Shown here one piece after another: positions 1 to 64,000 of a stretch of DNA of 64,000 nt. The position numbers were made by a program, and so were the translations under genes. Each line of letters opens with the position of its first letter. Positions within the stretch are counted from its first letter, which is position 1. The stretch comes from a virus (lineage: Duplodnaviria; Caudoviricetes). The notes under the pieces are model-generated. The model had not been told where the DNA came from and ran no database searches. It was given only the letters and a program-made list of their open reading frames with translations. The stretch covers positions 21,611 to 85,610 of IMG/VR virus record IMGVR_UViG_3300022555_000031; one strand, 5' to 3'.

Positions 1-15
1 GGTAAAGGAGGAATA

Positions 16-294
16 ATGGACACGGTCGTGACAGATACGGTTTTGCCAGGCAACGGAGACTGTAAGTATTGCGGAGAGACGGGCATTATCATTAGAAACG
101 AGAGGACTGACAAGAGAATCGTTATAACGCACATATGTTCACAATGTGGGGCTAAGCAGGCTGTGAGTGTCTACAAGTTCTCCCAGCCTGGGGAAAAGAA
201 TTCCGTCTACAGGGTTCCGACCAAAGAGTTGATAGACGAGGACAAGCTACTGGCAGAGTTTCATATCAACCCAAGGGATATTTTCGGAGTATAA
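16..294 (+). CDS. hypothetical protein, Zn-ribbon-like (CxxC pairs)
   Basis: GGAGG RBS before ATG; CKYC and CSQC motifs. Confidence 0.65.
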   Translation: MDTVVTDTVLPGNGDCKYCGETGIIIRNERTDKRIVITHICSQCGAKQAVSVYKFSQPGEKNSVYRVPTKELIDEDKLLAEFHINPRDIFGV

Positions 295-295
295 A

Positions 296-559
296 ATGGC
301 TGAGTATATAGATTTCATAGAACTACCACGCAACCCAGGGGCCGTAACATGGCAGTGGAAGGTTGTGAATAAGCAAAATGGCAGTGTAGTTGGCGGAATT
401 AAGTGGGAGAATGGGTGGAGGTGTTATTGTTTCCACCCGTCATTCCCAACGATATTTGAGCACGTATGCCTGGAAGATATCGCTTCGTTCTTAAAGAAGA
501 ACACCCAGGAGCAGAAGGATATGGCAACGTTGAGAAGGAAGACAGGATTGGCGGGATAA
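296..559 (+). CDS. hypothetical phage protein
   Basis: ORF tightly packed between its neighbours. Confidence 0.65.
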   Translation: MAEYIDFIELPRNPGAVTWQWKVVNKQNGSVVGGIKWENGWRCYCFHPSFPTIFEHVCLEDIASFLKKNTQEQKDMATLRRKTGLAG

Positions 560-792
560 TGACTGAAGTCTTGAATGACAACATAGGTACCCCCCAAGCC
601 ACCCCCCAAGTCATGTGTCAGGGGGTGGGTAGATGTAAGAACCCGATTTGTCGGCATGCGACAGAGCATACCCATTATGACGGGTGCAAGATAAAATGTT
701 TCGTCGGTGACGAGTGTGTGACTTGCGTTCCAGTGAATAATAATATAGTTATTAGACCTAAAAATCTGAAACGAGGGAGGAAAAATGCCTGA
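559..792 (+). CDS. small Cys/His-rich hypothetical protein
   Basis: ATG overlaps the upstream TAA (TAATG), so the start is more likely 559 than 466; overlaps the next gene. Confidence 0.55.
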   Translation: MTEVLNDNIGTPQATPQVMCQGVGRCKNPICRHATEHTHYDGCKIKCFVGDECVTCVPVNNNIVIRPKNLKRGRKNA

Positions 793-1795
793 TTCTGGCC
801 TTACGTTGGTGACGGAAGAATTTCTCCGAAAGGGGAATAACAAAGATTTACCGAACAGAACAGTTGCAAGGATGTTGTTTGAAAAGTATCCAAATTTATT
901 TAAGGGTATTGAGCAGGCGAGGAATGTGATTAGGTATGCCAGGGGAGCTTATGGTCAAGGGAAGGCAAAGCGTGAGGAAAGGAAGGATTTAATTCGTACA
1001 CCAGAACAGATTGAATCCTGGAAGAAAAGGTTTCCTAAGCCCGATGACGAGGGTTTTAAGTGGCATGACCTGCCGAGTAATATTAGCAAGTGGTTATTTC
1101 TTTATGATGTTCACGTCCCATTCTTTGACCGTGACGCCTTGATGGGAGCGATTAAAGAGGGTAAGCGTAGGGGTGTTGATGGTGTTTTCCTGGGTGGAGA
1201 TTTCTCAGACTGCTACCAGGGTTCGGATTTCGTCAAAGACCCACGCATAAGGTCTTACCCGTCCGAGGTCGAGATGGTGAAGGATATTCATAGCATGATA
1301 AACGAGATACTACGGCCCAAGGCTTTCTTTTGGAAGCTCGGGAACCATGAGGCGAGGATAGAGCGGTTGGTTATGAGTAAGGCTCCTGCACTTGTTGGGT
1401 TGAAGGGGTTGAGTTACGAGGAGATATATCAGGTTAAGGAGAGCGGTATCACTCTAATACCTCCTACGCATCCAGCAAGATACAAAGCATTAACGATTTT
1501 ACACGGGGACGAATATGGCGGGATATTGTCACCAGTAAATCCTGCGAGGGGGCTCTACTTAAAGGCGGGGGCCTGTACCGTTGGTGGTCATCTTCATGCG
1601 ACCTCAGAACATACCGCTTCAACGGTTCAAGGAAAGATAGTCACGTGCTGGAGTGTCGGGTGTCTTTCCAATCTTCACCCAAAGTATGCTCCACTGAATA
1701 AATGGAATCATGGGTTCGGAATGCTCGAGGTGAGCCAAACTGGCGGGATGTGGAAATTCCAGAACAAGCGGATAGTGGAGGGCGAGGTGGTATAA
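785..1795 (+). CDS. calcineurin-like metallophosphoesterase
   Basis: Motifs DVH, GDFSD, GNHE, ILHGD and GHLH in canonical order. Confidence 0.85.
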   Translation: MPDSGLTLVTEEFLRKGNNKDLPNRTVARMLFEKYPNLFKGIEQARNVIRYARGAYGQGKAKREERKDLIRTPEQIESWKKRFPKPDDEGFKWHDLPSNISKWLFLYDVHVPFFDRDALMGAIKEGKRRGVDGVFLGGDFSDCYQGSDFVKDPRIRSYPSEVEMVKDIHSMINEILRPKAFFWKLGNHEARIERLVMSKAPALVGLKGLSYEEIYQVKESGITLIPPTHPARYKALTILHGDEYGGILSPVNPARGLYLKAGACTVGGHLHATSEHTASTVQGKIVTCWSVGCLSNLHPKYAPLNKWNHGFGMLEVSQTGGMWKFQNKRIVEGEVV

Positions 1796-1930
1796 AAGTT
1801 ACACTGTGCGTAACGTTGACGGGTTGGGCGAACCATACGGAAAAACCAGATAGTTCAAAGTTTAGCACTGTGTTTTAGTTAACATCTATTGTGTTAATTT
1901 AGGTACAAATATAAACACAGCACGAGGAGG

Positions 1931-2179
1931 ATGGGCATGGCACATTGGAACAATTGGAGTATAAAGGTTTCAAGGGTTGAGAATGGGTATGTGTTGACTG
2001 TGCCCAAGTTAATAGGGGATATAGTTGATGGGGAGCAGGTTGATGTTGAAAGGGAAAGCGAGAGTGTGATTGAGGGGGAAGATACTGACACGCTTGTGCG
2101 AGTTTTGCAAGAGGTGAGAGATTATTTTGACAGCAATGCTAAGGTGATTATAAAGGAAAACATGTCGAAAAGGGGGTAA
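1931..2179 (+). CDS. hypothetical protein
   Basis: GAGGAGG RBS; codon pattern like the neighbours. Confidence 0.65.
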   Translation: MGMAHWNNWSIKVSRVENGYVLTVPKLIGDIVDGEQVDVERESESVIEGEDTDTLVRVLQEVRDYFDSNAKVIIKENMSKRG

Positions 2180-2181
2180 CA

Positions 2182-2748
2182 ATGGGAAGGTTCTATGTGT
2201 CATACGAGTTGTATGGGGACGGTTTTTTGACTGGTAAAAAGCATCCAGAGGAAGGGTACTATAAAACCCGTAGGACGGCCTGGAAGGCGTGCAAGTCTTT
2301 GGCTAAAAGGTTGAAGGGGAAGGGGTGCCACTTTGCGGTTGTCAACCACGACAATGTATCTGGTGACAACGACGGTTATTATATCGTCGGAAGGAAAGAG
2401 CCTCCCCCAGAGAAGCCAGCTAAGATGATAGCATACGTGGCTCATCCGTATAGGGCTAAGACCATTGATGAGATAGCCGAGAACATTTGGGATTCACGTA
2501 GGGTTGCGAAGAAATACTGGAAACAAGGATACGCCGTTATATGTCCATGTTTGAATTCTGCGTTCATGGATGGAGAAATAAAGGACAAGGATTTTATTGA
2601 AGGGGACCTGGTTCTGTTGAGCTATGCCGACCTCCTGGTGCTCTCGGGGGATTGGAAGAAGTCTACGGGGTGCATGGCCGAGCGGGAGTTTGCCAAGGTG
2701 CACGGGATGCCAATCCTGGATGACAATTTAAGCAAGGAGGAAAAATGA
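2182..2748 (+). CDS. nucleoside 2-deoxyribosyltransferase-like (DUF4406/DUF1937-type) domain protein
   Basis: AYVAHPY...VICP...DLVLL..AD.L....DW..STG..AE.E.AK..G.PI pattern. Confidence 0.7.
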   Translation: MGRFYVSYELYGDGFLTGKKHPEEGYYKTRRTAWKACKSLAKRLKGKGCHFAVVNHDNVSGDNDGYYIVGRKEPPPEKPAKMIAYVAHPYRAKTIDEIAENIWDSRRVAKKYWKQGYAVICPCLNSAFMDGEIKDKDFIEGDLVLLSYADLLVLSGDWKKSTGCMAEREFAKVHGMPILDDNLSKEEK

Positions 2749-3164
2749 GTCTAACGGCTGACTGCGGAGATTGTATACATGAGTATACGAAAACGTGTGT
2801 GAGTTGCTCGAACAGGGAGAAGCACGAGATGTCGATATTGCAGGGCATCGTTACACCACAGGTTCCACCTAAGCCAAAGAGTATTTTGGCAGAGGCCGAA
2901 TATCTTGTGAACGGTCCCCGCCAGGCGAATTACGGAGACCCGACGGAGTGCATGCAGAGGACGGTGGACATTTTCTATGCCATCACGGGTATCAGGCTTG
3001 AGGCCCAACATGCCCCCCTATTTAACCTGGCACAGAAGCTGGCCAGGGAAAGGGTAGTTTACAAGAGAGACAATCCACGGGACATGGCTGGGTATTTGTT
3101 AATCTACAACGGTATCATGGAGAGGAAGGCTGGCATAAATACAAACGAAATAGTGCCAGAGTAA
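2745..3164 (+). CDS. DUF6378-like protein
   Basis: SILAEAEYLVNGPRQANYGDP...KLARE...KRDN..DMAGY pattern. Confidence 0.7.
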   Translation: MSLTADCGDCIHEYTKTCVSCSNREKHEMSILQGIVTPQVPPKPKSILAEAEYLVNGPRQANYGDPTECMQRTVDIFYAITGIRLEAQHAPLFNLAQKLARERVVYKRDNPRDMAGYLLIYNGIMERKAGINTNEIVPE

Positions 3165-3197
3165 ACACTTATTCGAGGGAATAAATGTGGAGAGGCA

Positions 3198-3632
3198 ATG
3201 GCGATAGTAATAAGGGATGATAGGGGTGTTTGCGAACGTGTTATCAGGGCGACACTCAACTATATCGGTGCGGGATTGGGTGTTCCGTTGCCACAGGGTT
3301 GCAGGATTGTTTATGAGTATCTAATGCGAGTGGACCCGCTTTGCCGTTGTTCCCAGGTATTGACGTGGAATGGTAACGAGAACGATATAGTGTTGTTTCT
3401 CCGCTGGTTGCAGAGAGTTACAATGCCCCCGAGCAATGATGATAGGTTGGAGAGAATGACTGAGGATAGGGAGAGGGTGGTGGAGCGTATGTTGAGGGAG
3501 CATCAATACAGCCAGGAGCAAATTGAGAGAGCATGGTTAAGTAACAGGCTGAGGGAAGGGGGATATACGGAGGCCCAAATTGCAATAGCAACCAGCCCAA
3601 TCACTACTATGGTTTCAACTGTTACAGCTTAA
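3198..3632 (+). CDS. hypothetical protein
   Basis: 144-aa ORF with GAGG RBS. Confidence 0.6.
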   Translation: MAIVIRDDRGVCERVIRATLNYIGAGLGVPLPQGCRIVYEYLMRVDPLCRCSQVLTWNGNENDIVLFLRWLQRVTMPPSNDDRLERMTEDRERVVERMLREHQYSQEQIERAWLSNRLREGGYTEAQIAIATSPITTMVSTVTA

Positions 3633-3643
3633 AGGAGGCTATA

Positions 3644-4498
3644 ATGATACCAGAAGTTAATCCAGTTAAAAGATATTACGGCTTAAAAAAGCAAAAGGTA
3701 GATGCACGGGATTACATATACAAAGCACCGATGGCGGTCGTAGTTGCACTGCCGAAGAAAGTCAGCCTGACGCTCTACGATTCCCCTATAGAGAACCAGG
3801 GTGGGCTTGGAGCTTGCACAGCCTTTGCAACCTGCGGGGCCATGCAGTTGCTCGAGATTAAACAAGGGGCTCCAGGGTTCAAACTACTCGCCTTCATTGA
3901 ACTCGGTTTTATGAAAGTCGCACGGGCCGTCCTGAACTTCTTCCGCATAATCAATTGGTATGCGGGTAACCTGAGCAAGTTATTCGTTTACTACAATGCA
4001 CGGGCGATAGAAGGCACAGCGGACTCAGACAGCGGGGCAGAGCTCCGTGACGTCATTAAAGGGGTAGTAACCTACGGAGCGTGTAATGAACAGGACTGGT
4101 GGTATAACGAACCTGCTGTCACGCTTCAGCCATCACTGGTGGCCTATTCTGATGCCAAGAAAAATATCCTAAAGGAATACAGGGCACTTGAGACTCTTGA
4201 CGATATGAGGGGTTGCTTGGCCGACGGTTCACCCTTCGTGTTTGGTTTCATCGTCTACAACTCGTTTGAGTTTGGCTCAATCAACCAGACTGGTATAGTT
4301 GAGATGCCGAAGGACGGTGAGGCAATAATAGCCTCGCATGGTGTATGCTGTGTGGGTTATGACGATAACAAGAAACTATTTAAGTGCAGGAACTCGTGGG
4401 GAAATAAGTGGGGCAAGGGCGGTTATTTTTATATGCCTTACGACTATATTACAAAATACGGCTTCGATTTCTGGATGCTGAAAATGGAGGGAAAATGA
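3644..4498 (+). CDS. papain-like cysteine peptidase (C1A family)
   Basis: QGGLGACTAF (oxyanion Gln and catalytic Cys), SHGVCCVGY (His), RNSWG..WG..GYF (Asn). Confidence 0.9.
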   Translation: MIPEVNPVKRYYGLKKQKVDARDYIYKAPMAVVVALPKKVSLTLYDSPIENQGGLGACTAFATCGAMQLLEIKQGAPGFKLLAFIELGFMKVARAVLNFFRIINWYAGNLSKLFVYYNARAIEGTADSDSGAELRDVIKGVVTYGACNEQDWWYNEPAVTLQPSLVAYSDAKKNILKEYRALETLDDMRGCLADGSPFVFGFIVYNSFEFGSINQTGIVEMPKDGEAIIASHGVCCVGYDDNKKLFKCRNSWGNKWGKGGYFYMPYDYITKYGFDFWMLKMEGK

Positions 4499-4779
4499 GT
4501 AACGATAATTTGGGTTCGGGATTGGAATGGTTGGAGGAGCACGCAGAGCTCAAGGTGGCGGATTTATTGCCCTGTCCTTTTTGCGGGGAGGACACCTATA
4601 AGAGCATAGAACATACGCACAACGCTTATTGGTGGGCGAAGTGTGAGCAGTGCGGTGCCCAGGTGGATTCGGATTACAATCCAAGGTACAGCAATTCTCG
4701 CAGTGCGAACGTGAAGTCGATAGACAGGGCGATTGAGATGTGGAATACAAGGAACGGAGTTAAATCCAAACGCAAATAA
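4495..4779 (+). CDS. Lar-family restriction-alleviation-like Zn-finger protein
   Basis: LLPCPFCG...CEQCGA...AIEMWNTR pattern; ATGA overlap with the upstream stop. Confidence 0.7.
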   Translation: MSNDNLGSGLEWLEEHAELKVADLLPCPFCGEDTYKSIEHTHNAYWWAKCEQCGAQVDSDYNPRYSNSRSANVKSIDRAIEMWNTRNGVKSKRK

Positions 4780-4792
4780 CAAAGGAGGCCAT

Positions 4793-5122
4793 ATGGCTTA
4801 CAAGGGAGTTCTACAGTTTCAGAATCCAGTATTCAACAAAGGTGTCAACACGACCGTCAGGAACGGACTAAAGTGGTCTGGCCTGAGACCAGGGGATACG
4901 GTTGAGGTCAGGAGGCCCCCGACACCAGTAGACGACGCATGGTTTACGGGAACGATATCCAAGGTGACGATACTGAAGTTTAAGGATATCGACAACAGCC
5001 TACTGAAGAAGGAGCACGACCCAGCCTGCAGGAACACAAAGGGCCTGCTCAAGGTGATGAAGCAGGTCTACGCTGGCTTCACGAAGGATAACGTGGTAGT
5101 GGTTATAGACTTCACGGTTTAA
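4793..5122 (+). CDS. ASCH/PUA-like domain protein
   Basis: G.NTTVR...GD.V...F.DI...L...Y.......V.VIDF pattern; GGAGG RBS gives a start at 4793. Confidence 0.65.
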   Translation: MAYKGVLQFQNPVFNKGVNTTVRNGLKWSGLRPGDTVEVRRPPTPVDDAWFTGTISKVTILKFKDIDNSLLKKEHDPACRNTKGLLKVMKQVYAGFTKDNVVVVIDFTV

Positions 5123-5131
5123 GGGGTAAGG

Positions 5132-5341
5132 ATGTTCTGTAAATGTGGCAGACAATATGAGACCTCGGCTATAACCTCAGCCCAACTCACCTATGATGGC
5201 AATGGGGAGTTGATATACGAGGTCTGCCAACACGGCCAGGTTGTCGTAGATAAAAGGCCGTGGACGAAAGAGATGTCGGAAGAGAAATCGAGACAGGCGG
5301 ATAAGTGGGAGCGTAGGGGTAGAAAGGAGGGGTGGATATGA
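5132..5341 (+). CDS. hypothetical protein
   Basis: Packed ORF. Confidence 0.55.
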   Translation: MFCKCGRQYETSAITSAQLTYDGNGELIYEVCQHGQVVVDKRPWTKEMSEEKSRQADKWERRGRKEGWI

Positions 5342-5811
5342 GCGAGAAAACTTGTGAGAATTGTGGGGCAGATAAGAGCAAGGAAGTCTGCACTGATTGT
5401 GGCATGGATGTATCGAACGGCCCAGAGCCGATGTATATTCTTACCCGATGGGAACCAAAGGGAGATTACCACGCAAAGCAGATGGCCACGATAGAAATGT
5501 TCATGGATGATTTAACCACGGTGAACAGGATGGAACTTTTGTCTTTGATAAATAGGGCAGAGGTTGAGGGTGAGCGGAAGGCCAAGGAGAAGGCGTCTGT
5601 GGATTATATGGCCAAGAGCGAGCAATGGCACGCCGACGGTTGGGCTGATTATAGGGAGATGGTTAGGGGTGTAATTGAATTGATGAAGGAAGAGACCGTG
5701 TCATATGGAAGCATGGAACATCCACCACATGGTGTGTTGGGTGAACATAAATTGGCACACTGGAATAATAGTGTGTTGGATGAATTATTACGCAGGCTGG
5801 AGGGGAAATGA
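5338..5811 (+). CDS. hypothetical protein
   Basis: ATGA overlap with the upstream gene; N-terminal CxxC pairs. Confidence 0.6.
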   Translation: MSEKTCENCGADKSKEVCTDCGMDVSNGPEPMYILTRWEPKGDYHAKQMATIEMFMDDLTTVNRMELLSLINRAEVEGERKAKEKASVDYMAKSEQWHADGWADYREMVRGVIELMKEETVSYGSMEHPPHGVLGEHKLAHWNNSVLDELLRRLEGK

Positions 5812-6107
5812 CCGACGAAGAGTTCAGTAAGAAGCGAGCGGAACTGATAGACTGGATAATGCAGAGGATAGATGACTCAGCATTCTGGTATGGCGGAGCT
5901 GTTAACAAGGCGAACGAGTTGGTGGACCTGGCATATAGGCAGGGTTGGGAGAAGATGAAAGCAAAGGTAATTGAGGCGATAGACTTGTGCCCACTGGACC
6001 TGGTGGAAGAAGGGATGACAACGGAAGGTGACAGTAAAAAAATCGTTCATGCGGTAAGGGTGGATGATTTGAAATCGGCGATAGGGAAAATACAGGAGGG
6101 GCTATGA
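5808..6107 (+). CDS. hypothetical protein
   Basis: ATGA overlap; RBS. Confidence 0.6.
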   Translation: MTDEEFSKKRAELIDWIMQRIDDSAFWYGGAVNKANELVDLAYRQGWEKMKAKVIEAIDLCPLDLVEEGMTTEGDSKKIVHAVRVDDLKSAIGKIQEGL

Positions 6108-6298
6108 AGCTAACGATATACCAGGACGATGATGAGTGTAAGGATTTGATTGAGGAGTATGGTATAAGGAAAGTGAAGCGAGCAATCGAGAACAAGATAT
6201 ACGATGTCATAGGGAGAACAAAGTACGAGTGGGACATGGATGCTTATATTAAGAATGCAATAAAACGAGACGCAACAAAAGGAGGAACAAATGAGTGA
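6104..6298 (+). CDS. hypothetical protein
   Basis: ATGA overlap; RBS. Confidence 0.6.
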   Translation: MKLTIYQDDDECKDLIEEYGIRKVKRAIENKIYDVIGRTKYEWDMDAYIKNAIKRDATKGGTNE

Positions 6299-7061
6299 AT
6301 GTATGGGAACAGACGATTGCACGTGTCTAAAGTGTGCTACGTACAAGCAAGGTTATGAAGCGGGGTATGTGAAGGGTAAGATTGATGGGCAGAAAGGGGT
6401 TGAGCGTAATTTCACGGTAAGTGCGAAGGCGGTGCCCAATGTGGGGATGGATGGCCAGGTGTATGATTATCCGTTTTCGTGCAACGTTTGTATTAACGGT
6501 GTAACCAGCGGGGCGATTGGTTGCCGAACCGAAGCCCAGGCCCAATTCATTGCCGACAAAATCAATGCCGATACAGACAAGTTAAAGGCGGAGATTGACC
6601 AACTGAGGGTCCAGCTTGCTGGCTGTGGCGTAGCGTCATTGGGATATGCGACAGGGAACAACGACTGCAAGAAAGGCGACTACGGGTGGTCGGCGTCGTT
6701 TCGGGACTGCAAGGGCCTATGGGAGAAGTACACGGCGTTAAAAGCAGACATGGATACATTGATAGACATTACGGTAAGAACGTTGACCAATGTAGTGAAG
6801 GGACTTGAGGCAAATGAAGGGAGAGTGGCAGAGTCCTACCAGGAGGGGTTGAAGGATGGCAAAGAACTACTCTCTGGTCCAACACGTGTCAAAGCGTTTA
6901 ACACTGGAAGGGAGAAGGGGGTAATGGATGAGCGTGACAGGATATGGGGTGCGATTGACAAGCACGAAGGGTTGGCAAACTCCCTGGACCGTCTGGGTAG
7001 GGAGTGGTTGAAGGAGATAATTTTGGTAAGCAATGAGCCAGGGGTTAAGCGTGGAGCATAG
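6291..7061 (+). CDS. hypothetical protein with coiled-coil segments
   Basis: GGAGG RBS; 256-aa ORF. Confidence 0.65.
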   Translation: MSECMGTDDCTCLKCATYKQGYEAGYVKGKIDGQKGVERNFTVSAKAVPNVGMDGQVYDYPFSCNVCINGVTSGAIGCRTEAQAQFIADKINADTDKLKAEIDQLRVQLAGCGVASLGYATGNNDCKKGDYGWSASFRDCKGLWEKYTALKADMDTLIDITVRTLTNVVKGLEANEGRVAESYQEGLKDGKELLSGPTRVKAFNTGREKGVMDERDRIWGAIDKHEGLANSLDRLGREWLKEIILVSNEPGVKRGA

Positions 7062-7320
7062 GGGGTTTATGTGTACCAAGACGCCCTTGATGATACCGAC
7101 CCACAGCAAGAGTTGGACGAGGCGTGGGGCACGGAGTTCGTGTAGCACGTTTCACATTTGATACAAGTTTGTATGGTATGTGAAAAGCCAACTTGTAAGG
7201 AAAGTAGATAAGTTGCCTATACGATGGAAGTATGGGATTATAGCAGATTATATACGATAGTATCGTATAGGGTGAAATCTGATAATAATCAAAAATGATT
7301 ACTTAGAGGAATGGGAGGAG

Positions 7321-8142
7321 TTGATGGCTGTGGCGAAGGGAGAGGTATATTTTGATTTGATAGGAAAGGTTGGGTATGCGAGCCACATGAAGAGGCTTAA
7401 TTTATCGTTCCTGGAAACTGTTATTTTGGTTGGGATGTTGGAGCAATATGGGTTTCATGCGGACTGGTTGGCGATTGATGCTATACGCAACAAGATTAAG
7501 CAATTGGCTGGCCAAAAGAATGGCAAGAGCGTGAACAGGGTGGCGATTAGAAGTTTAAGGCAAAGTGTCAGGGTCTATGAGGTGGGATTGAGGTATTTTT
7601 TCAGTCCCATTTGTTCGGATGCGTTAAACCTGAGTTACTATATCGACAGTGAGTCTACGGATTTTTGGGGTTTTAATTTGCAAGAAATAGTTAATGGTCT
7701 GGTTAGAAAGGGAATGTGTAGGATTAACAATGATGGTTGTATCAAAATACCAAAATCTGTTTGCCGTAAATATTTAGAAGCATATGGGTGTGCATCTGAT
7801 GAAGACACGGATTTATCTGCGAGCGAGAAGATGGAGAAGGATTCAAGGCAGTTTGTTTATGTTGTTGAAAAATCTGGTATGCACAAGATTGGCAGGTCCC
7901 GTAACGTAAGGGATAGGGTAATGGCTCTTCAGATTGGTATGCCTGGGGAAATTAAAATAATAAAATCTTTTCGAGTCAGGGATGCGGTTGGCGTTGAGGG
8001 CCATTTACATCGGGTATACAAACATAAGTGTGTGACTGGCGAGTGGTTTAACCTGGATAGTAAGGATGTGTCGGAGATTGACCAACACGTTGAGAGTGTT
8101 GATGCTGAGGCGGTGTGTGTGCCTTTTGGTGGTGAGGAGTAA
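7321..8142 (+). CDS. T5orf172/MUG113-like (GIY-YIG-related) domain protein
   Basis: C-terminal FVYVV....MHKIGRS.NV.DR...LQ.G.P...VE..LH..Y.......GEWF.L pattern; starts at TTG or the next ATG with a GGAGG RBS. Confidence 0.75.
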   Translation: MMAVAKGEVYFDLIGKVGYASHMKRLNLSFLETVILVGMLEQYGFHADWLAIDAIRNKIKQLAGQKNGKSVNRVAIRSLRQSVRVYEVGLRYFFSPICSDALNLSYYIDSESTDFWGFNLQEIVNGLVRKGMCRINNDGCIKIPKSVCRKYLEAYGCASDEDTDLSASEKMEKDSRQFVYVVEKSGMHKIGRSRNVRDRVMALQIGMPGEIKIIKSFRVRDAVGVEGHLHRVYKHKCVTGEWFNLDSKDVSEIDQHVESVDAEAVCVPFGGEE

Positions 8143-8207
8143 GGCTACTGTATTTACGCAGAATGTGACATAAGAGGTTACATTCTACATAATGGAGGGA
8201 GGGAAAA

Positions 8208-8408
8208 ATGGGAAGCAAACTTGGACCAAGACCGTTGGAAGATATAATGCTGGAGGCAGAAGCAAATGAGTGCTTAAAGGCCGATGGGTTTGATGACCGC
8301 GTCCTGGGGATATGCTATTAATTCGGAGAACAACCGAAGCTGGCGTATAACTACAGGAAGGTTCTAACTGCTTATGAAAATCCAACAAAATCAAAAGAAA
8401 TCGGTTAA
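8208..8408 (+). pseudogene. frameshifted remnant of a small phage gene (ADGFDD..LG type)
   Basis: LKADGFDDRVLGYAI continues in another frame as FGEQPKLAYNYRKVL; it ends where the methylase cassette begins. Confidence 0.4.
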
Positions 8409-8414
8409 AATCAC

Positions 8415-8442
8415 TTGCTTTTTAACTAGAATGTAGTATATT
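8415..8442 (+). promoter_or_regulatory. putative sigma70 promoter of the methylase cassette
   Basis: TTGCTT-16 nt-TATATT upstream of the AAGGAG RBS. Confidence 0.45.
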
Positions 8443-8455
8443 TAAGGAGTGAAAT

Positions 8456-8635
8456 ATGAAAGTCATAAAGGTAACGAAAGAGTATTTCGAAACAGAGGAC
8501 GAGAAGGTTTATTTCTTCGAGCCTTTGGAAAAAGAAATATCCGTTGAGGATATGCAGAAGATTGTGGACGCAAACGAGAAATTAGTTAAGGAGTTGAAAT
8601 TATGTGGGGATACTACGGAAGCAAGTCAAAAATAG
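8456..8635 (+). CDS. small acidic/basic hypothetical protein (59 aa)
   Basis: Translated by hand; AAGGAG RBS; overlaps the methylase start. Confidence 0.5.
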   Translation: MKVIKVTKEYFETEDEKVYFFEPLEKEISVEDMQKIVDANEKLVKELKLCGDTTEASQK

Positions 8636-9282
8636 TCAAGTATTACCCTGCTCCCAAGTATGGCACTATTATTGAGCCATTTGCAGGAACAGCACAATAC
8701 GCTTTAATGTATTGGGACAGGGATGTAATCCTAATAGAAAAGTATGATGTTATATGCAACTTGTGGAAATGGCTTCAAAAATGCTCTAAAGCCGACATTC
8801 TATCTATTCGTCAGTTGAAATGTGGGGAAAACACAGATGACTTTAAGTGGGATTGCCAAGAGCAGAAAGATTTGGTGGGATTTATCATTACTGGTGCTCC
8901 ATCCACGCCAAAAAAGACAGCCTCTCGATGGAAAACAGTTGTTAGACCGAATACTCAACAATTTAGATTAGAGTCAATCGCAAACAACTTGGAGAAAATA
9001 CGACATTGGAAAGTCATTTGTGGTGACTACGAGAAAGAATCCCCCAGTATTGAAGCAACTTGGTTTGTTGACCCACCTTATGTTGTCGGTGGCAAGTATT
9101 ACAAATACGGGTGCAATGCCATTGATTATCAACATCTCGGAGATTGGTGCAAACAACTAAGAGGACAAGTAATAGTATGCGAAGCGGAAGGACAAAAGTG
9201 GCTTCCGTTTGAGCCTCTTGTTTCATCCAGAGGGAACAAATACCAACATAAAGAGGCTATTTGGACAAATGAAAATCTATAA
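8602..9282 (+). CDS. DNA adenine methyltransferase (Dam/D12 class)
   Basis: YYGSKS..., IEPFAG (motif I), FVDPPY (motif IV). Confidence 0.85.
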   Translation: MWGYYGSKSKIVKYYPAPKYGTIIEPFAGTAQYALMYWDRDVILIEKYDVICNLWKWLQKCSKADILSIRQLKCGENTDDFKWDCQEQKDLVGFIITGAPSTPKKTASRWKTVVRPNTQQFRLESIANNLEKIRHWKVICGDYEKESPSIEATWFVDPPYVVGGKYYKYGCNAIDYQHLGDWCKQLRGQVIVCEAEGQKWLPFEPLVSSRGNKYQHKEAIWTNENL

Positions 9283-9595
9283 AATCACAGCTGTCGGAGA
9301 GGGGACGCCAGTGTTTGTGGAAGTCGGAACTCCCGAGAGGAGGAAGGGTGGCAAGAAAAGAAACAGTTAAGTTAATTGTTGTGGTGTGGAAGATAGGTGA
9401 CAGCCTGGCAATGCTGGAGACATTTGCGGACCCATGCAAGGCGAACAGCAGGAAGGAAGAGTTGATAGCGAGGGCAGTGATGATGGGGGAGTGCCATGAT
9501 GTAAGGCTCTCAAGCCTGGAGTATGAGCTGGATACAACCCCGAGGTCGCAGTGGTAGGTGGATACTTTTTATGTCTAAATAGTTCTTGTTGAATA

Positions 9596-9624
9596 TTGAC
9601 AAGAAGGAGCGATAGTAATATAAT
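9596..9624 (+). promoter_or_regulatory. consensus sigma70 promoter at the head of the late/structural operon
   Basis: Perfect TTGACA-17 nt-TATAAT. Confidence 0.85.
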
Positions 9625-9629
9625 ATAGG

Positions 9630-9723
9630 CGGGTTCACGGGAGAATCACTGGAATGAGAGCCAGCCGAGTAGTATACTTTGGAACTGATTCGTGACATAA
9701 CAGTCACGAGTCGGTTCCTTTTT
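9630..9723 (+). ncRNA. putative short leader transcript/sRNA (about 90 nt)
   Basis: Non-coding stretch bounded by the consensus promoter and an intrinsic terminator; no known family recognised. Confidence 0.4.
9681..9723 (+). terminator. Rho-independent terminator
   Basis: 16-bp stem GGAACTGATTCGTGAC/GTCACGAGTCGGTTCC (two G-U pairs), 6-nt loop, T-tract. Confidence 0.8.
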
Positions 9724-9739
9724 GTTTATAAGGAGTGGG

Positions 9740-11515
9740 ATGAACTGGACGCCAAGAGACATAGAGAGATTGAAGCAGGTTTACCCAACGTCCCAGCCAG
9801 AGACGTTGGTTAAGTATTTCAAGACTACCCCAAAGGAGATAGTGGAAGAAGCTATCTCGCTGGGATTGGAAAGGAGCATGGAGAAAGCTATAAAGTATTG
9901 CCAGGTAGCGGTAACAAGTAAGAGATGGTTGAATCAGTACAGAGGGTTTCCCGTCAGAGCGATACCGTCGATATCAGGGATAGCAGTAGGTTACGACCTG
10001 ATAGTAAACGGAAGTATAGTAGCGTATAACCTGCCCATAGAAGAGATAGTTCCCCCTGAACAGGCTGTCGTCATTCCCGTGAACCAGCCTAACCTCACGC
10101 CAGAACAACGGTCCGAAATAATGGAGAACGCCGTGAGGCCACCAGTAGGGTTCAATGGGGAACATCTCTGGGCAGATAAACCAAAAGAAATCCCCACGAG
10201 GGAAGCCATAACCCCTCCTATTAGGGTTGACCGCCAGGGGCCGTCTACCACGAACGGAGGGGATGTGACTTCTAAATGGGGTAATGAACCATTGGAAGGG
10301 GGTAATAGCCAAGCCGTTACCCCATTAGATACCAATACAAGTATCCCAGTAGTTGACACCCAGGAAACACCCAGAAAACACCCAGAAAACTACCCAGAAA
10401 ACTACCCAGAAAACTACCCAGAAAACTACCCAGAAGGGAATGCTGATATTAAGCAGGTTCCAGATGCTGGGAACGGCATACCAAAGGGTGTTCAGTATGC
10501 CGATAAGAAGGTCAGTATACCAATCGTAGAAGACCCTACGATGCTCAAGGAACCGCCCAAGGGACCGCAAGCAGAACAGGTGATAGAGACCCTATCCCCT
10601 GCTGTAAAAGCGGTCCTAAAGGCAAAGGAAGAGGGTAAAACAGCCAAGGGGAAGGCCCCTGCAAAGAAGCAAATACCAGCCGAATCAACCCCCACCCCCA
10701 CAGAAGCCCCAAAAGCTCAGGGGGATGACAAGGGGAAACCCGAGCCTGTAGTGAACAATCCAGAACCCAAGTCAGTGGCCCCTGAAAAAGAACAGTCGGA
10801 AAAACCGACTGTTAATTCGCAAGCAGATACAAAGGTGGTTGGGGGTAAGGTTGAGGCTGGGGGGAAAAAGCCCCAACGTGGTGAATGGACGCCCATGGAG
10901 ATAGATTACATCACAAGGGCTTATCCGCTCAATCCAGTGAAGGAGATTGCAAAGAAGTTGAAAAGGAGCGAGAAGGCGGTGAAGAGGAAATCAGAGATGC
11001 TTGGGTTAAAGAAAGCAGAGAACCCAATGATTAACCTGGCACAGAATCCTGAGGTAGCGGATACTGTAGCGGAGTTGCAGAAGACTTTGGAGAAGCATTT
11101 GAAGGGAGAGGCCAGGGAAGAGTTGATGGCGGTCCTTGGGAGTTCATTGGACAAGCCGAAGGTGGCGGAGTTTATGTATAAGACTGGCCTGAAGAGGTGG
11201 GTGGCTTTGATAACTTATGAGGCCGAGCACGGAAGGTTTATCACGGAGAGTATGGTAACGTTCAATGCGATAATGAATTCGCTGAATAAGACATTGGCCC
11301 TGGAAGCTGGATTACCAGAGGGCTCGGTTGTTAATATGGTTCAGTTTAAGACTATGCAGGCTGACGCTATGAGAGGCGTAATGAAGTGGATGACGAAGGA
11401 AGAAAGGGAACAGCATATCAAGAATCTGAAGTCGGCTGATTCCAGGAGAAGGGTGTCGTTAAGGGAAGGGGTGATTGATATTCCGAGCCAGGGAGCCATA
11501 GATGATGGAGAATGA
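9740..11515 (+). CDS. putative terminase small subunit with two Myb/HTH-like repeats and a long low-complexity linker
   Basis: Directly upstream of and overlapping terL; WTPRDIERLKQVYP and WTPMEIDYITRAYP..IAKKLKRS..AV..K...LGL repeats; helical C-terminus; AAGGAG RBS before ATG 9740. Confidence 0.5.
   Translation: MNWTPRDIERLKQVYPTSQPETLVKYFKTTPKEIVEEAISLGLERSMEKAIKYCQVAVTSKRWLNQYRGFPVRAIPSISGIAVGYDLIVNGSIVAYNLPIEEIVPPEQAVVIPVNQPNLTPEQRSEIMENAVRPPVGFNGEHLWADKPKEIPTREAITPPIRVDRQGPSTTNGGDVTSKWGNEPLEGGNSQAVTPLDTNTSIPVVDTQETPRKHPENYPENYPENYPENYPEGNADIKQVPDAGNGIPKGVQYADKKVSIPIVEDPTMLKEPPKGPQAEQVIETLSPAVKAVLKAKEEGKTAKGKAPAKKQIPAESTPTPTEAPKAQGDDKGKPEPVVNNPEPKSVAPEKEQSEKPTVNSQADTKVVGGKVEAGGKKPQRGEWTPMEIDYITRAYPLNPVKEIAKKLKRSEKAVKRKSEMLGLKKAENPMINLAQNPEVADTVAELQKTLEKHLKGEAREELMAVLGSSLDKPKVAEFMYKTGLKRWVALITYEAEHGRFITESMVTFNAIMNSLNKTLALEAGLPEGSVVNMVQFKTMQADAMRGVMKWMTKEEREQHIKNLKSADSRRRVSLREGVIDIPSQGAIDDGE
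10371..10436 (+). repeat. 12-bp in-frame tandem repeat (CCAGAAAACTAC; PENY x4)
   Basis: Read directly from the sequence; one preceding degenerate 11-bp unit. Confidence 0.9.
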
Positions 11516-13223
11516 GCAACTCCCACCTTTAACCGAGGAAGAGATTAAGGGGGCCAAGGAGATGGCTGAGGCCATCTTTACGCCGTCTGACGGGAGGACT
11601 CCAGAGGAGTGGATGGAGGACCTGTTCACTCCAGTTAAGGAGCAGAAGATAGAGGCGACGCCAGATGAACTTGGGGCTGAAGTATTGGCCACAGTCAGCC
11701 CAGAGACATTCTCCAAGTATTACTTTAATCAGACATTGTTTGGCAACCAGGTGGATATGGTGAAGGCCATTCTGGACCCAGTTATAAGGAAAGTCGAGAT
11801 AGTGGAGCCGAGGCAGGTGGGAAAAACGTCGGCGATTGCCACGGCATCTGGCATAGCGTTGGAGCAGTTGGGCACAGAGTATAATGAGGTCAGTCCGAAC
11901 GAACCATATAGAGTTGGTATCTTCTCTCCTAAGTTGGGGCAGGCTCAGATAGATGTTAATAGGTTGAAGAGATATTGCGAGCGGAATAAGAAGGCGTATC
12001 GCTTTGTCAATTGGAACGAAAGTAATTCCACCAAGTTGGTGTGGCATAATGGCTCAGAGCTTCATGCGGTATCGGCGAGTGAGCAGGCGGAAACAGAAGG
12101 TCAAACGTTCAATCTAATCATAATGGAAGAAGCCCAGAGGATATCCGATTACTCTGTCTCGGAAAAGATACTCCCTATGGGTGGAGCGACTGGTTCAAAG
12201 ATAGTCAAAGTCGGGACCGTGCGTGCGGTGCGTAATCATTTCTGGAAGTCATGGCACGACCCGCAACAAGGATATCATAAAGTTTCACATACCTGGATGA
12301 CCTGTCCCAATCTCCTACGTGGAGGATGGTTAACAGCCAATATAAATGGGGACCAATTGAAGTTGTCCAGGTATGTGATGGATAGGATGCCGTTGTCAAT
12401 CAAACAGCAACTCTATCCATCCAACCCAGAGTTATGGACGCATGGGGATATGGATGAAGCCGACTTCAGGACGCAGTATTTATTGGAGTGGCTGGAGACG
12501 CATGGCCTATATCTTACGGAGCGAGAGAGAGAGCTACTGATAGGGACCCATGAATTACAGACTGGGCACGTGGGCCAGGAGTATCTTGTGGCGGGGATAG
12601 ACTTCGCTGGTTCGGATAGCGATAACGCCGATGAGACTTCTATATCAGTATTGAGGGTCACCAACGCAAAAGTTAAAGAGAAGATATGGGGGTGCACGTT
12701 TAGGGGTGACCCGATGTCCCAGTTGCAGGAGATAGTAAACATCCTGCATCCTTATGTGGGGAAGTTCAGGCCGAGGAAGATTCTTGCCGACGCCACTGGG
12801 ATTGGATTATATCCCGTAGCCCAACTGAGGGCATCTGGCCTGCCAGTAGATGGGATTAACTTTGGGGCCACGGAGCCCGACAGTGCGTTATCTGGATTAA
12901 GCATGAACTATAAGAATGCCATGTGTTCGTATACGAAGTCCGAGATAGATAATGGGAGATTTAAGTATGCAAAGAAACAGCAGTATATTATCCCAGAGAT
13001 GAATGTCAACTACCACAAAGGATTGGACCAGTGGTTCGACCTGGAAGTAGAGAACACGGATAGAATCAACAAGCAGATAGGGCATGCCGACGGAGCCTAT
13101 GACGACGTAGTGATGTCGGATGTGCTGGCAGTATTCGCAAGCAAGACCGAGAGGACCATCCTCCCGCAGAGGAATCAAATGAATTCAATCAGGGTGGCAT
13201 TTGCACACCCAGGGATACGATAA
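11502..13223 (+). CDS. terL: terminase large subunit
   Basis: Walker A PRQVGKT, Walker B LIIMEEAQ, coupling motif VGT, RNase H-like AGIDFAG and DDVVMSD. Confidence 0.92.
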   Translation: MMENEQLPPLTEEEIKGAKEMAEAIFTPSDGRTPEEWMEDLFTPVKEQKIEATPDELGAEVLATVSPETFSKYYFNQTLFGNQVDMVKAILDPVIRKVEIVEPRQVGKTSAIATASGIALEQLGTEYNEVSPNEPYRVGIFSPKLGQAQIDVNRLKRYCERNKKAYRFVNWNESNSTKLVWHNGSELHAVSASEQAETEGQTFNLIIMEEAQRISDYSVSEKILPMGGATGSKIVKVGTVRAVRNHFWKSWHDPQQGYHKVSHTWMTCPNLLRGGWLTANINGDQLKLSRYVMDRMPLSIKQQLYPSNPELWTHGDMDEADFRTQYLLEWLETHGLYLTERERELLIGTHELQTGHVGQEYLVAGIDFAGSDSDNADETSISVLRVTNAKVKEKIWGCTFRGDPMSQLQEIVNILHPYVGKFRPRKILADATGIGLYPVAQLRASGLPVDGINFGATEPDSALSGLSMNYKNAMCSYTKSEIDNGRFKYAKKQQYIIPEMNVNYHKGLDQWFDLEVENTDRINKQIGHADGAYDDVVMSDVLAVFASKTERTILPQRNQMNSIRVAFAHPGIR

Positions 13224-16200
13224 TGAATAACGTTATGACAACAGCTAAGCTATATAAGTTCTTCGCCAACAACGATGACCTCAGTGTTTTCACTAACACT
13301 GCACTGTGGGGTGGCCCAAAATTTGTTAAAATGGGTAAGTTGCCAGAAGATGATTTACACCCAGGCAGGCCCCTGTATATAATGGCTAACTACAATGTAA
13401 GCTTTGAGCATGAAGGTTTCGAATTGCTTCCAGAAGAAGAGCGGGAGAACATTCTTGACAACGCCGTGATAGAGAAGGTGCTATCGTTGCCGAGTAAATG
13501 GGATGCTATCTGGGTGTATCATCATGATACGTTTGAGTGTATTTATAAGGAGCCACAGAACATCTTGTTAAGGGAAGGTATGAATAAAAGGGCAGATGGC
13601 GAGCCAGCTATCTTGCGTGGCGGTATGCTGTCAGTAGAAACTTTAGCCTATAAATTCTTCGATAGTGAGGAAGAGGCAAAGGAGTGGGCATGGGGAGGTC
13701 GGGCAAATGTTCGTCCAAATAATACATATGAGGGTGTTGGTACGGGATGGACAGCGGTTCGGGGTTATGACTGGAGGGTCTTTGTTCCCGAGGGATGGGT
13801 TACCCCAGGGATAGTGGGCGATGAGCTACATCCGACCAACGTGCAATTACTGTGCGAAGAAGTGCGTAAGGGATTCAGTGATGCTCCCGAGGAAGCGTTG
13901 TGGGACGAGGTGAGCGTTAGGTCAGGCGTTCCATCTGGCAATGGTAAGTCTTGGATAACGGTTCCAATGGAACCACGGAACATATTACTCCGAGAGGGCT
14001 CATTTGAAACAGACGCAGTAGTAGAGATAAGGGAGATAGAGAAGGAAGGGGCACGGGGTATATCAGTGGAAGGCGAAGAGAGTAATGAGAATGGAAGCTA
14101 CCGCCTCATCAAGATGATTTATCCGACGTCTATCCAGAGGTATACGAAGGGTCAGTTCAGGTGGTGTGTCTGTAGTCCAGAAACGGCAGAGAGAATGGGG
14201 ATATCCAAGGAGAAGCCGTTCTATGTGATAGAGAAGAACGGTCAACCATATGTTGCGTGGATAGATGGGGATGAGTATGTGTTTTCTGGATATAGTGGTC
14301 GCATCCCCATGACCCTAAGACAGTATAATGAGCTGAGGGAGCTGAAGACCTTTACCGTCCCAGAGATTGTTTTTACTGAAGAAGAGAAGGCTCGGGGGGC
14401 TATATCTTGCCACGATTTTACACAGAAGGACTACACTTGGGAGGAAGAACGTGATGAGAACAATGCCAAGGTTGACGCCAAGTGGGATGATGCCGATAGG
14501 GAGTTTATGACCCGTCAATGGAACCGCTACTGGGAGAGGCCCAAGGAGAATTACGCTCAAGCACAAGGTATAGAGAAGGAAGCCCTGGGCGGAGTAGAAA
14601 TGCACCCCTACTGGATAAGCAAGAACAACGAGTTGATTGATGTGAAGGAGTGTGGCGGGCATGGGTTCGTGTGGGAGGTTTCGGAAGAGGCTAAGGAAAC
14701 CACAAGGGAACATGTCGGCCCCCTTGGGGACGGTGTCGACATAGATGCAATCAGGGATACACTATTGATGCGGGGATGGGTTAGGATGGAGACGGTGTGG
14801 AAGTCTCTTATGTTGCAGGCAGAAACTGTCGAGAGCTTATACGATACCTACCCAGTGTGGAGGGAGTTTATTAAAGGTGACACAAGGTTCTTAATAGAGA
14901 TTAACGAGCCCCATAAGAGCTACGACCCCGTGAACCAGTATGAGTTAGAGGGGCACGGTATGAACATTTTTGACTATATAGGGAATGGTGGCGAGTTGGT
15001 GGATAACGAGACCAAGACGGCGAGTGGCGGTTACTCAGTAAAAGATATAGTGAAGGTGATGAAGGCAAGAGGAGAGAATTGTAGGGACCAGTGGGAAGAG
15101 TGGTATGGGTCAAGGGACGGCGGGAGCTGGATAATCGCTCCCAACGGAGATTGGTTCCCAGTGTCTCAGCATCAGGATTTCGAGGATGAGATGCGTGAGG
15201 AGTTTGGTATTAAGTGGACCGACGAAGATGAGGAGTGGATACGTGTAGCAGGTGGCCCGAAGGTAATAGCCTTCGGAGTACCGTTTGGGCCAAACAACCT
15301 GGAGAGGATAGAGAGGTTTATATCAGAGGTTTCACTCAGTGGGAATACTTTAGTTACAGACGGCAAGAGAGAGACGACAATAGAAGATGTCATAGAAGAT
15401 GGCTTAGTGAGTGCGTTGATGGGAAGAAGGTCAGCGAGCATAGGGAAGAAGGCCAGAGGAGAGGACGAGAAACTTGAGAGATACGTAGAGATGCTTGGCA
15501 AGTTCCTGGTGGAGGATTTGGATATCCGCAGGCTGGAAGATTGGGAAGATAGCGTGCGTAGTTGGTGTCAAGGCAGATATCTGCAGAACGCAGATTTTGA
15601 TGTAGAAGAGTATCTGCCACAGGAAGACTTAATATTGTGGCGGATATATTATTATCTCGTAAATGGCGACACGGTTATCGCTGACTGGCATGACGTTTAT
15701 ACCAAGAGAGCTATCACAGAGGCCCTTTGGCCGTATCTTGTGCCTGGAGTGCCAGACAGGAAAAACATATTCTTTGACAGTGATGGGAATTTGTCTACTG
15801 AGAATATTCAGATGTCGAAGCTTGAAGCCTACACGGATGAGCTTCAAATGGATGCCGAGCAATCAGCGTTGGACTACGGGTTCAATATCAACGACTACCT
15901 GGACCAATTTTTCAGTGTCAGTGAAGACGAGGGTGCGTTAGAGAAGCATGAGTTCGCCAGATATCTTCTTGGCAAAGACAGTTACAATCCCTATGAGGAT
16001 TTACCTGAAGAGAAGGAGCTGACCAAGAAGTTCTTCCAGGAGTTCAGTCGTGGTGGGATGAATATACTGGAGAGGGAAGGTAGGGTTAAGACTGCGATGA
16101 AATGGAACGGAGAATGGGAGCCTGTGGAGTGGGAACCCTTGGACGGGATGAATGAAGCTGTTAGGTTCCGTATTGCCGAGTCGGTGAGAGCAGGAGAGCT

Positions 16201-16954
16201 TGCTGGCCATATAAAGTATTACCGTGATGAAAACACCTTGGAGTATGTTGAATGGTCGCTCAATCGGGCCCTCAATAATAGATACCAAGCCTTTACGGAA
16301 ATCAGGGATGGTAAGAATAGTGGCGAGGGTTGGGAATTGGAGTGGATAGCCTCTTTGGGAAGAAGGGAGTCAACAAATATCCTCCTGAGAGAAGGAAGTA
16401 TTAACAAGGTTGCAGGGATGGAGCAGGCTGATGCACTCGTGAAAGGTGTGACACGGGGTGGACATCGTATGCTGATTCGCAAGGATGATGATGATGATAA
16501 CATAGAGATAGGCATTAGCTATGACCTGTGGGAAGAGGTTAAGAGGGATTACCTTGACGACAATATTAACATGACACAGATGTTTAACAAGTGGGTTCCT
16601 CGGCTTTGCGGTGTCGGGTTAACAATCCCAAGGGAAGATTTATATGGTGTCCGTATCATGACAACATACTTTGTTGATTTTTCCAATGACCATATCATGG
16701 AAATTAACATGTCGGTGGATGGGGCTAATGTACCCAGGGCCTGTTACGATGTGCCAAGCTTCAGGGAGGGCCTCGACTTCACTGACATATTAGACGCCAC
16801 GGGCTCAGAGAGTATCGAGGCTTGGTTGAAGGGTAAAGTAGAGCCGTTGAACATATTGTTAAGAGAGGGTTCTTTTGAACGAGATGCCATAGTAGAGATT
16901 AGGGAGGTGTCGGATGAGAGTGGAACGAACGGTTTGGCAGTGGTTAATCAGTAA
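13223..16954 (+). CDS. modular polyprotein A (1243 aa; 5 NILLREG-type junctions), putative internal head/ejection cargo
   Basis: Motif starts at 13559, 13979, 16061, 16376 and 16850; start overlaps the terL stop. Confidence 0.7.
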   Translation: MNNVMTTAKLYKFFANNDDLSVFTNTALWGGPKFVKMGKLPEDDLHPGRPLYIMANYNVSFEHEGFELLPEEERENILDNAVIEKVLSLPSKWDAIWVYHHDTFECIYKEPQNILLREGMNKRADGEPAILRGGMLSVETLAYKFFDSEEEAKEWAWGGRANVRPNNTYEGVGTGWTAVRGYDWRVFVPEGWVTPGIVGDELHPTNVQLLCEEVRKGFSDAPEEALWDEVSVRSGVPSGNGKSWITVPMEPRNILLREGSFETDAVVEIREIEKEGARGISVEGEESNENGSYRLIKMIYPTSIQRYTKGQFRWCVCSPETAERMGISKEKPFYVIEKNGQPYVAWIDGDEYVFSGYSGRIPMTLRQYNELRELKTFTVPEIVFTEEEKARGAISCHDFTQKDYTWEEERDENNAKVDAKWDDADREFMTRQWNRYWERPKENYAQAQGIEKEALGGVEMHPYWISKNNELIDVKECGGHGFVWEVSEEAKETTREHVGPLGDGVDIDAIRDTLLMRGWVRMETVWKSLMLQAETVESLYDTYPVWREFIKGDTRFLIEINEPHKSYDPVNQYELEGHGMNIFDYIGNGGELVDNETKTASGGYSVKDIVKVMKARGENCRDQWEEWYGSRDGGSWIIAPNGDWFPVSQHQDFEDEMREEFGIKWTDEDEEWIRVAGGPKVIAFGVPFGPNNLERIERFISEVSLSGNTLVTDGKRETTIEDVIEDGLVSALMGRRSASIGKKARGEDEKLERYVEMLGKFLVEDLDIRRLEDWEDSVRSWCQGRYLQNADFDVEEYLPQEDLILWRIYYYLVNGDTVIADWHDVYTKRAITEALWPYLVPGVPDRKNIFFDSDGNLSTENIQMSKLEAYTDELQMDAEQSALDYGFNINDYLDQFFSVSEDEGALEKHEFARYLLGKDSYNPYEDLPEEKELTKKFFQEFSRGGMNILEREGRVKTAMKWNGEWEPVEWEPLDGMNEAVRFRIAESVRAGELAGHIKYYRDENTLEYVEWSLNRALNNRYQAFTEIRDGKNSGEGWELEWIASLGRRESTNILLREGSINKVAGMEQADALVKGVTRGGHRMLIRKDDDDDNIEIGISYDLWEEVKRDYLDDNINMTQMFNKWVPRLCGVGLTIPREDLYGVRIMTTYFVDFSNDHIMEINMSVDGANVPRACYDVPSFREGLDFTDILDATGSESIEAWLKGKVEPLNILLREGSFERDAIVEIREVSDESGTNGLAVVNQ

Positions 16955-17077
16955 GCCAACTTTAATAACAATGGGCCAGGTACTGATAGCGGTCCTTGCG
17001 GTGGCGTTACTGTTGTTCTTTGGTGGGAAGACGATAGACTTCAAGATGTCGAATATACTCGGGCCAGGAGGATTGAA

Positions 17078-17374
17078 ATGATAATCAGGAAATTAGATAA
17101 CGAGAGCGAGAAGATAGTCAGGGCATTATCCCTTGAGCCAGACAAGGATGCGGTAGTGAAAGGCATCAACGCCATACTTGAATCGCTGGATGAGGGGAAG
17201 GTTAATACGGCCTATGCACTTGTGCTGTCTGGTAGGGCAAAGCAGTATGGTATATCCGATGATGAGGCGGATATGTTGAGATGGGTGACTGGCGACAAGA
17301 TGCACGTTATTATCAATGTTAACTTCTCGACAGTGTCTCAGCTCGAGGCCCTGGCGAAGAAATACAAGAGGTAG
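17078..17374 (+). CDS. hypothetical protein
   Basis: AGGAGG RBS; same frame as polyprotein A, beyond a single TAA. Confidence 0.6.
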   Translation: MIIRKLDNESEKIVRALSLEPDKDAVVKGINAILESLDEGKVNTAYALVLSGRAKQYGISDDEADMLRWVTGDKMHVIINVNFSTVSQLEALAKKYKR

Positions 17375-17378
17375 CCCG

Positions 17379-17513
17379 ATGCTTAAAATACTCGAATTCA
17401 TATCTCGCCATTTCATATTTTGTATCAAGACCTGGACTATAGCGGTCTGGGGGCTTGCGATTCTTTTGCTCCTTATAATTATTATCGGCCAAAACAACTC
17501 CAGGAAGCCATGA
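17379..17513 (+). CDS. small membrane peptide
   Basis: Hydrophobic IAVWGLAILLLLIIII segment; fits between neighbouring genes. Confidence 0.4.
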   Translation: MLKILEFISRHFIFCIKTWTIAVWGLAILLLLIIIIGQNNSRKP

Positions 17514-17758
17514 GGATGAGGCCGTCTATGGATAGTGGGTCAGTAGAGACCCGCAAGGCAGAAGCCCGTAAGATGATTTACGATGTCCTCGACCAGGATA
17601 GACAGGTATTTATTGGCGAGGTATTCGTTAACACAGGCATCACACCGCAGGAAATCAGCGAGAAGTTCATTATCAACGAGACAAGAATGATAACGGATGC
17701 CGACAAAGACGGGTACGGTTACAACGTAGAAGCCCGTGTCAGGCTGGTGAGGAAATGA
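17510..17758 (+). CDS. hypothetical protein
   Basis: ATGA overlaps at both ends suggest a start at 17510. Confidence 0.55.
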   Translation: MRMRPSMDSGSVETRKAEARKMIYDVLDQDRQVFIGEVFVNTGITPQEISEKFIINETRMITDADKDGYGYNVEARVRLVRK

Positions 17759-20700
17759 CGGAACAAGAGATAAATAAAATATGGGAGTTGGCCAGGAGCG
17801 TTAATCACAGCTTCCAGGTGAACCTGAGCTTTGAACGTGATGGTTCAGATGAAAAACAAATCAACATCTCTGCTGATATGGCGGAAGAACTGCGTAAAGA
17901 CCTTCTATCTGGGGATTCCAAGGAAGAGGTCTACGGGAGATGGTATAACAGAATTCCCACCAGCAGGGCTCTCCCGAGTAGCGGAGTTGTCTTTTTCAGT
18001 CTGCACGAATACTACCACATCAATCCGTCTGCTGGCATATACGAGAACGTGAACTACTGCCTATGCACGGGATATACACGGGAAATCCCAGGGCGTCTTG
18101 TGGATGTTGGCCCATGGATGTTCAGCACGTCACCCAGCAGATTCAGAAACTTACTTACGCAGTATGAAAGAGAGTATGGGAGGGATAAGTTGATAGATTT
18201 GTTAAACAGGCTCGCCTCGCAGAACATTCTGTTGCGTGAAGGTAGTCGAAAGGGTGCGGAGAAGCTTATTGAGAAGGTAAAGTGCGAGCACCAGTTGACA
18301 GTCACAGACGCCACCAATGATGATTCATGGGCCTGCGTGATTGATAGTAGCCTGTTCAAGTTAAAGGAAATTGAGGCCGACTTTGCGAATGGTGACCTCG
18401 GTGCCGACGGGATGGTGCAGAAGTGGTGGGATTTGCTTGGGGGAAGTGACGAGCCTACAGACGTTGAGAGTATTGAAATTATCAAGGTATACGATGTGAC
18501 GCTTAAAGACGGAGACCTGATTCAGATGTTTTTTAGTTTCAATGGGGAATATTATGAGTGGGTGGATATGGATACGTCGGGTTGTGGTGAAGACAGCGAT
18601 GGAGAAATATTTCAAGACGAAATAGATAGGATGAGCGATATGGCAAGGATACAGATGCTGGACAGTTTCCTTGAAGGAGAGAACATCTTGCTACGGGAAG
18701 GTAGCCGAAAGGGTGCGGAGAAATTGATAGCATGTGCAGAGCGTAGCCACCAACTCTTCATGGAGAGTGAGGAGTATGGTAAAGAGTGTTGGGAGGTGGG
18801 CAACGACTTAATAGGCGACGTAGAGGCCGATTTTAATAATTTAGATATAGACGGTGATACGTTTGTGTTGAAATGGCGTGGCCAGCTTGGCGGGGATGGG
18901 GTGAGGCTTAATACCGACACGGTTAAACTGTTCAGGAAATATAACGTGACATTCCAGGATGGGGGCTCGTGTTGGATTACTTTCGTACGTAAGCTAAACA
19001 GGCCTGAATACGGGGGACCCATTACAGACGCAGTTTACGGTGGTGGCGATGTGGCAAAATTTGAGAGGCACATACAGAGCATGTCGGACTCTGAGATAAT
19101 AAATATGTTGGATGATTTCCTTGAAGGCGAGAACATCTTATTAAGAGAGGGAAGTCTCAAGGGTGCTGATAAGTTGATTGACCGTGTAACCCGCAAGCAC
19201 TACTTGGACCTGGAGGGCGGTTTTGGTGCAGATTCTTATGACATAGAGATTGGTAGCGGGTCGTATCTTGAGGTTGTTGCTGATTATCTCAATGACAACG
19301 TTACCGTGGGAGACCTGATAGGTAAGTGGTGGGGCCCGTTGACTGATAAACCAAAGCCCGAAACACTTCACCTGGTCGGCAGTATCGGCGTGCAGAAGGT
19401 GTTGGATATCCGTGTCAAGGATGGGGGGTTGGTAAGGGTTACCTTGGAGTTAAACAAAGTAAGTCAATGCTATGAGCTTCTCCGTGTAGACGAGATGGTG
19501 CAGAGTTTGGACTCGAATAGTTTGCTGGACGAGATGGAGGAGGTACCCAATAGTGAGTGGCTTTTCTTGTTGGTCCCAAAGATTGAAGGAGAGAATATCT
19601 TGCTCCGTGAGGGCATGAACAAGAGAGCACAACTGGATAGTTCCCATATTATGGACGTTAAGCGGAATAATCGGATAGAGGTTATGGTGGGCGACGGCGA
19701 AGATAGGGGCGATTACACTGAGTGTAGCGATGATGAGTTCAAGGAGTTGCTTGCTGACGTTTCTAATAATTCTATAACCAACGAGGACTTTTTGCGGAAA
19801 TGGTGCCCGAGTGTCCCAGGGGAAGAGGCGTATGATTTGAATATGGCTATCTACTCGGAGTATTGCATCACATTTGCAGATGGCGGAGAGATAGAGTTCT
19901 CGCTGAGGTATATGGGGCTACAGGACACGAATCTGTGGAGACTACATAACCCAGAGGTCCATGTTGCGTCGGACCAGTCCAGTGCGTTCATGGATTACCT
20001 GACGAGGCCAGATATGGGGGCGGTAACTTATTCGAGGATGATACCAAATGAAGATGTGGAACAGTTGAACAACCTTTGCGGTGGGACGAACATATTACTG
20101 AGGGAGGGCACTCTGAAGAAGGCCGATAGCGTGGCGTCAATGAAACGGATGGACGAGTTGACCAGGTCTGTGACTTGCGAGAGAACGTTTGAGGTGTTGG
20201 CCCTGAACGCTGATAATCCCTCTCGTGAAGGTAGCTTGGACAAAAAGGCCATGAACACACTCCAGGATATGGAAGGGGTTGTGGCGTGGGTATCGCACAA
20301 GAATATCCTTTACTTACTTCCTCTGAACGGGGACTTTGGCATAGAAGTTGAGATACCAGACAGCCTGATACCAGACATTCTGATAGATTTTTCGAATGGC
20401 AACCTCAGTCAACAAGGGATAGCAAGGACATGGTGGCCCGACTTATCTGGTGGGGAGCAGGTGCCAGAGAATGAAGGTTGCAGACTCATCTCTCAGTATG
20501 CAGTGGAGATGAGCGATGGTGGTGCGTGCACGGTGGAGTATGTATCCGCCCCAGGCTTGGATGGGCATAGTGTGCATAGGATTACAAAAGAATCTAATGA
20601 CGCTAATGTGTTCTATGATTTAATTTTTAATTATAAAGACAGAGAAGTTTACGAGTGGCTGATTGATAGGGTAAGTGGGAAGAACATTTTGCTAAGAGAG

Positions 20701-23700
20701 GGGGCCTTGGGTAAGGAGGCGAGGGTGAGATTAGAGGATATGAGCGACCAGGTAGAAGAGATAACACACGAGAACATCTTCTACGTGGTGCGGTGTGCGA
20801 CTTCTGAAAACACAGACTTCGAGATACCAGATGATATCCTTGCAGAGGTTTGCCATGATTACATGAGTCTAAGAAGTGCCCAAGAGGTGATAGACAAGTG
20901 GTGGGGTAAGATATCTACACAGCCAAAGCCAGAAGACTACGAGGGAGTGAGGATTGTTTCCCAGTATTATGTAGGCATGAATGATGGTGGTATTGGCCGA
21001 CTGGAGTTTATATTGGACACCGTTCATGGGTGGTCCTGGTTATTTCACGAAGAGTATCAACCCTCTTCGGCTATACGCAATCTCGAGCGGTTACTAAGTG
21101 GTGTGACGGCCAGCAAGGCAATTGATTGGTTAAACACCAGGATGGAGGGGGTTAACATCCTGCTCAGAGAAGGAACCGTTAAGACGGCTCTTGAGGAATA
21201 CCCATTGAATAGGGTGAACGATAAAGTGACATGTGTGAAGAGTCAGCTTGCGTTGGTGTTTCATATGTATACTTATAATGAAAGAGCCGAAGAGATTGTG
21301 GTAATCCCCCGTGAATACGAAAAAGGTGTTATTACTGATTACGTAGACCAAGCTATAGACATATCGGGAATGGTGGAGAAGTGGTGCCCGAAACTGTTCG
21401 AAGATGGGCATCGGATGCGGGACGGCAGTGCACTTGAGCTGTGCACGGGGATTGACCTGCTTCGTCAGTATATAGTTGCAACAGATGATGGCGGGGAGAT
21501 GGGGTTTGATTATAAATGTAACACCGACCCGCAGGATTTTATCTATTACGAGCGGGGTATAATGACAGAGACTCCGCATGCCAAATTGGTCTTTGACGAG
21601 ATAGCGGACGACGAAGATAGGCTTGGTTGGTTGAATATGTGGGCAAACGGGATAAACATACTCGAGAGAGAGGGGAGCGTAAAGACTGCCGAGTCGGATG
21701 TGGAGTGGGATAAGATAAGCGATATGATAGAGAAGGTGGATTATCAGTTGTGGATTGATTATACGGGGGATAGTGTCTACTTTGACCCGCTTGAAGTCCC
21801 CCGTGAGCTCGAGCAAGAGATAATCAAGGAATACCATGACCTTGAAGGTGTAGGGGTGGAGATTGGGACTATACATGCCGTGCAGGCGTTCTTTGATAAA
21901 TGGTTCCCCCGCTTAGGAGTGGAAGAGGATATCCCGACATACAATCCCAATAGGGATAGTTGGGGATTCACAACCGAATACATTGTTGCGGTGAAAGGTG
22001 GTGGAACTGTAACTGTTTCAGCGTATGGAGAGCCAGCGGAAGTGACTGAAGACATTCGGGAGATAGACGGTTATGGTGAGGGTCAGCCCTACTTTGAATT
22101 TTACGATGCGATTGGATATGCCTGGGAAGTAGACCCAGAGCGTCTGCGTGAGCTTTTGTGGAACAGGTATCAGGGTGGGCAGAACATATTATTAAGGGAA
22201 GGTCGGGGTAGCCTATTCCGAGGGATAGATTTTTCCGTTGTATCAGGTGTAGATATTCATGTCTATATTGAATGGGAAGACCAATATGACGGTCGAAAGA
22301 GGGGCCATGTTGAGTTGCAGGGTGACGACCTGCGGGATGCGTCAAATATTTACCGTAGCTGGGGTGAGGCTCCTGAATACTTCAAGGAACATTATCTGCC
22401 AAAATTCATTCCAGAGGGGATGGACATTTATCCACTTTACCCGAAAGTTACAGTGGAGGGGACGATTACAACGGCAGATGGCGGGAAGTTACGCTTTGAT
22501 AACAGCTATTTATGGCAATTAGGAGAGCCTACTCCTCAATCTAAAAAACTATGCAGAAAGATTTACAGTCGTCGGGAGGCACATTGCACGGCAGATTTCG
22601 TTGCGTGGGCCGTTGAGTTCCAGGAGGGCTCCACGAACATATTGTTACGTGAAGGGTCTCAAAGGGAAGTAGTACCGTTCTACTATCCCAACGTGCAGGT
22701 GTTGTTGGAAAACTTCCCACAGTATGAGGGCAGGCTTCAGACAGTTAATCCAGACGAGGTTAGGGAATGGATAAGCGAGGTAGAGGGTAGGGCCGAGACA
22801 AAGTTTAATGAGAGCATAAGCCCAGAGGATTATTTATCCAAGGACGATAGCTGGGCCTACAACGTATTGGGAAACGCACTTGGGGTATGCCCAATAGACT
22901 ATGATGACCGTGAAGAGGTATTTGATTACCTCAAGCAGTTCTTGATTAACCCATTGACTACAATCGATGAATTATTCCCAAGGTCAGACGTGGTCCCGCC
23001 GTTTGAAAGGTACCTGGACGAGGGAAAGATGCGGTATGCCTATGAGTATTTATGGGATGCGGGATATGAGAGGGCCCTTTCAATTGATTTCTGTGCACAG
23101 GATTATCTTGACGAAGCAGAGGGGCAGATGTTGATTTGTGCCCTATTCCTGGTTGGTGATGCGGAGGCGTTGGCTCCTGCAAGCATATGGGATAAGTTCT
23201 TTATCAAGTTCTCACCCAAGACCACGTTAGAGCGTGAAGGTGTAAGGGTTGAAGGCATGATGAGGAAGGCGTCGATAGAGTTCACGCCGATAGATTTGGG
23301 CGGGATAGTGAACGCTTATGACTTTATGTCAGTCCATCCAGAATACGACCCCAGGAAGGGTGGTGAGGTTGTTGACAGTGGTCCCATTGATAGAAGGAGA
23401 ACAGTGGCGAAGCTTGTCACGATACTCGGGACAAACGGCAAACACGCAGTATTATTGATGGACGACGGTTCCAGATACCTGGTTGGCAAGAAGCCGTTCC
23501 AGTTGCTACATGGGGCCTGGGAGGCCAATCTCTCTGGCAAGGGTGTCACTGAAAAGATGGAGAAGCTACGTGATAATCTTAACGAAGAGCAAGGTGAGGC
23601 TGAAATAGATTTTGTGGGAGAAGTAGACCAGCACAGGGCGGATGATTTGTTCAAGACCTGGGAGGAGTTAACTCCCAATGAGCAAGTAATGGTAGCGAAG

Positions 23701-25806
23701 AAGATACCAACTACAAAAACCAAGACACCGATAAAACTCTACTACAACGACCACGTGAAAGAGTTCGCCATCTTCAGGAAGCCAGTAAAGAAGAAAGCGG
23801 ATGCCGTGGATGCACCGAAGGGGCAGTGGCAGGATAGTAGCCTGTTGTCTCATGAATACGGAATTACATTAGGCCCGTCGATGGCGAGCATTGGATGTTA
23901 TTATCCAGATGAATCCGAGAAGAGCCTAAGGCTTCTCTATATAATATCTCGTAGACACGTTAGCACTTGTTATTTGCAAGGTAAAGATGATGGATACGTT
24001 GAGGAGCTGGTTGATACTCTCGCACGTTATCTTATGCGACAAGTGGCAGACGAAGGGATTACTATAGAAGATTTAATGAGAGAGTATGCCAACCACACAC
24101 GGGACTTTAATGAGACAGTTGAGCGGGTGCAAAATTCAATTGGCAATATCCTGTTACGAGAGGGGAGCCTGGAGAAGAAGTCTGAGTATGATTTTAACCA
24201 TGGACAGTGGCCGATGGCGGGGATGATTGGTGGAGTTGGGGAATTTGCCCGAGAAGACGGTCAAGGCCTCGGGCACCATTACAAATTAGACCTGGACGGT
24301 TACACCCGTGTCGGCTGTTTCGATGGAGGGGTAGATAATAAAGACCATCAGTGGAAGGTATACTTCTTAGGTAGGGCAGTAGTAATTATTACGGATTTTA
24401 ATTATAGCTGGGAATACGCTGAGGGAGCTGTTAACGCTATCGGCAGGCATTTAGTTGAACAGACCAAGACCGATGGAGTTACCTTTGAGACAATCACCAA
24501 CGGGTTTGAATGGGATAGACGCAAGTTCAGGGAGATGGTCCAGTCGGTTGGCAGTTCAGTCCTACCGCCCCTGTTAAGGGAGGGGAGTGCGGTCGGGACC
24601 CGTGAGGATGCCAGCAAACTGAGTCTGGGTGGAGATTATTGGTGGAGGGGAATAACGGAAGACGAGGCGAAGTACATAATAGAGAACAACAAGTTTAAGT
24701 ATCATTCCGATGTGCCGATATACTGTGACCCCGAGGTTATGGAGTTCTTGGGAATGACCGATGAAGAAGGCGAGGAGATAGAGAGATATATCGGCAAGCG
24801 GAAGGTGGTTAACGTTACCAAGGACCTTGAGAACGCCAGGGGTTATGGGCCGTATGTTGTAGCGGTGCCACGGGATGCAGTTGAAGAGTATGACCAGTAT
24901 GGGTTTGTGTTATTCGAGACCCCAGTGAGCAAGGTGTTTGATTCAGGGGACGCCCTTGCCGTCCGAGAGGCCAAGTTGAATGTTGGTGAACTTGTGTGGG
25001 GTTCACACGATAACGGTGACGAGTATTGCGAGATGCAACTGCTCCCAGATAACTCACGTGGAACGGGCGGTGTCTCGCTTGTTGCTCAGAGGAACTGGAT
25101 GAAAGAGTGGAACCTATTCCTGAATCAAAGGGATGGTAGAATTATATCACTGCAAATGCCAGGTGACCCCAGTAGTGAGATGATAGAAAATCTTGTTAGG
25201 GGAGTTGCGAGGCGACTGATACCGCTCGGCATTGATATGTTTGGCGGGAGTAATTTCATCCACGCCTTAGAGGAGACCCAAGGAGATATCCCGACGATAC
25301 TGAGGGAAGGTAAAAAGAAATCACTCATTGACGACGTGAAGCAGGTTGAGCACACGTGGTCGCTCACACCGAGCGACGGGGATTCATGGGAGATACCGAA
25401 ACCGATACTCAATGAAGTGAAGGGTGACTACGAGAATATGAGTACCAAGAAGTTCCTGGAGAAGTGGTGGGAGGTTATTACTGAGCTTCCGTGGAGACCC
25501 GAGGATTACGAAGGACTGTTTAACGAGGGAGGGAATGTAGATGATTACAATGGGTTTGGCATAGACATAGACCATTCTTACTGGATTCAGATGAAAGACG
25601 GCGGGGAGCTCTTTATAGATTACTATGGATTTTATGAGGGTGGTGAGCCACAGATGAACGTTTCGACTCCGCAGGCGGATGCACTCTTCCGTATGTTAAA
25701 GTATGGCGGTGACGGTAACGACGAGTCGGAGGAAATCATGGACCAGTTGGAGCAGATGGTGGAACCGTTGAACATCTTACTGAGAGAGGGTAAAAAGATT
25801 GACTAA
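17755..25806 (+). CDS. giant modular polyprotein B (2683 aa; about 17 modules, 16 junction motifs)
   Basis: Uninterrupted ORF; motifs mostly 150-180 aa apart; many modules share a D[YF]...KW[WC/F]P...Y.V...DGG pattern. Confidence 0.8.
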   Translation: MTEQEINKIWELARSVNHSFQVNLSFERDGSDEKQINISADMAEELRKDLLSGDSKEEVYGRWYNRIPTSRALPSSGVVFFSLHEYYHINPSAGIYENVNYCLCTGYTREIPGRLVDVGPWMFSTSPSRFRNLLTQYEREYGRDKLIDLLNRLASQNILLREGSRKGAEKLIEKVKCEHQLTVTDATNDDSWACVIDSSLFKLKEIEADFANGDLGADGMVQKWWDLLGGSDEPTDVESIEIIKVYDVTLKDGDLIQMFFSFNGEYYEWVDMDTSGCGEDSDGEIFQDEIDRMSDMARIQMLDSFLEGENILLREGSRKGAEKLIACAERSHQLFMESEEYGKECWEVGNDLIGDVEADFNNLDIDGDTFVLKWRGQLGGDGVRLNTDTVKLFRKYNVTFQDGGSCWITFVRKLNRPEYGGPITDAVYGGGDVAKFERHIQSMSDSEIINMLDDFLEGENILLREGSLKGADKLIDRVTRKHYLDLEGGFGADSYDIEIGSGSYLEVVADYLNDNVTVGDLIGKWWGPLTDKPKPETLHLVGSIGVQKVLDIRVKDGGLVRVTLELNKVSQCYELLRVDEMVQSLDSNSLLDEMEEVPNSEWLFLLVPKIEGENILLREGMNKRAQLDSSHIMDVKRNNRIEVMVGDGEDRGDYTECSDDEFKELLADVSNNSITNEDFLRKWCPSVPGEEAYDLNMAIYSEYCITFADGGEIEFSLRYMGLQDTNLWRLHNPEVHVASDQSSAFMDYLTRPDMGAVTYSRMIPNEDVEQLNNLCGGTNILLREGTLKKADSVASMKRMDELTRSVTCERTFEVLALNADNPSREGSLDKKAMNTLQDMEGVVAWVSHKNILYLLPLNGDFGIEVEIPDSLIPDILIDFSNGNLSQQGIARTWWPDLSGGEQVPENEGCRLISQYAVEMSDGGACTVEYVSAPGLDGHSVHRITKESNDANVFYDLIFNYKDREVYEWLIDRVSGKNILLREGALGKEARVRLEDMSDQVEEITHENIFYVVRCATSENTDFEIPDDILAEVCHDYMSLRSAQEVIDKWWGKISTQPKPEDYEGVRIVSQYYVGMNDGGIGRLEFILDTVHGWSWLFHEEYQPSSAIRNLERLLSGVTASKAIDWLNTRMEGVNILLREGTVKTALEEYPLNRVNDKVTCVKSQLALVFHMYTYNERAEEIVVIPREYEKGVITDYVDQAIDISGMVEKWCPKLFEDGHRMRDGSALELCTGIDLLRQYIVATDDGGEMGFDYKCNTDPQDFIYYERGIMTETPHAKLVFDEIADDEDRLGWLNMWANGINILEREGSVKTAESDVEWDKISDMIEKVDYQLWIDYTGDSVYFDPLEVPRELEQEIIKEYHDLEGVGVEIGTIHAVQAFFDKWFPRLGVEEDIPTYNPNRDSWGFTTEYIVAVKGGGTVTVSAYGEPAEVTEDIREIDGYGEGQPYFEFYDAIGYAWEVDPERLRELLWNRYQGGQNILLREGRGSLFRGIDFSVVSGVDIHVYIEWEDQYDGRKRGHVELQGDDLRDASNIYRSWGEAPEYFKEHYLPKFIPEGMDIYPLYPKVTVEGTITTADGGKLRFDNSYLWQLGEPTPQSKKLCRKIYSRREAHCTADFVAWAVEFQEGSTNILLREGSQREVVPFYYPNVQVLLENFPQYEGRLQTVNPDEVREWISEVEGRAETKFNESISPEDYLSKDDSWAYNVLGNALGVCPIDYDDREEVFDYLKQFLINPLTTIDELFPRSDVVPPFERYLDEGKMRYAYEYLWDAGYERALSIDFCAQDYLDEAEGQMLICALFLVGDAEALAPASIWDKFFIKFSPKTTLEREGVRVEGMMRKASIEFTPIDLGGIVNAYDFMSVHPEYDPRKGGEVVDSGPIDRRRTVAKLVTILGTNGKHAVLLMDDGSRYLVGKKPFQLLHGAWEANLSGKGVTEKMEKLRDNLNEEQGEAEIDFVGEVDQHRADDLFKTWEELTPNEQVMVAKKIPTTKTKTPIKLYYNDHVKEFAIFRKPVKKKADAVDAPKGQWQDSSLLSHEYGITLGPSMASIGCYYPDESEKSLRLLYIISRRHVSTCYLQGKDDGYVEELVDTLARYLMRQVADEGITIEDLMREYANHTRDFNETVERVQNSIGNILLREGSLEKKSEYDFNHGQWPMAGMIGGVGEFAREDGQGLGHHYKLDLDGYTRVGCFDGGVDNKDHQWKVYFLGRAVVIITDFNYSWEYAEGAVNAIGRHLVEQTKTDGVTFETITNGFEWDRRKFREMVQSVGSSVLPPLLREGSAVGTREDASKLSLGGDYWWRGITEDEAKYIIENNKFKYHSDVPIYCDPEVMEFLGMTDEEGEEIERYIGKRKVVNVTKDLENARGYGPYVVAVPRDAVEEYDQYGFVLFETPVSKVFDSGDALAVREAKLNVGELVWGSHDNGDEYCEMQLLPDNSRGTGGVSLVAQRNWMKEWNLFLNQRDGRIISLQMPGDPSSEMIENLVRGVARRLIPLGIDMFGGSNFIHALEETQGDIPTILREGKKKSLIDDVKQVEHTWSLTPSDGDSWEIPKPILNEVKGDYENMSTKKFLEKWWEVITELPWRPEDYEGLFNEGGNVDDYNGFGIDIDHSYWIQMKDGGELFIDYYGFYEGGEPQMNVSTPQADALFRMLKYGGDGNDESEEIMDQLEQMVEPLNILLREGKKID

Positions 25807-25812
25807 GATATT

Positions 25813-25839
25813 TTGTTTATTTGCCAAATATGCTATAAT
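25813..25839 (+). promoter_or_regulatory. extended -10 promoter
   Basis: TG-C-TATAAT at 25831-25839 in an AT-rich intergenic gap; GGAGG RBS at 25861. Confidence 0.55.
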
Positions 25840-25871
25840 ACACACAAAGGGAATATATCTGGAGGACTCCT

Positions 25872-26156
25872 GTGGCCATATGTGAACACTGCGGGAAAGA
25901 CATCTCCACTTTGAACAATGTTCAGAGTGGCTATGTGATATACGAGATGGATGCCAACGGCTCATATTCTCAAGTTGACGGCTTCGAACCAGACGGTAAC
26001 ATGAATGAGTGGCACTGTCCTAACTGTAGCTCCAACATTGCGTTGTGCGAAGAAGATGCGATGGAATTTTTAAGTAGAGGAGTCCCAGGGGACAACATTC
26101 TCACCCGAGAAGGTAAAACCAGGCGAGTAGCCTTCAAACGCAATCATACGTCTTAA
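25872..26156 (+). CDS. Zn-ribbon protein with C-terminal NILTREG motif (single-module cassette)
   Basis: GTG start with GGAGG; CEHC and CPNC; DNILTREGK at 26091-26117. Confidence 0.7.
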   Translation: MAICEHCGKDISTLNNVQSGYVIYEMDANGSYSQVDGFEPDGNMNEWHCPNCSSNIALCEEDAMEFLSRGVPGDNILTREGKTRRVAFKRNHTS

Positions 26157-26168
26157 TAGGAGGAAGTT

Positions 26169-27149
26169 ATGGCATTCACTCAAGACACTACGAAATTAGG
26201 TGACAGGCCAGTTACGCTTGTCGCACAGCTTTATGACTCCGTTACACAAACCCACAAAGTAGTCCCGCTCAGATGCAAAGACAATGGAGACGGGTCATGG
26301 TCGATGGATATTCAGGCGACCATAGAGACTGGCGATATAGAAATCGGAGCGGTTGAATTAAAGGACGCAGGCTCAGATACGAGAGTGAAAGTAAAAACCG
26401 ATGGGACAGATAACGCCCTCGTGGTGATGCAGAATAACGGAGCAAAAGAAACTGGCGGTAACCTCGCAAGTATAAAAACAGATGTAGACAAAATCCCATC
26501 AAAGGGCACAGCGACGATGGTCGGCTCGATGCCCGTTACGATAGCTACTGATGACACACTCATGTCGGCAATGAAGGCCGACTTAGATAAGATACCTTCC
26601 TCGCCCGCAACTGAAGGCGGCAACCTGGCGACCATAGCAGGAAAAGATTTTGCAACACAAACGACCCTGTCTGCGTTGAACGCAAAAATCCCAGCGAGCC
26701 CAGCAACTGAAGGCGGTAATCTCGCAACGATTAAATCCAACACAGACAAACTTGACACGACTTTGTCAGCATTGGCAACGGCTATAGCAGGAGCGACTCC
26801 GAAGACACTTGCAGATGTAGTATCGGCAATCTCGGGGATTAGTGTTGGAGGAAATAAGATTACTCCAATAATTTCTGTAGTGGATATGACGACACTTGGA
26901 ACAGAATATTCACAAGCACTACCTGAAGGATGTAGTGGATTTACAGTTCAGTTGAGGGAAGATAGTGGTATTCTTAAGATAGCTTTTAATACAGGAGATA
27001 TAGCGGCGGGCACTTATATTACTGTTAAGGCTGGAGGCTCTTGGTCAGAAGATGGAGTGAATTTGACGGGAAAGACTTTGTATCTTGTCAGTGATACAAA
27101 TGCTGTCAATGCAGAAATTATTGCGTGGGCACCAGGAGGGTTAGCATAA
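26169..27149 (+). CDS. putative virion fibre/decoration protein with internal repeats
   Basis: Three ATEGGNLA[T/S]I-type repeats; Ala/Thr-rich coiled stalk; beta-rich C-terminus. Confidence 0.55.
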
Positions 27150-28636
27150 TGTTAAAATCTAATCCATTATGGAAGCCGAGTAATGGGAAAATAAGCCCAA
27201 TAGGGGATAAGGTTGCTCAGGCGAATGTGCAAGATGTGGAAACTTTTACCGTTGCAGAAGATTTCGTATACGGTCAGGTTGGATATTTGAATTCAGATGG
27301 CAAAATGACTTTAACGGATGGTTGGTTTGCTGGAACAAGTGATACGGTAGGAATTTGTATAGAACAGTCAATTTCCAGATTATCGTCTGGAAGATTTGTA
27401 AAAAAGGGCAGTGTTGTCAACAGTAGTTGGACTTGGTCTGTTCCAGGAAATCGTTTGTATTTAGCCTCGTCTGGAGGAACGCCAGCTAATATAGTTCCAG
27501 ATATGGAAAGCAATGTGTCTCCTTATGGCGTCGTTTCGTCCTCATCGTCTGGAGATGGTGCGTTTATTGCGTTCGCCTATGATGGTTGGGGTGCGTATGG
27601 GCTGGGGTTGGCGGATGCGAATTGGATTCAGTATGATTATCCGTTTACTTCGTTTAGTCCAAGAGTGCAGAGGGTTCAGTTTGAGGCAATGAGTGATGGG
27701 AGGGGGGTGAAAAGTCAACAGACCTTGGTAACAGTTCAAGCCAAGAGGAGAGATGATGGTTCATGGACAGAGATAATAAGTCAGAATATTTGGGTGTCAT
27801 TGTATCCCAATAAGAAGCTGTATGACTTGCCGATTCCTTCAGAATATTGGGACGATGCTACAGTTTTTAATGCTTGGAGAATATCTTTGTCATCGTCACC
27901 TGGGTTGATTACATTTATTTCCAAATGTAGTTTTTGCTCGAAGAGTATTAGTGTCGGTTATATGCAAGAAAGTAAACCAGAACCATTAGCAACTATTGTT
28001 GCTACTATTAAATCGGCTACTGAAATTATGTTTGGTATAAGAGGACCCCAAGGAGACCAAGGTTGGCAAGGAGACCCAGGTCCTCAAGGAGACCCAGGAC
28101 CCCAAGGAGACCAAGGATACCGAGGAGACCCAGGACCCCAAGGAGACCAAGGTTGGCAAGGAGACCCAGGTCCTCAAGGAGACCCAGGACCCCAAGGAGA
28201 CCCAGGTCCTCAAGGAGACCTAGGACCCCAAGGATACCCAGGAGACCCAGGATACCCAGGAGAACCAGGATACCCAGGTCCTCAAGGAGACCCAGGACCC
28301 CAAGGAGACCAAGGTAATCCAGCTATTCCTTATTTTGTAGTTCCAGTTTCTTATACAGATACCCCAGTAGCAGTAGCAATTACGAATCCTGCTACGCTTT
28401 ATACTGTTGATGCAAGTTCTGGGCAGGTTGATATGAATCTCCCACAGTCGAATACTTGTTTATCAGGTATGATGGTTATAGTTAAGAGGGTAGATAATAT
28501 TGTAGCAAATGTGGTGAATATAAATCCGTTTTCTGGAGATGTGATAGATGGAGGAGGAAGGAAAGTTCTTGTTGCTCAAAATGATAAGATAATTTTAGTA
28601 ACAGATGCTTCAGGCAGATGGTTTATAATCGGTTAA
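27149..28636 (+). CDS. collagen-like fibre protein
   Basis: 31 consecutive G-X-Y triplets; TAATG overlap and GGAGG RBS give a start at 27149. Confidence 0.8.
28043..28321 (+). repeat. collagen (Gly-X-Y)31 repeat
   Basis: GPQGD[P/Q] units; near-identical 9- and 18-bp DNA units. Confidence 0.95.
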
Positions 28637-28648
28637 AGGAGGAATACA

Positions 28649-28861
28649 ATGGCAGATTTACAGGTAGTTCAAACTCAAGTATCACAAGTAAAGGTTGGAG
28701 CTGTTCAGGTAGGATTGAAGTCTGGAGATAGGATTGTAACAGTAATAAATCCGACTACTCTCGAAGGTGGAACTATTGTGACAGAGGGTACTGTTCCAGC
28801 CGGAAAAACAATGAAGGGTTGGGCGGGTGCTGTTTCTGGACAATTAACAGATGCAAAGTGA
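28649..28861 (+). CDS. small beta-rich hypothetical (structural?) protein
   Basis: AAGGAGG RBS. Confidence 0.6.
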   Translation: MADLQVVQTQVSQVKVGAVQVGLKSGDRIVTVINPTTLEGGTIVTEGTVPAGKTMKGWAGAVSGQLTDAK

Positions 28862-29044
28862 GCAATGTCAGATAGCTTGAAATAGCTGAGTTAAAGATAG
28901 AACACTTAAAAGAAATTGTTGATTCTTTAGCTATTATGTTTGAGTTTAAGAAAAGATAGGAGGAAGGATGACAGTAGGTGCAGGCTTATATAAACAAGTG
29001 CAAAGCGGTGAAGGCGAAATTTCCGAAGACGAGTAAATAATGAC

Positions 29045-29245
29045 ATGGATGCCCGTGGACATGAAATATTGCAAAGCATCAGCAGGAGGTATCACGACCT
29101 CTTGAAGGTTGGGGTGGTGCCACTGACTATGAGTTTCAGGGAGTTCATAGTAGAGGACTTGAAGATAGATAATATCCCTGAAGAGGTGAATGTCGAAAGG
29201 GAATACTTGCAACAGACGGAAGAGTTTACCGACCTGTGTAAGTAA
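29045..29245 (+). CDS. hypothetical protein
   Basis: 66-aa ORF. Confidence 0.45.
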   Translation: MDARGHEILQSISRRYHDLLKVGVVPLTMSFREFIVEDLKIDNIPEEVNVEREYLQQTEEFTDLCK

Positions 29246-29256
29246 AGGGGACGGCC

Positions 29257-29838
29257 ATGACGGAGATGAATGGACAGAAGTTCTACACAGAGGATGAAGT
29301 CGAGGGGTTAGTCGACCAGCGGGTGAAGTATAAGCGTCGGGAATCCGACAGGATTATCGGGGACACACTTCTCTCTCTCAATGGCACGCTCGAGACGTTC
29401 GGTAAGCAGATGCAAGGATACAGTAATCAGATGGTAGAGCTCACGGTTAACTTGAGGGATGTAACTCTTCACCTAAATAAGCATGATGCTATTATTCACG
29501 GCAATGGCAGAGAGGGCATGATAACCTGCTTGTCGAAGACGGTAAGTTCGGTTGAGGCAGTCTGCAGGGATGTGTGGGATAAGGATAAGGGCCTGCCAGC
29601 CATCAATGCCAAGCTGGATGTCATTATGGAGAGGAAGAAGGATTACGATAAGAACCTGGTCGATGTGGAGAAGTTGAGAATCGAGGACTTGCACGCTATT
29701 AGGGCAGACATAGGAAGGGTGAAGGGACGAATTAACACTATCACCGCAGTATGGGGTGCGGTAGCAGGTATATGCGGATTCATTGTCGGGAAAGTTGCCG
29801 ATGGGTTCATAGCCAATATGTTTAAGGGTAAGGGATGA
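29257..29838 (+). CDS. coiled-coil protein with C-terminal TM helix (holin-like?)
   Basis: Long heptad region followed by AVWGAVAGICGFIVG. Confidence 0.5.
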   Translation: MTEMNGQKFYTEDEVEGLVDQRVKYKRRESDRIIGDTLLSLNGTLETFGKQMQGYSNQMVELTVNLRDVTLHLNKHDAIIHGNGREGMITCLSKTVSSVEAVCRDVWDKDKGLPAINAKLDVIMERKKDYDKNLVDVEKLRIEDLHAIRADIGRVKGRINTITAVWGAVAGICGFIVGKVADGFIANMFKGKG

Positions 29839-29890
29839 AAAAGTCAAAGTAAAGCATAAAAAGAAAACTAAGAATCAAGGGAGGAGTAAT

Positions 29891-30220
29891 ATGGGTGGAA
29901 TATTATTCAAGATGCCCGATGTGGCACAGAAGTCAACCAAGTTGGACCCGAAGGCCTTGAAGGCCGACCTCTATTATCAAATGGAGGAGAACAAACGGGA
30001 AGGCAGAATCCGCCAGGATATGGGGTTCTGCGAATACCTATCTAAATGCTACGATACGCTTGAGGGCAGGAAGGATGAGATTAAGGTCCTTCTGGGGGCG
30101 GGTAACCTGAATGTCAGCGGTTACAACGCCATGCTTGAAGAGATAAAACAAGTGCAGGACGTATTAAAAAATATTGACCGTGATTCGCCCATCTCTGTTT
30201 TGTCGTCAAAGGTGCCATAA
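29891..30220 (+). CDS. hypothetical protein
   Basis: GGAGGAG RBS. Confidence 0.6.
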   Translation: MGGILFKMPDVAQKSTKLDPKALKADLYYQMEENKREGRIRQDMGFCEYLSKCYDTLEGRKDEIKVLLGAGNLNVSGYNAMLEEIKQVQDVLKNIDRDSPISVLSSKVP

Positions 30221-30337
30221 ATGATTAAAGGCGGAAAGCATAGCGAGGAGACTAAGAGGAAAATGAGTGAGGCTCGCTCTGGTGAGCGTAATGCTTTTTA
30301 TGGAAAACGACATACAAGTGTCTTGGTCGGGAAGTGA
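30221..30337 (+). pseudogene. NUMOD3 motif remnant of a homing endonuclease
   Basis: Translated by hand: MIKGGKHSEETKRKMSEARSGERNAFYGKRHT. Confidence 0.65.
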
Positions 30338-30338
30338 G

Positions 30339-33300
30339 ATGCCCACTAAAACGATACAGATAACACTGCTTGACAGTCTTGGGCCCACGAGGCAATCATC
30401 TTTTTGGTACGACGGGATAGTGGCGATTAGCACCAATTGCAAGGTGGTGGCTGAAGGGGAGCTGAGGGTGGTCTTTAAACCAGACAAGGCCTACATTGGT
30501 GTGTCTGCGGTGGAAAAGGCAATGGACTTGGGGTTGGACGACGACACTCTGCCGAATGCAATTGGGGCATTTGTATACAGCAATTGGTACGAGGTTCAAC
30601 CTGTCACAAATATAGCGAGAGATATTGTGCCCACGGAGTTGGACAATATTGTTGAGGGTGACGACATTGAGAGCATAAAGGAAGCGTTGATTTTTTGGGA
30701 GAACGAGATTGCGGACCAAGAGGGGTATACTCCCGAGTTTGTTTTCAGGGGGTTTCAGGATGACAGAAATATTCTTTTAAGAGAAGGGGGAGCGACAATG
30801 CCCAGAATAGCCAAAGAGGGAATGGTTAGCCGAGTTGACCAGCGGTTCGACCGTGAGGCCGAGCTTATTGCACAAGGGACCACTATCACTATCCAGGCTG
30901 ATGGTGAACCAAAGATGCTCTCCGTCTCTCAGCGTAAAACCGACAATGGGTTTGAATATGAGGCTCATGACGTTTTAACCAACGAAAAGATTAAGGTGGC
31001 GAGTGTAGAGCAGGTTAAGACGCTTTACGCTTTGCAATCTTTAATCGAGCAGTGTTTTGGTTTAGGGAAAGAAAGTGCTAAGGTAGCGGACCTTGCACAG
31101 CAGGCCCTTCTCAACCTATACGGCCTGCCTGAGTTCAAGGAAAAGTATAAACCCCTGCAGGCTGATAAGGTTGCCGAGACTGGATACGCCCACAACATCC
31201 TCTCACAGGTTTATTCCGATGCAGAGCTGGAGAAGATAATTGCATTAAGACACAACGTGGACAAGGACCTGGCACTGCTTAAAGAGATAGCGTTGTACCT
31301 GAGGAAAGAGGTTTACGCCCAGGTCGCTTATATGGCCACGAAGATGACCCAGCAACTTCACGACAGTGGTGTTGATGTGGATGAGGCCTGTAAGACGGTG
31401 ATGGATGTGTATGGGGCCTTTGATAAGATGCTGGATGGCGATAACCCTATCGGGAATAAGCGGGTTGGTATCATAGAGTTTGGGGTCAGACATTATTACG
31501 TTTCAGTGGATAGGAAAGCTGAATACGACGGCATCATAAAAAACCTGGAAGACAGTGCTCAGTTGGTAATACGGCTTGTTGAATCTGGCCTGGCGTATGA
31601 TGAGATAGTCACTGAGCTGGAGAAGGCGAATGACGGGAAACCGCTACCGTCAAGTTCCCGTGCGATAGCGTTGCTGAACAACATTTTCCCTGAGAAAAAG
31701 TGGAGTCAGATGTTCAGGGGTGGTTTAGCGAACTACCAGTTTATTCGGACTGGGGAATCCATCGGGAGCATTTCCGAGGGAGACAAGATAGTTATCAAAC
31801 ATAAAGACCTTGACGTAATGAAAGGGGTCGTTAAGTGGATAGACGAAGAAGCAAATGTCGTCCGAGTTGAGACGGAATTCGTAGGAGCGGAAGACCGTGG
31901 CACCATGATGCACGACTTCAATTACTACGAGTTTATGAAGAAGGTAGACGAGAAAGAGATAGTGAAGACTGCCTGGGGCGAGGGGAAGCATTATAAACTA
32001 ACTTTGTCCCCAGTTGTTCCTGAAGGTTACGGTGATTTATTTGCCACCCAGGAGCAGAACGAAGAGCATTTTAGGTATACCACGATGCGGAGATACCTGG
32101 ACGTAAATGACCTTGGGAGTGGCCCGAACTATGTTTATTTCTCAGAGAAGATACTCCCGAAGATAATGAGGGTACTTGAAAGGGATGTGGCAAAGGGCAA
32201 TGTCGATTCAGACTCAGTCCTGCTTGAGCAAGTGGTTGGTGGTGGCAGTGAAGTCGCCGAGTCGTGGCATGGATGGGATGAAATCAAAGGCATGGGGAAG
32301 ATTGCGATGATGAAAGAAGCAGACCTCCGCATGGCGTATTTTGTAAACCATATACCAGTTGGGGGGAAGTATCCCATCTGTGCGTGCATGGAGAACAGGC
32401 GTGGATACACTCAGCACATGACGAATTCTTACGATACACTTGAAGAGGCAGAAGCGGAAGCCGATAGGCTTAATGAGGAGATGGGGATATCCAAGAAGGA
32501 CTCCATGACAATCGTGTTGCGTTCGATGGGGGCTGGGAATAGGCCCATTATAGATAAACCCGAAGCGAAATATACTGTAATAATCGATGACACTGGTTTA
32601 AGGGATTCCGAGATGGAGATGCTTCACGAGTTCATAGGCGGACAATTCGGTGAAACTCCATACGGGACTATCGAGGGGCAGGTGTTTGAGGGTAAACTTG
32701 AGAGCTTAATTATGGCCCTTGAGAAGCTCGTGAAGGCCAAGAAGATTGGCAAGGATGTTATTCTTAATAGCGAGGAAGGCGAGTGGAAGGGTTTGCGTGA
32801 GATAAAGAAACGGTTCAAGGTCCAGACTACTCTCGAAAGAGAGGGGGCAGTGGGGTTGGGTAATGTGAGATTTATTATTGATTGGTGGGGCGACGACGAG
32901 GATAATGATATTGATTTAGCGGACTTGATAGACATGCTTGACAATGCCGAGGTTGAATATCCAGATGAAGAAGATATTGGGGAGTGTATGGTTGTTAGAG
33001 GTGAAATCATACCAGACGGGTCCAAGATTGGCGAGTTGCTCCACAAATTAGGTCTGTATGAGGTAAGCGGGAAGGTCCAAAACGATGGCGTGACTGCAAA
33101 GTATAATGGAATGGGATACAATGGCCTGAGGACCATCAGGGAAGCTTACAAGAGTGGCAACCTTGAACCTCAGAACATTTTGGAGCGGGAAGGCAAGGTG
33201 GTAAGAACTGCATCCAGGCCAATTAAAAGGGACTGGGCGGTTAGCATGGTAAGGGGCAGGGACCTTGTGGGTGTATATTTCGCCGATACTGATGGGTGTG

Positions 33301-35498
33301 ATACGTTGGTTGAATGCCACCCTAATCTGGCGGACAAGATAATTGAAAGATGGAATAACGGGGATTATGATGAGGCGGACGCCAAGACCATATTGCAACA
33401 GTGGGTGTCCAAGAAAGTTGTCAATCCGCTTAATAGGATTGGTGGCAAGATTCAAGTAATGGTAAGGAAGGCTGGCTGGGTAACTGGCGAGCCTGCAGAG
33501 GTTGTCGTAGAGACTGCCTTCGCACTCTGGCTTGAGTCAGACGAAATCCGAGACATCGTTGCCGATATCGTTAAGATTAACCCTGGATTAAAAGAACAAG
33601 AGAGCAGGGATGACCTTGAACGCCAGGTGTTCGACCGCATAGAAAATATGCTCCACGAGGAAGCCAGTAAGAAGCTGAGTGGAGTAAGGGAGATAGGGAC
33701 CGACTACGATTTCGATATCAACAAACAGGAAGTAGGATACATTATAAACGAGGTAGTTAACACTCCGCCAGAAGGTGAAGAGCCGAAGACAGTAGTTGAA
33801 GCCAGTGGCAAGAGGTCGTGTAAGTATTACGAGACCTGCGGTAGCCCAGCGAACTGCCAGGCGTGTAAGGGTGGGTATGTGAAGAAAGAAAAGAGGGCGG
33901 AGTTTGGTGCTTATTATTCCGTTTGGGATAACCAATGTAACACTTGGCTGGCAACTGGCAGTAATAGTGATACTCGTGAAGAGGCGATACGTGATGCTTT
34001 TGAGTATATAGTCAGTGGCAGTGATGACTATAATGAGGCTGATTATGCGGGTTTTACATTGGAGGACATGGAAAACGAATTGAGTGCCTATGAATACGAG
34101 GTAAAACGGCACGTCGGACGGATAAAGGATAATGCGTTGGGGCTTGCGGGAGAGGAGGAGTTTGGTGGTAGGGCGACAAAAGAAGTCCAATTGGATGCCG
34201 AGAATATTCTGCTGAGGGAATCATCTTTAAGCAAAGAATCCAGGAGCAATTACGATGTTATAGAGGCGTTCATTGCCAACAACTTTCCAGAAAAAGACGG
34301 GTGGGGAACGAGACATTTGTATGTTATGCAAGAGAGGGGTGGTTGGGCGTTGGTCAACAACTATTCAACCCCGATAGTTTTTAGGAGGGATTCTGACGGT
34401 AGGATGTTTTTTAATACTGATAAATATTCTGTAACTACGAGCAAAATACAAACTTTTATCCGCAGGGAGTTGGAGCAGGCAGGGGCTACTGCGGATTTGG
34501 TTGACGAGGAAGGCATTAAGATGGCAATAAGTGGTGAGATAGACCCCGCCAATATTCTACTGAGGGAAGGCGGGGGGAATAGGCATATTGGCTGTGACTG
34601 TATAGCGTGCAGGCTTGGGTTGAATGCTAAAGCTAAAACGGCTGGAGAGAAAGAGGAAGCGATTACAACTACACTTGACCAGCTTGGCCCTGGTGATAAG
34701 TTTGCGTTTGTAACGGAGCCAGAGAAAGTATTTGTCTTGATAAGCAAGGACGACACGGTTGGATATTTGGTGCAAAGAGAAGGTGGCACCAAGAGAATAC
34801 CGCTTGACCCTGGGGTTGGGAAGAAGCAGGTATTTTGGTGGGGTGGGAAGGATGAAAGTGCTTCCCCAATGGCCGAGGGTGGAATGGGCGAAGGCGAAGC
34901 CCAGCAGGCGGAGAATGTCCAGGAGTCTGCTCCTGAGCCAGAGAAGGAAGAGGCCAAGAAGCCAGAGGCAGTTACAACCATACTAAAGAAACTTAATAAC
35001 GGCGACAGATTTGCGTTCGTCAAAGACCCTAAAAAGATTTTTGTCTTTATGTCTGGCGAGGAAGGTGTTGGATGGATAGTGAATAGTGGTGGGCCCAACA
35101 CCCTTCTTAAATCTGAAGTCGGAGATGAGCAGGTGTTTTTGTGGACTGGCGAGGAAACAGCTCCCAGTGGTGGGGCCAAGCAAGAACAGCCAACCCAAAA
35201 GAAAGAAGAGCCAGTTGAAGAAGAGGGATGGCAGACCGTTGGAGACATGGAGATAGGGGATAGTTTTATTGAACAGGGTGGTAAAACCAGGATGACGATG
35301 ATAGGTATTTACCCCCAGTATGATTTTTATTTCTGGGTAGATGCAGATAACCAACCGCATGTGAGCGAGATTCCAAGGGTGAAAGACATAAAAGTTAAAA
35401 AGATAGGGGCTTATAAGGTTGAGCGGGCGAAGGAGCTCGCTAAGATTCACAAGGACTATTTACAGGCATTGGTCCAAGAGAAGTTGGGCAGACAATAA
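30339..35498 (+). CDS. modular polyprotein C (about 1720 aa; 5 junction motifs)
   Basis: Motifs at 30768, 32826, 33174, 34203 and 34551; start moved to 30339, after the NUMOD3 remnant. Confidence 0.75.
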   Translation: MPTKTIQITLLDSLGPTRQSSFWYDGIVAISTNCKVVAEGELRVVFKPDKAYIGVSAVEKAMDLGLDDDTLPNAIGAFVYSNWYEVQPVTNIARDIVPTELDNIVEGDDIESIKEALIFWENEIADQEGYTPEFVFRGFQDDRNILLREGGATMPRIAKEGMVSRVDQRFDREAELIAQGTTITIQADGEPKMLSVSQRKTDNGFEYEAHDVLTNEKIKVASVEQVKTLYALQSLIEQCFGLGKESAKVADLAQQALLNLYGLPEFKEKYKPLQADKVAETGYAHNILSQVYSDAELEKIIALRHNVDKDLALLKEIALYLRKEVYAQVAYMATKMTQQLHDSGVDVDEACKTVMDVYGAFDKMLDGDNPIGNKRVGIIEFGVRHYYVSVDRKAEYDGIIKNLEDSAQLVIRLVESGLAYDEIVTELEKANDGKPLPSSSRAIALLNNIFPEKKWSQMFRGGLANYQFIRTGESIGSISEGDKIVIKHKDLDVMKGVVKWIDEEANVVRVETEFVGAEDRGTMMHDFNYYEFMKKVDEKEIVKTAWGEGKHYKLTLSPVVPEGYGDLFATQEQNEEHFRYTTMRRYLDVNDLGSGPNYVYFSEKILPKIMRVLERDVAKGNVDSDSVLLEQVVGGGSEVAESWHGWDEIKGMGKIAMMKEADLRMAYFVNHIPVGGKYPICACMENRRGYTQHMTNSYDTLEEAEAEADRLNEEMGISKKDSMTIVLRSMGAGNRPIIDKPEAKYTVIIDDTGLRDSEMEMLHEFIGGQFGETPYGTIEGQVFEGKLESLIMALEKLVKAKKIGKDVILNSEEGEWKGLREIKKRFKVQTTLEREGAVGLGNVRFIIDWWGDDEDNDIDLADLIDMLDNAEVEYPDEEDIGECMVVRGEIIPDGSKIGELLHKLGLYEVSGKVQNDGVTAKYNGMGYNGLRTIREAYKSGNLEPQNILEREGKVVRTASRPIKRDWAVSMVRGRDLVGVYFADTDGCDTLVECHPNLADKIIERWNNGDYDEADAKTILQQWVSKKVVNPLNRIGGKIQVMVRKAGWVTGEPAEVVVETAFALWLESDEIRDIVADIVKINPGLKEQESRDDLERQVFDRIENMLHEEASKKLSGVREIGTDYDFDINKQEVGYIINEVVNTPPEGEEPKTVVEASGKRSCKYYETCGSPANCQACKGGYVKKEKRAEFGAYYSVWDNQCNTWLATGSNSDTREEAIRDAFEYIVSGSDDYNEADYAGFTLEDMENELSAYEYEVKRHVGRIKDNALGLAGEEEFGGRATKEVQLDAENILLRESSLSKESRSNYDVIEAFIANNFPEKDGWGTRHLYVMQERGGWALVNNYSTPIVFRRDSDGRMFFNTDKYSVTTSKIQTFIRRELEQAGATADLVDEEGIKMAISGEIDPANILLREGGGNRHIGCDCIACRLGLNAKAKTAGEKEEAITTTLDQLGPGDKFAFVTEPEKVFVLISKDDTVGYLVQREGGTKRIPLDPGVGKKQVFWWGGKDESASPMAEGGMGEGEAQQAENVQESAPEPEKEEAKKPEAVTTILKKLNNGDRFAFVKDPKKIFVFMSGEEGVGWIVNSGGPNTLLKSEVGDEQVFLWTGEETAPSGGAKQEQPTQKKEEPVEEEGWQTVGDMEIGDSFIEQGGKTRMTMIGIYPQYDFYFWVDADNQPHVSEIPRVKDIKVKKIGAYKVERAKELAKIHKDYLQALVQEKLGRQ

Positions 35499-35531
35499 GA
35501 TTATTTCCCTAACGGGAAGGAGGATTTCAAA

Positions 35532-36278
35532 ATGCTTATAAAGAATAATACGACAGACCAGATTCTCGTAATAAGGGATATGACCTCAAACAGCCAATCC
35601 CAACTTGGCCTTACGCTTGCACCGCAGGCCCAGGTTGCTGTGAGTGACGTAGAGGCGGGGGAATCGAAAGACCTTAAAGTCTATGTTGACGCAGGTCTTG
35701 TGGTAATACTCAGCCAATCCGAGACTGATGTGCTTGGAATAGCGACTGATGCCCAGGCGGTAATTGATGTGACGGCGGGAGTATCTGCTCATGCGACACT
35801 TGCGACAGGGATACACGGTGTCGGTGCTTCTACGGTTGAGTCGGTGTCAGGTTCGGCGGGCAAGGTTTCAACGCATGCGGGGCTTACGACTGGCGTTCAC
35901 GGGGTAGGTGCTGGGACGATAGCGAAGGTTGCGGACATAGCGTCCGACACTAACCTCTCGGCCAACGCACAAGATGCGGTAAGCAAGAGGCATGACGGCA
36001 CACTTCAGGTTGCCAAGGCTGACCTTGCGAGCGGGCGGGCCACGGTAACGGCAGTTGGCGGAGTAAGTTCCGCAATCGCTCTGACTGGCTGGGGAACGAC
36101 CTATAAAGTCGTTGCGAGCATCGTAAGCGGGCCAGCGACGGCGGTAGTTGCTATCGTTACACAGTCTTCGGCTTCGTTCACGATAACCATCGCAACTGAT
36201 GCGACTGGTGCGACACCAGTTGACTGCTCTTCGGTCAACGCTATCGTTAACTGGATAGCAATCAAGGACACACTATAA
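35532..36278 (+). CDS. putative head/tail fibre or decoration protein
   Basis: Two HxxLxTG[IV]HGVGA repeats; small-residue-rich; GGAGG RBS. Confidence 0.55.
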   Translation: MLIKNNTTDQILVIRDMTSNSQSQLGLTLAPQAQVAVSDVEAGESKDLKVYVDAGLVVILSQSETDVLGIATDAQAVIDVTAGVSAHATLATGIHGVGASTVESVSGSAGKVSTHAGLTTGVHGVGAGTIAKVADIASDTNLSANAQDAVSKRHDGTLQVAKADLASGRATVTAVGGVSSAIALTGWGTTYKVVASIVSGPATAVVAIVTQSSASFTITIATDATGATPVDCSSVNAIVNWIAIKDTL

Positions 36279-36313
36279 TTCATTAACAAATTCCATATAA
36301 GGAGGGTAAAAAT

Positions 36314-36538
36314 ATGGCAATAGTAAAGGAACAACTGCAACCTGCATATATTGAGGTTCAGAGGAAACTTGACGATGCGGGCACTTTCAACCACGCTTCT
36401 TTCCTGGTGAAAGACCAGCAATCAGCCACGTTTCTCGTTCCGCCTGTCGTAAGATTTATACCGAGTGCTCCGAGCAATTTCGGGTATAAATATGCGGGCG
36501 TGAACGTAGTCTCTGCACCGCTTTGCAACGTCCAGTAA
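36314..36538 (+). CDS. hypothetical protein
   Basis: AAGGAGG RBS. Confidence 0.6.
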   Translation: MAIVKEQLQPAYIEVQRKLDDAGTFNHASFLVKDQQSATFLVPPVVRFIPSAPSNFGYKYAGVNVVSAPLCNVQ

Positions 36539-36548
36539 TCATTTGATA

Positions 36549-36574
36549 TCTGGGGGAGGACACCCTCCCCCAGA
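36549..36574. terminator. GC-rich intergenic hairpin (terminator or processing site)
   Basis: Perfect 11-bp stem TCTGGGGGAGG/CCTCCCCCAGA with a 4-nt loop; no strong U-tract. Confidence 0.5.
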
Positions 36575-36591
36575 CATACTACAGGAGACGA

Positions 36592-39500
36592 ATGTCTATA
36601 CTGCTGAACTTACATACAGCCGAGGAGCAACTTAAACTTTTTGACGACTCACCTGGTAAAGGGGAAGTTAAAAAGGAAGAGAAGCCCCAGGGTCGAGTAG
36701 GCTTTAGAGCAGACTGGCAGAGTATTTGGGACGAGCAGGACGACGCAATGTATTCCGAATACTTCGACTGGCATTCAACCTTACCAGCTTGGCTCTCCAA
36801 GCAGTGGATAAGGCGTTTTGTTATTAAGGAAGACGGAGAGCAGTATCCTATACAGATGCTTGAACGTATGAGCGATAAACAGTTGAGCGGTATGTTCAAA
36901 CGTTACTATGGGGATGCGTTGAAGGGTCAGGTCCATACGGCAAAGAGAGAAGACAGTCTCGAGCCGACTCTTGGCGGGGACCTGGGGTCTGAGCAGGGTA
37001 TTCCGCTTGTTAATTTTCATTCAGAGGAGGATGCGGAGAGGTTCTTAAATGCGACCAAGGGGCTCAAGTTAAACTTTCATTGGGAAAGACAGGGCCAGGT
37101 TGTTGTATTAAACGACCCAAGGTTTGGAAGCACAGAGGTTAAGTCTTATGTAAAAGGATTCATAGACCCCAACGAAGAAACTTCATACCTTGCTGGCCAG
37201 GATATGCAGATGATGGCTGAAGCTGTGGGGAAAGTAGAGAAGACGGCCAATCAAAAAATGACCAGTAGCAGTGCCTTTATTATGCCCAATGGAAGATTAC
37301 AGCCAGTGTGGTCGCATGAAGGTTGGCTTGCTGAGCAACACAGAGAGTTAACCGAGATGCTGGACGCTGGATGGATACGGATATCCACGATGTCTCCACA
37401 GGAAGTTGGCTTGGAGTTCAGCGTATTAGATGATGATTCTGCTGAAAGAATAGAGAAGTTCTTGAAGGTAAATTCATTCACTGTCGTAACAGTAGATTGC
37501 ATGGACGGTGTCAAGCAGTTAAAGATAAAAGATATTCTTCGGGACGGGTTCTGGACTGCCTTCAGGAAGGCTGAAGAGGGCTTTTCGTATACAGACGAGT
37601 CCCTTCGCTATAAGCCTTACCAGCCCCAAGAGGGTGTCGGCACGGACAGAATCCTTCCCCCGTTTGCCAGTAGACATACAAATATGACCAAGACTGCCCT
37701 GTTTGCGGGGAGTGGAGTAATCGACCCCAAGGGAAATTTCAAGACCGTTTTCACTCATGACAACTTCGCAGAAGAAATGGGCATGACTCCGCAGGAAGTT
37801 CTGAAGGCGGGATACGTTAGAATATCTGTTTACTCACTGAGACTTGTGGGCGTACAGTTCTGGGAAGAGACGCCAGAGATTTTGATGCGGATAGACAACT
37901 TCCTTGTGGAGAATCCGTATCGGAAGGTGAGGGTGGAGGTCGCAAGTAAGGAAAATACTTACAAGGAACTTTCTATTGAAGACATCCTGGACTTTGGCTT
38001 CGAAGGGGCCCTGCACGGGAAGGCTAAGGACAGGGAGTGGCTACCAGGTGCACGGAAAGAAACATTAACGAAGAAAGCTGACGGTATATTTGAATATGAC
38101 CAGAACGCTATGGATGCGATGTCGGACGGCTCAAGGGGTCAGCAGACAAGAAGCATAGAGTATCTGCCACAGGACCAGAAGCAGTGGTGGCTGGAATACC
38201 TGGAGAAGGGCAAGAAGAACTTCCCAGGGAAAAAAGATACGGTCCCGCCAGAGAGTGAAGAGGGTGGCGTATCGGTGGCGGGTAAGAACGCCAAAGTAAA
38301 GACCGCAGGGATAAACTTCGTGGGCAACTATGTGTTTTATCCTGACGGCAGGTTTGAGTTTTATAAGGCACAAATAGATGAGCATGTAACCTATCCAGAG
38401 AACTGGCTCGAGTGGGACGATAGAACGTTTGGCCAAATGATGAGGGATGGTGCAACTATAGGGACCTTGTGGGCCCGTATCGATTACGGGTGGGATAAAG
38501 AAAAGGACATCGACCTTGGTATCATCACCTATGACCTTGAGGTGAGGAACCATCGTGGAGATTTATCCGATGAGCAGGTTAAGAAAATCATGGACGCCTT
38601 TGGTATAACGGCCAGACCAAGGACAAGAGACAGGGGTGGCGAAGAGATAGTAATGCCCAAGGACGAAGCAATAAACTTTATCAACGGCAGAATCAACATC
38701 CTTCTGCGTGAGGGAGCAAAGAAACCTAAAGGCCAGAGGGATGATGTTGGGGCGGAAGAGCAAATATTAGAATACATAGAAAACGCATCCCGCTTTGCGG
38801 ACCAGGGTAATGCTGGTATGTTTGCGGGAGCACTCTATCAATTGATGGGTGGTGGCAAAATTTATGTCATTATGGATGAAGCTGGTGACGTTTATAATGT
38901 GGCATTCTTCTATGAGGATAAGTTTTACGACATGATGGGTATTGTGACCAAGGAAGAGCTACTGGACTCGTTCCAATATAATGGAGATGTTGATGAGAAC
39001 GGCGTGGGCGTTAAGATGGATTTGGTGGAATGTAATTGGATGGATGCGGAATACGCCATGCCGTATGCTTCAGCGTATATGGACGAGATAATCTCGGCCA
39101 TGATGGGGCAGGAGAGTGTCGCAGAAGAGGACGACTGGCGGAAGTCTTATAATAAATACATGGGGGAATACAATAAGTGGCAAGGCGAGTATCCCGAATA
39201 CTCGTCAAAAGATTGGGCGAATTATAAGTATGAACCGCCTAAAGACGAGGAGATTACCCTGGAGTCTTTGTATCCAGATATCATGCAAGACCTGGCTCCG
39301 ATATTCCAGCAATACGGAGTTGGCCAGGATATTTTGAACGGGTTAAAAGTCATCAAGACCCATGTATATGCTCCGTTCTACGCTATCATGGAGAAGCAGA
39401 CGATAACTTTGTATTCGCTGTTTTTCGGGCTCCAGGAGCCAATCCGTAAGGCGAAACTGCTTCACGAGATTGCCCATTATATCCAGGAGAAGACTGGGAC

Positions 39501-40665
39501 TGATTGGGGCACAGAGGAAGAGATTAAACAGGCGATTCAATTGGAGACCGACTACAAGGAACGCAAGATAACACCCAAGGAATTCTTTGAGATATACCTT
39601 GCGTATCCGCATGAGCTGAAGGCCTATAAAGTCGAAGTTGACTATCTACGCAGTCAGGGCATGGCTGATGCACAAATAAAGGAACAGCTGATGGCTGACC
39701 TTACGGCGGACAGTGAAGCTGTTATCGACAGGATTCTCCAGCAGGCCAGCATGTTTGGGTTCACCAAGAAAGCCAAGAGGCAGATATACAATGGGATAAC
39801 GTGGGAAGAAGAGTATACCCCGCTGTTGCCGAAGAAGAGAAACTTCTATAGATGGGTTGGACATATGGGGGATGGGTTTACTCATAGATATGTGATTCTG
39901 AGGGCGGATGTTCCGACCCTGGAGAATGTGGCCAGGGTGGTTGCTCAAAAGGTGGATTCGGATTCTTGTCCGTCTGCGAAATATTTCCAGGACCTCCAAG
40001 AGGCCATTGATTTTGTTGGTGATAATTTTGGTATAGATGTAAGCAACGTAAGACTGACCCCCGTGTCTGCGGGGATATCTCGTAGGGACAGGGATATTAT
40101 CGGGTATAAGTTGGTCAACGATATCTCAAAAGCCCTGGAGGATACGACATCTATTCTCTCCCGTGTGGACATGTTTATCGGTGGCAAGTTTAACGAAGGA
40201 GAGAAAACTCCGACAATCTTCGCCCGCTTCATAGAAAATAGTTGGTCAGAGGATATAGCGTTCCTTAAAGGGTCTCTGGGCGGGGCAGAAGACATGCACA
40301 CTTTTATTAAGAATATGTGGCAAAGGTTTATACCTCAGAGTTGGAAGCGTGATAACTATATAGTGAAGAATAAAGTTATCCCGATGGCGAATAGATTGCT
40401 CGATAGCGGATTGACGGCGAATGAGATTCGTGCCGAGTTGCAACGCATTGCCCCAAACAACTATTTTGTGCGGGCCATGATTGAGCATATTATTTACACC
40501 GAGATAGACCCAACATTAGAGGGCGACAAAGAGAATAAAGATGTTGATATAGACGCTGAATTATCGGAAGCATTAGAGTATAATACGAATGACACGGCCC
40601 ATTTAATGCCGTTACACGATATGCACATCCCAGGGCACCGTGAAGGAATAATAGGGGAAGATTAA
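36592..40665 (+). CDS. modular polyvalent-type protein D (1357 aa) with a zincin-like metallopeptidase module
   Basis: One NILLREG (38695); many KxA junctions; LLHEIAHYIQ...PHELKAY. Confidence 0.7.
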   Translation: MSILLNLHTAEEQLKLFDDSPGKGEVKKEEKPQGRVGFRADWQSIWDEQDDAMYSEYFDWHSTLPAWLSKQWIRRFVIKEDGEQYPIQMLERMSDKQLSGMFKRYYGDALKGQVHTAKREDSLEPTLGGDLGSEQGIPLVNFHSEEDAERFLNATKGLKLNFHWERQGQVVVLNDPRFGSTEVKSYVKGFIDPNEETSYLAGQDMQMMAEAVGKVEKTANQKMTSSSAFIMPNGRLQPVWSHEGWLAEQHRELTEMLDAGWIRISTMSPQEVGLEFSVLDDDSAERIEKFLKVNSFTVVTVDCMDGVKQLKIKDILRDGFWTAFRKAEEGFSYTDESLRYKPYQPQEGVGTDRILPPFASRHTNMTKTALFAGSGVIDPKGNFKTVFTHDNFAEEMGMTPQEVLKAGYVRISVYSLRLVGVQFWEETPEILMRIDNFLVENPYRKVRVEVASKENTYKELSIEDILDFGFEGALHGKAKDREWLPGARKETLTKKADGIFEYDQNAMDAMSDGSRGQQTRSIEYLPQDQKQWWLEYLEKGKKNFPGKKDTVPPESEEGGVSVAGKNAKVKTAGINFVGNYVFYPDGRFEFYKAQIDEHVTYPENWLEWDDRTFGQMMRDGATIGTLWARIDYGWDKEKDIDLGIITYDLEVRNHRGDLSDEQVKKIMDAFGITARPRTRDRGGEEIVMPKDEAINFINGRINILLREGAKKPKGQRDDVGAEEQILEYIENASRFADQGNAGMFAGALYQLMGGGKIYVIMDEAGDVYNVAFFYEDKFYDMMGIVTKEELLDSFQYNGDVDENGVGVKMDLVECNWMDAEYAMPYASAYMDEIISAMMGQESVAEEDDWRKSYNKYMGEYNKWQGEYPEYSSKDWANYKYEPPKDEEITLESLYPDIMQDLAPIFQQYGVGQDILNGLKVIKTHVYAPFYAIMEKQTITLYSLFFGLQEPIRKAKLLHEIAHYIQEKTGTDWGTEEEIKQAIQLETDYKERKITPKEFFEIYLAYPHELKAYKVEVDYLRSQGMADAQIKEQLMADLTADSEAVIDRILQQASMFGFTKKAKRQIYNGITWEEEYTPLLPKKRNFYRWVGHMGDGFTHRYVILRADVPTLENVARVVAQKVDSDSCPSAKYFQDLQEAIDFVGDNFGIDVSNVRLTPVSAGISRRDRDIIGYKLVNDISKALEDTTSILSRVDMFIGGKFNEGEKTPTIFARFIENSWSEDIAFLKGSLGGAEDMHTFIKNMWQRFIPQSWKRDNYIVKNKVIPMANRLLDSGLTANEIRAELQRIAPNNYFVRAMIEHIIYTEIDPTLEGDKENKDVDIDAELSEALEYNTNDTAHLMPLHDMHIPGHREGIIGED

Positions 40666-40689
40666 AGATTCTACAAGGGAGAGCGAACT

Positions 40690-43600
40690 ATGAGTGACGT
40701 CATAAAAAAACTAACTGATTTATTCGGGAGAACACGGCCTTCGGCGATGGCTAAGATGTCATTGGGCCTGGACAAGAGTCCAGAAGTCCAGCAGATTCTT
40801 AACGATATGCCGAAGTCCAATCGCCAAACAGGCTTGGAAGAGAAATACCGTGGCGACTGGAACAATCAGACCAATAAAGAGCAACCTGTCGAACAGTTAC
40901 CTAAGCATCCAGGGGAAGAGAAGAAGCAGGACAATGTGGAAGATGATGTTGAGTTGGACGAGCAGGGTAACTCGATACCGAAGAAGCCGAATATGTTCGA
41001 AAAGATACAAGAGCTTGTGTCCCCGCCTACAATATTTGTAAGCCAAGTCGTGAAGAGACATATGGAGCGGAAGGCCTTTGACAATCCCGACCCAGATGCG
41101 GACCCGCAGGAAGGGAGAGACACCAGGTTGCTTGACCCAGAGAACCCCGAGTATAAACGTAGGAAGGGGTTTGGTAAACCGTTTGGTGATGCCTATGAGG
41201 GTGGAGAGTTGAAGTGCAATGTCCCTGCGGTCATGTCTTATGGGGTAGATAAATATGCCAGAGACAAAAACGAAATGACCCCAGCGGAATTGGAAAAAAT
41301 CAAGAAAGAATTCTCTAAAGTAAAATGGGCCCCCAAGAAGGACGCTCTTGTCTCTGAGAAATACAAGAAGAACTTCCATAGCTTCACTGGCACCATCGCT
41401 ACAACGAAACAAACGACAACCTATCAGGTGGTAGCAAGGTCGCAAGATACATTCCACGAAGACGTAATATCTTACCCGTTCCAACTGATGTTAATTCGGA
41501 CCGTGATAGAGAACAACGCATCCAAGCCAAAAGAGAAGACCCTATTAAACCCTGCACTTACGGGTAACCTTGCGAAGCGTATTACGCTCGGGTTTACGGA
41601 AGCAGAAGCGATGACCTCGTATATGGCCGAAATAAATATCCCAATGAAGGGTGTGGCGTTCACAAGCCTCTCACCAGCAGAGTTGGTTGAGCAAAAACTG
41701 CAATCATGCAGTGACAGCTCGGCTCCAGAAAAGAAAATGATTCATCTGCAAAACGCCATCAATTATGCTGGGCAAGACAATGCACTGAGGCAGATTGTCT
41801 CTAATTTTATCATGTCGGAGTTTAAGGATGGCGAGGATAACCCCTGGTTACAGGAGTTGTTTAGATTCGTGTCATCTGCGAAGATACTCCGCCCAGAGCA
41901 ACTGGAGAGCATAGTTTTTAGTTTTTACAAGAAAGTGGGGTTGGCCGAGACCGATGTTCTCAAGATGGACTTCCCGCAAGAAATACTCCGCAAATGGTTG
42001 GATGATGTTATCAAGAATAGGAGCGGTAACGTTAACGTTGAGGCCTTGGTAGTGCAATTAGACGACCTGTCTCTTTGGAAGAAGGTTTATAGTGGAACGG
42101 AATGGATGAAGATAGTGAAGAAATATGCACCCGAAAGGTATGAGTTGGCTCAGATTGGTGCGACATTTGCCGAGAAGATGCGGAGGATGCCACGCATACA
42201 ACAATCGAAAGAGCTTGTTGATGCCGTTAAGCAGATTACGCAACACTATAAAAACAAAACCCCCGAGTGGCAGGCGTTCCAGGATAAGATATCTAAAGGG
42301 CGTGTGAGCAGGAAAGACTTGAGTGAGTTCCTTGAGTCTATTGGCGTTAAGGCTGAGGCCTGGACTGACATCTTCCCAGCGAAGACTGTCTACGACAAGA
42401 GTGAGGTCAACAGTTTGTTCGAGAGATTATTTAAGTCTCTGGGGGATAAAGTTGAGACAGAGTTGACCCAATTCTACGAGACCAAGGGGAAGCTGGCCAA
42501 GCAATATGCCAAGGTTCGTAAGGAGCGTGAGGAACTTTTCGCTTCATCCTACAAGAACCACGACAAGAGGTTCAAGGACCAACCGAAGCTGGATAAACTT
42601 CAGGCACAAATGAACGACATACAGCGTGGTTGCACTATGGCGGAGGCTGAGAGAATAAAAGCCATGCCCAGTGGAGAGGAAAAGAAAAGAGCAATGGATG
42701 CGGTTAACGCCAAGAGTATGTCTGACGCAGAGCTTGCATATTGCGAACTCCTGGATGTGGTACTTAATGGTGAAGGCTTTGGGGTACCTGTCGAGAAGGT
42801 CAGGCAGTTGTTCTCTTCTCTTTCAGCGAAATATCCAGAATTATACCCAACAAAATCCATTATGGGGTTGCTCAATAAGCCGTCTTACACGGCAAGCGAG
42901 GTTGAGTTGCTCGTCAAAGATTTCATGGGGTTTGCGGAGGAAATAGATAAAGCGAATGAGAAACCCGTAAAGGCTCCCAAAAAGGAAGAGGCTCCAAGAC
43001 CGCCGAAGAAATGGCAGGAGATGACCCCTGCGGAGCAGGAAGAGTATAAGGCGTTCAAGGCACGCTGGGAAGCGGAGCATCAAGCACCAGCCCAGCAACA
43101 GCCACAGCAACCGCAGACGAAGAAGTATAAGGCTCCGTTTGCCTATGGGACGGACTACAAGGTGTATGGCAACAGCAATCAGTTTAATATCTACTTAAAG
43201 TTTGACCCAAATTTCACGCCAGTCCCCGTTGAGATTATGGACAAGGTAAATTATAATGCCCACGGGGAAGGGTATGGTTGTGACGCTCAGGGGGCTATTT
43301 GTTGGGCGAGGTGTTTTTATATATCGGTTGAGAATTTCACTGCTTGGGTTGTTCTTGAATTGCAGTCGGATGTGGTGACGCAATGGCAAAAGAGACTTTA
43401 TCCAACCCCCATCCAGCCACTCGTGAAAGAGCCACACCCAGAGTATGCCATGTATAGAAGCACTGTCCAGAATTATTATAATGATTGGGCAAGTGCATTG
43501 TTTAGGGAAATTTTAAGACTCGCCAAGGAGCGTAACGTCGAAGTGATTTACGTAAGGTCGGCTCAGGCTACTACGATTTGGACTGACCATGTGAAGAACA

Positions 43601-44370
43601 GTTTGAACAAGGTGAAATCGAAGGAGTTGACCGAGGAACAAATTGAGACAGATTTGTTTTATAGGACTTATTATAACGCAGTTGAGCCGTTTATCGAGAA
43701 GGACCCCGATGGCAGGGGACGGTTGAGAGATAAGGGTGACATTCGAGCTGACCTTGAAGAGAAGTTTCCCGCACAAGAGATAAAAAAAGAAGTCCAGAAG
43801 CAGTGCTCCAGGGCACTTGAACAGGCAACCGATTACATGGTTGTTAACGTGGCCCAGGTGCCGATAGAAGCGTTTGCGTTCGGGACTAAGGGTATAAGGC
43901 AGTTTGCGTTCAGGATGGAGCGTGGCAGGTTAATGCTGGCTGAGGTGGTCAGAAGGGCAAACACCAACGCAGACCCATTATACTGGGCCAAGTTGATTGG
44001 TAACTGGATAGACAATTATATGCCGAGAACAATAGAGGAAGATGTCCTTGGGTTGCCAGAACCACAATTGGGCCACAGCGGGAAAAGCGTGCAGGATTTG
44101 CGTGCAATGGTTACTGACAGTTGGATTCAGGAGAAGGAGAATGGTTTCTTTCGCGACTTCTGGTGGTCGAGAAGTCAGTTTTTAATTGACAGAAGGTTAG
44201 GGGATAGCCTTTGCCCAGAGGACTTGCAATATGATGAGGAGTTTATACCTGCAGTCGTGCAAGGGTTACAGAGTCTTGGATACAGGGTGAGGTTACCAAA
44301 GAGTTTCGTCAAGTATTGGGCAAGAAAAGGCAAGACGTTCGAGCCTAATTTGTTACCACAGGAGGGCTGA
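40690..44370 (+). CDS. large putative internal virion protein (1226 aa)
   Basis: Helical N-terminal region and a W.R...VVLELQSD...W...LFREIL..A domain resembling those in phage polyvalent/ejection proteins. Confidence 0.55.
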   Translation: MSDVIKKLTDLFGRTRPSAMAKMSLGLDKSPEVQQILNDMPKSNRQTGLEEKYRGDWNNQTNKEQPVEQLPKHPGEEKKQDNVEDDVELDEQGNSIPKKPNMFEKIQELVSPPTIFVSQVVKRHMERKAFDNPDPDADPQEGRDTRLLDPENPEYKRRKGFGKPFGDAYEGGELKCNVPAVMSYGVDKYARDKNEMTPAELEKIKKEFSKVKWAPKKDALVSEKYKKNFHSFTGTIATTKQTTTYQVVARSQDTFHEDVISYPFQLMLIRTVIENNASKPKEKTLLNPALTGNLAKRITLGFTEAEAMTSYMAEINIPMKGVAFTSLSPAELVEQKLQSCSDSSAPEKKMIHLQNAINYAGQDNALRQIVSNFIMSEFKDGEDNPWLQELFRFVSSAKILRPEQLESIVFSFYKKVGLAETDVLKMDFPQEILRKWLDDVIKNRSGNVNVEALVVQLDDLSLWKKVYSGTEWMKIVKKYAPERYELAQIGATFAEKMRRMPRIQQSKELVDAVKQITQHYKNKTPEWQAFQDKISKGRVSRKDLSEFLESIGVKAEAWTDIFPAKTVYDKSEVNSLFERLFKSLGDKVETELTQFYETKGKLAKQYAKVRKEREELFASSYKNHDKRFKDQPKLDKLQAQMNDIQRGCTMAEAERIKAMPSGEEKKRAMDAVNAKSMSDAELAYCELLDVVLNGEGFGVPVEKVRQLFSSLSAKYPELYPTKSIMGLLNKPSYTASEVELLVKDFMGFAEEIDKANEKPVKAPKKEEAPRPPKKWQEMTPAEQEEYKAFKARWEAEHQAPAQQQPQQPQTKKYKAPFAYGTDYKVYGNSNQFNIYLKFDPNFTPVPVEIMDKVNYNAHGEGYGCDAQGAICWARCFYISVENFTAWVVLELQSDVVTQWQKRLYPTPIQPLVKEPHPEYAMYRSTVQNYYNDWASALFREILRLAKERNVEVIYVRSAQATTIWTDHVKNSLNKVKSKELTEEQIETDLFYRTYYNAVEPFIEKDPDGRGRLRDKGDIRADLEEKFPAQEIKKEVQKQCSRALEQATDYMVVNVAQVPIEAFAFGTKGIRQFAFRMERGRLMLAEVVRRANTNADPLYWAKLIGNWIDNYMPRTIEEDVLGLPEPQLGHSGKSVQDLRAMVTDSWIQEKENGFFRDFWWSRSQFLIDRRLGDSLCPEDLQYDEEFIPAVVQGLQSLGYRVRLPKSFVKYWARKGKTFEPNLLPQEG

Positions 44371-44633
44371 TGAATAGCACGAATATTGTGAAACGGTTCC
44401 AAACTCGCAAGGGGTATTCTGATGAAGAATTGAGAAGAGGCGTCCCCGCCGTTGAGTTTGCTATTAAGGAAATGGAGCACCAGAAGATGGAGGAGCCTGA
44501 GATTCGTGAGACCCTCCAGGACAATGGTGTCCCAGGGCAGGTGGTTGATAACACGTATGATAATCGGGAAAGAAAACTCATTAAGCACACCACCAAGGAT
44601 GATGACGTCGAAATAAGGGAGGCTGGCGAATGA
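44370..44633 (+). CDS. hypothetical protein
   Basis: TGATG overlap; C-terminal DDDVEIRE. Confidence 0.6.
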   Translation: MNSTNIVKRFQTRKGYSDEELRRGVPAVEFAIKEMEHQKMEEPEIRETLQDNGVPGQVVDNTYDNRERKLIKHTTKDDDVEIREAGE

Positions 44634-47188
44634 TAGACTTTAACCAAATCAAGCCAGCGGTCATGGCTTATATCATCACATACCTACAAATGATACACAG
44701 CCAGTACGGGAAGTTAACCGAGGAGCAGGTTAAGAGTTTTGGCCAGTCGGCATACAATTTGTTCTGGGGGACCCAGCCAGAACTCCAGGCTGACCAGGGG
44801 GCAACTGTTGAGTTGACAAATTGGTTACGGAGCAGGGGTGTTGACGTTGAACTACCTACCCTTGAAGGCAACGCCTCGGCTGGCGGGGCTCCTGAGTTTG
44901 GTTTCCGTCCATCCCAAGTTGCTTATGAGCCTGCGGGAACGTCAACCAACCGAGAGCCACGAGTATCTAATCCGCCTCCAGTATTGGACGAGGATTTCTC
45001 AAAGTCAATAAAGGATTATATCACGGGAGAGGAAGTGGAGAAGGCGTATGAAATAGCGAAGAAGATTCCCAACGGTCCAATTCGTCAGGAGTATATGGAA
45101 AAGGCGATGGACCTTGAGCGTAGATACGATAGACAGCAAACCGCAATAGCACGGATGATGATGCGGAAAAAGGGGGCACAAATGAAAGACAATGACGTTG
45201 AGATAAGAAGCGAGATGGCGAGGTTTGGCGAAGTTAATATACCTCTGCAAATAAATATCGCTAAATTAGCCATCGAGGCATATGTGAGGGTTTTGGAGCA
45301 GACGAACCCTGGCCTTAATGATGCAGGTGCCCCACAGACTGGGTTTGAGATTTATTATAACGTGCAGGCCCCAGACGAAGTTAAAAATGACCCTGACATC
45401 TTGATGAAGATTGTTACGGGGCTTCAGGAGAAAGGGTTTAATGTGAGCATGCCAAGTGGTTCACCTTCTCTTCCAGAGGGAGATATACCTCAGGGTGCGG
45501 GCGTTGGCGGAAGAGAGAGGGAAGAAGAACCCCAGATTCTGCACACACGTCCAAGTGAGCCCAATGAAAAGCCAGAGCCACTTCCGTCCATGGGGAAAGA
45601 GCATGCGTTGCCACCGTGGAAAGTCGGACGCAGGGAAAATATCTACGAGTTTGAAGACGGCACTATCCTGAGTGTGGACTTGCCCAGGAAAAACTTCAAG
45701 CAGTTTGCCGAGCAGTTTGACTATGCGACAACTGTTTGGCAGATAGAGAACAATGTGGATAATTTTGCCAAGTTCCTTGGGCGTTATGGGGTTAACGCAC
45801 ACGTTCTAAGTGAACAGGAGAAAGGAGATTATCTCGTCTCCCAAGGTGGGCATACCAGGACTGAGGACGGGGATGTGGTTCCAAATGCTAATACGGACAG
45901 AGAGAAGAATGATGCTGGGGTTGCCTTCAGGAAGGAGTTGCGGAAACTTATCCGCCCCAACATCAGCAAGGATGAGGTTAGGGACAAGATAATCGATATC
46001 GGTCTCAAGATGAAGGGTATGCCAGAGGGGCCAGAGAAGGCCGACCTGCAGAGACAAATGGACAATTTCAATAGCCAATTGGAGACGTTTGAGTATTACG
46101 AAGCGTCTCGTAAAAATAACTTACCCAAGACGGGAGGAAATATGAACAGGGATAAAATAGTTAAAGAAGGAAGTGTTGGACGCAGGGGGCTCAGTTCGTT
46201 GATGGAGTCTTTTGTGGAGGTAGCGAAAAAGATTGTGACGGCGAAGACACCATCTCTCGGCCCCATCAATAGCGACACGGAGGCGTGGGTGTTATTTCAG
46301 AAGAAGTATTCCGAGTTAACTCCAGAGGAAGAGAAGACAGTGCAAGAGGAGCTTGCTAAATATCCTCATGAAGAGGCGGGAGCGAGCAATTTTCCAGAAC
46401 ATATGGCTATGGCCGATGCCAAGGCAATGGGGTTTTTCAAGAAAGCGAAGTCCTGCGGGTGGGGAACGTTTGCTATGGACCCGCTTGATGGCGGGGCAGG
46501 TGGCATCTGGTTCACGGAGAAAGGTGATGACGGGAAAGACTATCTCGTGAAACAAGTTACCCAAGAGGGCGAGGTAGTGAGAAGGTTCAAGGAGAAGCAG
46601 GCGTCGCTTGTGAAGAAGGCCGATAAAAAGACCTGTGTTAAATGCAACACGGAGTTTGACCCGTATTGCCCAGCACAGACGAAATGTGAGAGCTGTGAAA
46701 AAGAACAGCCAGAAAGCGGTAACTGGCAGGACAAGAAACAAACACCTAAGGCTCCTCAAGACAGGAGCCAACTCCAACCTTATAACTTAACCAAAGAAGA
46801 CCATGAGAAGAAGGTTAAGGATTGGATGAGGAACTCCAGTGAGAATAAAGACCGTGGTATATTCACAGTCTACACGAAGAAGCCTGTGGACATGAAGGGC
46901 TCAGCTCTCGGCGAGAAAGAGGCCAAGAAAGAGAAAGGAGTGTTCCAGGTGTATAAGAGTAAGCCAGCGGAGAACGTTGAGAAGAAAGCTATCCTATCCT
47001 GTCCGCAATGTAAGGAAGAGATGGAGACGGTCAGCCAGACGGATTTCCTTGAAAAGGGTCAGAGGCCTACGGCTGAATACTACTGCAATAGATGTGAGGA
47101 GTATTTCGACTGGGCAAGGGGTAGTGGGTTGAAGAAGCGGAACAGCGAGAAGCCAGAGTGGGATGCTGGGGCGGGGATAGAGAGATAA
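44630..47188 (+). CDS. modular head-region protein (852 aa)
   Basis: Internal duplicated helical module (AYIITYL.../AYVRVL...); KKA junctions; Zn ribbons. Confidence 0.65.
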   Translation: MIDFNQIKPAVMAYIITYLQMIHSQYGKLTEEQVKSFGQSAYNLFWGTQPELQADQGATVELTNWLRSRGVDVELPTLEGNASAGGAPEFGFRPSQVAYEPAGTSTNREPRVSNPPPVLDEDFSKSIKDYITGEEVEKAYEIAKKIPNGPIRQEYMEKAMDLERRYDRQQTAIARMMMRKKGAQMKDNDVEIRSEMARFGEVNIPLQINIAKLAIEAYVRVLEQTNPGLNDAGAPQTGFEIYYNVQAPDEVKNDPDILMKIVTGLQEKGFNVSMPSGSPSLPEGDIPQGAGVGGREREEEPQILHTRPSEPNEKPEPLPSMGKEHALPPWKVGRRENIYEFEDGTILSVDLPRKNFKQFAEQFDYATTVWQIENNVDNFAKFLGRYGVNAHVLSEQEKGDYLVSQGGHTRTEDGDVVPNANTDREKNDAGVAFRKELRKLIRPNISKDEVRDKIIDIGLKMKGMPEGPEKADLQRQMDNFNSQLETFEYYEASRKNNLPKTGGNMNRDKIVKEGSVGRRGLSSLMESFVEVAKKIVTAKTPSLGPINSDTEAWVLFQKKYSELTPEEEKTVQEELAKYPHEEAGASNFPEHMAMADAKAMGFFKKAKSCGWGTFAMDPLDGGAGGIWFTEKGDDGKDYLVKQVTQEGEVVRRFKEKQASLVKKADKKTCVKCNTEFDPYCPAQTKCESCEKEQPESGNWQDKKQTPKAPQDRSQLQPYNLTKEDHEKKVKDWMRNSSENKDRGIFTVYTKKPVDMKGSALGEKEAKKEKGVFQVYKSKPAENVEKKAILSCPQCKEEMETVSQTDFLEKGQRPTAEYYCNRCEEYFDWARGSGLKKRNSEKPEWDAGAGIER

Positions 47189-47191
47189 TAG

Positions 47192-49372
47192 ATGTCAACC
47201 CAAGAGGTCTTAAATAGATACTCAAAGAAGGTGCCGAAGAAGACAGCACCTACGAAAGTCTTGCCAGTAGTTGGCCAGAAGTATGGGAGTGAACATGGCA
47301 CTGGTGACCTGACGTATCTTGGGCTCTTTGACACGAGACATTGGTTCATGGATGACGACTTTTTGTTTTTCATGGGCGACCTTTACAACCAGGAAGAGAT
47401 TCGTAAGTTGGCCATAGAGAACCTCAATGGAAGCGATGAGGAAAAAATCCGCACATTACTGAATGACCATGTCGGCAAAGAAGGAATAGACGGGGCGTTT
47501 AATGACTACATGGACGAGGACTATGAATATCGCTTAAAGGAAATGTCGTGGAAGGAATTGTCGGAGGAACAGAAGGCACAGTTCTTTGAGCAGAATGACG
47601 AGTATGAACCAGGGGACATGACCGACCTGGACACGGTTTATGTGTATGACATCGAGAGAGATGTTGAAGACCAGCGGTTCTCTTTGGATGAAACAAACAT
47701 TAATGAGTATCACTATGATGACTCCTCGTCCCAACGGGAGATGTGGTGGCAGGATATTGCCGATAATCTTTTCGACATGGATATAACGAGAGGGAAAATT
47801 GTCGACTTCAGGAATAGTATTCTGGAGGGCCTGGAGGAGAACGGAGAGATTTTTACTGAGGCAGGGCTTTACGAAGATGAGACAGTGAGAATTGGCGACT
47901 CATGGTATCTGGGTGGTGCTGATTCTGATGGGTGTATTTTCGCTTGGCTCATCAGGAACCACGCTTACAGGCTCTTATTCCTGCAATCGATTCTGCCAGT
48001 GGTTTGTAAATTCCATCCAGAGTTGAAGCAGGTATTAGCGGATGTTACCAGTGCGACCACCGCTGGGCTGGCTCCGATAGAGGCGAAAGAATTGTTATCC
48101 AAATATAACGATGGGCCGTTCGACGGATTGATTGAGGCGTTGTTGGAGCTCTATGAAGACAACATAGCAACCGCAGAAAGGTCTACAAAGAACGGGATTT
48201 TTCAAGCGAAATATGCTAAAATACCATTACCAGACAAAGAAAACGCTCTATCAAAGAGTGCTTGGAACGAGTCTGCAACACTACCGACAAAAGTTATTGC
48301 AAGGGCGATTAACGAAGAGGGTTACTACGGGAAGCACCAGTGGAAGGCGGAGTATCATCCGAACGTATCTTTTGAGTTGTGGCACTACGGCACCAAGATT
48401 TTCAGTATAGATTTTAGAGAGAAAACAGCCAGTATGGCTGGTGCCTGGTGGACGCAGGGTGACAAGATTGGAATAAATATTGCCTTGGGACATTTTCGTG
48501 TCGGATATTATGACAACTTTGGGTATGTGCCAGCGGAAGGTTGGAAGGATAAGGATAAGGCCAGAAGAAACCTCCTTGCAGTTAGACGGGAGATAATAGA
48601 GGCCCAGGGGTATATGGTTGAGCAAGGTATGAACTCTAAGCGTGTTAGGGAATATGTCATCCAAAAATATGCACGCTTGCTTCAGGGCATTGATGCTTAC
48701 ACAATAAACGATATTATCAGTGAGGCTTGGCAGGGCGTTAAATCTGCTTATCTTAATAACGTGGAGAGAAGGATTGGTGACGAATACAGCCCCGAGAAAA
48801 AGTCACAGTTGGAGTCGGAGCTGATTAACCAGTATCTACCGTTTGGATTACGGCGTAACGATATCAGACGGAAACTTGACCGCCTGCACAACGAACATGT
48901 AAGAGACGGGGCGGGCAAAGAGCGATTCGGGGTGTTGGAAAGTATAATTAAAATGATGTCAGAGGGCAAGTCTTACGGCGAGGCGAAGGCGGAATTACTC
49001 CAGAATGCCCCCTCTGATTTCGTAAGAGACATTATCAATGAGGCCATTAGCAACCCAGCCCACGAAGACAAGTTGCAGTTTCTTGAAGCAATTGTTCAGG
49101 TGGGCTACTCTTCAGGGCTTACCTTAATGGAGACTTACGAGTTTGCCTTGGGTGCAGTGGACGTTTGGAGGACTTGGTGGAGGTATAACGATGGTAGTCA
49201 GAAGGCAACTGAAGAGGTACTTACAGAGCCAGACATTAACCCTATTTTCAAAAAGTATTTTCCAGAAGAGATGATGGACCTGGAAAAACAGATTCAACAC
49301 AAGAAGGCACGTAACCACCGAGAGCTGTATAGCGAGTTAACCGACGAAGAGTATAGGGTAAGATTCCAGTAG
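47192..49372 (+). CDS. modular head-region protein (726 aa)
   Basis: Acidic N-terminal module; K[S]A junctions. Confidence 0.65.
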   Translation: MSTQEVLNRYSKKVPKKTAPTKVLPVVGQKYGSEHGTGDLTYLGLFDTRHWFMDDDFLFFMGDLYNQEEIRKLAIENLNGSDEEKIRTLLNDHVGKEGIDGAFNDYMDEDYEYRLKEMSWKELSEEQKAQFFEQNDEYEPGDMTDLDTVYVYDIERDVEDQRFSLDETNINEYHYDDSSSQREMWWQDIADNLFDMDITRGKIVDFRNSILEGLEENGEIFTEAGLYEDETVRIGDSWYLGGADSDGCIFAWLIRNHAYRLLFLQSILPVVCKFHPELKQVLADVTSATTAGLAPIEAKELLSKYNDGPFDGLIEALLELYEDNIATAERSTKNGIFQAKYAKIPLPDKENALSKSAWNESATLPTKVIARAINEEGYYGKHQWKAEYHPNVSFELWHYGTKIFSIDFREKTASMAGAWWTQGDKIGINIALGHFRVGYYDNFGYVPAEGWKDKDKARRNLLAVRREIIEAQGYMVEQGMNSKRVREYVIQKYARLLQGIDAYTINDIISEAWQGVKSAYLNNVERRIGDEYSPEKKSQLESELINQYLPFGLRRNDIRRKLDRLHNEHVRDGAGKERFGVLESIIKMMSEGKSYGEAKAELLQNAPSDFVRDIINEAISNPAHEDKLQFLEAIVQVGYSSGLTLMETYEFALGAVDVWRTWWRYNDGSQKATEEVLTEPDINPIFKKYFPEEMMDLEKQIQHKKARNHRELYSELTDEEYRVRFQ

Positions 49373-49409
49373 AGTAGATACGCCCGAATTAGAGTAGATA
49401 CGCCCGAAT
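49370..49409 (+). repeat. perfect 20-bp tandem duplication TAGAGTAGATACGCCCGAAT x2
   Basis: Read directly; overlaps the upstream stop codon. Confidence 0.9.
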
Positions 49410-49439
49410 AAATTTGATACGTTTTAGGGAGGATTCCAT

Positions 49440-51941
49440 ATGAACGGCATATTCGACAAGAACTCACACAGGCAACCGAATGAAACACTCGAGAACAAGG
49501 TTGCAAGAGCACAGGGTGCGAAGACATGGTTGGATGTTTTAATAGACGTAGGTAAGAGTGTTGTGGGGATGGAGAAGACGGCCAGTGCCAAACCCCAGGC
49601 GGAGGTTAAGAAGTTCGCCGACAAAGAGCAGTCGGTGATTAACGGCACCCATTATTTTGGCGGGGCCCGTAAGTTTGCCGATACGAAAGACAGGAAGATG
49701 GAATACATCATCGCTTCTGGTAAAGAGATTATCGGCAAGAAGATGGGAGAGCTTAAACTGTCTGGGGCGAAGGCCCTGTTCTTAAAGGCAGACATTAAAG
49801 AGTGGAACGAAGAAACCAACCAGCCCTCCGAAGGGGCTTTGTATTTTGATATAGCATTCCAAGCACCGACTGGCGACCCCAGGACGGTATCAGCGTCAAT
49901 CCAAATCAATAAAGGCCAGCCTCAGGAGCCGTCATATTTTTCAGATGGCGTAGGGAATAAGTATGCGTTCGATGCGAAAGGCATTGACGACCTTCTCCAG
50001 GGGACCGACTTTGAAGTGATGCAGAACCCGAAAGTAGACAGAGAGAATACCTTCTTTGAGAACCCAGGACATCTTGCTGGGTCTCGTGGAAGCATGCCGA
50101 TTAAAGTAGCTGGACGTGAAGGAATGATAAGGCGGGCGAGTATGGGGAAAGTTGCTACCGCACGTGAAGGTCTTATCAGGAAGATATCTGAGGAAGAAAA
50201 AGGCAAGGACGCATCCATGAAAGGTGTTTTCGGTGCGGGCAGGTTTAGATTTAGAAAGAAAACTCCGTCTGATGTCGGCGGGAATATGCCGTATCACAGG
50301 GAGAACAATATACCTTACGAACAGTTCGGGGCGAACGAGAATGACCCCGATGCGTTGGCAGGCAAGGTTTGTCCTGTGGCGAGTGTAAGAAGGAAAGCTG
50401 GCCCGACAAACGACAGGGTGGATGTCCGTGTTCCAGTGGAATCAACGATGCCCACACGCCCAGAAGACAGGGAGCCTGGGAAAGAATATCCAGACAAGAT
50501 GAAGGGAACTATTATCTATTTAAGCGTCGACAATGTGTCGACAGAAGAATTAACTGATGAAGCTAAGAAGAAATACAGGGACCAGGCGTCGCAGTATGGA
50601 GCCATACTGGAAGAGCAGTATGACGCAGAGACGAGGAAATACTGGCTCACAGTAGATACCAAGGGAAAAGAGAAGAGTGCGTCCGTCCAAAGAAAAGCAG
50701 AGGTGGACTCGGATATCCTAAGCGTTGAACAGCACCTTGATGTGAACGAGTTCAGGGATTTTCAGAACTTGCAAAAAGTCTCGGACGATATGTGGACGGT
50801 CATCAGGCAGAGGGAAAAAATAAACGAAGGGAAAGGACTTCCTTCCTACACGAATATAGACTACTCGGACATTAAACTGGTTGACAAACAGATACAGGAT
50901 TACGTTGACCAAGCGAAACAGAGGGCGGGTAAGGGCGAAGAGGCTGAAGTGAACAAGGGTGATGTTGAGATACGGGAACCCGAAGTTCCGAAGAAAGAAG
51001 AGAAGCCAGAAGGGAAACCCGAAGAAGAACTCCCAGAATCTGTCCTGACCCCAGAAAAGGGGAAGGGTAAGAAACCTGGTGAAGGTCTTCCAGAGTTTGC
51101 ATCAGCGAAGACAAGGTTCACGAAGAAAGCCTGGGACCCTTCTATCCCAGAAGGGATGTATAAATGCCCAGGGTGCGGGAAGATAAAGAGCAAAGACGAG
51201 ATGGGGCCCTATGACCTGTGCGAAGACTGCCAGGCTAATGGTGGGGTTCCTCCGAATGCTGGTGCGATGCGTGCTCCAGTAAAGAAAGACAAACCGCAAG
51301 AGGATGTTGACGCCTACGGAAAGATGGCGAGTGCCGACGTTGAGATTAAGGACATGACCAAGAAAGCAGTTACCTCTTGGGACTACCCGCAGGTCTGTGA
51401 GAATTGCAAGATGCTCATTACCCCGACGGGTTACGATGAACTTACCGAGATAGATATGCACAGGAAACCGTTCTGCGGAGCGATTGGTAAGGGTAAGGGC
51501 ATTGGTTTCGAGTTCGCCCACTTCAGGGAATGTAAAGGATATGACCCGATGTCGAAAGAAGTCGGCCAGGAAGTTGAGGTAAACGTCTACAAGAAACCCT
51601 ACCAGTTGCATAGGGTGAGTGGCCAGACTGAAAGGTTGATGGTTAAAAAGGCCAGCATGGACAAACTGGTAGCTGAACGGAAAGCTCACGCTACCGAGCA
51701 GATGAGAAGAATGGCCGAGGAAGCAGAAGGAACGGCTCATCCAGAGTGTGCAAAGTGTAAAGATTGCATACCCGCAGGTGAAGGCCATGTCGCTCACGAC
51801 TACTGCAAAGTATGGCAGACAGCGTGTTCAAATGTAGTTGTGATGCCGTCTGGGGCGTGTGTCCCAGTAAGTATCGCAAGCCAGAGCTCTGAAACGCAAC
51901 AGAAGACAACGGGTCAATTCAATAGGGGACAAGAGGTCTAA
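49440..51941 (+). CDS. modular head-region protein (833 aa)
   Basis: GGGAGG RBS; many K/R-x-A junctions, two REG motifs, Cys-rich mini-domains. Confidence 0.65.
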   Translation: MNGIFDKNSHRQPNETLENKVARAQGAKTWLDVLIDVGKSVVGMEKTASAKPQAEVKKFADKEQSVINGTHYFGGARKFADTKDRKMEYIIASGKEIIGKKMGELKLSGAKALFLKADIKEWNEETNQPSEGALYFDIAFQAPTGDPRTVSASIQINKGQPQEPSYFSDGVGNKYAFDAKGIDDLLQGTDFEVMQNPKVDRENTFFENPGHLAGSRGSMPIKVAGREGMIRRASMGKVATAREGLIRKISEEEKGKDASMKGVFGAGRFRFRKKTPSDVGGNMPYHRENNIPYEQFGANENDPDALAGKVCPVASVRRKAGPTNDRVDVRVPVESTMPTRPEDREPGKEYPDKMKGTIIYLSVDNVSTEELTDEAKKKYRDQASQYGAILEEQYDAETRKYWLTVDTKGKEKSASVQRKAEVDSDILSVEQHLDVNEFRDFQNLQKVSDDMWTVIRQREKINEGKGLPSYTNIDYSDIKLVDKQIQDYVDQAKQRAGKGEEAEVNKGDVEIREPEVPKKEEKPEGKPEEELPESVLTPEKGKGKKPGEGLPEFASAKTRFTKKAWDPSIPEGMYKCPGCGKIKSKDEMGPYDLCEDCQANGGVPPNAGAMRAPVKKDKPQEDVDAYGKMASADVEIKDMTKKAVTSWDYPQVCENCKMLITPTGYDELTEIDMHRKPFCGAIGKGKGIGFEFAHFRECKGYDPMSKEVGQEVEVNVYKKPYQLHRVSGQTERLMVKKASMDKLVAERKAHATEQMRRMAEEAEGTAHPECAKCKDCIPAGEGHVAHDYCKVWQTACSNVVVMPSGACVPVSIASQSSETQQKTTGQFNRGQEV

Positions 51942-53359
51942 TGCACAAGCCCAGGTCCTGGGGACAGATTTATTCGACGAGGGAGTCGAGCAAGGTTGCG
52001 GATAACCTTATCTCGCACTTGGCTGTATACGACCCCTACCAGCATCCAGATGAACCGATATGTGAGACTGGGGTATCGTTGAATGAAATACGTGGCAGGA
52101 TTAAGGACAGGCTTGATGCGGTTCCGAAACATTATATCAGCGAAAGAGCGAAGTCTCAGGCGATTAGATACCTGACGAGTTACGTCTTCAACACGATAGG
52201 CGAGCACGATAAACAAGTCAACGTGTTTGATTACATCGACCACTTCACCACTAAATACATTAAGGATAAAACCGAGACCTATTGGTCTGGGAAGCCCACG
52301 AGGAGCAAGATAAGGACCACAAAGTGGATGGATAAATATTTTACTCCGACCGAAGGCGACAAGGAAGGGAAGGGGCCGACAGCCAGTATGAGCGGTGAGA
52401 TGTTTAGAGAGGCCATTGATAAGGGCACAATGGTCTATGTCGGCCTCGACGGTGACGATATGGGTAAGATGGTGGAGGAGGGATTGCTTACCGACGACCC
52501 AGAAATTGCCAGCAGAATAAGTAGAGACATCCACAAGGCCCACGAAGAGATAGGGAAAGCCGTTAAGTCGGTTAAAGGCGAGGTGGTATTTGACGGTGGG
52601 GACAACATGCTTCTTTACGTCCCCTACGACGAAGACTTCTTTGAAATCTGCAGGAAAGCGTATCTTGATTGCACGACACACACAGTGACTATCGGTGTCG
52701 GAGAGAGACCGATACAGGCCCATTTTTCGCTGGTGTATGGGAAGAATACAGGGAAGGATAAGGTGGTTGTATTCTCCCCAGAGATAGAATCCGAGCTCAA
52801 AGAGATACGTGAGAAGCAGAAGGGTATTGGTGATTCACTACAGCAATTAAAGTACAAGGCCAACATAGGCTGGGAGTTGAAGTCTGTCTTGAAAGAAATC
52901 AGTATGCCGACGGATGATGAGGTGATTTACGCTACGCTTATCCAGTCGCTTATAGACTACGACTTGGACGATTTTATGAAGATAGGATTGTTCTACACTC
53001 AGCCGTCGGATATCTTATTCGAAAAGATTTGCAGTATGAGTTTCGAGGATGTAGAGAATCAACTTGAGAAAGTGTCTACCGAGTTACCGCTTGAAGAGCA
53101 CGTAAGGACTGCGGATGGCGGGGGCCCTTTCTCGAACGAGATAAGACATAACGATACCGAGAATCCAATCAGCCCAGTGAAGAAGAAAGTGCCAGGAAGG
53201 AAATACAACTGGCTGAACTGGGAGGATATGAATCCCGAACTTAACAAAAAAGAAAACAGTGGAATGGCTCCTCATATGAGAAGCCAGTTCTCTGACAATA
53301 TGCCAGAAAGCCAGTTTAGTATGGGTGGCGAACCAGGCAACGCTGTCGCACCCTACTAA
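51941..53359 (+). CDS. protein with a minimal CRISPR polymerase (mCpol) nucleotide-cyclase-like domain
   Basis: 52430-52773 encodes VYVGLDGDDMGK...VVFDGGDNML...VTIGVG...AHFSLVYGKNTGKD, matching the mCpol palm pattern. Confidence 0.8.
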   Translation: MHKPRSWGQIYSTRESSKVADNLISHLAVYDPYQHPDEPICETGVSLNEIRGRIKDRLDAVPKHYISERAKSQAIRYLTSYVFNTIGEHDKQVNVFDYIDHFTTKYIKDKTETYWSGKPTRSKIRTTKWMDKYFTPTEGDKEGKGPTASMSGEMFREAIDKGTMVYVGLDGDDMGKMVEEGLLTDDPEIASRISRDIHKAHEEIGKAVKSVKGEVVFDGGDNMLLYVPYDEDFFEICRKAYLDCTTHTVTIGVGERPIQAHFSLVYGKNTGKDKVVVFSPEIESELKEIREKQKGIGDSLQQLKYKANIGWELKSVLKEISMPTDDEVIYATLIQSLIDYDLDDFMKIGLFYTQPSDILFEKICSMSFEDVENQLEKVSTELPLEEHVRTADGGGPFSNEIRHNDTENPISPVKKKVPGRKYNWLNWEDMNPELNKKENSGMAPHMRSQFSDNMPESQFSMGGEPGNAVAPY

Positions 53360-53378
53360 AATTTAAGGAGGAAATACT

Positions 53379-55625
53379 ATGTCCCAAGTCTACGGTCTAC
53401 CCAACGAGCCCAAGAATGCGGAAGAGGGCGGTTTCTGGAAAAATCTTGCTGGCAAACTCAATCTGCCTTTTGAGAAATACGCCAGTGCCAACAAGGCGAA
53501 GGCAGGGCTGGATGCGTCACAGCGTTTAGCTTCGGGGTCCTTTACACCGATAGGTGTAGTGAAGCCCAGGGAGTTAAGGCTTGTGGCTGGAGGGACTGAG
53601 ATAACGGTAAAGACCTCCGCTACACAGAAGAAAGAACTTGAGGGGATGTTTAATAAAATTATCTCCTCACTGGCCTATATGGGTGACACCTTAACCAAAT
53701 CAGGTGTTCAGATAACCCAGGAAGACAAGGTGAGAGACATCAAGAGTTATATCGATGCAAGTGAAGCCATCAAGAGAGCGAAGGCTAAGATTAAAGATGC
53801 GGAAACGGCTATGGGCTCGCTTGAGCCGAAGCTGATGGAATACTTCAAGGCGTCTGATGCGGAAGTAAAAATACTCGAGATAGAGGCTGGATTTATCCAG
53901 TTATCAGAGAAGCCCGTGAGAGCGGTCCCTTCGTATAAGAATGTCGTGGAAGAGGTCAAGAAGAAACTGACCGACTTCAGCGACCTGATTGACGGCCTGG
54001 TAAAGAAGTATACTCCGAGCGGGACGAAAGAGTTTATTGATGTTCACCCGAGACAGGGTAATTCTATGCTCAGGATGAGAAGGGTTGCGATATCGCCAAA
54101 GGAAGCGGATGACGTAAGGGATACTATCAACGAGGCGGTAAACGACCTCAAGATAGCGAATAACCTGATACAGTTCTTGCTCGACGAAAGCGTATCAGCC
54201 GAGATACCTGGACAGCCGATGGAAGCACCGATGCCAGGGATGGACACTCCTCCTGACGTAAATCCTGAAATGAATCCCGAGATGAATCCTGGGATGAGCG
54301 ATGGAGTGATGCCAGAAGAAGCACTTGTCCCGATGAGCCCAGCACCGATGCTGGCCAGCCAGAAATACAGTTTGTTTAAGAAAGCCGATGGGCTCTGCCC
54401 GAAGTGTGAGGGCAATGGTAAGGTGATGGATGACGGGATTAACCACTGTGATGCTTGTGGCGGGACTGGCGAGGTGGGTGTTGGCGGACAGGCAGGGAAA
54501 TACGAAGTCTTTTATTCCGACGGGACTTCGGAGGTGTTAGATTTAACTGAGCCAGAACTCGACAGCATCAACGAAGATATAGGGAATGGTATCGTGAAAA
54601 CCGTATACATTGGCAAGACGGCCATGAAGAAGAGGGCGGATGGCACTCAGGGAACTTGGGATATCGAGAACTATAAGAATGTAGACAGGTGCCGTGACTG
54701 TGCGTTCTTTCAGTCTGACCCTGGAGGGTCTCACTTAAACAAGTGCCATGACTGTGTGCACTATAAACTTGGTGGCACGATAGACTACTTTACACCGAGG
54801 AGCGGACAGATTGTCACGCAAACCCCGACCTACAAGACCCCAGACACCGACAAGAAGGCGTTTGTTGGGACGATAGGGATGCCGAGGAAGGCGAATACTG
54901 GGGACGATAAATTGGCGAGAAAATTATTGGGAGAAGAAGAAATAAAAAAACATGAGAATGGCACCTGCAGGTGTGATTTAACAAATGGGGGATATGGGTT
55001 GTGTATGGCGGGGCAATGGTTGGAAGGGGTAACCACCTCGGAAGATGTTATTGGGGAGCTTGGCGAATCGCAACCAGAATCATTACCCAGGAGAGAAGGT
55101 GCCAAGAAGCCCAAGGTAGATGTCATCAAAACTCAAGATACAAGCCTTGAGGACAAGGTATCATTCAAGGGAACAATAGGGATGCCGAGGAAGGCGGAAG
55201 ATGTACCCCATGAAGTTGCTGGGACCTGCCCAGCCTGTGGCAAACGAAACACACTGCTTGTCACTAACGAGGAAAAAGAGTATGATGCGGATTTTGTTTG
55301 CGACAGGTGCGGTGTCTCTTCCCATTTTAGCGAATACGATACAGATGTTATCGAGCTGGAGGGTATGGCTGTTAAGGCGGATGTTGATTCTCTCCCAAAG
55401 CCAGTAACCTCTAACGCCGAAGAGAAAGAGATTCAGATGGGTATAGAGGTCGAGAAGGAGCACCAGGGGACGCTTGAAGAAATCGAAAGAGACGCCCTGG
55501 AAGGTCACCTTGAACCCATGGAACATTATCTTCGGGATATCGCCGAAGACCATGTCAAGAAAGAAATCAGCGACTACTACACCCGCCTGAAGAAGATGGA
55601 GGAAGAAGCTAAGCAGGGTTTTTAA
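53379..55625 (+). CDS. modular head-region protein (748 aa) with C-terminal DUF5661-like domain
   Basis: MGIEVEKEH...IAEDH..EISDYYTRLKKME; several Zn-binding mini-domains; KxA junctions. Confidence 0.65.
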   Translation: MSQVYGLPNEPKNAEEGGFWKNLAGKLNLPFEKYASANKAKAGLDASQRLASGSFTPIGVVKPRELRLVAGGTEITVKTSATQKKELEGMFNKIISSLAYMGDTLTKSGVQITQEDKVRDIKSYIDASEAIKRAKAKIKDAETAMGSLEPKLMEYFKASDAEVKILEIEAGFIQLSEKPVRAVPSYKNVVEEVKKKLTDFSDLIDGLVKKYTPSGTKEFIDVHPRQGNSMLRMRRVAISPKEADDVRDTINEAVNDLKIANNLIQFLLDESVSAEIPGQPMEAPMPGMDTPPDVNPEMNPEMNPGMSDGVMPEEALVPMSPAPMLASQKYSLFKKADGLCPKCEGNGKVMDDGINHCDACGGTGEVGVGGQAGKYEVFYSDGTSEVLDLTEPELDSINEDIGNGIVKTVYIGKTAMKKRADGTQGTWDIENYKNVDRCRDCAFFQSDPGGSHLNKCHDCVHYKLGGTIDYFTPRSGQIVTQTPTYKTPDTDKKAFVGTIGMPRKANTGDDKLARKLLGEEEIKKHENGTCRCDLTNGGYGLCMAGQWLEGVTTSEDVIGELGESQPESLPRREGAKKPKVDVIKTQDTSLEDKVSFKGTIGMPRKAEDVPHEVAGTCPACGKRNTLLVTNEEKEYDADFVCDRCGVSSHFSEYDTDVIELEGMAVKADVDSLPKPVTSNAEEKEIQMGIEVEKEHQGTLEEIERDALEGHLEPMEHYLRDIAEDHVKKEISDYYTRLKKMEEEAKQGF

Positions 55626-55660
55626 CAGCCAACGCAGGAGTAACGTCAGCCAGCGTTGGG

Positions 55661-56005
55661 TTGACAAGACGGGCAGATAACTTGGACTTAATTCAGAACG
55701 ACCAACCTATTGATAATGGGCCAAGACAGTTACTGCCAAGACATAGGAGACGGTTCAGAAATGAACCGCAAGGTCAGGATGAAACTATGTGGGATGGATT
55801 AAAAGGTGGTGGAGGATATGGTGGAGCCTTTAGAGGTGTTGGGACTGATAGCCCTGGAGACTGCGGTGTGCCAAATACGACTGCAAAAAGAAAAATCAGG
55901 ATGCGTCGGCCAGAAATTATCCCAGAGGAAAATCCTCTTGGAGACCAAGAGACAAGGGAAACGAAACAAACAAATTGGGAATTCGACCAGGTGGAATCCC
56001 GCTAA
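55661..56005 (+). CDS. hypothetical protein
   Basis: TTG start; fills the gap; start uncertain. Confidence 0.5.
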   Translation: MTRRADNLDLIQNDQPIDNGPRQLLPRHRRRFRNEPQGQDETMWDGLKGGGGYGGAFRGVGTDSPGDCGVPNTTAKRKIRMRRPEIIPEENPLGDQETRETKQTNWEFDQVESR

Positions 56006-56232
56006 TGGCTGACGAGCAAATTATACAGCCAAAGAAAAAGGAACCGCCGAAGCCGAAACCAGGTTTGTCGGATGAGGACAAGGATAATATACGTGGAGCC
56101 ATATACGATGTAGAGGTTAACTTGAAGAAGGTAGAGGACGCTGTCTACTACGTGGTGAACTCCTATCCAGATATCAATCTACAGCGGGCACAAGAGTTGA
56201 TGAAGGAACTACGGAAAGAACTCGGATTATAA
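56005..56232 (+). CDS. hypothetical protein
   Basis: TAATG overlap suggests a start at 56005. Confidence 0.55.
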   Translation: MADEQIIQPKKKEPPKPKPGLSDEDKDNIRGAIYDVEVNLKKVEDAVYYVVNSYPDINLQRAQELMKELRKELGL

Positions 56233-56251
56233 AAAAAGAAAATAATAAATA

Positions 56252-58438
56252 ATGTCACAAGGGAGACGGAACATGGTTGAGTCGATAGTCCCGAGCAACG
56301 AAAGGGGCCCAGAGATAATAGTCGATAACGTTAACCAATCGTTCATTGACATGCAGAAGACCGCTGGGGCCGACGGCGTTGTCAAATACAGTGCCAAGCA
56401 AAACCTCCCGCAAATCCCGAAGAGTGCGATGCGTAGGATGGCACAGGCCAAGGCCGACATATTCAGACAGCCAGCAAGTTTCTATCACCCATTATACGAA
56501 GGTATCAATCTTCAGTTACCAACCAAGACAAGGGAAATTAACCAGTGGTGCCGTCACTTTTACAAATGTCTCACCCCAGACACAATGGTTTTGATGGCAG
56601 ATGGGAGCACGAGTTGGATAACAGATGTGAAGATTGGAGACAATGTAATCACGCACAATGGAACCCCTGCAAAGGTTAACGAGGTCTTCAAGAAAGACAT
56701 AGAGGATGAGTTGTATGTTGTTTACACCAAGGGCATCTTACGGCCAATTAAAGCGACCAAACAACATCCTTTTTACGTTATAAAGAAAGCTACTGATGTG
56801 AACGTTGGGGCTCCTGTGTTCGTGGAAGCAAGGGATTTGCAGGTTGGTGATTACGCCTTATATCCGATAAACAACAATGATACTGTGGATGTGGAGAGGC
56901 ACATTAAGGCGTTTGGGAGCAATGTGCGGATACTTCGCAATGGATACATGTTGCATGAGATAGAGAAGATTGAAAAAGTAGGCAAGTATGTTGGCAAAAT
57001 TTATAACCTCAACGTTGAAGGTGAGTTCAATTCCTTTGTTGCGGGTGGCGTAATAGTTCACAATACCGACGCTATGGTCGGCACCGCTATAGATATTCAC
57101 AGTGAACTTCCGCTTACTGGTTTTACCAATGTGTGTGACGACCCTGCAATCCAAAAGTTTTTTGACATCATAGCGTTTGATGTCCTTCACCTCCCGAGCC
57201 TTTTAAGAGACATAGCTTTGGAGTATTGGAAGGTTGGGAATGTGTTCCCGTTTGGAGAATGGAACGAAGATTACGGGGTGTGGACCAGGTTCTCTTTGCT
57301 GAATCCAGACTTCGTAGAGGTTGAGAAATCTCTTCTTATTGACCACCCTATAATGAAACTGGACCCAGATGACAATCTGAAGAGAATTATTACAAGCAGG
57401 CAACCGAAGGAACTTTATGAACAACTTGCCAAGATAGAGGACGGTGCGATAGTTGCATTGATAGCCAGGGGAGAAAAGGTCCCACTGGATAACGACCATG
57501 TTTCGCACATCGCTCATAAGCTGGCATCATATGAGACCATTGGAACCCCGTTAATGTTCAGGGTGTTCAAGCCTCTCATATATAAGGATTTAATCAGAAG
57601 GGCACAGATGGCGATAGCGGAAAGGCATATCACCCCGCTTAAACTCGTTAAGGTTGGTTCGGACACGGCCCCAGCGACTCCAGATGCTATCACAAACGTC
57701 AGGGAGAGCCTGGATTCACTTGGCTCCGATTTAAGTGCGTGGTTTGTTTATCACCATGCTATATCGGTTGAATATGTAGCGTCCAGTGGGCACGTGATGC
57801 CATTGAATACAGAGTATGACTGGATAGAAAAAGAAATGTTAATGGGTCTCGGAATCAATAAGGCAATACTTATCGGGGAAGGCCCTACGTACGCAAATGC
57901 CTCAGTGGGTTACCAGGTTCTTGTGAGCAGGTATATAAAGTTCCAGAACATGCTTATAGACTGGATTAAGACCTTCGTCTACAAGAGAATCGCAGAGGAA
58001 CAGGGGTTTTATAGGGTCGACCGTGTCAGTGGGTTAAAGGAATTGATAATCCCTGATGTCGAGTTCGAGTTGATGAGACTGAAGGAAGACGCTCAGTTAA
58101 GGAATCTTTATTCAGGAATGGTCAAGTCTGGGCTCATCAGCAAGAGGACGTTCTATGCGAATCTTGGAATCAATTACGAGAAAGAAACACGCCAAATCCA
58201 GAAAGAGAAACTGGAAGAGAAGCGGATGAAAGAGATAGAGAAGGGCAAGGAACCGCCGAAACTTGGTCCTGGGGAAGATATGGGTCTGGGGGCTCCAGGC
58301 GGTATGGGTGGTGGCATGGGTGGTGGGATGGGCCTTGAAGAGGCACTTGATGGCGGTCCCGCAGGTGGTGACTTAGAGGGTGATAGCGGAGCCCCAGGCG
58401 GTATGGGCGGAACTCCTCCAGCACCAGAGGTGGCATAA
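56252..58438 (+). CDS. portal protein (intein-containing)
   Basis: Precedes the gpF-like and protease genes; about 560 aa after splicing; GNVFPF, LNPD.VEV and AQ.AIA.RH.TPL patterns; Gly/Pro-rich tail. Confidence 0.75.
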   Translation: MSQGRRNMVESIVPSNERGPEIIVDNVNQSFIDMQKTAGADGVVKYSAKQNLPQIPKSAMRRMAQAKADIFRQPASFYHPLYEGINLQLPTKTREINQWCRHFYKCLTPDTMVLMADGSTSWITDVKIGDNVITHNGTPAKVNEVFKKDIEDELYVVYTKGILRPIKATKQHPFYVIKKATDVNVGAPVFVEARDLQVGDYALYPINNNDTVDVERHIKAFGSNVRILRNGYMLHEIEKIEKVGKYVGKIYNLNVEGEFNSFVAGGVIVHNTDAMVGTAIDIHSELPLTGFTNVCDDPAIQKFFDIIAFDVLHLPSLLRDIALEYWKVGNVFPFGEWNEDYGVWTRFSLLNPDFVEVEKSLLIDHPIMKLDPDDNLKRIITSRQPKELYEQLAKIEDGAIVALIARGEKVPLDNDHVSHIAHKLASYETIGTPLMFRVFKPLIYKDLIRRAQMAIAERHITPLKLVKVGSDTAPATPDAITNVRESLDSLGSDLSAWFVYHHAISVEYVASSGHVMPLNTEYDWIEKEMLMGLGINKAILIGEGPTYANASVGYQVLVSRYIKFQNMLIDWIKTFVYKRIAEEQGFYRVDRVSGLKELIIPDVEFELMRLKEDAQLRNLYSGMVKSGLISKRTFYANLGINYEKETRQIQKEKLEEKRMKEIEKGKEPPKLGPGEDMGLGAPGGMGGGMGGGMGLEEALDGGPAGGDLEGDSGAPGGMGGTPPAPEVA
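56567..57064 (+). mobile_element. mini-intein (166 aa) in portal
   Basis: CLTPDT... block A; ATKQHPF block B; IYNLNV block F; VIVHN/T C-terminal junction; no endonuclease. Confidence 0.9.
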
Positions 58439-58767
58439 TGGCACACGAACCGATGTTGGATTATAAGTTGCTCGAGCAATTCTCTTTCCAAGAGGTCATT
58501 AAGATGACCCAGGATGCGGAGGCGAGAAAGAAATTAACCTATCGCATGGGGTCTACTCCTCAGGGGAAGTATGGAAAGATGGTCGACTACATTAAGTCTA
58601 AATATGGTAAAGAAGTTTTTGCCGACAAAGTTGATAAAGTTATCAGGACGTTCTTTGAGGATAAAATAAACATCCTATTGGATGCTCCTGAAAAGTACGA
58701 CGGGCAGGCCATGAAGATAGACTTTGCGGATTTGTTTAAGAGACTCTCTGAACCCGAGGTGAAGTAA
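58438..58767 (+). CDS. hypothetical protein
   Basis: TAATG overlaps at both ends. Confidence 0.65.
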   Translation: MAHEPMLDYKLLEQFSFQEVIKMTQDAEARKKLTYRMGSTPQGKYGKMVDYIKSKYGKEVFADKVDKVIRTFFEDKINILLDAPEKYDGQAMKIDFADLFKRLSEPEVK

Positions 58768-60434
58768 TGGGCAAGTATGTCTCCTTTTATAAGGTGGCCG
58801 TTGAAGAAGATATGTCTCAATGGATACTCGAAGAATGGCTCAAGGCTGGGTTCAGGGAACTCGAATGGGAATACGCCTATGAGGAATGGAAGGACACCAA
58901 GAAGTGGAAGGACCAGGGGAGTGTTTGCCCGACCTGTTTCGCTCTGGACGGTCATAGGTTTAAGATTCAAGATGTTCTGGATAAAACCACACATAACGCA
59001 CCGAAGTATTCCATGAGCCACGTTGGGTGTTTTTCAAAGGACACGGAAATATATACTGAAGATGGGTTTAAGTTGGTAAAGGATGTTAAGGTGGGAGACA
59101 AAGTGTTGGCGTTGAACCCAAAGACTCTTGGCCTTGACTGGGTCAAGGCGATAGACACTGTGAGTTACAAGCAGGATAAGATGATACACTTCCACAATAA
59201 GAACCTTGACTTATTGGTAACTCCAAACCACAGGATGTTTCATGTTACGCCATACATGAGGTCGTTGGGTCGGAAGGAAGGAAAGTTTATCGAGGCAGAT
59301 AAATTGCCAAAATCAGCATTATTTTATCGTTCCTCTGAATGGAAGGGCAAGGACAATAATGCCCTGCAATTTGGTTTGACTATGGAAGAGTTCTGTAAGT
59401 TTATGGGGTATTTCTTGGCGGAAGGCAGTCTGGGGCGGATTAACCAAATAATGATTGCACAGTTTGATAAAGCAAAAAAGAAGAAAATGTGGAACGATTT
59501 GAGGGTTATGAACTTCAAAACAGTGTCCAATGTAAAACAGGGTATCTATATTAACGCACCAGAGTTGTATAATTACTTGAAGCAGTTTGGTAAATGCAAC
59601 GAGAAATATGTTCCGAGGATGATAAAAGAGCTACCCGCCAAACTAATTAGGATTTTTCTTGATGCGTTCAGGTTGGGAGATGGGTCTACCGTGAAACCCA
59701 AGCAGAAAATAGGTGGATACGAAGCGAAGGTCAGGAGGACGTATTGGACATCCTCAAAGCGTATGGCGGATGATTTAGGTGAGCTAATAATTAAGGTTGG
59801 CAAGAGGCCGTGTTATTATCTTGCAAAACGCAAAGGGAAGGTACAGCATTTCAAAAACGGGGACTATACCATAAACCATGATGTATGGACTGTCGGTGAA
59901 GGTAATGGTATTTATTCTGGCGGGTGTAGGAGCCGTGTAAAGAGAGAAGTGGTTGATTACAATGATTACGTGTATTGTGTTGAATTGGAGAAACATAATA
60001 CATTGTTGGTCCGTAAGAGTGGAACGGTTGTTTGGTCTGGGAATTGTTACTGTAGGATGAAAAGGATACCCAGGGAGGATGAGAGACTGGACTATCCGAA
60101 GGAACAGGAAACGAAAACAATGGAGCAAAAGTTAGACGACATTGGTTACACGGTTGTCCATATAGAAGAGGGCATCCGTGATTTATTTCAAAGACAGGGT
60201 GTTAAGTTTGAGGAAAGCGACATCCAGGACGTGAAGCAAAAGGTCCTTGAGTATGCCGAGGGATTGTCGATGTCAAACAAGAGCACAGCTCGAGACCAAA
60301 TCTGGAGAACGATACAGAGAGAGGTTTGGGCGATTACGAAGCAACGGAAAGGTAACGCCAGCTACTTTGGCTTTATTAGGATAGCGAATCAGGTCAAGAG
60401 AGAATTAGGGAGGACTTTATATGGCAATGAATAA
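58767..60434 (+). CDS. minor head morphogenesis protein (SPP1 gp7/Mu gpF-like), intein-containing
   Basis: VCPTC..LDG...SHVG|CYC reconstitutes the gpF CxxC...HxxCxC motif; lies between portal and protease. Confidence 0.75.
   Translation: MGKYVSFYKVAVEEDMSQWILEEWLKAGFRELEWEYAYEEWKDTKKWKDQGSVCPTCFALDGHRFKIQDVLDKTTHNAPKYSMSHVGCFSKDTEIYTEDGFKLVKDVKVGDKVLALNPKTLGLDWVKAIDTVSYKQDKMIHFHNKNLDLLVTPNHRMFHVTPYMRSLGRKEGKFIEADKLPKSALFYRSSEWKGKDNNALQFGLTMEEFCKFMGYFLAEGSLGRINQIMIAQFDKAKKKKMWNDLRVMNFKTVSNVKQGIYINAPELYNYLKQFGKCNEKYVPRMIKELPAKLIRIFLDAFRLGDGSTVKPKQKIGGYEAKVRRTYWTSSKRMADDLGELIIKVGKRPCYYLAKRKGKVQHFKNGDYTINHDVWTVGEGNGIYSGGCRSRVKREVVDYNDYVYCVELEKHNTLLVRKSGTVVWSGNCYCRMKRIPREDERLDYPKEQETKTMEQKLDDIGYTVVHIEEGIRDLFQRQGVKFEESDIQDVKQKVLEYAEGLSMSNKSTARDQIWRTIQREVWAITKQRKGNASYFGFIRIANQVKRELGRTLYGNE
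59028..60044 (+). mobile_element. LAGLIDADG intein (339 aa) in gpF-like gene
   Basis: CFSKDT start; VTPNH block B; FMGYFLAEG and FLDAFRLGDG; VYCVEL block F; WSGN/C end (penultimate Gly). Confidence 0.9.
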
Positions 60435-60615
60435 AATTGGTGGAGACAAGAAGCCAGGTATCCAGATTTTTGATAAAGAGGAGAAGGCTTTCGTGTCCCA
60501 AGATACCATGATTAAAAAGGCGATGGGCAGACAGAAGTGTCCTCATTGCGGGAGAAATATCCCGTCTGATGCGGTCACTTGTCCGTTCTGTAAATGTGCC
60601 GTAGGGGGGGTGTAA
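60421..60615 (+). CDS. small Zn-ribbon protein
   Basis: CPHCG...CPFC; GGAGG RBS. Confidence 0.65.
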   Translation: MAMNKIGGDKKPGIQIFDKEEKAFVSQDTMIKKAMGRQKCPHCGRNIPSDAVTCPFCKCAVGGV

Positions 60616-63600
60616 ATGTTTACAAAATATGCAAAGGTCAGTGGCAAAATTATAAGCCACCGTGCGAACTGGGAAAAGTGCGGTGGGTGTGAGAACGGCG
60701 GAAGCGGTTGCGATTGGAAGGGACTCGGCACCTGTAAAGCAATGATACCTATAAAATATGCCGATGTCCTTGGTGCGTATAAGAATGTAGTCGACCAATC
60801 CCCCAACCCAGACATTGCTCATCCCGACGTAGCGAAAGCGAACGTGGCCAGGGTTGCAATGTTGAACCCAGAGTTCCTTTACACAAGGGTTATCGGGGTG
60901 CACGGCGACGAGATGAATACCAACGGAGACATGTTCCGCTGGGGAAGTATTTCGGATAAAAATGCCCCAGAGCTTTTGAGGCACGACGAGATACTTGGCA
61001 AGCCAGTCTATGCGACTTTTGTCGGCAAGGGGAACTATAAGGACCACCAGAACGACAGCGTGACGAAGGCAGTTGGTATCCTCCTGGATGCCGTGCCAAA
61101 CCACGCAGTTAAGGGTATAGAACTGCTTATAGCAACAGATAGGAACAAGGACCCATACCTTGTTCGGGGTATTGAAACGGGTTACATTACCGACGTAAGT
61201 ATGGGGGCGGTATTGCCTGGAACAAAGATAAGTTTACCATCAGGTGATAATATTCTCGTTGAAAACATTATCCCTGGCATGGAGGTCCTCACCCATAAAG
61301 GGAACTACAAGAGGATAGATGTGGTCCAGAAATCAGACATAACTGGTTCGGTTGTTCATATTAAGGCCGAGGGTGGGAGTGAATTATTTTTAACTGGCGA
61401 CCATCCTTGCTGGGTAATCAGTGGGAATCAGAGGAATGAAAAAACAAAATGGAGAGCGAGGCTCTCTCATCAACGACAGATAGCGGGGAGGAAAATGGAG
61501 CGGGAGAAGAAGTCTAATTTGGAAATGACCCAACTATCTCCTTCGTTCGTAGAGTCGAAACATGTGAAGGTTGGGGATTATATTGGCATCCCGTATCCCA
61601 GTAAAGTTGAAGAGGATTATCTCGCCAATAAAGATTTTGCAAGATTGATGGGATACTTTGCATCTGAAGGGTACATAATTACGCAAGATGGCAAGATGGG
61701 AGGGGTTGGTTTTTCCATTAACATTAACGAGACTGGTTTGGCGGAAGAAATTGCTGGGCTTTGTAAAAAAATATTCAACAAAGAAGTCCAGGTAAAAGAA
61801 GTTCCAGAAAGAAACGGGATGTATGTGACGTTTTATGACAACACTGCAACCAGGATGTTTTATGACTATTGCGGGAAGGGTGCCAAAACCAAGGTATTGA
61901 GTCAAAAGATAATCCATTGGAAGCCAGAGTTACAGTTGGAGTTCCTTGGGGCTTATGTAAATGGTGATGGATTCCAGGCGAAGAACGGCATGGTATATTG
62001 CTCTACAGCCTCCGAGGTCCTTGCAAGACAGTTGCAGTGGATGTTTTTGAGATGCGGTATCATAGCTAATAGGCAGATGCTAAACCATAGGGGCGGGAAG
62101 AATTCGGTAGTTAAGATAGACACCATTGAGCACCAGGTTGCGATTGGAGCTTGGTTTTCAAAGGAACTGTCGGAGGTTTGCAAGGTCTCCGAAAAACGGC
62201 CATTGAAATGGCAGTTTACGAAGTTTATAAAAGATGGATGCCTGTGGACGCCAATTAAGTCGAAAGAGGTCGTGAAATACGATGGAAATGTATACGATTT
62301 ACAGGTCCAAGACGATGAGTCCTTTGTTGCCAATGGACTTTGTGTTCACAACTGTAGAGTGGCGTATTCAATTTGCTCGATATGCGGGAACGTTGCCCAT
62401 ACCGAGAAGGAATATTGCACCCACGTAAAAACGGCAAAAGGGGGTGAAATCAACGGACAGTCCGTATACGAAGACAACCGTGGCGTAGAATTTATAGAAG
62501 AATCCTGGGTCACGACAGGTGCAGATATTAAAGCAAAGTTTCTTGAAAAAATTGCCTCAAAGGCGTATAATACATTATCAGGAAACAAATTACTAACCCT
62601 TGTTGCAGAACTTGAACGTGATTTTGGAACACAAAATGCGTTAAAAGTTTTGGCTGATGCGAGGGCATACTTAGGCACTAAAAAATACTTTATAGGAGGA
62701 GACACTATGTCATTCAAAGTTACGAGGTCAGAAACCTCTAATGCACCAGGCGAGGTGCATCAGGCGGAGTCGGTGAAACTGGTAGAAGAACTTGCAAGGA
62801 TGGACAGTGCGGGAAGGGGTGCGACGAAGGGCGGAATGGCCCCAACGGACCTGCTTGCAATGGCGAAGAGTGCCGACCCTTATAATGAATCGGTTCCCAC
62901 GAACTCCATTGACACGTTAAGCAAGGAGCAAGGGAATACCCAATCAGTAGACCAGAACGACCAAATCACAAAAGTTGTTGAGACCGATGTTTCAAAGAGA
63001 GTTAACGTCGACCTCAACAAGAAAGTAATCGAAACCGCTCCCGAGACCGAGATACAAAAGGTTGTGGCTGGAGTTAAGGCTATCAGGGAAGCCAACAACG
63101 AACTCAGGAACATTTACCTCCCGAAAACGGCTGACAGTGTTATCGGCAGACTGAGAGCGAGAATCGGCAGAACTGCGGAGTCGGAAGAAAGACCCGTACA
63201 GTCTGTTGAAGACGGGAAGCAGAGATATAAACCCGACCCAGAAACAAGGGACGAGGAAGCGAGCGAGGCTCTTAAATCCGAGAGCACCAAGGAAAGGGCA
63301 AAAGAACCTACAACTGACAGGCCTATCACCAGAAGGTCAAAGAGGCTTGAGCTCCGTGGCAGGATAGCGGAACTGCAGGAAAGGTTTAAGAAACTTGCGG
63401 AGTCCGACGATGAAGCGTCGAGACTGCGTTCCAAACCAGAATCATACACTCCCGAAAAGACCGAAGACATTGACTATGAGTCTTCTGCAAAGGCAACGGA
63501 GAGTGCAATCAACAAAGAGCACAGCAAGAGAGACAGCGACAAACACGTTACCTCACCGCTCAAAACTCAGCTCTGGAGAGATAACAGGCCAATGAGGACT

Positions 63601-64000
63601 GCGGTTGAAGAGCCAGGCAAACTCCCAGGGATAAAGAATGTTAAACCCGAGGGCGACGCCAGTGTTGTCGGCAGGCAGATAGACGAGGTCCAGAATGCAC
63701 TTAAAGGTGTTGCCAACGTAGACGGCAACCTGGAATCTCAGGTCGGCACGCTCGAGAAAAAGATACAGGAACTCGAGGTAGCGAAGGCCAGCGGGAAATC
63801 AATCGGCCTTGCAAAGGAAGGGGCGGTCTCGATGGAGAAGATAGTCGACGGCACGTTCTCTTTCATGGACAAGATTGCCGAAATGATGGACGAGATTTCA
63901 GACGAGATAGATAAGCACATCGCTGATACCGAAAAGAAAGAGAGCAAGGTTGCTTCGGTAAGGCTTGCGAAGGACGAAGAGCACGAAGAGAAGGAAACCA
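60616..64000 (+). CDS. prohead maturation protease (intein-containing) fused in frame to a scaffold-like region; runs off the window
   Basis: Translated by hand and open to 64000 (absent from the ORF track); NTNGDMF, KDH (His), DVSMG|CRVAYSICSICGN (Ser); charged coiled-coil C-terminal part with an internal GGAGGA RBS and ATG 62707. Confidence 0.8.
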   Translation, partial: MFTKYAKVSGKIISHRANWEKCGGCENGGSGCDWKGLGTCKAMIPIKYADVLGAYKNVVDQSPNPDIAHPDVAKANVARVAMLNPEFLYTRVIGVHGDEMNTNGDMFRWGSISDKNAPELLRHDEILGKPVYATFVGKGNYKDHQNDSVTKAVGILLDAVPNHAVKGIELLIATDRNKDPYLVRGIETGYITDVSMGAVLPGTKISLPSGDNILVENIIPGMEVLTHKGNYKRIDVVQKSDITGSVVHIKAEGGSELFLTGDHPCWVISGNQRNEKTKWRARLSHQRQIAGRKMEREKKSNLEMTQLSPSFVESKHVKVGDYIGIPYPSKVEEDYLANKDFARLMGYFASEGYIITQDGKMGGVGFSININETGLAEEIAGLCKKIFNKEVQVKEVPERNGMYVTFYDNTATRMFYDYCGKGAKTKVLSQKIIHWKPELQLEFLGAYVNGDGFQAKNGMVYCSTASEVLARQLQWMFLRCGIIANRQMLNHRGGKNSVVKIDTIEHQVAIGAWFSKELSEVCKVSEKRPLKWQFTKFIKDGCLWTPIKSKEVVKYDGNVYDLQVQDDESFVANGLCVHNCRVAYSICSICGNVAHTEKEYCTHVKTAKGGEINGQSVYEDNRGVEFIEESWVTTGADIKAKFLEKIASKAYNTLSGNKLLTLVAELERDFGTQNALKVLADARAYLGTKKYFIGGDTMSFKVTRSETSNAPGEVHQAESVKLVEELARMDSAGRGATKGGMAPTDLLAMAKSADPYNESVPTNSIDTLSKEQGNTQSVDQNDQITKVVETDVSKRVNVDLNKKVIETAPETEIQKVVAGVKAIREANNELRNIYLPKTADSVIGRLRARIGRTAESEERPVQSVEDGKQRYKPDPETRDEEASEALKSESTKERAKEPTTDRPITRRSKRLELRGRIAELQERFKKLAESDDEASRLRSKPESYTPEKTEDIDYESSAKATESAINKEHSKRDSDKHVTSPLKTQLWRDNRPMRTAVEEPGKLPGIKNVKPEGDASVVGRQIDEVQNALKGVANVDGNLESQVGTLEKKIQELEVAKASGKSIGLAKEGAVSMEKIVDGTFSFMDKIAEMMDEISDEIDKHIADTEKKESKVASVRLAKDEEHEEKET
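61207..62352 (+). mobile_element. LAGLIDADG intein (382 aa) with non-canonical Ala1
   Basis: AVLPGTKI start; LTGDHP block B; LMGYFASEG and FLGAYVNGDG; VYDLQV block F; CVHN/C end. Confidence 0.88.

Follow-up and report, generated by a model that had tools for sequence, protein, structure and literature searches.

A near-invariant NILLREG peptide punctuates the products of five head-region genes in a relative of Bacillus phage G and may mark processing sites

In an uncultured phage related to the giant Bacillus phage G, a short peptide, NILLREG or a variant of it (hereafter the tag), punctuates the products of five head-region genes. NILLREG is best explained as a linear recognition peptide that is read at the protein level, and the best explanation for the tag itself, to which we assign about an even chance, is that it is a processing site. 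The tag would mark endoproteolytic sites in the products of these five late genes, such that processing would yield about 30 individual acidic products with masses of 9-81 kDa. We infer cutting at the tag, as well as the bond that is cut, the enzyme responsible and the packaging or delivery of the products to the host. Coordinates refer to the window, the whole 64,000-nucleotide stretch of DNA that was analysed, except where the 85.6-kb contig that contains it is specified.

A six-frame search identified 29 in-frame NILLREG-type tags, all on the plus strand and all in five ORFs. The tagged genes are part of the head-morphogenesis block and are flanked by the large terminase gene on one side and the portal and protease genes on the other.

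13223-16954, plus strand: polyprotein A, 1243 aa; five tags, starting at 13559, 13979, 16061 (NILEREG), 16376 and 16850, and six segments of 28-695 aa.
17755-25806, plus strand: polyprotein B, 2683 aa; 17 tags, starting at 18223, 18682, 19132, 19594, 20089, 20212 (DNPSREG), 20683, 21154, 21655 (NILEREG), 22183, 22636, 23221 (TTLEREG), 24145, 24565 (PPLLREG), 24952 (ALAVREA), 25291 (PTILREG) and 25771.
25872-26156, plus strand: gene C0, a 94-aa stand-alone zinc-ribbon module; one tag, NILTREG, at 26094.
30267-35498, plus strand: polyprotein D, 1743 aa; five tags, starting at 30768, 32826 (TTLEREG), 33174 (NILEREG), 34203 (NILLRES) and 34551, and segments of 117-687 aa.
36592-40665, plus strand: protein E, 1357 aa; one central tag at 38695, with halves of 708 and 650 aa.

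The tags comprise 18 exact copies of NILLREG, five with a single substitution (NILEREG three times, NILLRES and NILTREG once each) and six degenerate versions, all at module ends (TTLEREG twice, PPLLREG, PTILREG, DNPSREG and ALAVREA). The first-pass annotation had counted about 28 copies in five ORFs, 23 of them canonical; our total is slightly higher, and 23 copies are of the N-I-L-x-R-E-[GS] type. Arg and Glu are present in all 29 tags and are followed by Gly, Ser or Ala, the tag-final Gly being found in 27 of the 29. The residue two positions ahead of the Glu is Leu or Ile in 21 and Glu, Thr, Ser or Val in the other eight. Conservation ends after the Gly. The first tag of each protein is 75-702 aa from the N-terminus, and tags are internal or C-terminal. 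Roughly estimated from amino-acid frequencies, about 1e-4 exact copies would be expected by chance. A relaxed pattern, [ILVMT][ILVM][LETQ][RQK]E[GAS], matched 27 times in the whole 85.6-kb contig, always within the five tagged ORFs; one of these matches, LVQREG in polyprotein D, is probably due to chance. The relaxed pattern had no match in a further ~21 kb downstream on longer contigs of the same phage, and no tag was found outside the five ORFs in the ~107 kb of phage sequence read.

The 18 exact copies are encoded by 18 distinct 21-mers, which in pairwise comparison are on average 72% identical in nucleotide sequence. The 23 N-I-L-x-R-E-[GS] copies together draw on all six codons for Leu, five of those for Arg and all three for Ile, and DNA repeat finding detected only degenerate similarity of 25-46 nt at 61-87% identity. 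Because all of the exact copies differ as 21-mers, we conclude that selection acts on the peptide rather than on a DNA repeat, as had been proposed from the first reading of this DNA.

The tag was also said to close each module, including the last modules of ORFs 17755 and 25872. We found that polyprotein B indeed ends with NILLREG followed by KKID, and that C0 ends with NILTREG followed by a 13-aa basic tail; polyprotein A has a 27-aa tail after its last tag. The proposed module length of about 150 aa held for polyprotein B, in which a ~155-aa alpha/beta domain is repeated in 12 of the 17 segments (151-177 aa), but not for ORFs 13223, 30267 and 36592, which also contain tag-free multi-domain segments of 300-708 aa. 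ORF 25872, previously listed among the polyproteins, is instead a single zinc-ribbon gene whose Pfam matches are to zinc ribbons only and are weak. Copies of the ~155-aa domain are 20-32% identical to one another, with an invariant tag beside them. Segment A5 of polyprotein A belongs to the same family, and the remaining modules, which are unrelated in sequence, are closed by the tag as well. The ~155-aa domain is new, and its predicted fold had no match in PDB or BFVD. No Pfam family was detected at E<=0.5 in any module, and no module matched a Pfam or PHROG family of known function. Polyprotein A had no Pfam or PHROG match and polyprotein D had no Pfam match, residues 700-758 of the latter matching one PHROG of unknown function. 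For module B15, language-model searches gave leads to PARP/Arr clusters with scores of 0.91-0.93, a level of recognition under the tool's usual bar, such that the link to ADP-ribosyltransferases is a weak lead. An identical protein E is encoded on 11 contigs, the longest of 122 kb.

The residues preceding the tag are rich in Gly, Pro and Glu and thus linker-like. In an AlphaFold2 model of a single module the domain had a pLDDT of 86.7 and the tag a pLDDT below 50. In a model of two modules (pTM 0.46) the internal tag, at residues 150-162, was a coil with a pLDDT below 50, and the domains folded separately on either side of it. The models place the tag in an unstructured linker, both at the end of a module and between independently folded domains, and not within a fold. 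These models bear on the possibility that the tagged proteins are beads-on-a-string chains, such as internal head or fibre components, in which the tag would have a structural or spacing role, conserved for the packing of adjacent modules and serving neither processing nor targeting. Conserved linkers in tandem domain arrays are common among structural proteins, and the modules, all of which are acidic (pI 4.0-6.3), might suit one shared physical role. However, the modelled tag made no contacts and had no regular structure, and the arrangement of the domains was not fixed. Moreover, the tag connects folds that are unrelated and occurs at gene ends as well, and the 300-708 aa multi-domain segments have no tag at their internal domain boundaries. 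We consider a spacer role quite improbable.

If the tag is a processing site, the likeliest cut is after Glu, between RE and G, because [R/Q]-E-[G/A/S] is the most conserved core. The cutter would be a Glu-specific phage protease, and our first choice is the assemblin/gp21-like prohead protease encoded ~20 kb downstream of the tagged genes, which would act inside the prohead as T4 gp21 does on the internal proteins and Alt.

60616-63999, plus strand: prohead (head-maturation) protease with a long scaffold-like tail; phrog_18299, 3.6e-12.

This ORF is cut off by the end of the window and encodes 1563 aa on longer contigs (full length on L008). The first-pass annotation had described a spliced protease. 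The gene is indeed interrupted, but by an intein with a LAGLIDADG domain (Intein_splicing, LAGLIDADG_3), so that splicing would occur in the protein and not through an RNA intron. The N-extein shares 39% identity with phage G gp19 and is related to jumbo-phage genes annotated as 'prohead core protein protease', while no Pfam family, Peptidase_S77 included, matched the protease at E<=1. The ~107 kb of sequence contained no recognizable protease of the chymotrypsin-like type.

Several features bear on whether this protease would read the tag. The R-E-[G/S/A] core would suit cleavage after Glu ahead of a small P1' residue, which is how the specificity of T4 gp21 and of the phiKZ and SPN3US proteases has been described. 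In contrast, seven near-invariant residues far exceed the three-residue rules of gp21, gp175 and gp245, and what would be the P3 residue is Glu, Thr, Ser or Val in eight of the 29 tags. In T4 and phiKZ-like phages, the portal, protease-scaffold and capsid proteins are cut at the protease's common site. In this phage both the strict and the relaxed tag are missing from the portal, from the 1563-aa protease-scaffold protein and from the two capsid-protein exons, and the link to the prohead protease thus rests on analogy. The earlier proposal that NILLRE is a prohead-protease site is in keeping with the core, the head-gene context and the linker position of the tag, but it is weakened by the absence of the tag from these head proteins and by a papain-family alternative considered below. 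A pure separator role is also at odds with tags that have only 0-27 residues downstream (in A, B, C0, E and F) and hence nothing to release. However, released modules would keep ...NILLRE at their C-terminus, and the tag may double as an address or handle, which would explain the tags at gene ends.

Possible degenerate tags were found at the end of protein E and in other ORFs.

40633-40647, plus strand: C-terminus of protein E, GHREG plus 5 aa.
40690-44370, plus strand: protein F, 1226 aa, ending exactly on the tag's Gly.
44347-44367, plus strand: possible degenerate tag NLLPQEG, the last seven residues of protein F.
50115-50171, plus strand: two REG-[ML]-I-R-[RK] peptides, possible degenerate junctions in ORF 49440-51941.
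55083-55100, plus strand: possible degenerate junction LPRREG, followed by AKKPK, in ORF 53379-55625.
11453-11470, plus strand: VSLREG, 14 aa from the C-terminus of ORF 9722-11515, which is directly upstream of the large terminase gene.
3543-3560, plus strand: NRLREG, 23 aa from the C-terminus of ORF 3198-3632, which is directly upstream of a papain-family peptidase gene.

The LPRREG junction is 170 aa ahead of the C-terminal zinc-ribbon/DUF5661 part of its ORF, and the sequence REGAKKPK is common to this ORF and the tag region of protein E. Three further ORFs contain LREG, each time 12-23 aa from the end, compared with 0.04 such cases expected (~5 in 10,000 by shuffling). The tag is at or near the C-terminus in at least five gene products (A, B, C0, E and F), with 0-27 residues following. 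The end of protein F on Gly fits a mature ...G terminus better than a cut between Glu and Gly.

The sole comparative case is P0010, a distant stand-alone homologue of 185 aa on a 1.1-kb contig. It consists of a 17-aa leader, TLLEREA, a module, TLLEQEG and a 6-aa tail, and the two variants are in register with the tags. Only L-L..E-[G/A] is kept between the P0010 lineage and this phage. The leader ahead of the N-terminal tag looks like a propeptide.

The prevalence of tags at C-termini raises the possibility that the tag is an uncut docking peptide for a common partner, such as the capsid interior, scaffold, portal or a chaperone, in analogy to the C-terminal peptides that load cargo into encapsulins. 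The polyproteins would then be multivalent cargo or structural chains. Tags at or near the ends of at least five products, the C-terminal LREG sequences in three further ORFs, the Gly-, Pro- and Glu-rich linker ahead of the tag and seven conserved residues that suit a binding epitope are all in line with docking. Yet one tag per chain would be enough for loading, while B has 17 located exactly at domain boundaries, and the tag of P0010 near its N-terminus follows a propeptide-like leader. We judge docking unlikely.

Returning to the tag as a processing site, the same architecture and cutting could be read by another enzyme. A cut made in the cytoplasm, or once the proteins have been delivered, by a xylellain-type papain-family (C1A) cysteine peptidase is possible though unlikely.

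3644-4498, plus strand: xylellain-type papain-family (C1A) cysteine peptidase, 284 aa, intact; Pfam Peptidase_C1, 3.4e-12.
39463-39477, plus strand: HEXXH segment of protein E.

The C1A peptidase would cleave after L-R; Leu would be the P2 and Arg the P1 residue, a cathepsin-like register. P2 is the main specificity determinant in the papain family. The peptidase matched PDB 3OIS (entry title: Cysteine protease) at 1.7e-47 over residues 10-281, and its Cys, His and Asn motifs (GACTAF, SHGV and RNSWG) align with those of 3OIS. In addition, head proteins normally cut by the prohead protease are without the tag, the gene directly upstream of the peptidase gene ends with NRLREG plus 23 aa, and tailed phages are known to have acquired xylellain-type C1A genes, which are without an assigned function (PMC10380794). 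Against this reader, what would be the P2 residue is Glu, Thr, Ser or Val in eight of the 29 tags while R-E-G is invariant, and Arg is replaced by Gln in the TLLEQEG of P0010 and at the end of protein F with E-[G/A] kept. The peptidase gene is also 9 kb away, outside the head block, and LR756511.1, the only scanned phage genome with a clear C1A homologue, had neither ILLREG nor a module homologue. Less likely readers than the C1A peptidase are the HEXXH segment of protein E and a protease in the unsequenced remainder of the genome. Zincin-type processing has been proposed for phage polyvalent proteins (PMC5512222). However, the HEXXH segment had no Pfam or PDB sequence support, by our estimate about one HEXXH is expected by chance in this much protein, and protein E showed no similarity to phage G gp2 peptidase.

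Papain-type peptidases also expose the C-terminal Gly of polyubiquitin-type precursors. By analogy, the tag could be a ubiquitin-tail-like handle, in which a papain-family peptidase would free ...L-L-R-E-Gly and a ThiF/E1 enzyme would activate the Gly and join it to a target, conceivably the capsid interior, host proteins or defence proteins. The tagged proteins would resemble polyubiquitin in having head-to-tail modules without spacers, a conserved tail ending in Gly and a last copy capped by a short tail, and a ThiF/E1-family protein (contig positions 6684-7817; Pfam, 8.7e-20) is encoded on the contig along with the papain-family peptidase. Polyubiquitin-like release would explain the short capping tails and the end of protein F on Gly, and, if true, it would mean phage-encoded conjugation of many different modules via one shared tail. 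In contrast to polyubiquitin, the modules are not beta-grasp domains, Glu rather than Gly precedes the tag Gly, and no E2 or JAB protein was found. The ThiF protein matched PADLOC E1-E2 models at ~1e-11 over the nucleotide-binding part only; its gene is 28 kb from the polyproteins, and the ThiF and C1A genes adjoin neither each other nor the polyproteins. We regard conjugation as highly improbable.

We found no published description of tag-punctuated phage polyproteins of this sort, and the known systems resemble them in part. Potyvirus NIa and the 3C-like proteases of picornaviruses and caliciviruses recognize sites of 6-7 residues, in which P1 is Gln or Glu and P1' is Gly, Ser or Ala. RNA-virus polyproteins yield many products from one ORF, as the tagged genes would, but there is no homology and the present case is a dsDNA tailed phage. 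In T4 the internal proteins are diverse and have only a capsid-targeting sequence as a common feature (PMC3012670). T4 IPI-III and Alt, which are encapsidated and act as anti-restriction or takeover factors (PMC3012670, PMC9026906), are thus similar in being diverse, fast-evolving proteins with one short conserved peptide in common. The Glu-specific cut of gp21 with a small P1' residue is compatible with R-E-G, and here too head-module genes occur with a gp21/assemblin-type protease. However, T4 uses one N-terminal sequence of ~10 aa per separate gene and a three-residue rule, whereas the tag has seven near-invariant residues, is C-terminal to modules, with up to 17 per ORF, and does not occur in the phage's own capsid, portal and scaffold proteins.

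The phiKZ gp175 and SPN3US gp245 systems (PMC10052503, PMC7411985, PMC5694885) also involve giant phages with many head proteins, including paralogue families, and multiple cuts per precursor; the SPN3US protease cuts several motifs within head-protein propeptides (PMC10052503). Those cuts differ in removing N-terminal propeptides of separate products under a loose S/A/G-x-E rule, with no module chain released, and those proteases also cut themselves. The polyvalent proteins of phages and conjugative elements (Iyer et al. 2017, PMC5512222) are likewise very large and built of many modules; it is predicted that they accompany the DNA and that a peptidase divides them into separate products. They have 2-15 or more domains, and the proteins described here have up to 17 tag-delimited segments. 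None of the polyvalent-protein domain families (zincin-like MPTase, ART, ParB, methylase and helicase among the repertoire) was detected here, the ART lead for B15 being weak. Moreover, polyvalent proteins are not known to bear an explicit, repeated cleavage tag, and the present tag is found across several genes, one of which encodes a single module.

If the tag is a processing site, a dsDNA phage would use the polyprotein strategy of RNA viruses, with a private seven-residue code through which a few genes would yield about thirty proteins in fixed proportions, and modules could be added or swapped by keeping the tag. The twelve strongly diverged acidic domain copies look like a family under diversifying pressure, for which the T4 internal proteins would provide a precedent as injected anti-defence factors. 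The tag is also brief, strict and portable, and it could be put to practical use, either with its protease as an orthogonal cleavage pair or as a giant-phage peptide for loading capsids.

The NILLREG peptide, which the first-pass annotation had described as closing the modules of a series of polyproteins, occurs as 29 in-frame tags, all in the ORFs that begin at 13223, 17755, 25872, 30267 and 36592. Eighteen tags are exact, five carry a single substitution (NILLRES, NILEREG three times, and NILTREG), and six degenerate versions are found at module ends (TTLEREG twice, PPLLREG, PTILREG, DNPSREG and ALAVREA). A relaxed six-residue pattern had no match outside the five tagged ORFs, whether the remainder of the contig or the additional sequence downstream was scanned. 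Arg and Glu are present in every tag, and the next residue is Gly in 27 of the 29, Ser in one and Ala in one. At the DNA level, the 18 exact tags are 18 distinct 21-mers with a mean pairwise identity of 72%, and the 23 N-I-L-x-R-E-[GS] copies use all six Leu codons and five Arg codons. Repeat finding showed that the tag regions share only degenerate similarity over 25-46 nt. Thus, a DNA repeat or recombination site was ruled out as the conserved unit, and the earlier proposal that selection acts on the peptide was borne out by the varied codons and the degenerate DNA similarity.

The window is the final 64 kb of one 85.6-kb contig of phage DNA with 47% G+C, in which almost every gene is on the + strand. 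The large terminase gene is followed by the five tagged ORFs, several large ORFs lacking a functional annotation, the portal gene, an intein-bearing gene and the head-maturation protease gene.

Genes of the window referred to in the text
3644-4498, papain-family (C1A) peptidase
11502-13223, large terminase (basis: PHROG and Pfam Terminase_6N)
13223-16954, tagged polyprotein A
17755-25806, tagged polyprotein B
25872-26156, tagged ORF C0
30267-35498, tagged polyprotein D
36592-40665, tagged protein E
40690-44370, protein F
56252-58438, portal, carrying an intein
from 60616, head-maturation protease, with an intein that contains a LAGLIDADG domain

The closest cultured relative is Bacillus phage G (portal 39.5% identical; protease gp19 39% identical), which has the same terminase-to-portal layout and no tag. 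The same phage is also present, identical or at 97.6% identity, in public metagenome assemblies whose contigs reach 122 kb (another is 99.6 kb long); the runs and assemblies concerned are ERR4193103, ERR4194899, ERZ27245625 and the BUCK21-1 set. These contigs allowed us to read approximately 21 kb past the window end. This region encodes a complete 1563-aa protease-scaffold fusion, the capsid protein, and neck and tail genes. The capsid protein (Pfam Phage_capsid_4) is apparently divided by an inserted LAGLIDADG gene; on one of these contigs (L008:17171-19107) the interrupting ORF is a LAGLIDADG_2 homing endonuclease, probably within an intron. Selfish elements are dense in the head genes generally, with inteins in the portal, the next gene (58767-60434) and the prohead protease (60616-63999). 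The head-gene block also contains a 472-aa protein (51941-53359) with a minimal CRISPR polymerase (mCpol/Cas10 palm) domain (Pfam, 2e-18; PADLOC CARF_HEPN_mCpol, 7e-12). Two genes without the tag lie between polyproteins B and D (26169-28636); the second has a long collagen-like Gly-x-y run, encoded by a 9-nt periodic DNA repeat at 28006-28376, and then a globular C-terminal part, and is possibly a fibre.

Splitting the polyproteins at the tags gave 33 pieces. Twelve of these (B1-B5, B7-B11 and B17 of polyprotein B, and A5 of polyprotein A) are diverged copies of one domain of about 155 aa; the copies are just 20-32% identical to one another, and the tag beside them is invariant. The remaining pieces are not similar to this family and scarcely resemble one another; some are multi-domain stretches of 300-708 aa that contain internal repeats and no tag. 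Because the domains of these stretches are not separated by tags, the tag is not merely an inter-domain linker but would delimit products. All of the sizeable modules are acidic (pI 4.0-5.6). A Pfam search of all modules matched no family, and one piece of polyprotein D matched a PHROG of unknown function. Segment A3 (13997-16081) and the N-terminal half of protein E (36592-38715) have a domain of about 100 aa in common (30% identity) that by eye is repeated within each translation without tags between the copies. Module B15 (24583-24972) gave language-model leads to PARP/Arr-type ADP-ribosyltransferase clusters (scores 0.91-0.93), which are weak and lack Pfam support. In a 97.6% strain variant of 23327-25951 (contig L006), two indels, a deletion of 16 nt and an insertion of 1 nt, would disrupt polyprotein B at sites outside the tags, reflecting either assembly error or real decay, and a substitution cluster lies right after the PPLLREG junction (24591-24633).

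AlphaFold2 predicted a small alpha/beta fold for the 155-aa domain (pLDDT 86.7). Foldseek found nothing at E<=0.001 in the PDB and BFVD, and exhaustive structural alignment against the PDB gave no match either, its best hit reaching Z 4.6 with an rmsd of 6.0 over 77 residues. In the model of a single module, the tag and the residues beyond it had pLDDT values below 50 directly after the last confident helix. Since this could be an end effect, two consecutive modules were also modelled. Both domains folded independently (pLDDT approximately 70-87) with no defined inter-domain arrangement (pTM 0.46), and the internal tag (residues 150-162) was again coil at pLDDT below 50. These two models give no support to the tag being part of the domain fold, and one outcome that the first-pass annotation had named as fatal to its proposal, a tag built into the structure of a repeat fold, was not seen in silico.

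We next consider the residues around the tag. The three preceding positions are rich in Gly, Pro and Glu, and conservation falls immediately after the tag: among the 27 tags with complete flanks, 12 are followed by Ser and the others by Ala, Lys, Met, Arg, Thr or Gly. A weaker x-K-x-A follows downstream. As the residue following the tag varies in this way, autoproteolysis at G|S was ruled out. A sortase-type or CTERM sorting signal was dismissed on the grounds that the tails lack a hydrophobic segment. The tag bears no resemblance to 2A-like ribosome-skipping sequences, for which we know of no bacterial precedent. Separately, [KR]-[KR]-A is about 3-fold over-represented in the large head-region proteins of 13223-55625 (ORFs A, B, E, 49440 and 53379), with, for example, 7 observed versus 1.7 expected in ORF 49440 and 6 versus 0.8 in ORF 53379. 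It often lies downstream of the tag as REG-x-x-K-[KR]-A and might be a second processing site. ORF 53379-55625 also has a duplicated peptide, TIGMPRKA, a C-terminus with a zinc ribbon and DUF5661, and an 8-mer, REGAKKPK, in common with the tag region of protein E.

Judged from sequence searches, the tagged module system is rare. An exhaustive profile search with the 155-aa domain among 1.84 billion representative proteins gave only four real matches: two fragments of the same phage, P0010 (185 aa) and P0013 (338 aa). Seven giant matches were tandem-repeat proteins that lacked the tag and aligned over short stretches, and these were discarded as spurious. P0010, which lies on a 1.1-kb contig (assembly GCA_052915985.1), is a complete gene that stands alone and consists of a 17-aa leader, TLLEREA, a domain with 34% identity to B17, TLLEQEG and six final residues. 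The two peptides align in register with NILLREG, such that only L-L..E-[G/A] is constant and Arg can be replaced by Gln. This one protein provides the best comparative evidence that the peptide may be a functional signal at both module ends, and that the core of the tag would be Glu plus a small residue. P0010 as query matched only itself. Among 5.8 billion proteins, polyprotein B had no homologue and protein E had only an identical protein. No match was obtained with tblastn of D, E and F or megablast of B against 50,697 phage records, with terminase, E and F in viral contigs, or with a back-translated pattern of two tags at module spacing in IMG/VR or JGI metagenome contigs. ILLREG is absent from phage G (497 kb) and from uncultured phage LR756511.1 (595 kb), and the latter has no module homologue. 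Relatives of the portal are 53-66% identical across most of the protein and could be read up to 10 kb upstream only; they are uninformative on the tag, since the corresponding 10 kb is tag-free in this phage too. Literature searches found no match to the peptide and, on phage polyproteins, only the works cited here.

The tag also occurs at the ends of genes. Only 27, 4 and 13 aa follow the last tag of A, B and C0, respectively; protein E ends in GHREG plus 5 aa, and protein F (1226 aa and otherwise tag-less) ends exactly in NLLPQEG. Outside the tagged genes LREG was observed three times versus 0.39 expected, in each case 12-23 aa from the C-terminus (shuffling chance of three such copies about 5 in 10,000); one of these ORFs is directly upstream of the terminase and another directly upstream of the papain-family peptidase. 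At the end of a gene, a tag that served purely as a separator would have no use. Either the tag would also be an address or handle that stays with the product, or the few residues capping the C-terminus would need to be removed. These gene-end tags are the basis of an alternative in which the tag is left uncut and is bound by a common partner, and also of a reading in which a C-terminal Gly, once exposed, would serve as it does in ubiquitin-like systems. We assign the latter a low probability: the contig encodes a ThiF/E1-family protein, but an E2 or JAB protein was not detected, and ThiF genes have a scattered distribution among unrelated phages. The ThiF/E1-family adenylyltransferase gene (6684-7817 of the 85.6-kb contig, upstream of the window) and two ORFs of unknown function are flanked by Mre11/SbcD-like phosphoesterase and Rad50/SbcC-like genes (2665-10046), and a sliding-clamp gene is next (12011-13153).

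If the tag is cleaved, the prohead protease is our first-choice candidate, with modest confidence. It is encoded by this phage and is broadly of the right kind, and the tag is compatible with published T4 and SPN3US cleavage, which occurs after Glu and before a small residue (PMC3012670, PMC10052503). However, the tag is absent from the portal, protease-scaffold fusion and capsid protein, and 8 of the 29 tags lack Leu or Ile at the would-be P3 position; both findings count against this protease. The papain-family peptidase offers a second candidate. It is an intact xylellain-type cysteine peptidase (PDB 3OIS, 1.7e-47, catalytic motifs aligned), and L-L-R|E-G would be a natural target for cleavage in a cathepsin-like register. 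Such a register would, however, put the least conserved hydrophobic position of the tag at P2, and P0010 and protein F have Gln in place of Arg. Tailed phages have acquired genes of this type, with no role assigned to them (PMC10380794); this one has clear homologues in only three phage records, including a 595-kb uncultured phage and jumbo Burkholderia phage FLC9. The HEXXH of protein E was rejected as a zincin because it had no Pfam, PDB or Atlas support and was not similar to phage G gp2.

The best explanation of these data, to which we give about an even chance, is that the tag is a protein-level processing tag within flexible linkers. The first-pass interpretation is partly supported: its peptide-level selection holds and the tag is predicted to lie in an unstructured linker, whereas its proposed link to the prohead protease is weakened by the tag-free head proteins. 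For each known family compared, some defining features are absent here or only putative. It resembles RNA-virus polyproteins in logic and polyvalent proteins in their predicted processing (PMC5512222), and in working it would be closest to the T4 internal proteins and Alt, together with the processed ejection proteins of phiKZ-like phages.

Follow-up and report, generated by a model that had tools for sequence, protein, structure and literature searches.

A tag-punctuated polyprotein of diverged paralogous domains in the head-gene block of a huge relative of Bacillus phage G

Background

Between the terminase and portal genes of a huge uncultured relative of Bacillus phage G there is a single open reading frame in which one short peptide recurs at intervals. 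What does such a frame encode: one giant protein, or a series of proteins that are made together and then separated? And if the latter, why are so many of them versions of the same domain? The frame lies in a window of 64,000 nucleotides, positions 21,611 to 85,610 of the IMG/VR record IMGVR_UViG_3300022555_000031. An earlier note, made from the letters of this window, described a tandem array of one novel, highly diverged and acidic domain, and suggested an arms-race repertoire whose members would block or imitate host targets, a different one for every copy, with the T4 internal proteins and acidic DNA mimics as precedents.

The internal proteins of phage T4 are basic, are encoded by separate genes, and carry an N-terminal tag of 10–20 aa. 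In the T-even phages they form a diverse set of proteins that counter host defences, the only common element of which is the capsid targeting sequence (PMC3012670). Cleavage on the C-terminal side of Glu is the rule for the prohead proteases of T4, phiKZ and SPN3US (PMC5694885). Here we investigate the repeated domain, the peptide that separates its copies, and the genes that surround them.

Results

Layout of polyprotein B

The frame, referred to here as polyprotein B, runs without interruption for 2,683 aa to a TAA stop codon and contains 15 junction peptides of the form [N]IL[L/E]REG. Modules B1 to B15 were defined by splitting the frame after the Glu of each junction peptide, which leaves a 5-aa tail (Table 1). 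Recoding of stop codons so as to extend the frame was considered and rejected: TAA ends 19 of 28 ORFs, and there is no sign of recoding. An ADP-ribosyltransferase identity for B14 was likewise dismissed, as searches of Pfam, PHROGs and PDB sequences gave it no support.

Table 1. Features of the tagged block and its neighbours (positions in the window)
Feature	Position	Strand	Description	Basis
Large terminase	11502..13223	+	37% identical to Bacillus phage G gp1	
Polyprotein A	13223..16954	+	1,243 aa, 5 tags	
A5	16394..16867	+	one family member, inside polyprotein A	
Polyprotein B	17755..25806	+	2,683 aa: 15 modules, 15 tags, 5-aa tail	
B1	17755..18240	+	weak, probably degenerate family member; RW..P kept, DGG lost	
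B2	18241..18699	+	family member; pI 4.05, net charge -24	BLASTP, HMM, alignment
B3	18700..19149	+	family member	BLASTP, HMM, alignment
B4	19150..19611	+	family member	BLASTP, HMM, alignment
B5	19612..20106	+	family member	BLASTP, HMM, alignment
B6	20107..20700	+	family member; 41-aa remnant in front, ending in decayed junction NPSREGS	
B7	20701..21171	+	family member; module chosen for folding (pLDDT 89.4, pTM 0.82)	
B8	21172..21672	+	family member	BLASTP, HMM, alignment
B9	21673..22200	+	family member	HMM, hhalign
B10	22201..22653	+	weak family member; W and DGG kept	
B11	22654..23238	+	unrelated module	
B12	23239..24162	+	unrelated, 308 aa; C-terminal half paralogous to B13	BLASTP 3e-6
B13	24163..24582	+	unrelated to family; paralogue of B12 C-terminal half	
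B14	24583..25308	+	unrelated module, 242 aa	
B15	25309..25788	+	family member; four unrelated modules between it and B1–B10	
First of 15 B tags	18223..18243	+	NILLREG	
Further B tags, 21 nt each	starts 18682, 19132, 19594, 20089, 20683, 21154, 21655	+		
Remaining B tags, 21 nt each	starts 22183, 22636, 23221, 24145, 24565, 25291, 25771	+		
Cys-rich one-module gene	25872..26156	+	94 aa; NILTREG 13 aa before end	
Polyprotein C	30267..35498	+	1,743 aa, 5 tags, one of them NILLRE-S	
Protein D	36592..40665	+	1,357 aa, 1 tag; HEIAH motif at aa 958	
Portal with intein	56252..58438	+	40% identical to phage G gp14	
Prohead protease, phage G gp19-like	60616..63999	+	LAGLIDADG intein splits ORF; long C-terminal extension; runs off contig	

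A family of old paralogues

With the junctions trimmed, all-against-all BLASTP linked B2–B10, B15 and A5, the best pairs having E values of 1e-17 to 1e-18. Leave-one-out HMMs (junctions trimmed, Z=1000) recovered B2–B9, B15 and A5 at 1.8e-6 to 6.7e-19, and the unrelated modules scored 41–140 in the same test. Judged by sequence comparison, these ten are clearly true, deeply diverged paralogues. B1 (HMM 3.5e-4; hhalign 8.9e-5 trimmed and 5.8e-8 untrimmed) and B10 (hhalign 0.0045; BLASTP 2e-4 to B5) are probably degenerate members, the controls lying at 0.15–0.7. B11–B14 fell outside the family in the HMM and hhalign comparisons. The tally of ten firm and two weak copies is thus near the earlier note's count of about 11 modules plus one at about 16400–16850 in polyprotein A, which is A5; both the array with its shared skeleton and the outlying copy were real. 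The skeleton is visible in the alignments. D53, W67, Y89 and G96 (B7 numbering), which fall within the motifs D[YF], KW.P and Y.V...DGG, are kept in at least 90% of 14 aligned sequences.

The claim of strong divergence also held, since pairwise identity among copies is 11–34% outside the junctions, and at this level of protein identity the synonymous sites are saturated. Is this diversity still being generated? In the sole strain comparison, with the 97.6%-identical strain L003, B15 has one substitution and one 3-nt insertion. That it is nearly unchanged indicates old divergence of paralogues and no ongoing hypervariation. A diversity-generating mechanism was rejected: the one patch that varies between the strains, of 43 nt, is not adenine-specific and lies in B14, outside the family. 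Shuffling through tags identical at the DNA level was rejected as well, for most tag sites are spelled with different synonymous codons.

Fold, autonomy and relatives of the domain

When B7 was modelled alone with AF2 it gave a compact alpha/beta domain, with the tag residues disordered. Foldseek on the predicted structure, the check proposed in the earlier note, gave no structural relative: the best Foldseek TM was 0.39 in the PDB, Foldseek found no match in BFVD (best TM 0.36), and the best VIA-align hit in the PDB, at Z 5.3, was to an unrelated helical protein. Foldseek matches to Med18/20 and to CYTH triphosphatases were set aside as not meaningful at TM below 0.4, as were the VIA-align hits at Z of 5.3 or less. 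The ESM Atlas holds no look-alike of the domain, Pfam has no match for B, A, C or single modules, and PHROGs has none for the module; across the PDB, BFVD, ESM Atlas, Pfam and PHROGs searches, the module had no fold, family or defence-related match.

Among 1.8–5.8 billion proteins searched, only four distant homologues were found (P0012, P0015, P0018 and P0020), each a separate gene with a single domain. P0012 is flanked by TLLERE-A and TLLEQE-G, one of these tags lying 24 aa from its N-terminus. P0018 and P0020 sit among many small unnamed genes, in what looks like an accessory or early region. Long profile matches (P0003, P0005, P0010 and others) were spurious: the proteins consist of Thr/Asp-rich repeats, and nothing beyond the Y.V..DGG hairpin aligns. 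Searches with the whole ORF found a sole relative, a 353-aa fragment from the 97.6%-identical strain, deposited under ENA ERZ18625277, and tblastn of entire ORF B against 50,697 phage records found no match. A terminase scan of IMG/VR for relatives gave no match either. In 25 portal relatives the domain and tag are absent within 10 kb, and neither is near the head genes of Bacillus phage G.

The single-module model and the single-domain homologue genes together show the domain, on prediction, to be an autonomous folding unit. An AF2 model of two modules, built from only 4 sequences, had a pTM of 0.49 and hence no confident fixed geometry; in it a continuous helix spans the junction and connects the two modules, at pLDDT 63–67. 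A helical junction of this kind would be less accessible to a protease. One rigid solenoid, the reading that would have undone the idea of separable modules, was rejected as far as this model can tell: the module folds alone, the homologues have single domains, A5 and B15 lie apart from the rest, and the junction is weakly predicted. The family modules do constitute one novel domain, with no known relative beyond the four distant homologues.

Acidity

The earlier note was right that the modules are acidic, with pI values of 4.05–4.66 for ten copies and 5.4–5.5 for B1 and B10. Nevertheless, all four tagged polyproteins have a low pI (4.56–4.90, against a contig median of 5.9), so acidity is not special to the repeated domain. 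The T4 scaffold-core proteins gp22 (pI 4.58) and gp67 (pI 4.05) are likewise acidic. Being common to the tagged polyproteins and to these T4 proteins, acidity is no specific pointer to DNA mimicry. The contig median also excludes a halophile-wide trait.

The junction tag

The tag, N-I-L-[L/E]-R-E-G, occurs 27 times on the 85.6-kb contig, always on the + strand and only in five ORFs between terminase and portal; the contig scan gave no intermediate scores elsewhere. Exact NIL[LE]REG was observed 21 times against 0.0008 expected, and L-R-E is present in 27 of 27. The synonymous variation of the tag codons indicates that selection acts on the peptide. Within the polyproteins the tags sit exactly between folded units, and ORF A, ORF B and the one-module gene at 25872–26156 each have one 4–28 aa short of the C-terminus as well. 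For a spacer such positions would be less fitting than for a cleavage signal or a tag.

The tag is shown by its sequence to resemble the Leu-x-Glu site of the T4 gp21 type. The N-terminus of T4 gp24 reads MAKINELLRE-STTT (NC_000866), in which INELLRE-S is similar to NILLRE-G. The tag thus looks like a head-protease cutting site. Known motifs of prohead proteases, however, have three residues, and a near-invariant site of seven is much more stringent, which counts against a cut of that kind.

Candidate proteases

The protease ORF at the end of the window matches phrog_18299 (3.6e-12; annotated as a head maturation protease) and phage G gp19 (36–56% identity), itself annotated as a head maturation protease. 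It had no match to a Pfam peptidase family. A profile of the gp19 family aligned with T4 gp21 at an hhalign E of 0.09, with the catalytic His and Ser in register; this is not significant, and kinship at that level counts against assigning the cutting to this enzyme. The portal and the available 1,128 aa of the protease ORF are without a tag, which also counts against it, and the major capsid gene is beyond the contig end.

Other peptidases are encoded, or may be. The HEIAH motif of protein D is followed by a downstream Glu, but the region had no peptidase family or PDB match even at E up to 10. A papain-like C1 peptidase lies at 3644–4498 (Pfam 3.4e-12). An upstream Ubl-E2-JAB-E1 cluster includes a JAB gene with the motif HSH-x7-S-xx-D, as well as an E1; the phage's own Ubl ends in ...KGG-R.

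Discussion

A proposed load-and-cut mechanism

We consider it somewhat more probable than the converse that ORF B encodes cargo for the capsid, loaded as a polyprotein and cleaved there to acidic products of ~17 kDa. The head-gene block would have four such tagged polyproteins, and this one would be made as a single chain whose 15 modules fold independently. Twelve modules (B1–B10, B15 and A5), B1 and B10 probably so, are old, diverged duplicates of an alpha/beta domain of ~140 aa, and N-I-L-L-R-E-G at every boundary would be a protease site, cut after Glu. Since the copies are separated by a protease-site-like tag, they are probably loaded into the capsid as one chain and then cut: the whole chain would enter once and yield, in equal numbers, some 15 acidic proteins of this size, which would remain in the head until they left it together with the DNA. 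The parts of this proposal differ in strength. Cleavage at the tags is quite likely, and packaging of the modules in the capsid fairly so; if there is cleavage, we lean towards the phage's gp19-like prohead protease, acting inside the prohead, as the enzyme.

What would the released domains do? Their likeliest role would be as small host-directed binders with diverged surfaces on a conserved core, and the arms-race inhibitor repertoire of the earlier note is a possible reading. That the copies have distinct host targets is, however, doubtful: among the fold and family searches no hit points to a target. More speculative again is a capsid-delivered, one-chain binder library, in which twelve re-surfaced copies of a scaffold would neutralise, in fixed ratio, a dozen host defence or housekeeping targets at DNA entry. 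If so, and we hold it to be unlikely, a phage would have something comparable to an immune-style repertoire, made possible by its own load-and-cut tag.

The facts behind the idea of a target repertoire are equally explained by a structural role inside the head. Loading and cutting would be as above, and the twelve paralogues would form an internal head body or a scaffold-core-like assembly of equimolar, non-identical subunits, in which sequence drift is tolerated and only fold and packing matter, as in the phiKZ-like paralogous inner-body proteins. With a single chain every copy is made in a strict 1:1 ratio to the others, the conserved W, Y and DGG turn look like fold determinants, the four tagged polyproteins share the acidity of T4 core gp22 and gp67, B15 is almost unchanged in L003, and protease-processed paralogues are present in the heads of SPN3US and phiKZ (PMC5694885). 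Nonetheless, we think this improbable. The absence of domain and tag near the head genes of phage G and the 25 portal-related phages indicates that the clade does not need it as a core component of the head; the homologues elsewhere are encoded singly in small genes, and two of these have small neighbours that do not look structural; and A5 and B15 stand apart from the main run.

Less probable still is that another phage protease cuts the tag outside the prohead and that the cytoplasm of the producing cell is where the modules work; this would be a genuine polyprotein strategy of the viral type, comparable to the seven-residue potyvirus NIa sites. Dedicated polyprotein proteases typically recognise strict sites of seven residues, embedded peptidases have been proposed to free the domains of polyvalent proteins (PMC5512222), and the HEIAH region (inside a tagged protein), the C1 peptidase and the JAB protein, with an E1 also encoded, are all candidates. 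Yet the first of these had no family match, the phage Ubl does not end in ...REG, the tags are restricted to the terminase-to-portal block, and what characterises head proteases of the T4 type is a Glu at P1. Very unlikely indeed is a chain that is never cut, a giant beads-on-a-string virion protein with NILLREG as structural joint or docking motif. The continuous helix at the modelled junction would suit it; but tags 4–13 aa before stop codons have nothing to join, P0012 in another phage is a single domain flanked by tags on both sides, the two-module model has no confident fixed geometry, and the modules are predicted to be autonomous domains.

Comparison with known systems

For load-and-cut in the head the closest parallel is T4, and there the precedent named in the earlier note suits the anatomy: the Leu-x-Glu rule, a propeptide end like that of gp24, and a head block with a prohead protease. 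The design would be that of the T4 internal protein with its targeting and cleavage tag, written as a polyprotein. As with IPI, IPII, IPIII, Alt and gp24, which are cut by gp21, diverse small proteins share one short tag ending in Leu/Ile-x-Glu and are encoded in or near the head block. Unlike the separate, N-terminally tagged genes of T4, up to 15 modules share a frame here, twelve are paralogous and all are acidic, and the tag, of seven near-invariant residues, is C-terminal to or between modules; a tag near the N-terminus, as in T4, is present solely in P0012, a distant homologue. The opposite placement of the tag and the opposite charge of the proteins speak against capsid loading and cutting of the T4 kind.

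Polyvalent proteins (Iyer, Burroughs, Anand, de Souza and Aravind 2017, PMC5512222) also have many domains per polypeptide, are encoded beside virion genes, and, according to the proposal, accompany the DNA and are freed by proteolytic cleavage. The layout here is of that type, with 15 modules in one polypeptide between terminase and portal. None of the hallmark domains (ART, MuF, ParB-like, primase, MPTase and others) was found by Pfam in B, A, C or single modules, or by PHROGs; instead one repeated orphan domain dominates, and the boundaries carry an explicit repeated tag that is not described in PMC5512222. In phiKZ-like jumbo phages (phiKZ gp93 family; SPN3US gp53 and gp54), diverged paralogues in the head are cut after Glu by the prohead protease and ejected into the host. 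These inner-body and ejection proteins differ in having separate genes, long N-terminal propeptides and S/A/G-x-E sites, and no relation to them in sequence or fold was found (PHROGs; tblastn; BFVD best TM 0.36).

The polyproteins of RNA viruses (potyvirus NIa, picornavirus 3C) offer an analogy only. They too are one chain with many products and a near-invariant multi-residue site, with Glu or Gln at P1 and Gly or Ser at P1', but the genome here is of a tailed phage with dsDNA, the search for a chymotrypsin-like protease found none, and in place of a replication toolkit there are paralogous modules. In comparison with DNA mimics of the Ocr and ArdA type, the module had no PDB fold match (Foldseek TM 0.39, VIA-align Z 5.3), and its acidity is common to all the tagged proteins. 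Polyubiquitin-like precursors cut by DUB or JAB enzymes are not matched, the tag ending in ...L-R-E-G and the phage Ubl in ...K-G-G-R.

Conclusions

No description of such an arrangement for tailed phages was found in the searchable literature. Should cutting of the tags take place in the prohead, a polyprotein with one portable tag would solve the general problem of loading many different small proteins into a capsid in fixed amounts. The seven-residue tag could also serve to direct foreign proteins into large capsids. The repeated domain is extremely rare, with no fold match in the PDB or BFVD, and its twelve copies are a ready panel for asking whether paralogues delivered by the capsid have divided host targets among themselves.

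Results

A tagged gene block between terminase and portal

The window is the terminal 64 kb of a single-contig virus record of 85.6 kb, and its long ORFs lie on the plus strand without exception. The interval from terminase to portal is 43 kb here and includes four very large ORFs, versus ~10 kb of ordinary genes in Bacillus phage G. ORF B, the largest of the four (2,683 aa, TAA stop), contains the heptapeptide [N]-I-L-[L/E]-R-E-G 15 times. A position-weight scan of six frames found 27 such tag sites on the contig, all on the plus strand, and no sites of intermediate score anywhere else on it; the exact form NIL[LE]REG was observed 21 times against 0.0008 expected. Arg and Glu are invariant in the 27 sites, and Leu at P4 and Gly at P1' (numbered from a presumed cut after Glu) are each present in 26. 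Codon use at L, R, E and G varies freely from site to site, and the conservation is therefore at the level of the peptide rather than of a DNA or RNA signal. The tag stands at each boundary between folded units and again 4 residues before the end of ORF B, 13 before that of the one-module gene and 28 before that of ORF A. Such positions are hard to explain for a spacer but understandable for a recognition and cleavage signal. The contig scan found no tag in the portal or in as much of the protease ORF as the contig covers; the capsid gene is off the contig.

Features of the window
Feature	Position	Strand	Tags	Remarks
C1 peptidase gene	3644-4498			papain family (Pfam 3.4e-12; phrog_16701)
Large terminase	11502-13223	+		37% identity to phage G gp1
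ORF A	13223-16954	+	5	
ORF B	17755-25806	+	15	
One-module gene	25872-26156	+	1	94 aa
Tail-fibre-type protein	27125-28636			collagen-like, G-x-x repeat; phrog_5073 (1.5e-27)
ORF C	30267-35498	+	5	
ORF D	36592-40665	+	1	
mCpol protein	51941-53359			472 aa; minimal CRISPR polymerase domain (Pfam 2e-18)
Portal	56252-58438	+		40% identity to phage G gp14; intein/Hint, aa 106-271
Unnamed ORF	58767-60434			555 aa; intein/Hint
Prohead protease ORF	60616-63999	+		N- and C-exteins match gp19, phage G head maturation protease; intein/Hint, aa 229-579, with LAGLIDADG domain

The collagen-like gene lies within the tagged block, between polyproteins B and C. The mCpol gene is found a short way upstream of the portal, among genes for large unnamed proteins. 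The three intein/Hint insertions fall inside 8 kb. The protease ORF continues for ~480 aa beyond the protease domain and then runs off the contig; in 4 of 25 portal relatives the protease also lies within an ORF of 1,230-1,300 aa. Four small ORFs of phage G (110-129 aa stop to stop, 26117-33103) are paralogues with a common C-terminal motif KENDRYL; they are separate genes of a family unrelated to the ORF B domain.

An acidic domain family

Cutting after the tag Glu splits ORF B into modules B1-B15 and a 5-aa tail. With junction residues trimmed, BLASTP links B2-B10, B15 and A5, a module of ORF A. Leave-one-out profiles retrieved B2-B9, B15 and A5 at E values of 1.8e-6 to 6.7e-19, so that the modules do align significantly, while ten unrelated control modules of A, B and C gave 41-140; B1 and B10 matched weakly, yet better than the controls. 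B11-B14 are unrelated to the family. By sequence comparison we assign one orphan domain to 11 of the 15 ORF B modules, and ORF A contributes a twelfth copy. The motif skeleton described in the earlier note, D[YF], KW.P and Y.V...DGG, reappears as the conserved columns of the alignment. Copies share 11-34% identity; neighbours are slightly more similar (23%) than non-neighbours (20%; permutation p 0.04), the pattern that old tandem duplication would be expected to leave.

Signs of module turnover were also seen. B6 opens with a 41-aa remnant (20107-20232) closing in a decayed junction, NPSREGS, and the 28-aa tail of ORF A (16868-16954) repeats the first ~20 residues of module A3 (13997-14060). 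The C-terminal half of B12 (23700-24162) is paralogous to B13 (24163-24582; 3e-6), and A3 and D1 have a ~100-aa segment in common (4e-5; 13997-16078 and 36592-38712).

The AF2 model of B7 (14-sequence alignment; pLDDT 89.4, pTM 0.82) runs helix, two strands, two helices, three-stranded meander and two C-terminal helices, with the Y.V..DGG hairpin in the meander and the final six residues, the tag, disordered. A B2-B3 model (4 sequences, pTM 0.49) repeats this topology twice, joined by a lower-confidence through-helix (pLDDT 63-67). The rigid solenoid that the earlier note had set against its reading is ruled out as far as this shallow model shows; a single module folds compactly alone. Nothing convincing matched B7 in PDB and BFVD (Foldseek, TM at most 0.39) or 48,161 chains (VIA-align, best Z 5.3), and the ESM Atlas gave no match. 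The domain is thus a compact, autonomous unit that lacks any detectable structural relative.

Distribution and strain variation

A profile run against 1.84 billion representatives gave 18 matches, two being fragments of a 97.6%-identical strain and three genuine single-domain proteins (P0012, P0015, P0018). Five long matches, when inspected, were Thr/Asp-rich or other tandem-repeat proteins, several aligning only at the hairpin; these and all other remaining matches we take to be spurious. A word-seeded search added a further single-domain homologue, P0020. Many small unnamed genes surround P0018 and P0020. In P0012, TLLERE-A stands 24 residues from the N-terminus and TLLEQE-G seven residues from the C-terminus, so a second, distant phage brackets one domain copy with a similar tag. 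Whole-ORF searches with ORF B found no further arrays, and in the 25 portal-related phages neither domain nor tag lies within 10 kb of the portal.

In the strain fragment L003, B15 differs by one substitution and one codon insertion, which gives no sign of ongoing hypervariation in this one fragment. Compared with 23327-25951 of the window, L003 breaks the ORF B frame twice (16-nt deletion at 23776-23791, +1 insertion at 24728) and has a 43-nt patch with 19 substitutions (24591-24633) shortly after the B13/B14 tag. These could be real variation or assembly error.

Discussion

Cleavage by the prohead proteases of T4, phiKZ, 201phi2-1 and SPN3US follows a Glu in every case, the motif being (L/I)-x-E or (S/A/G)-x-E, and gp24, the vertex protein of T4, carries a propeptide of 10-20 residues at its N-terminus (PMC5694885). 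The L-R-E of the tag conforms to this rule, and the gp24 N-terminus, MAKINELLRE-STTT (NC_000866), is close to the tag. T-even internal proteins are a diverse anti-defence set with only a capsid-targeting sequence in common (PMC3012670). Together with the tag placement, these likenesses lead us to read ORF B as a probable capsid-loaded cargo polyprotein. Several points weaken this reading. A site of seven near-invariant residues is far more stringent than the motifs known for head proteases, and the portal and the protease sequence on the contig are free of the tag. The gp19 family did not match T4 gp21 significantly (hhalign E 0.09), although catalytic His and Ser are in register.

The presence of other candidate enzymes also weakens it. 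Tagged protein D has a HEIAH motif (aa 958, window 39463) with ...PHELKAY ~50 aa downstream, zincin-like by motif only, as neither a family nor a PDB entry matched this region. The C1 peptidase is a possible processing enzyme, as is a JAB peptidase upstream of the window, although the Ubl of its own Ubl-E2-JAB-E1 cluster terminates in KGG-R and not REG. That conjugation set (L008, genome coordinates 3882-10046) comprises a 98-aa Ubl ORF ending ...NVKGGR, an E2-like ORF (HPHV..GHCCLG), a JAB ORF (HSH-x7-S-xx-D), a ThiF-type E1 (8.7e-20) and then an SbcC/Rad50-like ORF; four ORFs (4239-10046) form one frame parted only by TAG codons.

What do the copies do? The earlier note took the many diverged paralogues to suggest an arms-race repertoire, each inhibiting or mimicking a different host target, with T4 IPI-type inhibitors and acidic DNA mimics as precedent. 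The acidity is real (pI 4.05-4.66 in ten copies) but not special to the domain, since all four tagged polyproteins share it. In T4, gp22 and gp67 of the scaffold core are acidic too, whereas the internal proteins are basic, so acidity suits a core or inner-body role equally well. Such a structural internal role seems improbable to us. Three points speak for a host-directed role: the domain is missing from the other sampled members of the phage G clade, its homologues elsewhere are small genes that stand alone, two of them within runs of genes that look accessory, and T4 provides a precedent. The analyses here indicate no target for the copies, and the conserved positions seem to be ones that determine the fold; that each copy has a distinct host target we regard as a tentative idea, on the doubtful side.

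ORF B works like the T4 tagged internal proteins, but in T4 the targeting peptide is N-terminal and on separate genes. It also works like the polyvalent proteins of Iyer et al. (PMC5512222), but is without any hallmark polyvalent domain. ORF B lacks defining features of each, and literature searches found no description of phage polyproteins of its kind. For the reading as capsid-loaded cargo, we infer the steps from tag to cutting, prohead and ejection as follows. The polyprotein would enter the prohead as one chain, and the gp19-like protease would cut it after each tag Glu. Some 15 equimolar acidic proteins would then be released and would leave with the DNA.

Follow-up and report, generated by a model that had tools for sequence, protein, structure and literature searches.

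A head-module motif built on [KR]-x-A in a relative of Bacillus phage G and its probable role in prohead-protease cleavage

In phage T4, IPI-III and Alt each carry a capsid targeting sequence (CTS), a short peptide that ends in a protease site and is thought to load unrelated cargo. It is a single leader at the N-terminus, 10-19 residues long, with the cut at its end, and it does not stay on the cargo. A second kind of protein that is relevant here is the polyvalent protein of phages and conjugative elements, reportedly described by Iyer and colleagues in 2017. The prohead proteases of T4 (gp21), phiKZ (gp175) and SPN3US (gp245) recognize the motifs L/I-x-E, S/A/G-x-E and A-x-E, respectively (PMC5694885, PMC10052503). 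These motifs are found in many head-internal proteins, in the scaffold and in the protease, with extra copies within propeptides, and proteases of this type process themselves at their own C-terminus (PMC5694885, PMC10052503). Herpesvirus assemblin, at both its release site and its maturation site, cuts after Ala before Ser or Thr, with predicted pseudorabies virus sites at YLQA|T and VQA|S (PMC4498786).

The window analyzed here, a stretch of 64,000 nucleotides, is the terminal part of an 85.6-kb contig from an uncultured phage that is a distant relative of Bacillus phage G; its major capsid gene falls past the contig end. Phage G is, to our knowledge, the sole cultivated megaphage, and its genes run in the order gp14 (portal), gp19, gp20-21 and gp27 (capsid). 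In the window, the portal gene (ORF 56252) is followed by ORF 58767 and then by ORF 60616, which encodes a protease with a scaffold-like part. An uncultured relative with 66% GC, L043, has its portal, protease and scaffold-capsid genes in the same order as the window and phage G. The protease gene thus follows the portal gene and precedes those for scaffold and major capsid protein, as is typical of the prohead protease superfamily.

Frequency and context of the motif in the head module

The original prediction treated the bare tripeptide [KR]-x-A as a free-standing junction code, and the copies that it named are present: MQKTAG in the portal, and PKTAD, GRTAE and MRTAV in the scaffold-like part of ORF 60616. 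A comparison with the early genes had also been proposed, and it shows an enrichment, but the effect is modest. The head module, taken from ORF 13223 onward (16,372 aa), holds 171 copies where 128 are expected (1.33-fold, p = 2e-4), as against 88 observed and 79 expected in 9,121 aa of early-gene products, a set that takes in the 21.6 kb preceding the window. For positions 36592-64000 without their tag-linked sites, the counts are 108 observed and 82 expected. About 75% of the head-module copies are expected by chance, and the bare tripeptide, which ranks 21st of 1,548 gapped pairs, is therefore too loose to be a junction code. By ORF, the excess is found in 49440 and 53379 (Table 1) and in 60616 (19 observed, 12 expected), and there is none in 36592 (11 and 10.5), 40690 (10 and 13.3) or 44630 (9 and 8.6), three of the seven ORFs that had been named.

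Nor is there support for K-x-A as a marker of domain boundaries, as had been suggested. Local hydropathy and disorder-type composition at the sites are the same as background, neither more hydrophilic nor more linker-like, and a single-sequence AlphaFold model of ORF 53379 reached a pLDDT of 38.5, which makes it unusable for placing boundaries. A use of K-x-A in all head proteins is not supported. An N-terminal site within 50 residues is found in 10 of 14 late proteins and 21 of 51 early proteins, a weak difference. Calling junctions requires a context of five to seven residues rather than the bare tripeptide.

With such context included, the signal in the head module is much sharper. M-x-[KR]-x-A occurs 24 times where 3.6 are expected (p = 1e-12), as against four times in the early genes (2.4 expected), and over the window the count is 25, whereas shuffles give 4.6 and none of 2,000 exceeds 14. 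Methionine lies two positions ahead of the K/R at 17 of 105 sites (3.1 expected, p = 1e-8), and M-x-R-x-A and M-x-K-x-A rank first and fourth, respectively, among all gapped residue triples of the late proteins. On the other side of the tripeptide, [KR]-x-A-[SDEGN] is found 80 times in the head module (43 expected, p = 3.5e-7), the P1' and P5 residue classes in these counts having been picked after inspection of the data. The whole excess of [KR]-x-A is confined to copies with S, D, E, G or N next. Copies followed by other residues are flat in the head module, as are the controls A-x-[KR], [KR]-x-x-A, [KR]-A and [DE]-x-A. The fuller signal in this phage reads (G)-[M/other hydrophobic]-x-[K/R]-x-A, then S, D, E, G or N, with S/T in place of the M/hydrophobic residue where a tag precedes. 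The excess survives removal of the tag-linked sites and peaks in the stretch beyond 42 kb of the window, adjoining the portal and protease.

At the sites, Lys and Arg are encoded by five different codons and Ala by each of its four, and the motif is evidently under selection at the protein level. A DNA-level signal was ruled out by this diversity of codons and by the same excess in the 66% GC relative.

The signal is also found across the clade. In the phage G head module, K-x-A occurs 53 times where 26 are expected and K-x-A-[SAGNT] 31 times where 8.3 are expected (p = 1e-9). Over the other 131,000 aa the ratio is 1.03-1.07, and spacing controls are flat. When phage G was divided into 20-kb bins, the first bin was enriched 2.78-fold and all others 0.67-1.75-fold; gp7, gp11, gp19 and gp4 are four of the top six among 652 ORFs. 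Together, 15 uncultured relatives carry 833 copies of [KR]-x-A (623 expected, p = 6e-16) and 46 of M-x-[KR]-x-A (15 expected), again with flat spacing controls. The L043 counterparts of ORFs 49440 and 53379, its protease and its scaffold are all enriched, and its TerL is not. What stands of the earlier claim, then, is a K/R-x-A signal specific to the head modules of this phage, phage G and the 15 relatives; its informative part, the flanks, had been missed.

Conservation was judged against control patterns. Family-wide conserved [KR]-x-A columns number 16, versus 3-4 for same-composition spacing controls, and 17 sites stand in exactly the same column in the window and in L043, versus 6-10 for such controls. 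When a shift of +-3 columns was allowed in the phage G families, 41% of sites were retained, no more than for unrelated control tripeptides (16-44%); a difference emerges solely against the composition-matched spacing controls. In gp27, the capsid protein of phage G, a G-R-x-A is conserved at residues 22-25, yet the PDB sequence of gp27 begins at residue 1, a point against cleavage at the motif. Cleavage data are absent from the main text of the 2025 phage G multi-omics paper, and a text search of the literature turned up no relevant account of a K-x-A rule for prohead proteases.

The protease of ORF 60616 and candidate cleavage sites

ORF 60616 has a blast match to phage G gp19, and both gp19 and the N-extein of the window protein match PHROG 18299, annotated 'head maturation protease' (E 2.6e-19 and 2.7e-8, respectively). 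Searches with ORF 60616 and gp19 gave no Pfam S77/S78 match and no PDB sequence match. The nearest language-model neighbors of the window protease are Peptidase_S77/S78 clusters, with recognition below the tool threshold. His129 and Ser180 are invariant in 13 protease homologues, and hhalign pairs them, non-significantly (probability below 1%), with His and Ser motifs in both T4 gp21 and HK97 gp4, which we take to be catalytic; in this superfamily the catalytic Ser comes about 50 residues after the His.

The motif lies on either side of the protease core. Ahead of it, [KR]-T-A is invariant in 12 aligned homologues; past it, L/M-E/Q-[KR]-V-A is invariant in the same 12, with S or N as the next residue, and F-L-E-K-I-A-S of the window protein occupies this position. 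When the more distant L043 protease was aligned as well, it proved to have retained the post-core Ala, and the Glu and Val of that site are kept in at least 90% of the 13 homologues including L043 (lists of invariant and near-invariant positions). A signal that flanks the core in all homologues is expected of a prohead-protease site. Cleavage motifs of the T4, phiKZ and SPN3US kind are over-represented in head proteins and would be expected in the protease, scaffold, portal and major capsid protein; the motif here is found in the first three (the second being the scaffold-like part). As far as sequence comparison goes, the motif is non-random, head-module specific, clade-wide and present on both sides of the protease core.

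Table 1. Positions in the window of ORFs, tags and sites with [KR]-x-A (observed and expected counts as given).
Feature	Position	Strand	Remarks
Polyprotein ORF 13223	13223-16954	+	[KR]-x-A: 12 observed, 7.2 expected
ORF 13223, four NIL[LE]REG with [KR]-x-A	13559-13594, 16061-16096, 16376-16414, 16850-16888	+	
Polyprotein ORF 17755	17755-25806	+	Twelve tags, 8/12 followed by [KR]-x-A
ORF 17755, tag with [KR]-x-A, first four	18223-18258, 18682-18717, 19132-19167, 19594-19629	+	
ORF 17755, tag with [KR]-x-A, other four	20089-20124, 20683-20721, 21154-21189, 21655-21690	+	
ORF 17755, G-M-M-R-K-A-S	23257-23271	+	No tag
Listed site of the tag/K-x-A set	26094-26132	+	
ORF 30267, M-x-[KR]-x-A	30798-30812, 32292-32321, 33459-33473	+	
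ORF 30267, NILEREG with R-T-A-S	33174-33212	+	
ORFs 36592, 40690, 44630	36592-47188	+	Good-context single candidates at 37684-37698 and 41062-41076
ORF 49440	49440-51941	+	[KR]-x-A: 18 observed, 10.3 expected, z 2.8
ORF 49440, six M-x-[KR]-x-A	49569-49583, 50124-50138, 50142-50156, 51354-51368, 51639-51653, 51702-51716	+	
ORF 51941, M-F-R-E-A	52400-52414	+	8 residues ahead of the mCpol domain
ORF 53379	53379-55625	+	[KR]-x-A: 16 observed, 6.5 expected, z 4.2
ORF 53379, M-x-[KR]-x-A	54075-54089, 54624-54638	+	
ORF 53379, repeated G-T-I-G-M-P-R-K-A	54867-54893, 55170-55196	+	
Portal N-terminal extension	56351-56443	+	M-Q-K-T-A at 56351-56365, R-R-M-A at 56432-56443; upstream of conserved core
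ORF 60616, gp19-like head-maturation protease, intein-interrupted, fused scaffold-like C-terminal part	60616-63999	+	Frame open at contig end
ORF 60616, R-V-A	60850-60858	+	Immediately ahead of conserved core
ORF 60616, F-L-E-K-I-A-S	62539-62559	+	Directly past core
ORF 60616, scaffold-like part, further sites	63124-63132, 63169-63177, 63595-63603, 63946-63957	+	

Close relatives of ORFs 53379 and 49440 were found neither in IMG/VR nor in JGI metagenome contigs, and a protein database search yielded P0002 as a single useful orthologue. Two sites of ORF 49440 are conserved in it, G-[MI]-E-K-T-A-S and G-[ML]-x-[KR]-x-A-[SG], the latter persisting though nearly every other position differs. The L043 orthologue of ORF 49440 is likewise enriched (26 observed, 16.8 expected), with K-T-A-S-A and M-x-R-x-A-S conserved, and ORF 53379 has in common with L043 a [KR]-x-A-S-A in the N-terminal region and the second of its R-K-A copies. 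ORF 51941 contains a Pfam mCpol domain (aa 166-278), and the M-F-R-E-A ahead of it is a weak candidate because the site is not conserved in L043.

Both portal sites in the window align with sites of phage G gp14, namely M-x-K-x-A and R-K-M-A, and the portal alignment extends to L043. The first site has no general conservation among relatives and is not conserved in L043. Among the 15 distinct relatives with a readable extension, the second is in place in four and absent in three (L028 has a 5'-truncated ORF, and L030 has none); in the other eight a [KR]-x-A lying 2-3 residues further on takes over from it.

We consider it probable, at roughly 60%, that the extended motif is the cleavage motif of a phage-G-type (gp19-like) prohead protease, encoded here by ORF 60616. 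The cutting itself, the enzyme responsible and the scissile bond are all what we infer from these alignments and counts, with [KR]-x-A as the likely P3-P1 core of a maturation cleavage motif. Head-internal proteins and the scaffold-like protein would be taken up into the assembling prohead along with the protease and the N-terminal extension of the portal, and the ORF 60616 protease would then cut the prohead-borne proteins after the Ala of the motif.

The NILLREG tag and other explanations of the motif

There are 22 copies of NIL[LET]REG, spread over ORFs 13223, 17755, 25872, 30267 and 36592. That most of them are followed after 2-3 residues by [KR]-x-A was correctly noticed in the original prediction: the tripeptide begins two (nine copies) or three (five copies) residues past the tag Gly in 14 of the 22, where about 0.3-0.4 would be expected. 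All 14 lie upstream of positions 36592-64000, the range to which that prediction applied, and the sole tag copy within this range (ORF 36592, aa 702) is followed by AKKPKG and no K-x-A. In an alignment of nine ORF 17755 modules (22-41% identity), the post-tag K-x-A is present in eight, and indels start a few residues past it.

A search for NILLREG in phage G and the relatives found it absent, and the tag is therefore a lineage-specific addition; since these phages do carry the K-x-A signal, the idea of NILLREG as an add-on to an older code agrees with the data. The accompanying idea that NILLREG is trimmed off on maturation does not, because the putative cut at K-x-A falls downstream of the tag and would leave it on the C-terminus of the upstream module. 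ORF 17755 stops only four residues past its last tag, with no K-x-A there, and ORF 25872 has one tag 13 residues short of its C-terminus. These tags at natural C-termini are compatible with a tag that would be retained at the C-terminus.

If the motif is a cleavage motif, the giant polyproteins would thereby be split into modules of about 150 residues, with the lineage-specific NILLREG remaining at the new C-terminus of each. A more tentative proposal is a two-part system of loading and dicing, in which an ancestral [hydrophobic]-x-K/R-x-A code, common to phage-G-like megaphages and cut after Ala, may have become coupled to the new NILLREG tag. A single chain of 2,683 residues could then be packed into the prohead and yield at least a dozen cargo modules, each tagged C-terminally. 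The tag would play the part of the T4 CTS, but would be internal, occur repeatedly and stay on the cargo.

Alternatively, the motif could be a docking or capsid-targeting peptide for the scaffold, capsid interior or portal, which loads proteins and is itself uncut. Its specificity to the head module suits such a role, as does its attachment to a long invariant NILLREG, too long for protease subsites. There would also be nothing to release where tags lie at natural C-termini, and AlphaFold gives the tag and K-x-A of one module, with moderate confidence, as a helix against the next module and not as a free linker. We nevertheless think this unlikely, since docking does not explain the invariant sites flanking the protease core, a classic place of autoprocessing, or the repeated occurrence of the motif within single proteins, in their scaffold-like and N-terminal parts. 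It also overlaps with cleavage by the prohead protease, because the T4 targeting sequence and cut site are one element.

It is improbable that the sites are cut by some other enzyme, such as the zincin-like HExxH module of ORF 36592, which contains H-E-I-A-H, a gp2-type zinc peptidase or a host protease. A zinc-dependent peptidase does adjoin the terminase in phage G and five relatives, but the gp2 matches include none from the window or L043, nor is there one among the L043 ORFs in the stretch from TerL, though both phages are enriched, and the gp2-type peptidase is thus ruled out as the common enzyme. Similarly, the loci of phage G and its relatives lack an ORF 36592 homologue, yet the motif is present. 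The gp19-like protease is the sole enzyme common to all, and its own boundaries carry the motif.

We give little credence to a structural feature, such as an N-terminal helix start or a linker habit, inherited by duplication and without a role in processing. The excess spans unrelated families (portal, protease, scaffold, gp4, gp7, gp11, and ORFs 49440 and 53379), is confined to head modules in phages of 47% and 66% GC, and is not matched by same-composition spacing controls, which are flat, even though many tag-linked copies are paralogous, K-x-A is helical in the AlphaFold model and single sites are replaced about as often as other tripeptides. An explanation by chance and composition alone, without any functional motif, holds for most single K-x-A copies, as the 1.3-fold excess and rank of the bare tripeptide and the three named ORFs without enrichment would suggest, but it is refuted for the extended motif, whose M-x-[KR]-x-A count was not attained in 2,000 shuffles and whose independent replication in phage G and 15 relatives (p 1e-9 to 1e-16, controls flat) leaves this explanation almost no probability.

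Comparison with described cleavage codes and targeting sequences

Like the motifs of T4, phiKZ and SPN3US, the K-x-A core has three residues with the middle one free. Those proteases all cut after Glu, whereas the conserved last residue here is Ala, and neither [DE]-x-A nor Glu-based patterns are enriched in the head modules of this phage or phage G; K-x-A is therefore not the known Glu code. By analogy, the candidate cut sites resemble the Ala|Ser of herpesvirus assemblin rather than the T4/phiKZ Glu rule. Assemblin (MEROPS S21; pUL26 precursor) and ORF 60616 are alike in having the protease and then the scaffold in one chain. The release-type site of assemblin and F-L-E-K-I-A-S both lie directly after the protease core, with further sites toward the scaffold C-terminus. 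We know of no part for Lys/Arg at P3 or Met/hydrophobic at P5 in the herpesvirus cleavage rule, and no sequence similarity was detected between the ORF 60616-type protease and S21. Unlike the assemblin precursor, the protease and scaffold of phage G and L043 are separate genes.

The T4 CTS is the nearest analogue of NILLREG with K-x-A. Unlike the CTS, which is a single N-terminal leader ending at the cut, the NILLREG tags are internal or C-terminal, number up to 12 per chain, lie upstream of the putative cut and would be retained. The ORFs also resemble polyvalent proteins in being giant multi-domain chains whose modules are unrelated, one of those in ORF 36592 being a zincin-like peptidase, but polyvalent proteins have no described punctuation by an invariant tag and a head-protease-type site.

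If cleavage by the gp19-like protease is correct, the head proteins of phage G and its uncultured relatives after processing would be predictable from sequence, along with their propeptides, the fragments of the scaffold and the proteins that are internal or ejected. This phage would also provide a testable model for how large multi-domain chains become separate capsid cargo. Prohead proteases with T4-type language-model neighbors would then not be bound to the Glu rule, with an assemblin-like Ala|Ser possible.

Setting of the head module

The window makes up the final 64 kb of an 85.6 kb contig, with every gene encoded on the plus strand. The portal (ORF 56252) shares 39.5% identity with its counterpart gp14 in Bacillus phage G, whose gp19 matches ORF 60616, and ORF 11502 encodes the large terminase. 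Everything from ORF 13223 up to the contig end can thus be equated with the phage G head module that runs from terminase to protease. This module spans about 10 kb in phage G and about 43 kb in the window, expanded through giant multi-domain ORFs, while the major capsid gene lies past the contig end. C-x-x-C-G is found six times among the early proteins (window positions 1–9600), where chance predicts 0.17, pointing to numerous small zinc-ribbon proteins; ORF 7321 carries a T5orf172/MUG113 domain. In the middle region, G-x-x-G-x-x-G is among the most over-represented triples.

Features in and around the head module
Feature	Position	Strand	Remarks
Collagen triple-helix ORF	27125-28636	+	Pfam Collagen, E 2e-16; inside head module
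R-E-G-A-K-K-P-K	~38707 (ORF 36592 aa 706)	+	After that ORF's sole NILLREG
Minimal CRISPR polymerase (mCpol) domain protein	51941-53359	+	Placed among putative head-internal proteins
R-E-G-A-K-K-P-K	~55092 (ORF 53379 aa 572)	+	Without tag
Intein/Hint domains	56252-58438, 58767-60434, 60616-63999	+	Pfam; split portal, next large ORF and protease; protease intein also has a LAGLIDADG domain
gp19-like protease and scaffold-like part, single open frame	60616-63999	+	Frame exceeds contig end

A head-specific motif defined by its flanks

The original prediction held that the tripeptide [KR]-x-A marks domain boundaries in seven ORFs, the portal N-terminus and the scaffold, and might be the protease cut used in all head proteins. 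On its own the tripeptide stands out little, with 171 occurrences against 128 expected in head-module proteins and 88 against 79 in early proteins, a set that also takes in the 21.6 kb preceding the window. Among the 1,548 gapped residue pairs of the late set, K-x-A comes no higher than 21st. ORFs 49440 and 53379, both named in that prediction, do carry an excess, as does ORF 60616, whereas the equally named ORFs 36592, 40690 and 44630 show none when observed and expected counts are compared per ORF.

The information is carried by the flanks of the motif. The entire excess sits in copies followed by Ser, Asp, Glu, Gly or Asn (80 against 43 expected, compared with 91 against 85 for all other residues). 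Upstream, Met is found two residues before the Lys or Arg at 17 of 105 late sites (3.1 expected), and the window holds 25 copies of M-x-[KR]-x-A, where shuffling gives 4.6, with at most 14 in any of 2,000 rounds. An unbiased listing of all gapped residue triples in the late proteins places M-x-R-x-A first and M-x-K-x-A fourth, with K-x-A-S, K-T-A and A-S-M likewise high. Codons vary freely at the motif sites, so selection acts at the protein level.

Part of this signal is linked to the heptapeptide tag NIL[LET]REG, present in 22 copies in ORFs 13223, 17755, 25872, 30267 and 36592. At 14 of these copies, [KR]-x-A begins two or three residues past the tag Gly, where about 0.3–0.4 are expected. 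Among the nine modules of ORF 17755 that were aligned, identity is down to 22–41%, yet eight keep K-x-A after the tag; indels start a few residues beyond it. The predicted coupling is thus real, but every one of its 14 instances precedes the interval 36592–64000 to which it had been assigned. The enrichment survives removal of tag-linked sites, climbing to 2–3 fold from 42 kb to the window end, and hydrophobic-x-[KR]-x-A peaks at about 3.9-fold in the 50–58 kb bin. Because the Met of M-x-[KR]-x-A frequently has Gly before it, the tag-linked R-E-G-[S/M/T]-x-K-x-A and the tag-less G-M-x-[KR]-x-A look like one motif. ORFs 36592 and 53379, otherwise dissimilar, also share an identical octapeptide (see table).

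Conservation in phage G and uncultured relatives

In the phage G head module, K-x-A occurs 53 times against 26 expected and K-x-A-[SAGNT] 31 times against 8.3, whereas the ratio is 1.03–1.07 across the 131,000 residues outside it and spacing controls are flat. By 20-kb bins, the first reaches 2.78-fold and all others fall between 0.67 and 1.75; of the 652 ORFs, gp7, gp11, gp19 and gp4 are all among the top six for enrichment. Fifteen distinct uncultured relatives (portal ±10 kb each) have 833 [KR]-x-A against 623 expected and 46 M-x-[KR]-x-A against 15, again with flat controls.

The nearest relative found is the uncultured locus L043, with L052 (IMG/VR 3300038829_000269; 139 kb, 66% GC, classed as a provirus). 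The L043 portal is 56% identical to that of the window, gene order is conserved between the 44630-like gene and the scaffold, and an mCpol orthologue occupies the matching position (37% identity). In L043 the protease, the scaffold and the counterparts of ORFs 49440 and 53379 carry the motif excess, which the terminase lacks. NILLREG occurs neither in phage G nor in the uncultured relatives' loci examined, and L043, which lacks it, has only about 18 kb from terminase to portal; polyprotein expansion and tag are therefore specific to the window lineage.

Several individual sites are also conserved. Across gp19 and eleven aligned homologues, [KR]-T-A shortly upstream of the conserved core and L-E-[KR]-V-A directly past it, mostly followed by Ser or Asn, are invariant; the window protease has F-L-E-K-I-A-S at the latter position. 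In the otherwise poorly conserved portal N-terminal extension, the window and phage G have M-x-K-x-A and R-[RK]-M-A at aligned positions, and most relatives retain the second site or swap it for [KR]-x-A two to three residues away. ORF 49440 keeps G-[ML]-x-[KR]-x-A-[SG] in a database orthologue (70% identity) though almost all other positions of that site differ, and K-T-A-S-A and M-x-R-x-A-S in the L043 orthologue (31–34%). All homologues of the phage G capsid protein gp27 (L001 23289–24137) have E-x-G-R-x-A-L-A near residue 20–27; the gp27 sequence in PDB 6wkk comprises residues 1–280 of 282. Across families, 16 conserved [KR]-x-A columns compare with 3–4 for same-composition controls. Crude site retention is no higher for [KR]-x-A than for unrelated tripeptides, and some candidate sites, such as those of ORF 51941, are not conserved. 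We are highly confident that the motif is a genuine signal specific to the head.

A candidate protease and a processing model

A PHROG with the annotation head maturation protease is hit by gp19 and by the ORF 60616 N-extein; sequence searches of Pfam and PDB with the protease were empty. Language-model neighbours in Peptidase_S77 and S78 clusters offer a lead only, and the family's invariant His and Ser fall on the active-site motifs in T4 gp21 and HK97 gp4, in alignments that lack statistical support. A gp2-type zinc peptidase, which phage G shares with some relatives, is ruled out as the common enzyme by its absence from the window and L043. Since the zincin-like module of ORF 36592 also has no counterpart in relatives, the gp19-like protease is the sole candidate common to the motif-bearing genomes.

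We put the probability that the motif is the cut site of this head protease at roughly 0.6. By analogy with known systems, the enzyme would cut after the Ala, and polyprotein cleavage would free modules of ~150 residues, each ending in NILLREG plus five or six residues. Such ends resemble the native C-termini of ORFs 17755 and 25872, where the tag lies near the stop, so the tag is more likely retained than trimmed on maturation as originally proposed. That interpretation is upheld in part, in the head specificity of the motif, its place on both sides of the protease core and the tag as an addition. An AlphaFold model of one module (pLDDT 77.5; core at about residues 18–158 of a 181-residue piece) puts the upstream tag with its K-x-A into a helix of moderate confidence beside the following module, which argues slightly against the linker being freely exposed.

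The mechanism class, a prohead-protease cleavage code with internal protein loading, is already known: in T4, phiKZ and SPN3US a single prohead protease trims itself and many head proteins at a three-residue motif (PMC5694885; PMC10052503). A literature text search, whose reach may not extend to phage G cleavage data, found no K-x-A prohead-protease rule. Past F-L-E-K-I-A-S, the ORF 60616 chain runs on into a part whose L043 homologue is a scaffold-like gene of its own; protease and scaffold are separate genes in L043 and phage G but share one frame in the window. In herpesviruses, the pUL26 protease-scaffold precursor is laid out in a similar way, and assemblin frees itself from the scaffold by a cut between Ala and Ser or Thr (PMC4498786). 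The putative recognition rule carried by the motif is not the Glu-based one that giant phages studied so far follow.

Follow-up and report, generated by a model that had tools for sequence, protein, structure and literature searches.

An intact-looking mCpol cyclase domain in a conserved head-block protein of phages related to Bacillus phage G

A 472-aa protein, encoded two genes upstream of the portal gene in a large phage distantly related to Bacillus phage G, carries what by sequence profile and predicted fold is a true and seemingly intact minimal CRISPR polymerase (mCpol) domain. We propose that it is a conserved late-operon head-block protein of the phage-G-related lineage whose core is a competent mCpol, that it would serve to interfere with host immunity, and that it may be brought into the phage head; we put the probability of this reading at about one half. 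Positions given below are those of the window, the stretch of 64,000 nucleotides that was analysed within an 85.6-kb viral record, unless stated otherwise.

Results

A conserved gene close to the portal

The open reading frame reported by the initial annotation at 51941-53359, on the plus strand and encoding 472 aa, exists as given; its product is called P0001 here. In the record it lies between the terminase and portal genes, in the following surroundings:

49440..51941, + strand: 833-aa gene 5' of the mCpol gene and translationally coupled to it, with conserved, syntenic homologues in relatives
51941..53359, + strand: gene for the 472-aa mCpol-carrying protein, with 14 full-length relatives
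53379..55625, + strand: 748-aa gene 3' of the mCpol gene, with a C-terminal DUF5661, conserved and syntenic in relatives
56252..58438, + strand: portal protein, split by an intein; among cultured phages its nearest relative is gp14 of Bacillus phage G (39.5% identity)
60616..63999, + strand: head maturation protease with a LAGLIDADG intein inside, matching phrog_18299 on residues 101-200; the frame passes the contig end

The ATG of the mCpol gene overlaps the TAA of the preceding gene (TAATG), an AAGAGG ribosome-binding site lies 7 nt before the start, and no plus-strand terminator was found between the genes neighbouring it. Four related loci (L002-L005) share the same order, namely the homologues of the gene at 49440, the mCpol gene, the homologues of the genes at 53379 and 55661, portal and protease. 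The mCpol core is 60-63% identical to that of the distant relatives, in whose genomes the portal is 52-56% identical, against 24-30% for the N-terminal domain and 12-17% for the tail; by these identities the mCpol domain is shown to be under stronger constraint than the remaining protein. Because of the start/stop overlap, the constant position near the portal and the conservation of the core while its flanks drifted, we take the gene to be an integral member of the block and no stray insert.

The source is an uncultured, large, distant relative of phage G. No DNA or full-length protein match was obtained among 50,697 phage records, the portal region of phage G itself has no mCpol gene, and none of 185,579 species-representative prokaryote genomes holds a member of the P0001 family. 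Completeness is about 75% for this record and ranges over 30-79% in the five related genomes, this one included.

The mCpol gene belongs to an untagged portal-proximal block (44370-56005), apart from the polyproteins at 13223-40665, whose reading frames hold about 30 copies of a NILLREG tag; the frames at 40690-55625 hold none, and the NILLREG array is absent from a 139-kb relative. Around the mCpol gene, no virion-protein family was recognisable except the portal and the protease. The earlier placement of the gene "among putative internal virion proteins" thus holds in that this is a morphogenesis gene block, but the NILLREG polyproteins lie elsewhere.

An mCpol core with its catalytic motifs

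The mCpol family is said to have been defined by Burroughs et al. in 2015. The domain and its motifs are placed in P0001 as follows:

52430..52774, + strand: mCpol (Cas10-palm) nucleotide cyclase domain, residues 164-278, from Pfam, PADLOC and PDB sequence matches and the predicted fold
52448-52459, + strand: DGDD, residues 170-173, with D170
52595-52606, + strand: GGDN, residues 219-222, with D221
52742-52756, + strand: K268..G271-K272

The Pfam mCpol profile (PF18182) matched residues 166-278 over its whole length (1-114 of 114) with E 2e-18 and 67.3 bits against a cut-off of 26.4, and reached 70.2 bits in a six-frame search of the record. Further matches were to Cas10-Cmr2_palm2 (E 5.8e-9), to the PADLOC model CARF_HEPN_mCpol (E 7e-12) and to the PDB sequences 9nwn and 9mnr, both OptS (E 2e-6). 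The AlphaFold2 model, in which residues 160-290 have pLDDT values above 90, was compared with 9mnr_A by Foldseek (TM 0.84, rmsd 1.8 A) and by VIA-align, which gave Z 16.9 with 116 of 119 residues aligned, the best GGDEF match having Z 13.6. The predicted fold is a single minimal Cas10-type palm; with one palm only and no further Cas10 domain in Pfam, the protein does not have the make-up of a type III CRISPR Cas10, which combines HD, two palms and D2/D4 and works with Csm or Cmr proteins. The intact-looking palm described by the initial annotation is therefore confirmed by the profile search and structure prediction that it had suggested, its DGDD, GGDN and K..GK motifs are all present, and the construct it put forward (52430-52773, residues 164-277) fits the domain. 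On profile and model together, P0001 is a true and seemingly intact mCpol.

The Klebsiella KpOptS (type I; PDB 9mnr, 9pd0, 9nwn) and the Cylindrospermum mCpol (type II) share with P0001 the Pfam family and the minimal Cas10-palm fold, with both aspartates, the specificity serine and the C-terminal K..GK, and with neither an HD domain nor a second palm. Asp6, Ser30 and Asp57 of OptS align gap-free to D170, S194 and D221, whose equivalents are invariant in 10 relatives, and D6 and D57 are required for OptS activity (PMC12657218). The serine at the Ser30 position hints at an adenine product. A point against a competent core is that the fourth position of the second motif is Asn in P0001 (GGDN) and Asp in Cas10 and type II mCpol; in OptS, which is active, it is Gly. 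Unlike OptS, in which the hairpin reads AADG and which is only about 24% identical, P0001 has a canonical GGDN hairpin, and its core sits inside a phage protein of 472 aa that adds unrelated helical flanks and a disordered tail to it. With its metal-binding aspartates kept, the mCpol core is predicted to be a catalytically competent cyclase.

Instead, the palm could help to build the head or portal, whether as a structural part, as an assembly factor or by binding nucleotides, its cyclase chemistry being incidental or lost, as the position of the gene at the core of a morphogenesis block might suggest. A precedent is found in Myxococcus phage Mx1 (WNM70340.1), the only phage record among the 50,697 that was matched by the mCpol domain of P0001: there, an mCpol-like fold stands at the start of a 468-aa protein of the neck and tail gene region, with both catalytic aspartates replaced, so a phage structural protein can keep the mCpol fold without catalysis. 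Both phages thus have an mCpol-type domain on a structural-module carrier of a large phage. However, the lineages differ, since the portal here resembles that of phage G; the two carriers share no relationship, the domain lies inside P0001 but is N-terminal in Mx1, and the aspartates are invariant here. Across relatives that are only about 30% identical overall, all catalytic and nucleotide-binding motifs are likewise invariant, which is the signature of a working enzyme and makes a purely structural role improbable.

Flanking regions, junction-like motifs and packaging

Outside the cyclase, P0001 consists of the following regions and motifs:

51941..52024, + strand: residues 1-28, leader predicted to be disordered, in which T13 and R14 are nearly invariant
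52025..52345, + strand: residues 29-135, helical N-terminal domain, specific to the lineage and without a recognisable match in fold; absent from the relative P0010
52400..52414, + strand: MFREA, residues 154-158, a linker motif that ends 6 residues ahead of the first cyclase strand; candidate head-protease site resembling the NILLREG tag
52847..52861, + strand: LKYKA, residues 303-307, in the long helix 280-319 after the cyclase; LKY[KR]A is invariant in P0001-P0015
52898..53086, + strand: residues 320-382, small helical domain
53087..53356, + strand: residues 383-472, predicted disordered, conserved C-terminal tail (W-L-x-x-E-D-x-N ... GG.PG.A.APY)

A TRES motif in the leader reads TREG or TREA in two close relatives. 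The model of the N-terminal domain gave no fold match (the best Z, 6.5, is at noise level for helical bundles, and BFVD E values were 0.4 or higher), Atlas look-ups with residues 1-160 and 285-472 gave no usable match, and no paralogues of the flanks were found in the genome or its relatives. Relatives carry a further helical stretch of about 150 aa, inserted after the domain at residues 320-382. The tail is 68-78% identical in close relatives, more than the domain that precedes it, and may be a candidate docking or incorporation signal.

The initial annotation had described FREA and KYKA as junction-like motifs flanking the palm. Both are present, but as polyprotein junctions they are weaker than it had supposed. 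MFREA fits a relaxed form of the tag, [LIVMF]2[RK]E[GAS], with a shuffle p of about 0.06 for a pattern that was set after the site had been seen, and this pattern has 2 matches in 11,853 aa of untagged frames; the motif is kept in three of four close-clade proteins, P0001 counted, while the distant relatives lack it. In relatives each locus has a single KY[KR]A, and the motif also stands after mCpol domains of unrelated architectures (LKY[KR]A is found in six mCpol proteins outside the family), which makes it a part of the enzyme module. LKY[KR]A was likewise ruled out as a general cut junction, as it does not recur in other head proteins and is part of an extended mCpol module. The reading of the two motifs as polyprotein junctions was therefore given up, although MFREA, a relaxed match at p 0.06, may still be a head-protease site; the other motif occurs once per locus.

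The T4 head protease cuts according to an L/I-x-E rule. The internal proteins of T4 and Alt, which are targeted to the capsid, processed by the protease and injected, offer a candidate model of how a head-module enzyme might reach the next host, and this phage resembles T4 in that it encodes a head protease and its tag, which ends in Glu (NILLRE|G), recalls the rule. In contrast to the T4 internal proteins, P0001 has no such tag except the weak match of MFREA. The NILLREG tag marks the likely cargo polyproteins of this phage, and its absence from P0001 is an observation against the protein being head cargo.

Polyvalent proteins of phages, predicted to be packaged and injected, were described by Iyer, Burroughs, Anand, de Souza and Aravind in 2017, who proposed that the GGDEF cyclase domains in them interfere with host nucleotide signalling (PMC5512222). 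mCpol is unlisted among the polyvalent domains, and the word is absent from their text (PMC5512222). P0001 resembles these proteins in that an enzyme domain is encoded in a virion/packaging gene module; it differs in having mCpol as its only recognisable enzyme domain, where polyvalent proteins combine several unrelated enzymatic or effector domains, the N-terminal domain and C-terminal half of P0001 being without matches, and in having no zincin, MuF or portal fusion. The nearest mCpol domains outside the family include some in polyvalent-type proteins. Among the non-family architectures, P0017 joins mCpol to an InPase domain matching the PHROG "minor head protein", ligase, mCpol, GGDEF and PrimPol occur together in P0020, and P0029 pairs mCpol with GGDEF; no locus of P0017 or P0029 was found in viral contigs.

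Should the enzyme be active and stay unpackaged, it would be a late cytoplasmic protein whose product adjusts the physiology of the host while virions assemble and the cell lyses; it might control the cell wall or osmotic state in the manner of cyclic-di-AMP, or block late-acting abortive-infection effectors. The place of the gene in a late structural operon, the missing cargo tag and the existence of phages with free GGDEF cyclases (phage G Gp350, the SP-15 cyclase) are in line with this possibility. Nevertheless, it is not obvious why a purely cytoplasmic enzyme should need a fixed portal-side place, conserved non-enzymatic flanks or a conserved disordered tail, and some of the domain's closest kin reside in polyvalent-type proteins, so that we consider this role rather unlikely, though worth keeping in mind.

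Effectors, receptors and sponges

According to the initial annotation, mCpol makes, in bacterial Panoptes-type defence, a cyclic dinucleotide that keeps a toxic effector off until phage sponge proteins deplete it, and this account agrees with the published mechanism (PMC12657218, PMC12657230). Its statement that no CARF, transmembrane effector or cas genes are adjacent was borne out as far as scans of the 85.6-kb record reach: Pfam and PHROGs scans of the larger reading frames found none of the three, six-frame family searches found no Cap15_CD_rec, SAVED or CARF, and a hydropathy scan of the plus-strand frames found no multi-TM frame near the mCpol gene. The single two-segment frame in that scan, of 87 aa, lies at 20603-20866 of the full record (G000), about 53 kb upstream of the gene. 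In the four relatives, all incomplete records, no Cap15_CD_rec or SAVED was found, and GGDEF was found neither there nor in this equally incomplete record; two of the family searches behind these negatives, in the record and its relatives, were run without a positive control. The recovered parts of the five genomes thus yielded no cognate effector elsewhere, which the initial annotation had named as a finding that would speak for a phage-borne defence module.

Unlike Panoptes, where the enzyme is paired with a 2TM-beta or CARF-TM partner in a bacterial defence island, often beside CBASS, P0001 is encoded in a phage head-assembly block. Its neighbours are conserved head-block genes with no adjacent 2TM-beta OptE or CARF-TM, and the gene stands in a phage record, its family being absent from the species-representative prokaryote genomes, and so is no host-encoded guard. 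P0001 might still be one half of a phage-borne signalling system, such as a Panoptes-like superinfection exclusion or a lysis-lysogeny signal, with its receptor or effector in the part of the genome that was not recovered. The incompleteness of the record, the classification of one relative (G003) as a provirus and the constant pairing of bacterial mCpol with an effector (PMC12657218, PMC13577387) would fit such a system. In the known systems, however, the effector lies beside the mCpol gene, and no Cap15-type receptor, SAVED, CARF or multi-TM candidate is nearby, over up to 139 kb of a relative; we regard this explanation as very unlikely.

No Acb2 or Tad2 sponge, which would make replenishment of the signal necessary, was found in the five related records, which are 30-79% complete, nor was a sponge or phosphodiesterase partner conserved with the mCpol gene in these genomes. 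A DHH phosphoesterase encoded in the replication region was considered as a conserved partner and rejected, as it is present in this record only.

Discussion

Our preferred reading, a conserved head-block protein with a competent mCpol core, implies the following course of events. Like OptS and type II mCpol, the enzyme would use ATP to make a cyclic di- or tri-nucleotide, and since no receptor was found in the recovered phage sequence, this product would act on host proteins. The most likely effect would be an interference with nucleotide-based immunity, whereby Panoptes-type guard effectors are held off or other cyclic-nucleotide sensors are disturbed. The helical flanks and the conserved disordered tail may recruit the enzyme to the head during assembly, which would have it in place when the next infection starts.

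A more specific form of this idea, close to that of the initial annotation, is that a constitutively active mCpol is loaded into the head, injected, and forges a decoy of the 2',3'-c-di-AMP or cA3 type that silences Panoptes-type guard effectors. We hold this version to be unlikely. One point weighs against both forms of the idea: in vitro, type II mCpol achieves roughly one turnover per hour (PMC13577387), and a few injected copies might therefore yield too little product. The initial annotation had further called this a new counter-defence strategy; it is less isolated than that, as the same reasoning has been put forward for GGDEF domains in polyvalent proteins (PMC5512222). A phage counter-move, as yet unknown, is expected by the authors of the Panoptes study (PMC12657218), and no description of a phage mCpol was found in the literature searched.

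If decoy forging were true, the phage or a co-infecting phage could deplete the signals of CBASS or type III CRISPR with the guard left untripped, and P0001 would be without precedent both as a phage counter to Panoptes and as a signal synthase delivered by virions for immune evasion. So far, mCpol has been studied only as a bacterial guard enzyme; here it is phage-encoded, seemingly intact, strongly conserved and, in the recovered sequence, effector-less. If the enzyme serves assembly instead, this would be a new role for a Cas10-type palm.

The phage protein carries a genuine mCpol domain

The initial annotation had placed a minimal CRISPR polymerase (mCpol) in ORF 51941-53359, and the domain is indeed an mCpol. 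Pfam family PF18182 (mCpol) matches residues 166-278 of the product over its entire profile (67.3 bits, cut-off 26.4; E 2e-18), the second Pfam match is Cas10-Cmr2_palm2 (E 5.8e-9), and PADLOC adds matches to CARF_HEPN_mCpol and several Cas10 models. When solved structures were searched by sequence, the sole matches were those of the Klebsiella mCpol, OptS, synthase of the Panoptes anti-phage guard (9nwn, 9mnr/9pd0; E 2e-6). The AlphaFold2 model, built on 58 sequences and with pLDDT >90 over residues 160-300, gave the same answer. Six OptS/mCpol chains top its Foldseek ranking (TM 0.83-0.85 by target, rmsd 1.6-1.9 Å, 115-117 columns), and in an exhaustive VIA-align search 9mnr_A reached Z 16.9, its alignment covering 116 of 119 residues, versus Z 13.6 for the best GGDEF domain. 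Both the profile check and the structure-prediction check suggested with the annotation thus supported it.

The model divides the protein around the cyclase as follows.

Residues 1-28: predicted disordered N-terminal stretch
Residues 29-135: helical domain (N domain)
Residues 136-163: linker
Residues 280-319: 40-residue helix after the cyclase
Residues 320-382: small helical domain
Last 90 residues: predicted disordered tail

Asp6, Ser30 and Asp57 of Klebsiella OptS (KpOptS) align, with no gaps, to D170, S194 and D221, which are invariant in 10 of 10 family members, as are the FDGGDNML hairpin, GVG.RPI.AH and GKNTGK. In OptS, Asp6 and Asp57 hold metal and are required for activity, while position 30 tunes the product mix between 2',3'-c-di-AMP and 3',2'-cGAMP (PMC12657218). 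The hairpin of the phage protein, GGDN, is nearer to the GGDD of Cas10 than is the AADG of OptS; its asparagine at position four is a noteworthy difference, since D63N/D64N inactivates the type II mCpol of Cylindrospermum (PMC13577387). Identity to distant relatives is 60-63% in the mCpol core but 24-30% in the N domain and 12-17% in the tail, making the enzyme core the most constrained part of the protein; portal identity in the same genomes is 52-56%. Constraint of this kind argues for catalysis, short of proving it.

Outside the core, the N domain folded alone had no convincing structural relative (best Z 6.5), an Atlas look-up of the flanks gave low-score leads only, and no flank paralogues were present in the genome. 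Relative P0010 is without the N domain, and a helical insert of ~150 residues after residue 382 sets relatives apart. The tail is 68-78% identical in close relatives, above the preceding domain, with the pattern W-L-x-x-E-D-x-N and a Gly-rich end; this conserved disordered tail suggests to us a docking peptide.

The mCpol gene is a fixed member of a portal-proximal block

The gene and its recognizable surroundings are listed here.

51941-53359, + strand: mCpol protein gene, 472 residues
11502-13223, upstream: terminase large subunit
27125-28636, upstream: collagen-like tail fibre gene
56252-58438, downstream: portal with intein (Hint); phrog_16240, E 2.7e-57
58767-60434, downstream: next conserved head gene, Hint/intein-bearing
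60616-63999, downstream: head maturation protease with LAGLIDADG intein; phrog_18299

A run of very large ORFs without family match also lies upstream. The mCpol gene ATG, preceded by an AAGAGG ribosome-binding site, shares bases with the TAA stop of the 833-codon gene before it (TAATG), 19 nt separate its stop from the next gene start, itself preceded by an AAGGAGG site, and no + strand terminator-like sites were found between the gene and its neighbours. From this overlap, the short spacing and the lack of such sites, the gene belongs, as one cistron, to a long + strand operon. The window covers bases 21611-85610 of the 85.6-kb IMG/VR source record, whose completeness is estimated at 75%, and 10.6 kb separates the gene from the 3' end of the window, which is also the record end.

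Among cultured phages, Bacillus phage G comes closest, with 39.5% identity in the portal and ~40% in the terminase; it lacks any equivalent of the mCpol protein or of the proteins encoded beside it. The loci of four IMG/VR relatives (L002-L005; high G+C, 33-37% identity) share one order: a homologue of w49440 (window ORFs are named by start coordinate), the mCpol protein, homologues of w53379 and w55661, portal, a homologue of w58767, and protease. This shared order marks the gene as a fixed member of the lineage's portal-proximal block, not as a mobile moron. Among 1.84 billion cluster representatives searched exhaustively, only nine proteins reached E <=1e-30, seven of them full-length relatives (329-623 aa); contigs carrying the identical protein number 16 and reach 122 kb, and no family members were found in 185,579 species-representative prokaryote genomes.

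As separate observations, a Hint/intein domain is present in the portal, in the next conserved head gene and in the head protease, whose intein contains the LAGLIDADG endonuclease, and Cys-rich, zinc-ribbon-like segments end ORFs 44630-47188, 49440-51941 and 53379-55625.

Junction-like motifs fare differently on the two sides of the domain

The palm had been described as flanked by junction-like motifs, FREA and KYKA, and both are present. The NILLREG tag, whose L-x-E ending resembles the T4 cleavage rule, occurs only in four huge ORFs (13223-16954, 17755-25806, 30267-35498 and 36592-40665) and nowhere in block 40690-55625. Relaxed-pattern copies number 4 to 13 in each of three polyproteins and one in the fourth, all within 13223-40665. 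The relaxed tag, [LIVMF][LIVMF][RK]E[GAS], a pattern picked after the site was seen, has 22 matches in the four tagged proteins and only 2 in the untagged proteins, which total 11,853 residues: MFREA in the mCpol protein and IVKEG at residue 510 of ORF 44630-47188. MFREA lies in the linker, 6 residues ahead of strand 1; of three close relatives, two retain the site (LFKES, MVKEA) and the third has lost it (VFKKA). A match turns up in 6% of shuffles of the mCpol protein, and with a pattern set post hoc MFREA is suggestive at best as a NILLREG-like site. The distant clade lacks an MFREA-type site and has TDREAA further upstream instead.

The other motif follows a different pattern. No family member examined (P0001-P0015) departs from LKY[KR]A, which is confined to the mCpol gene in each related locus and recurs 84-100 residues past the GGD motif in six mCpol proteins from outside the family, whose C-terminal parts otherwise differ. 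It seems to close an extended mCpol module and may be either an oligomerisation element or a cleavage point.

Beside these sites, the corresponding region of the 139-kb relative G003 contains large ORFs but no NILLREG array. PPTDREAA, another Arg-Glu-Ala site at a domain boundary, is kept in the distant clade (P0005-P0009 and locus L004), in a disordered linker ~20 residues before the cyclase, in phages without NILLREG arrays. A 284-aa phage ORF at window 3644-4498 includes a cysteine peptidase domain of the papain family (Peptidase_C1, E 3.4e-12) and may supply a further processing enzyme in addition to the head protease and a zincin noted earlier.

No effector accompanies the cyclase in the records searched

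When the record's larger ORFs were scanned with Pfam and PHROGs, replication/recombination genes were identified upstream (RuvC, Mre11/Rad50-like, ThiF-like, sliding clamp), but no CARF, SAVED, TIR, 2TM-beta or cas genes. In six-frame searches the record yielded no match to Cap15_CD_rec, SAVED or CARF; the four relatives likewise yielded none to Cap15_CD_rec or SAVED, and none of the five records gave a match to GGDEF, Acb2 or Tad2. The earlier observation that no CARF or TM effector and no cas gene lies near mCpol therefore stands for this 75%-complete record; partner absences are soft, because no positive control accompanied the Cap15, SAVED and Acb2 searches and record completeness is 30-79%.

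In the replication region, 55 kb upstream and before the window begins, is a DHH phosphoesterase of 289 aa (G000:C1:18245-19114 of the whole record; phrog_4771 E 5e-41, with weak matches to Pfam DHH/DHHA1). The DHH family includes cyclic-di-AMP phosphodiesterases and nanoRNases. As a conserved cyclase partner it was ruled out by its absence from the four related records.

Kin of the domain occur in multi-enzyme proteins

The nearest non-family matches are mCpol domains in other contexts, in three metagenomic proteins.

P0017, 1297 aa: mCpol and a polyvalent-type InPase (inorganic pyrophosphatase) matching PHROG 'minor head protein'
P0020, 1992 aa: ligase, mCpol, GGDEF, PrimPol and sigma domains
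P0029: mCpol, GGDEF and a sugar isomerase-like domain

A pyrophosphatase beside the cyclase, as in P0017, would drive the reaction forward. In a quick unrooted tree of few columns, 122 other mCpol domains form a well-supported clade that excludes both the family and these three proteins, a placement to be taken as a hint only. InPase, RelA/SpoT and GGDEF domains were described in phage polyvalent proteins, with packaging and injection predicted, and a polyvalent cyclase was suggested to disturb host responses using similar nucleotides (Iyer et al. 2017; PMC5512222); the text of that paper does not mention mCpol.

The mCpol segment had no PHROG match in any protein tested. Against 50,697 phage records, the domain alone gave one marginal match, Myxococcus phage Mx1 WNM70340.1 (E 0.05; pairwise BLASTP 2e-8), a hypothetical protein of 468 aa with an N-terminal mCpol-like domain, encoded upstream of the tail sheath gene (L016:8995-10401 = OR576727.2 33963-35369). 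Whereas D170 and D221 are invariant in the phage mCpol protein, both catalytic aspartate positions are replaced in Mx1 (SWSID for LDGDD, DLGAV for DGGDN), and its domain looks like an inactivated copy.

A putative phage cyclase that may act on host nucleotide sensing

In the literature found on mCpol and phage, neither a phage-encoded mCpol nor a phage counter to Panoptes is described; one of the Panoptes founding papers expects such a counter (PMC12657218). From conservation, synteny and analogy, the mechanism we favour is that an effector-less phage cyclase, probably delivered with the virion, would act on host nucleotide sensing. In conclusion, the mCpol protein belongs to a known enzyme family, of which it forms a new variant in both architecture and ecology; that it may forge the signal against Panoptes is an attractive, testable idea.
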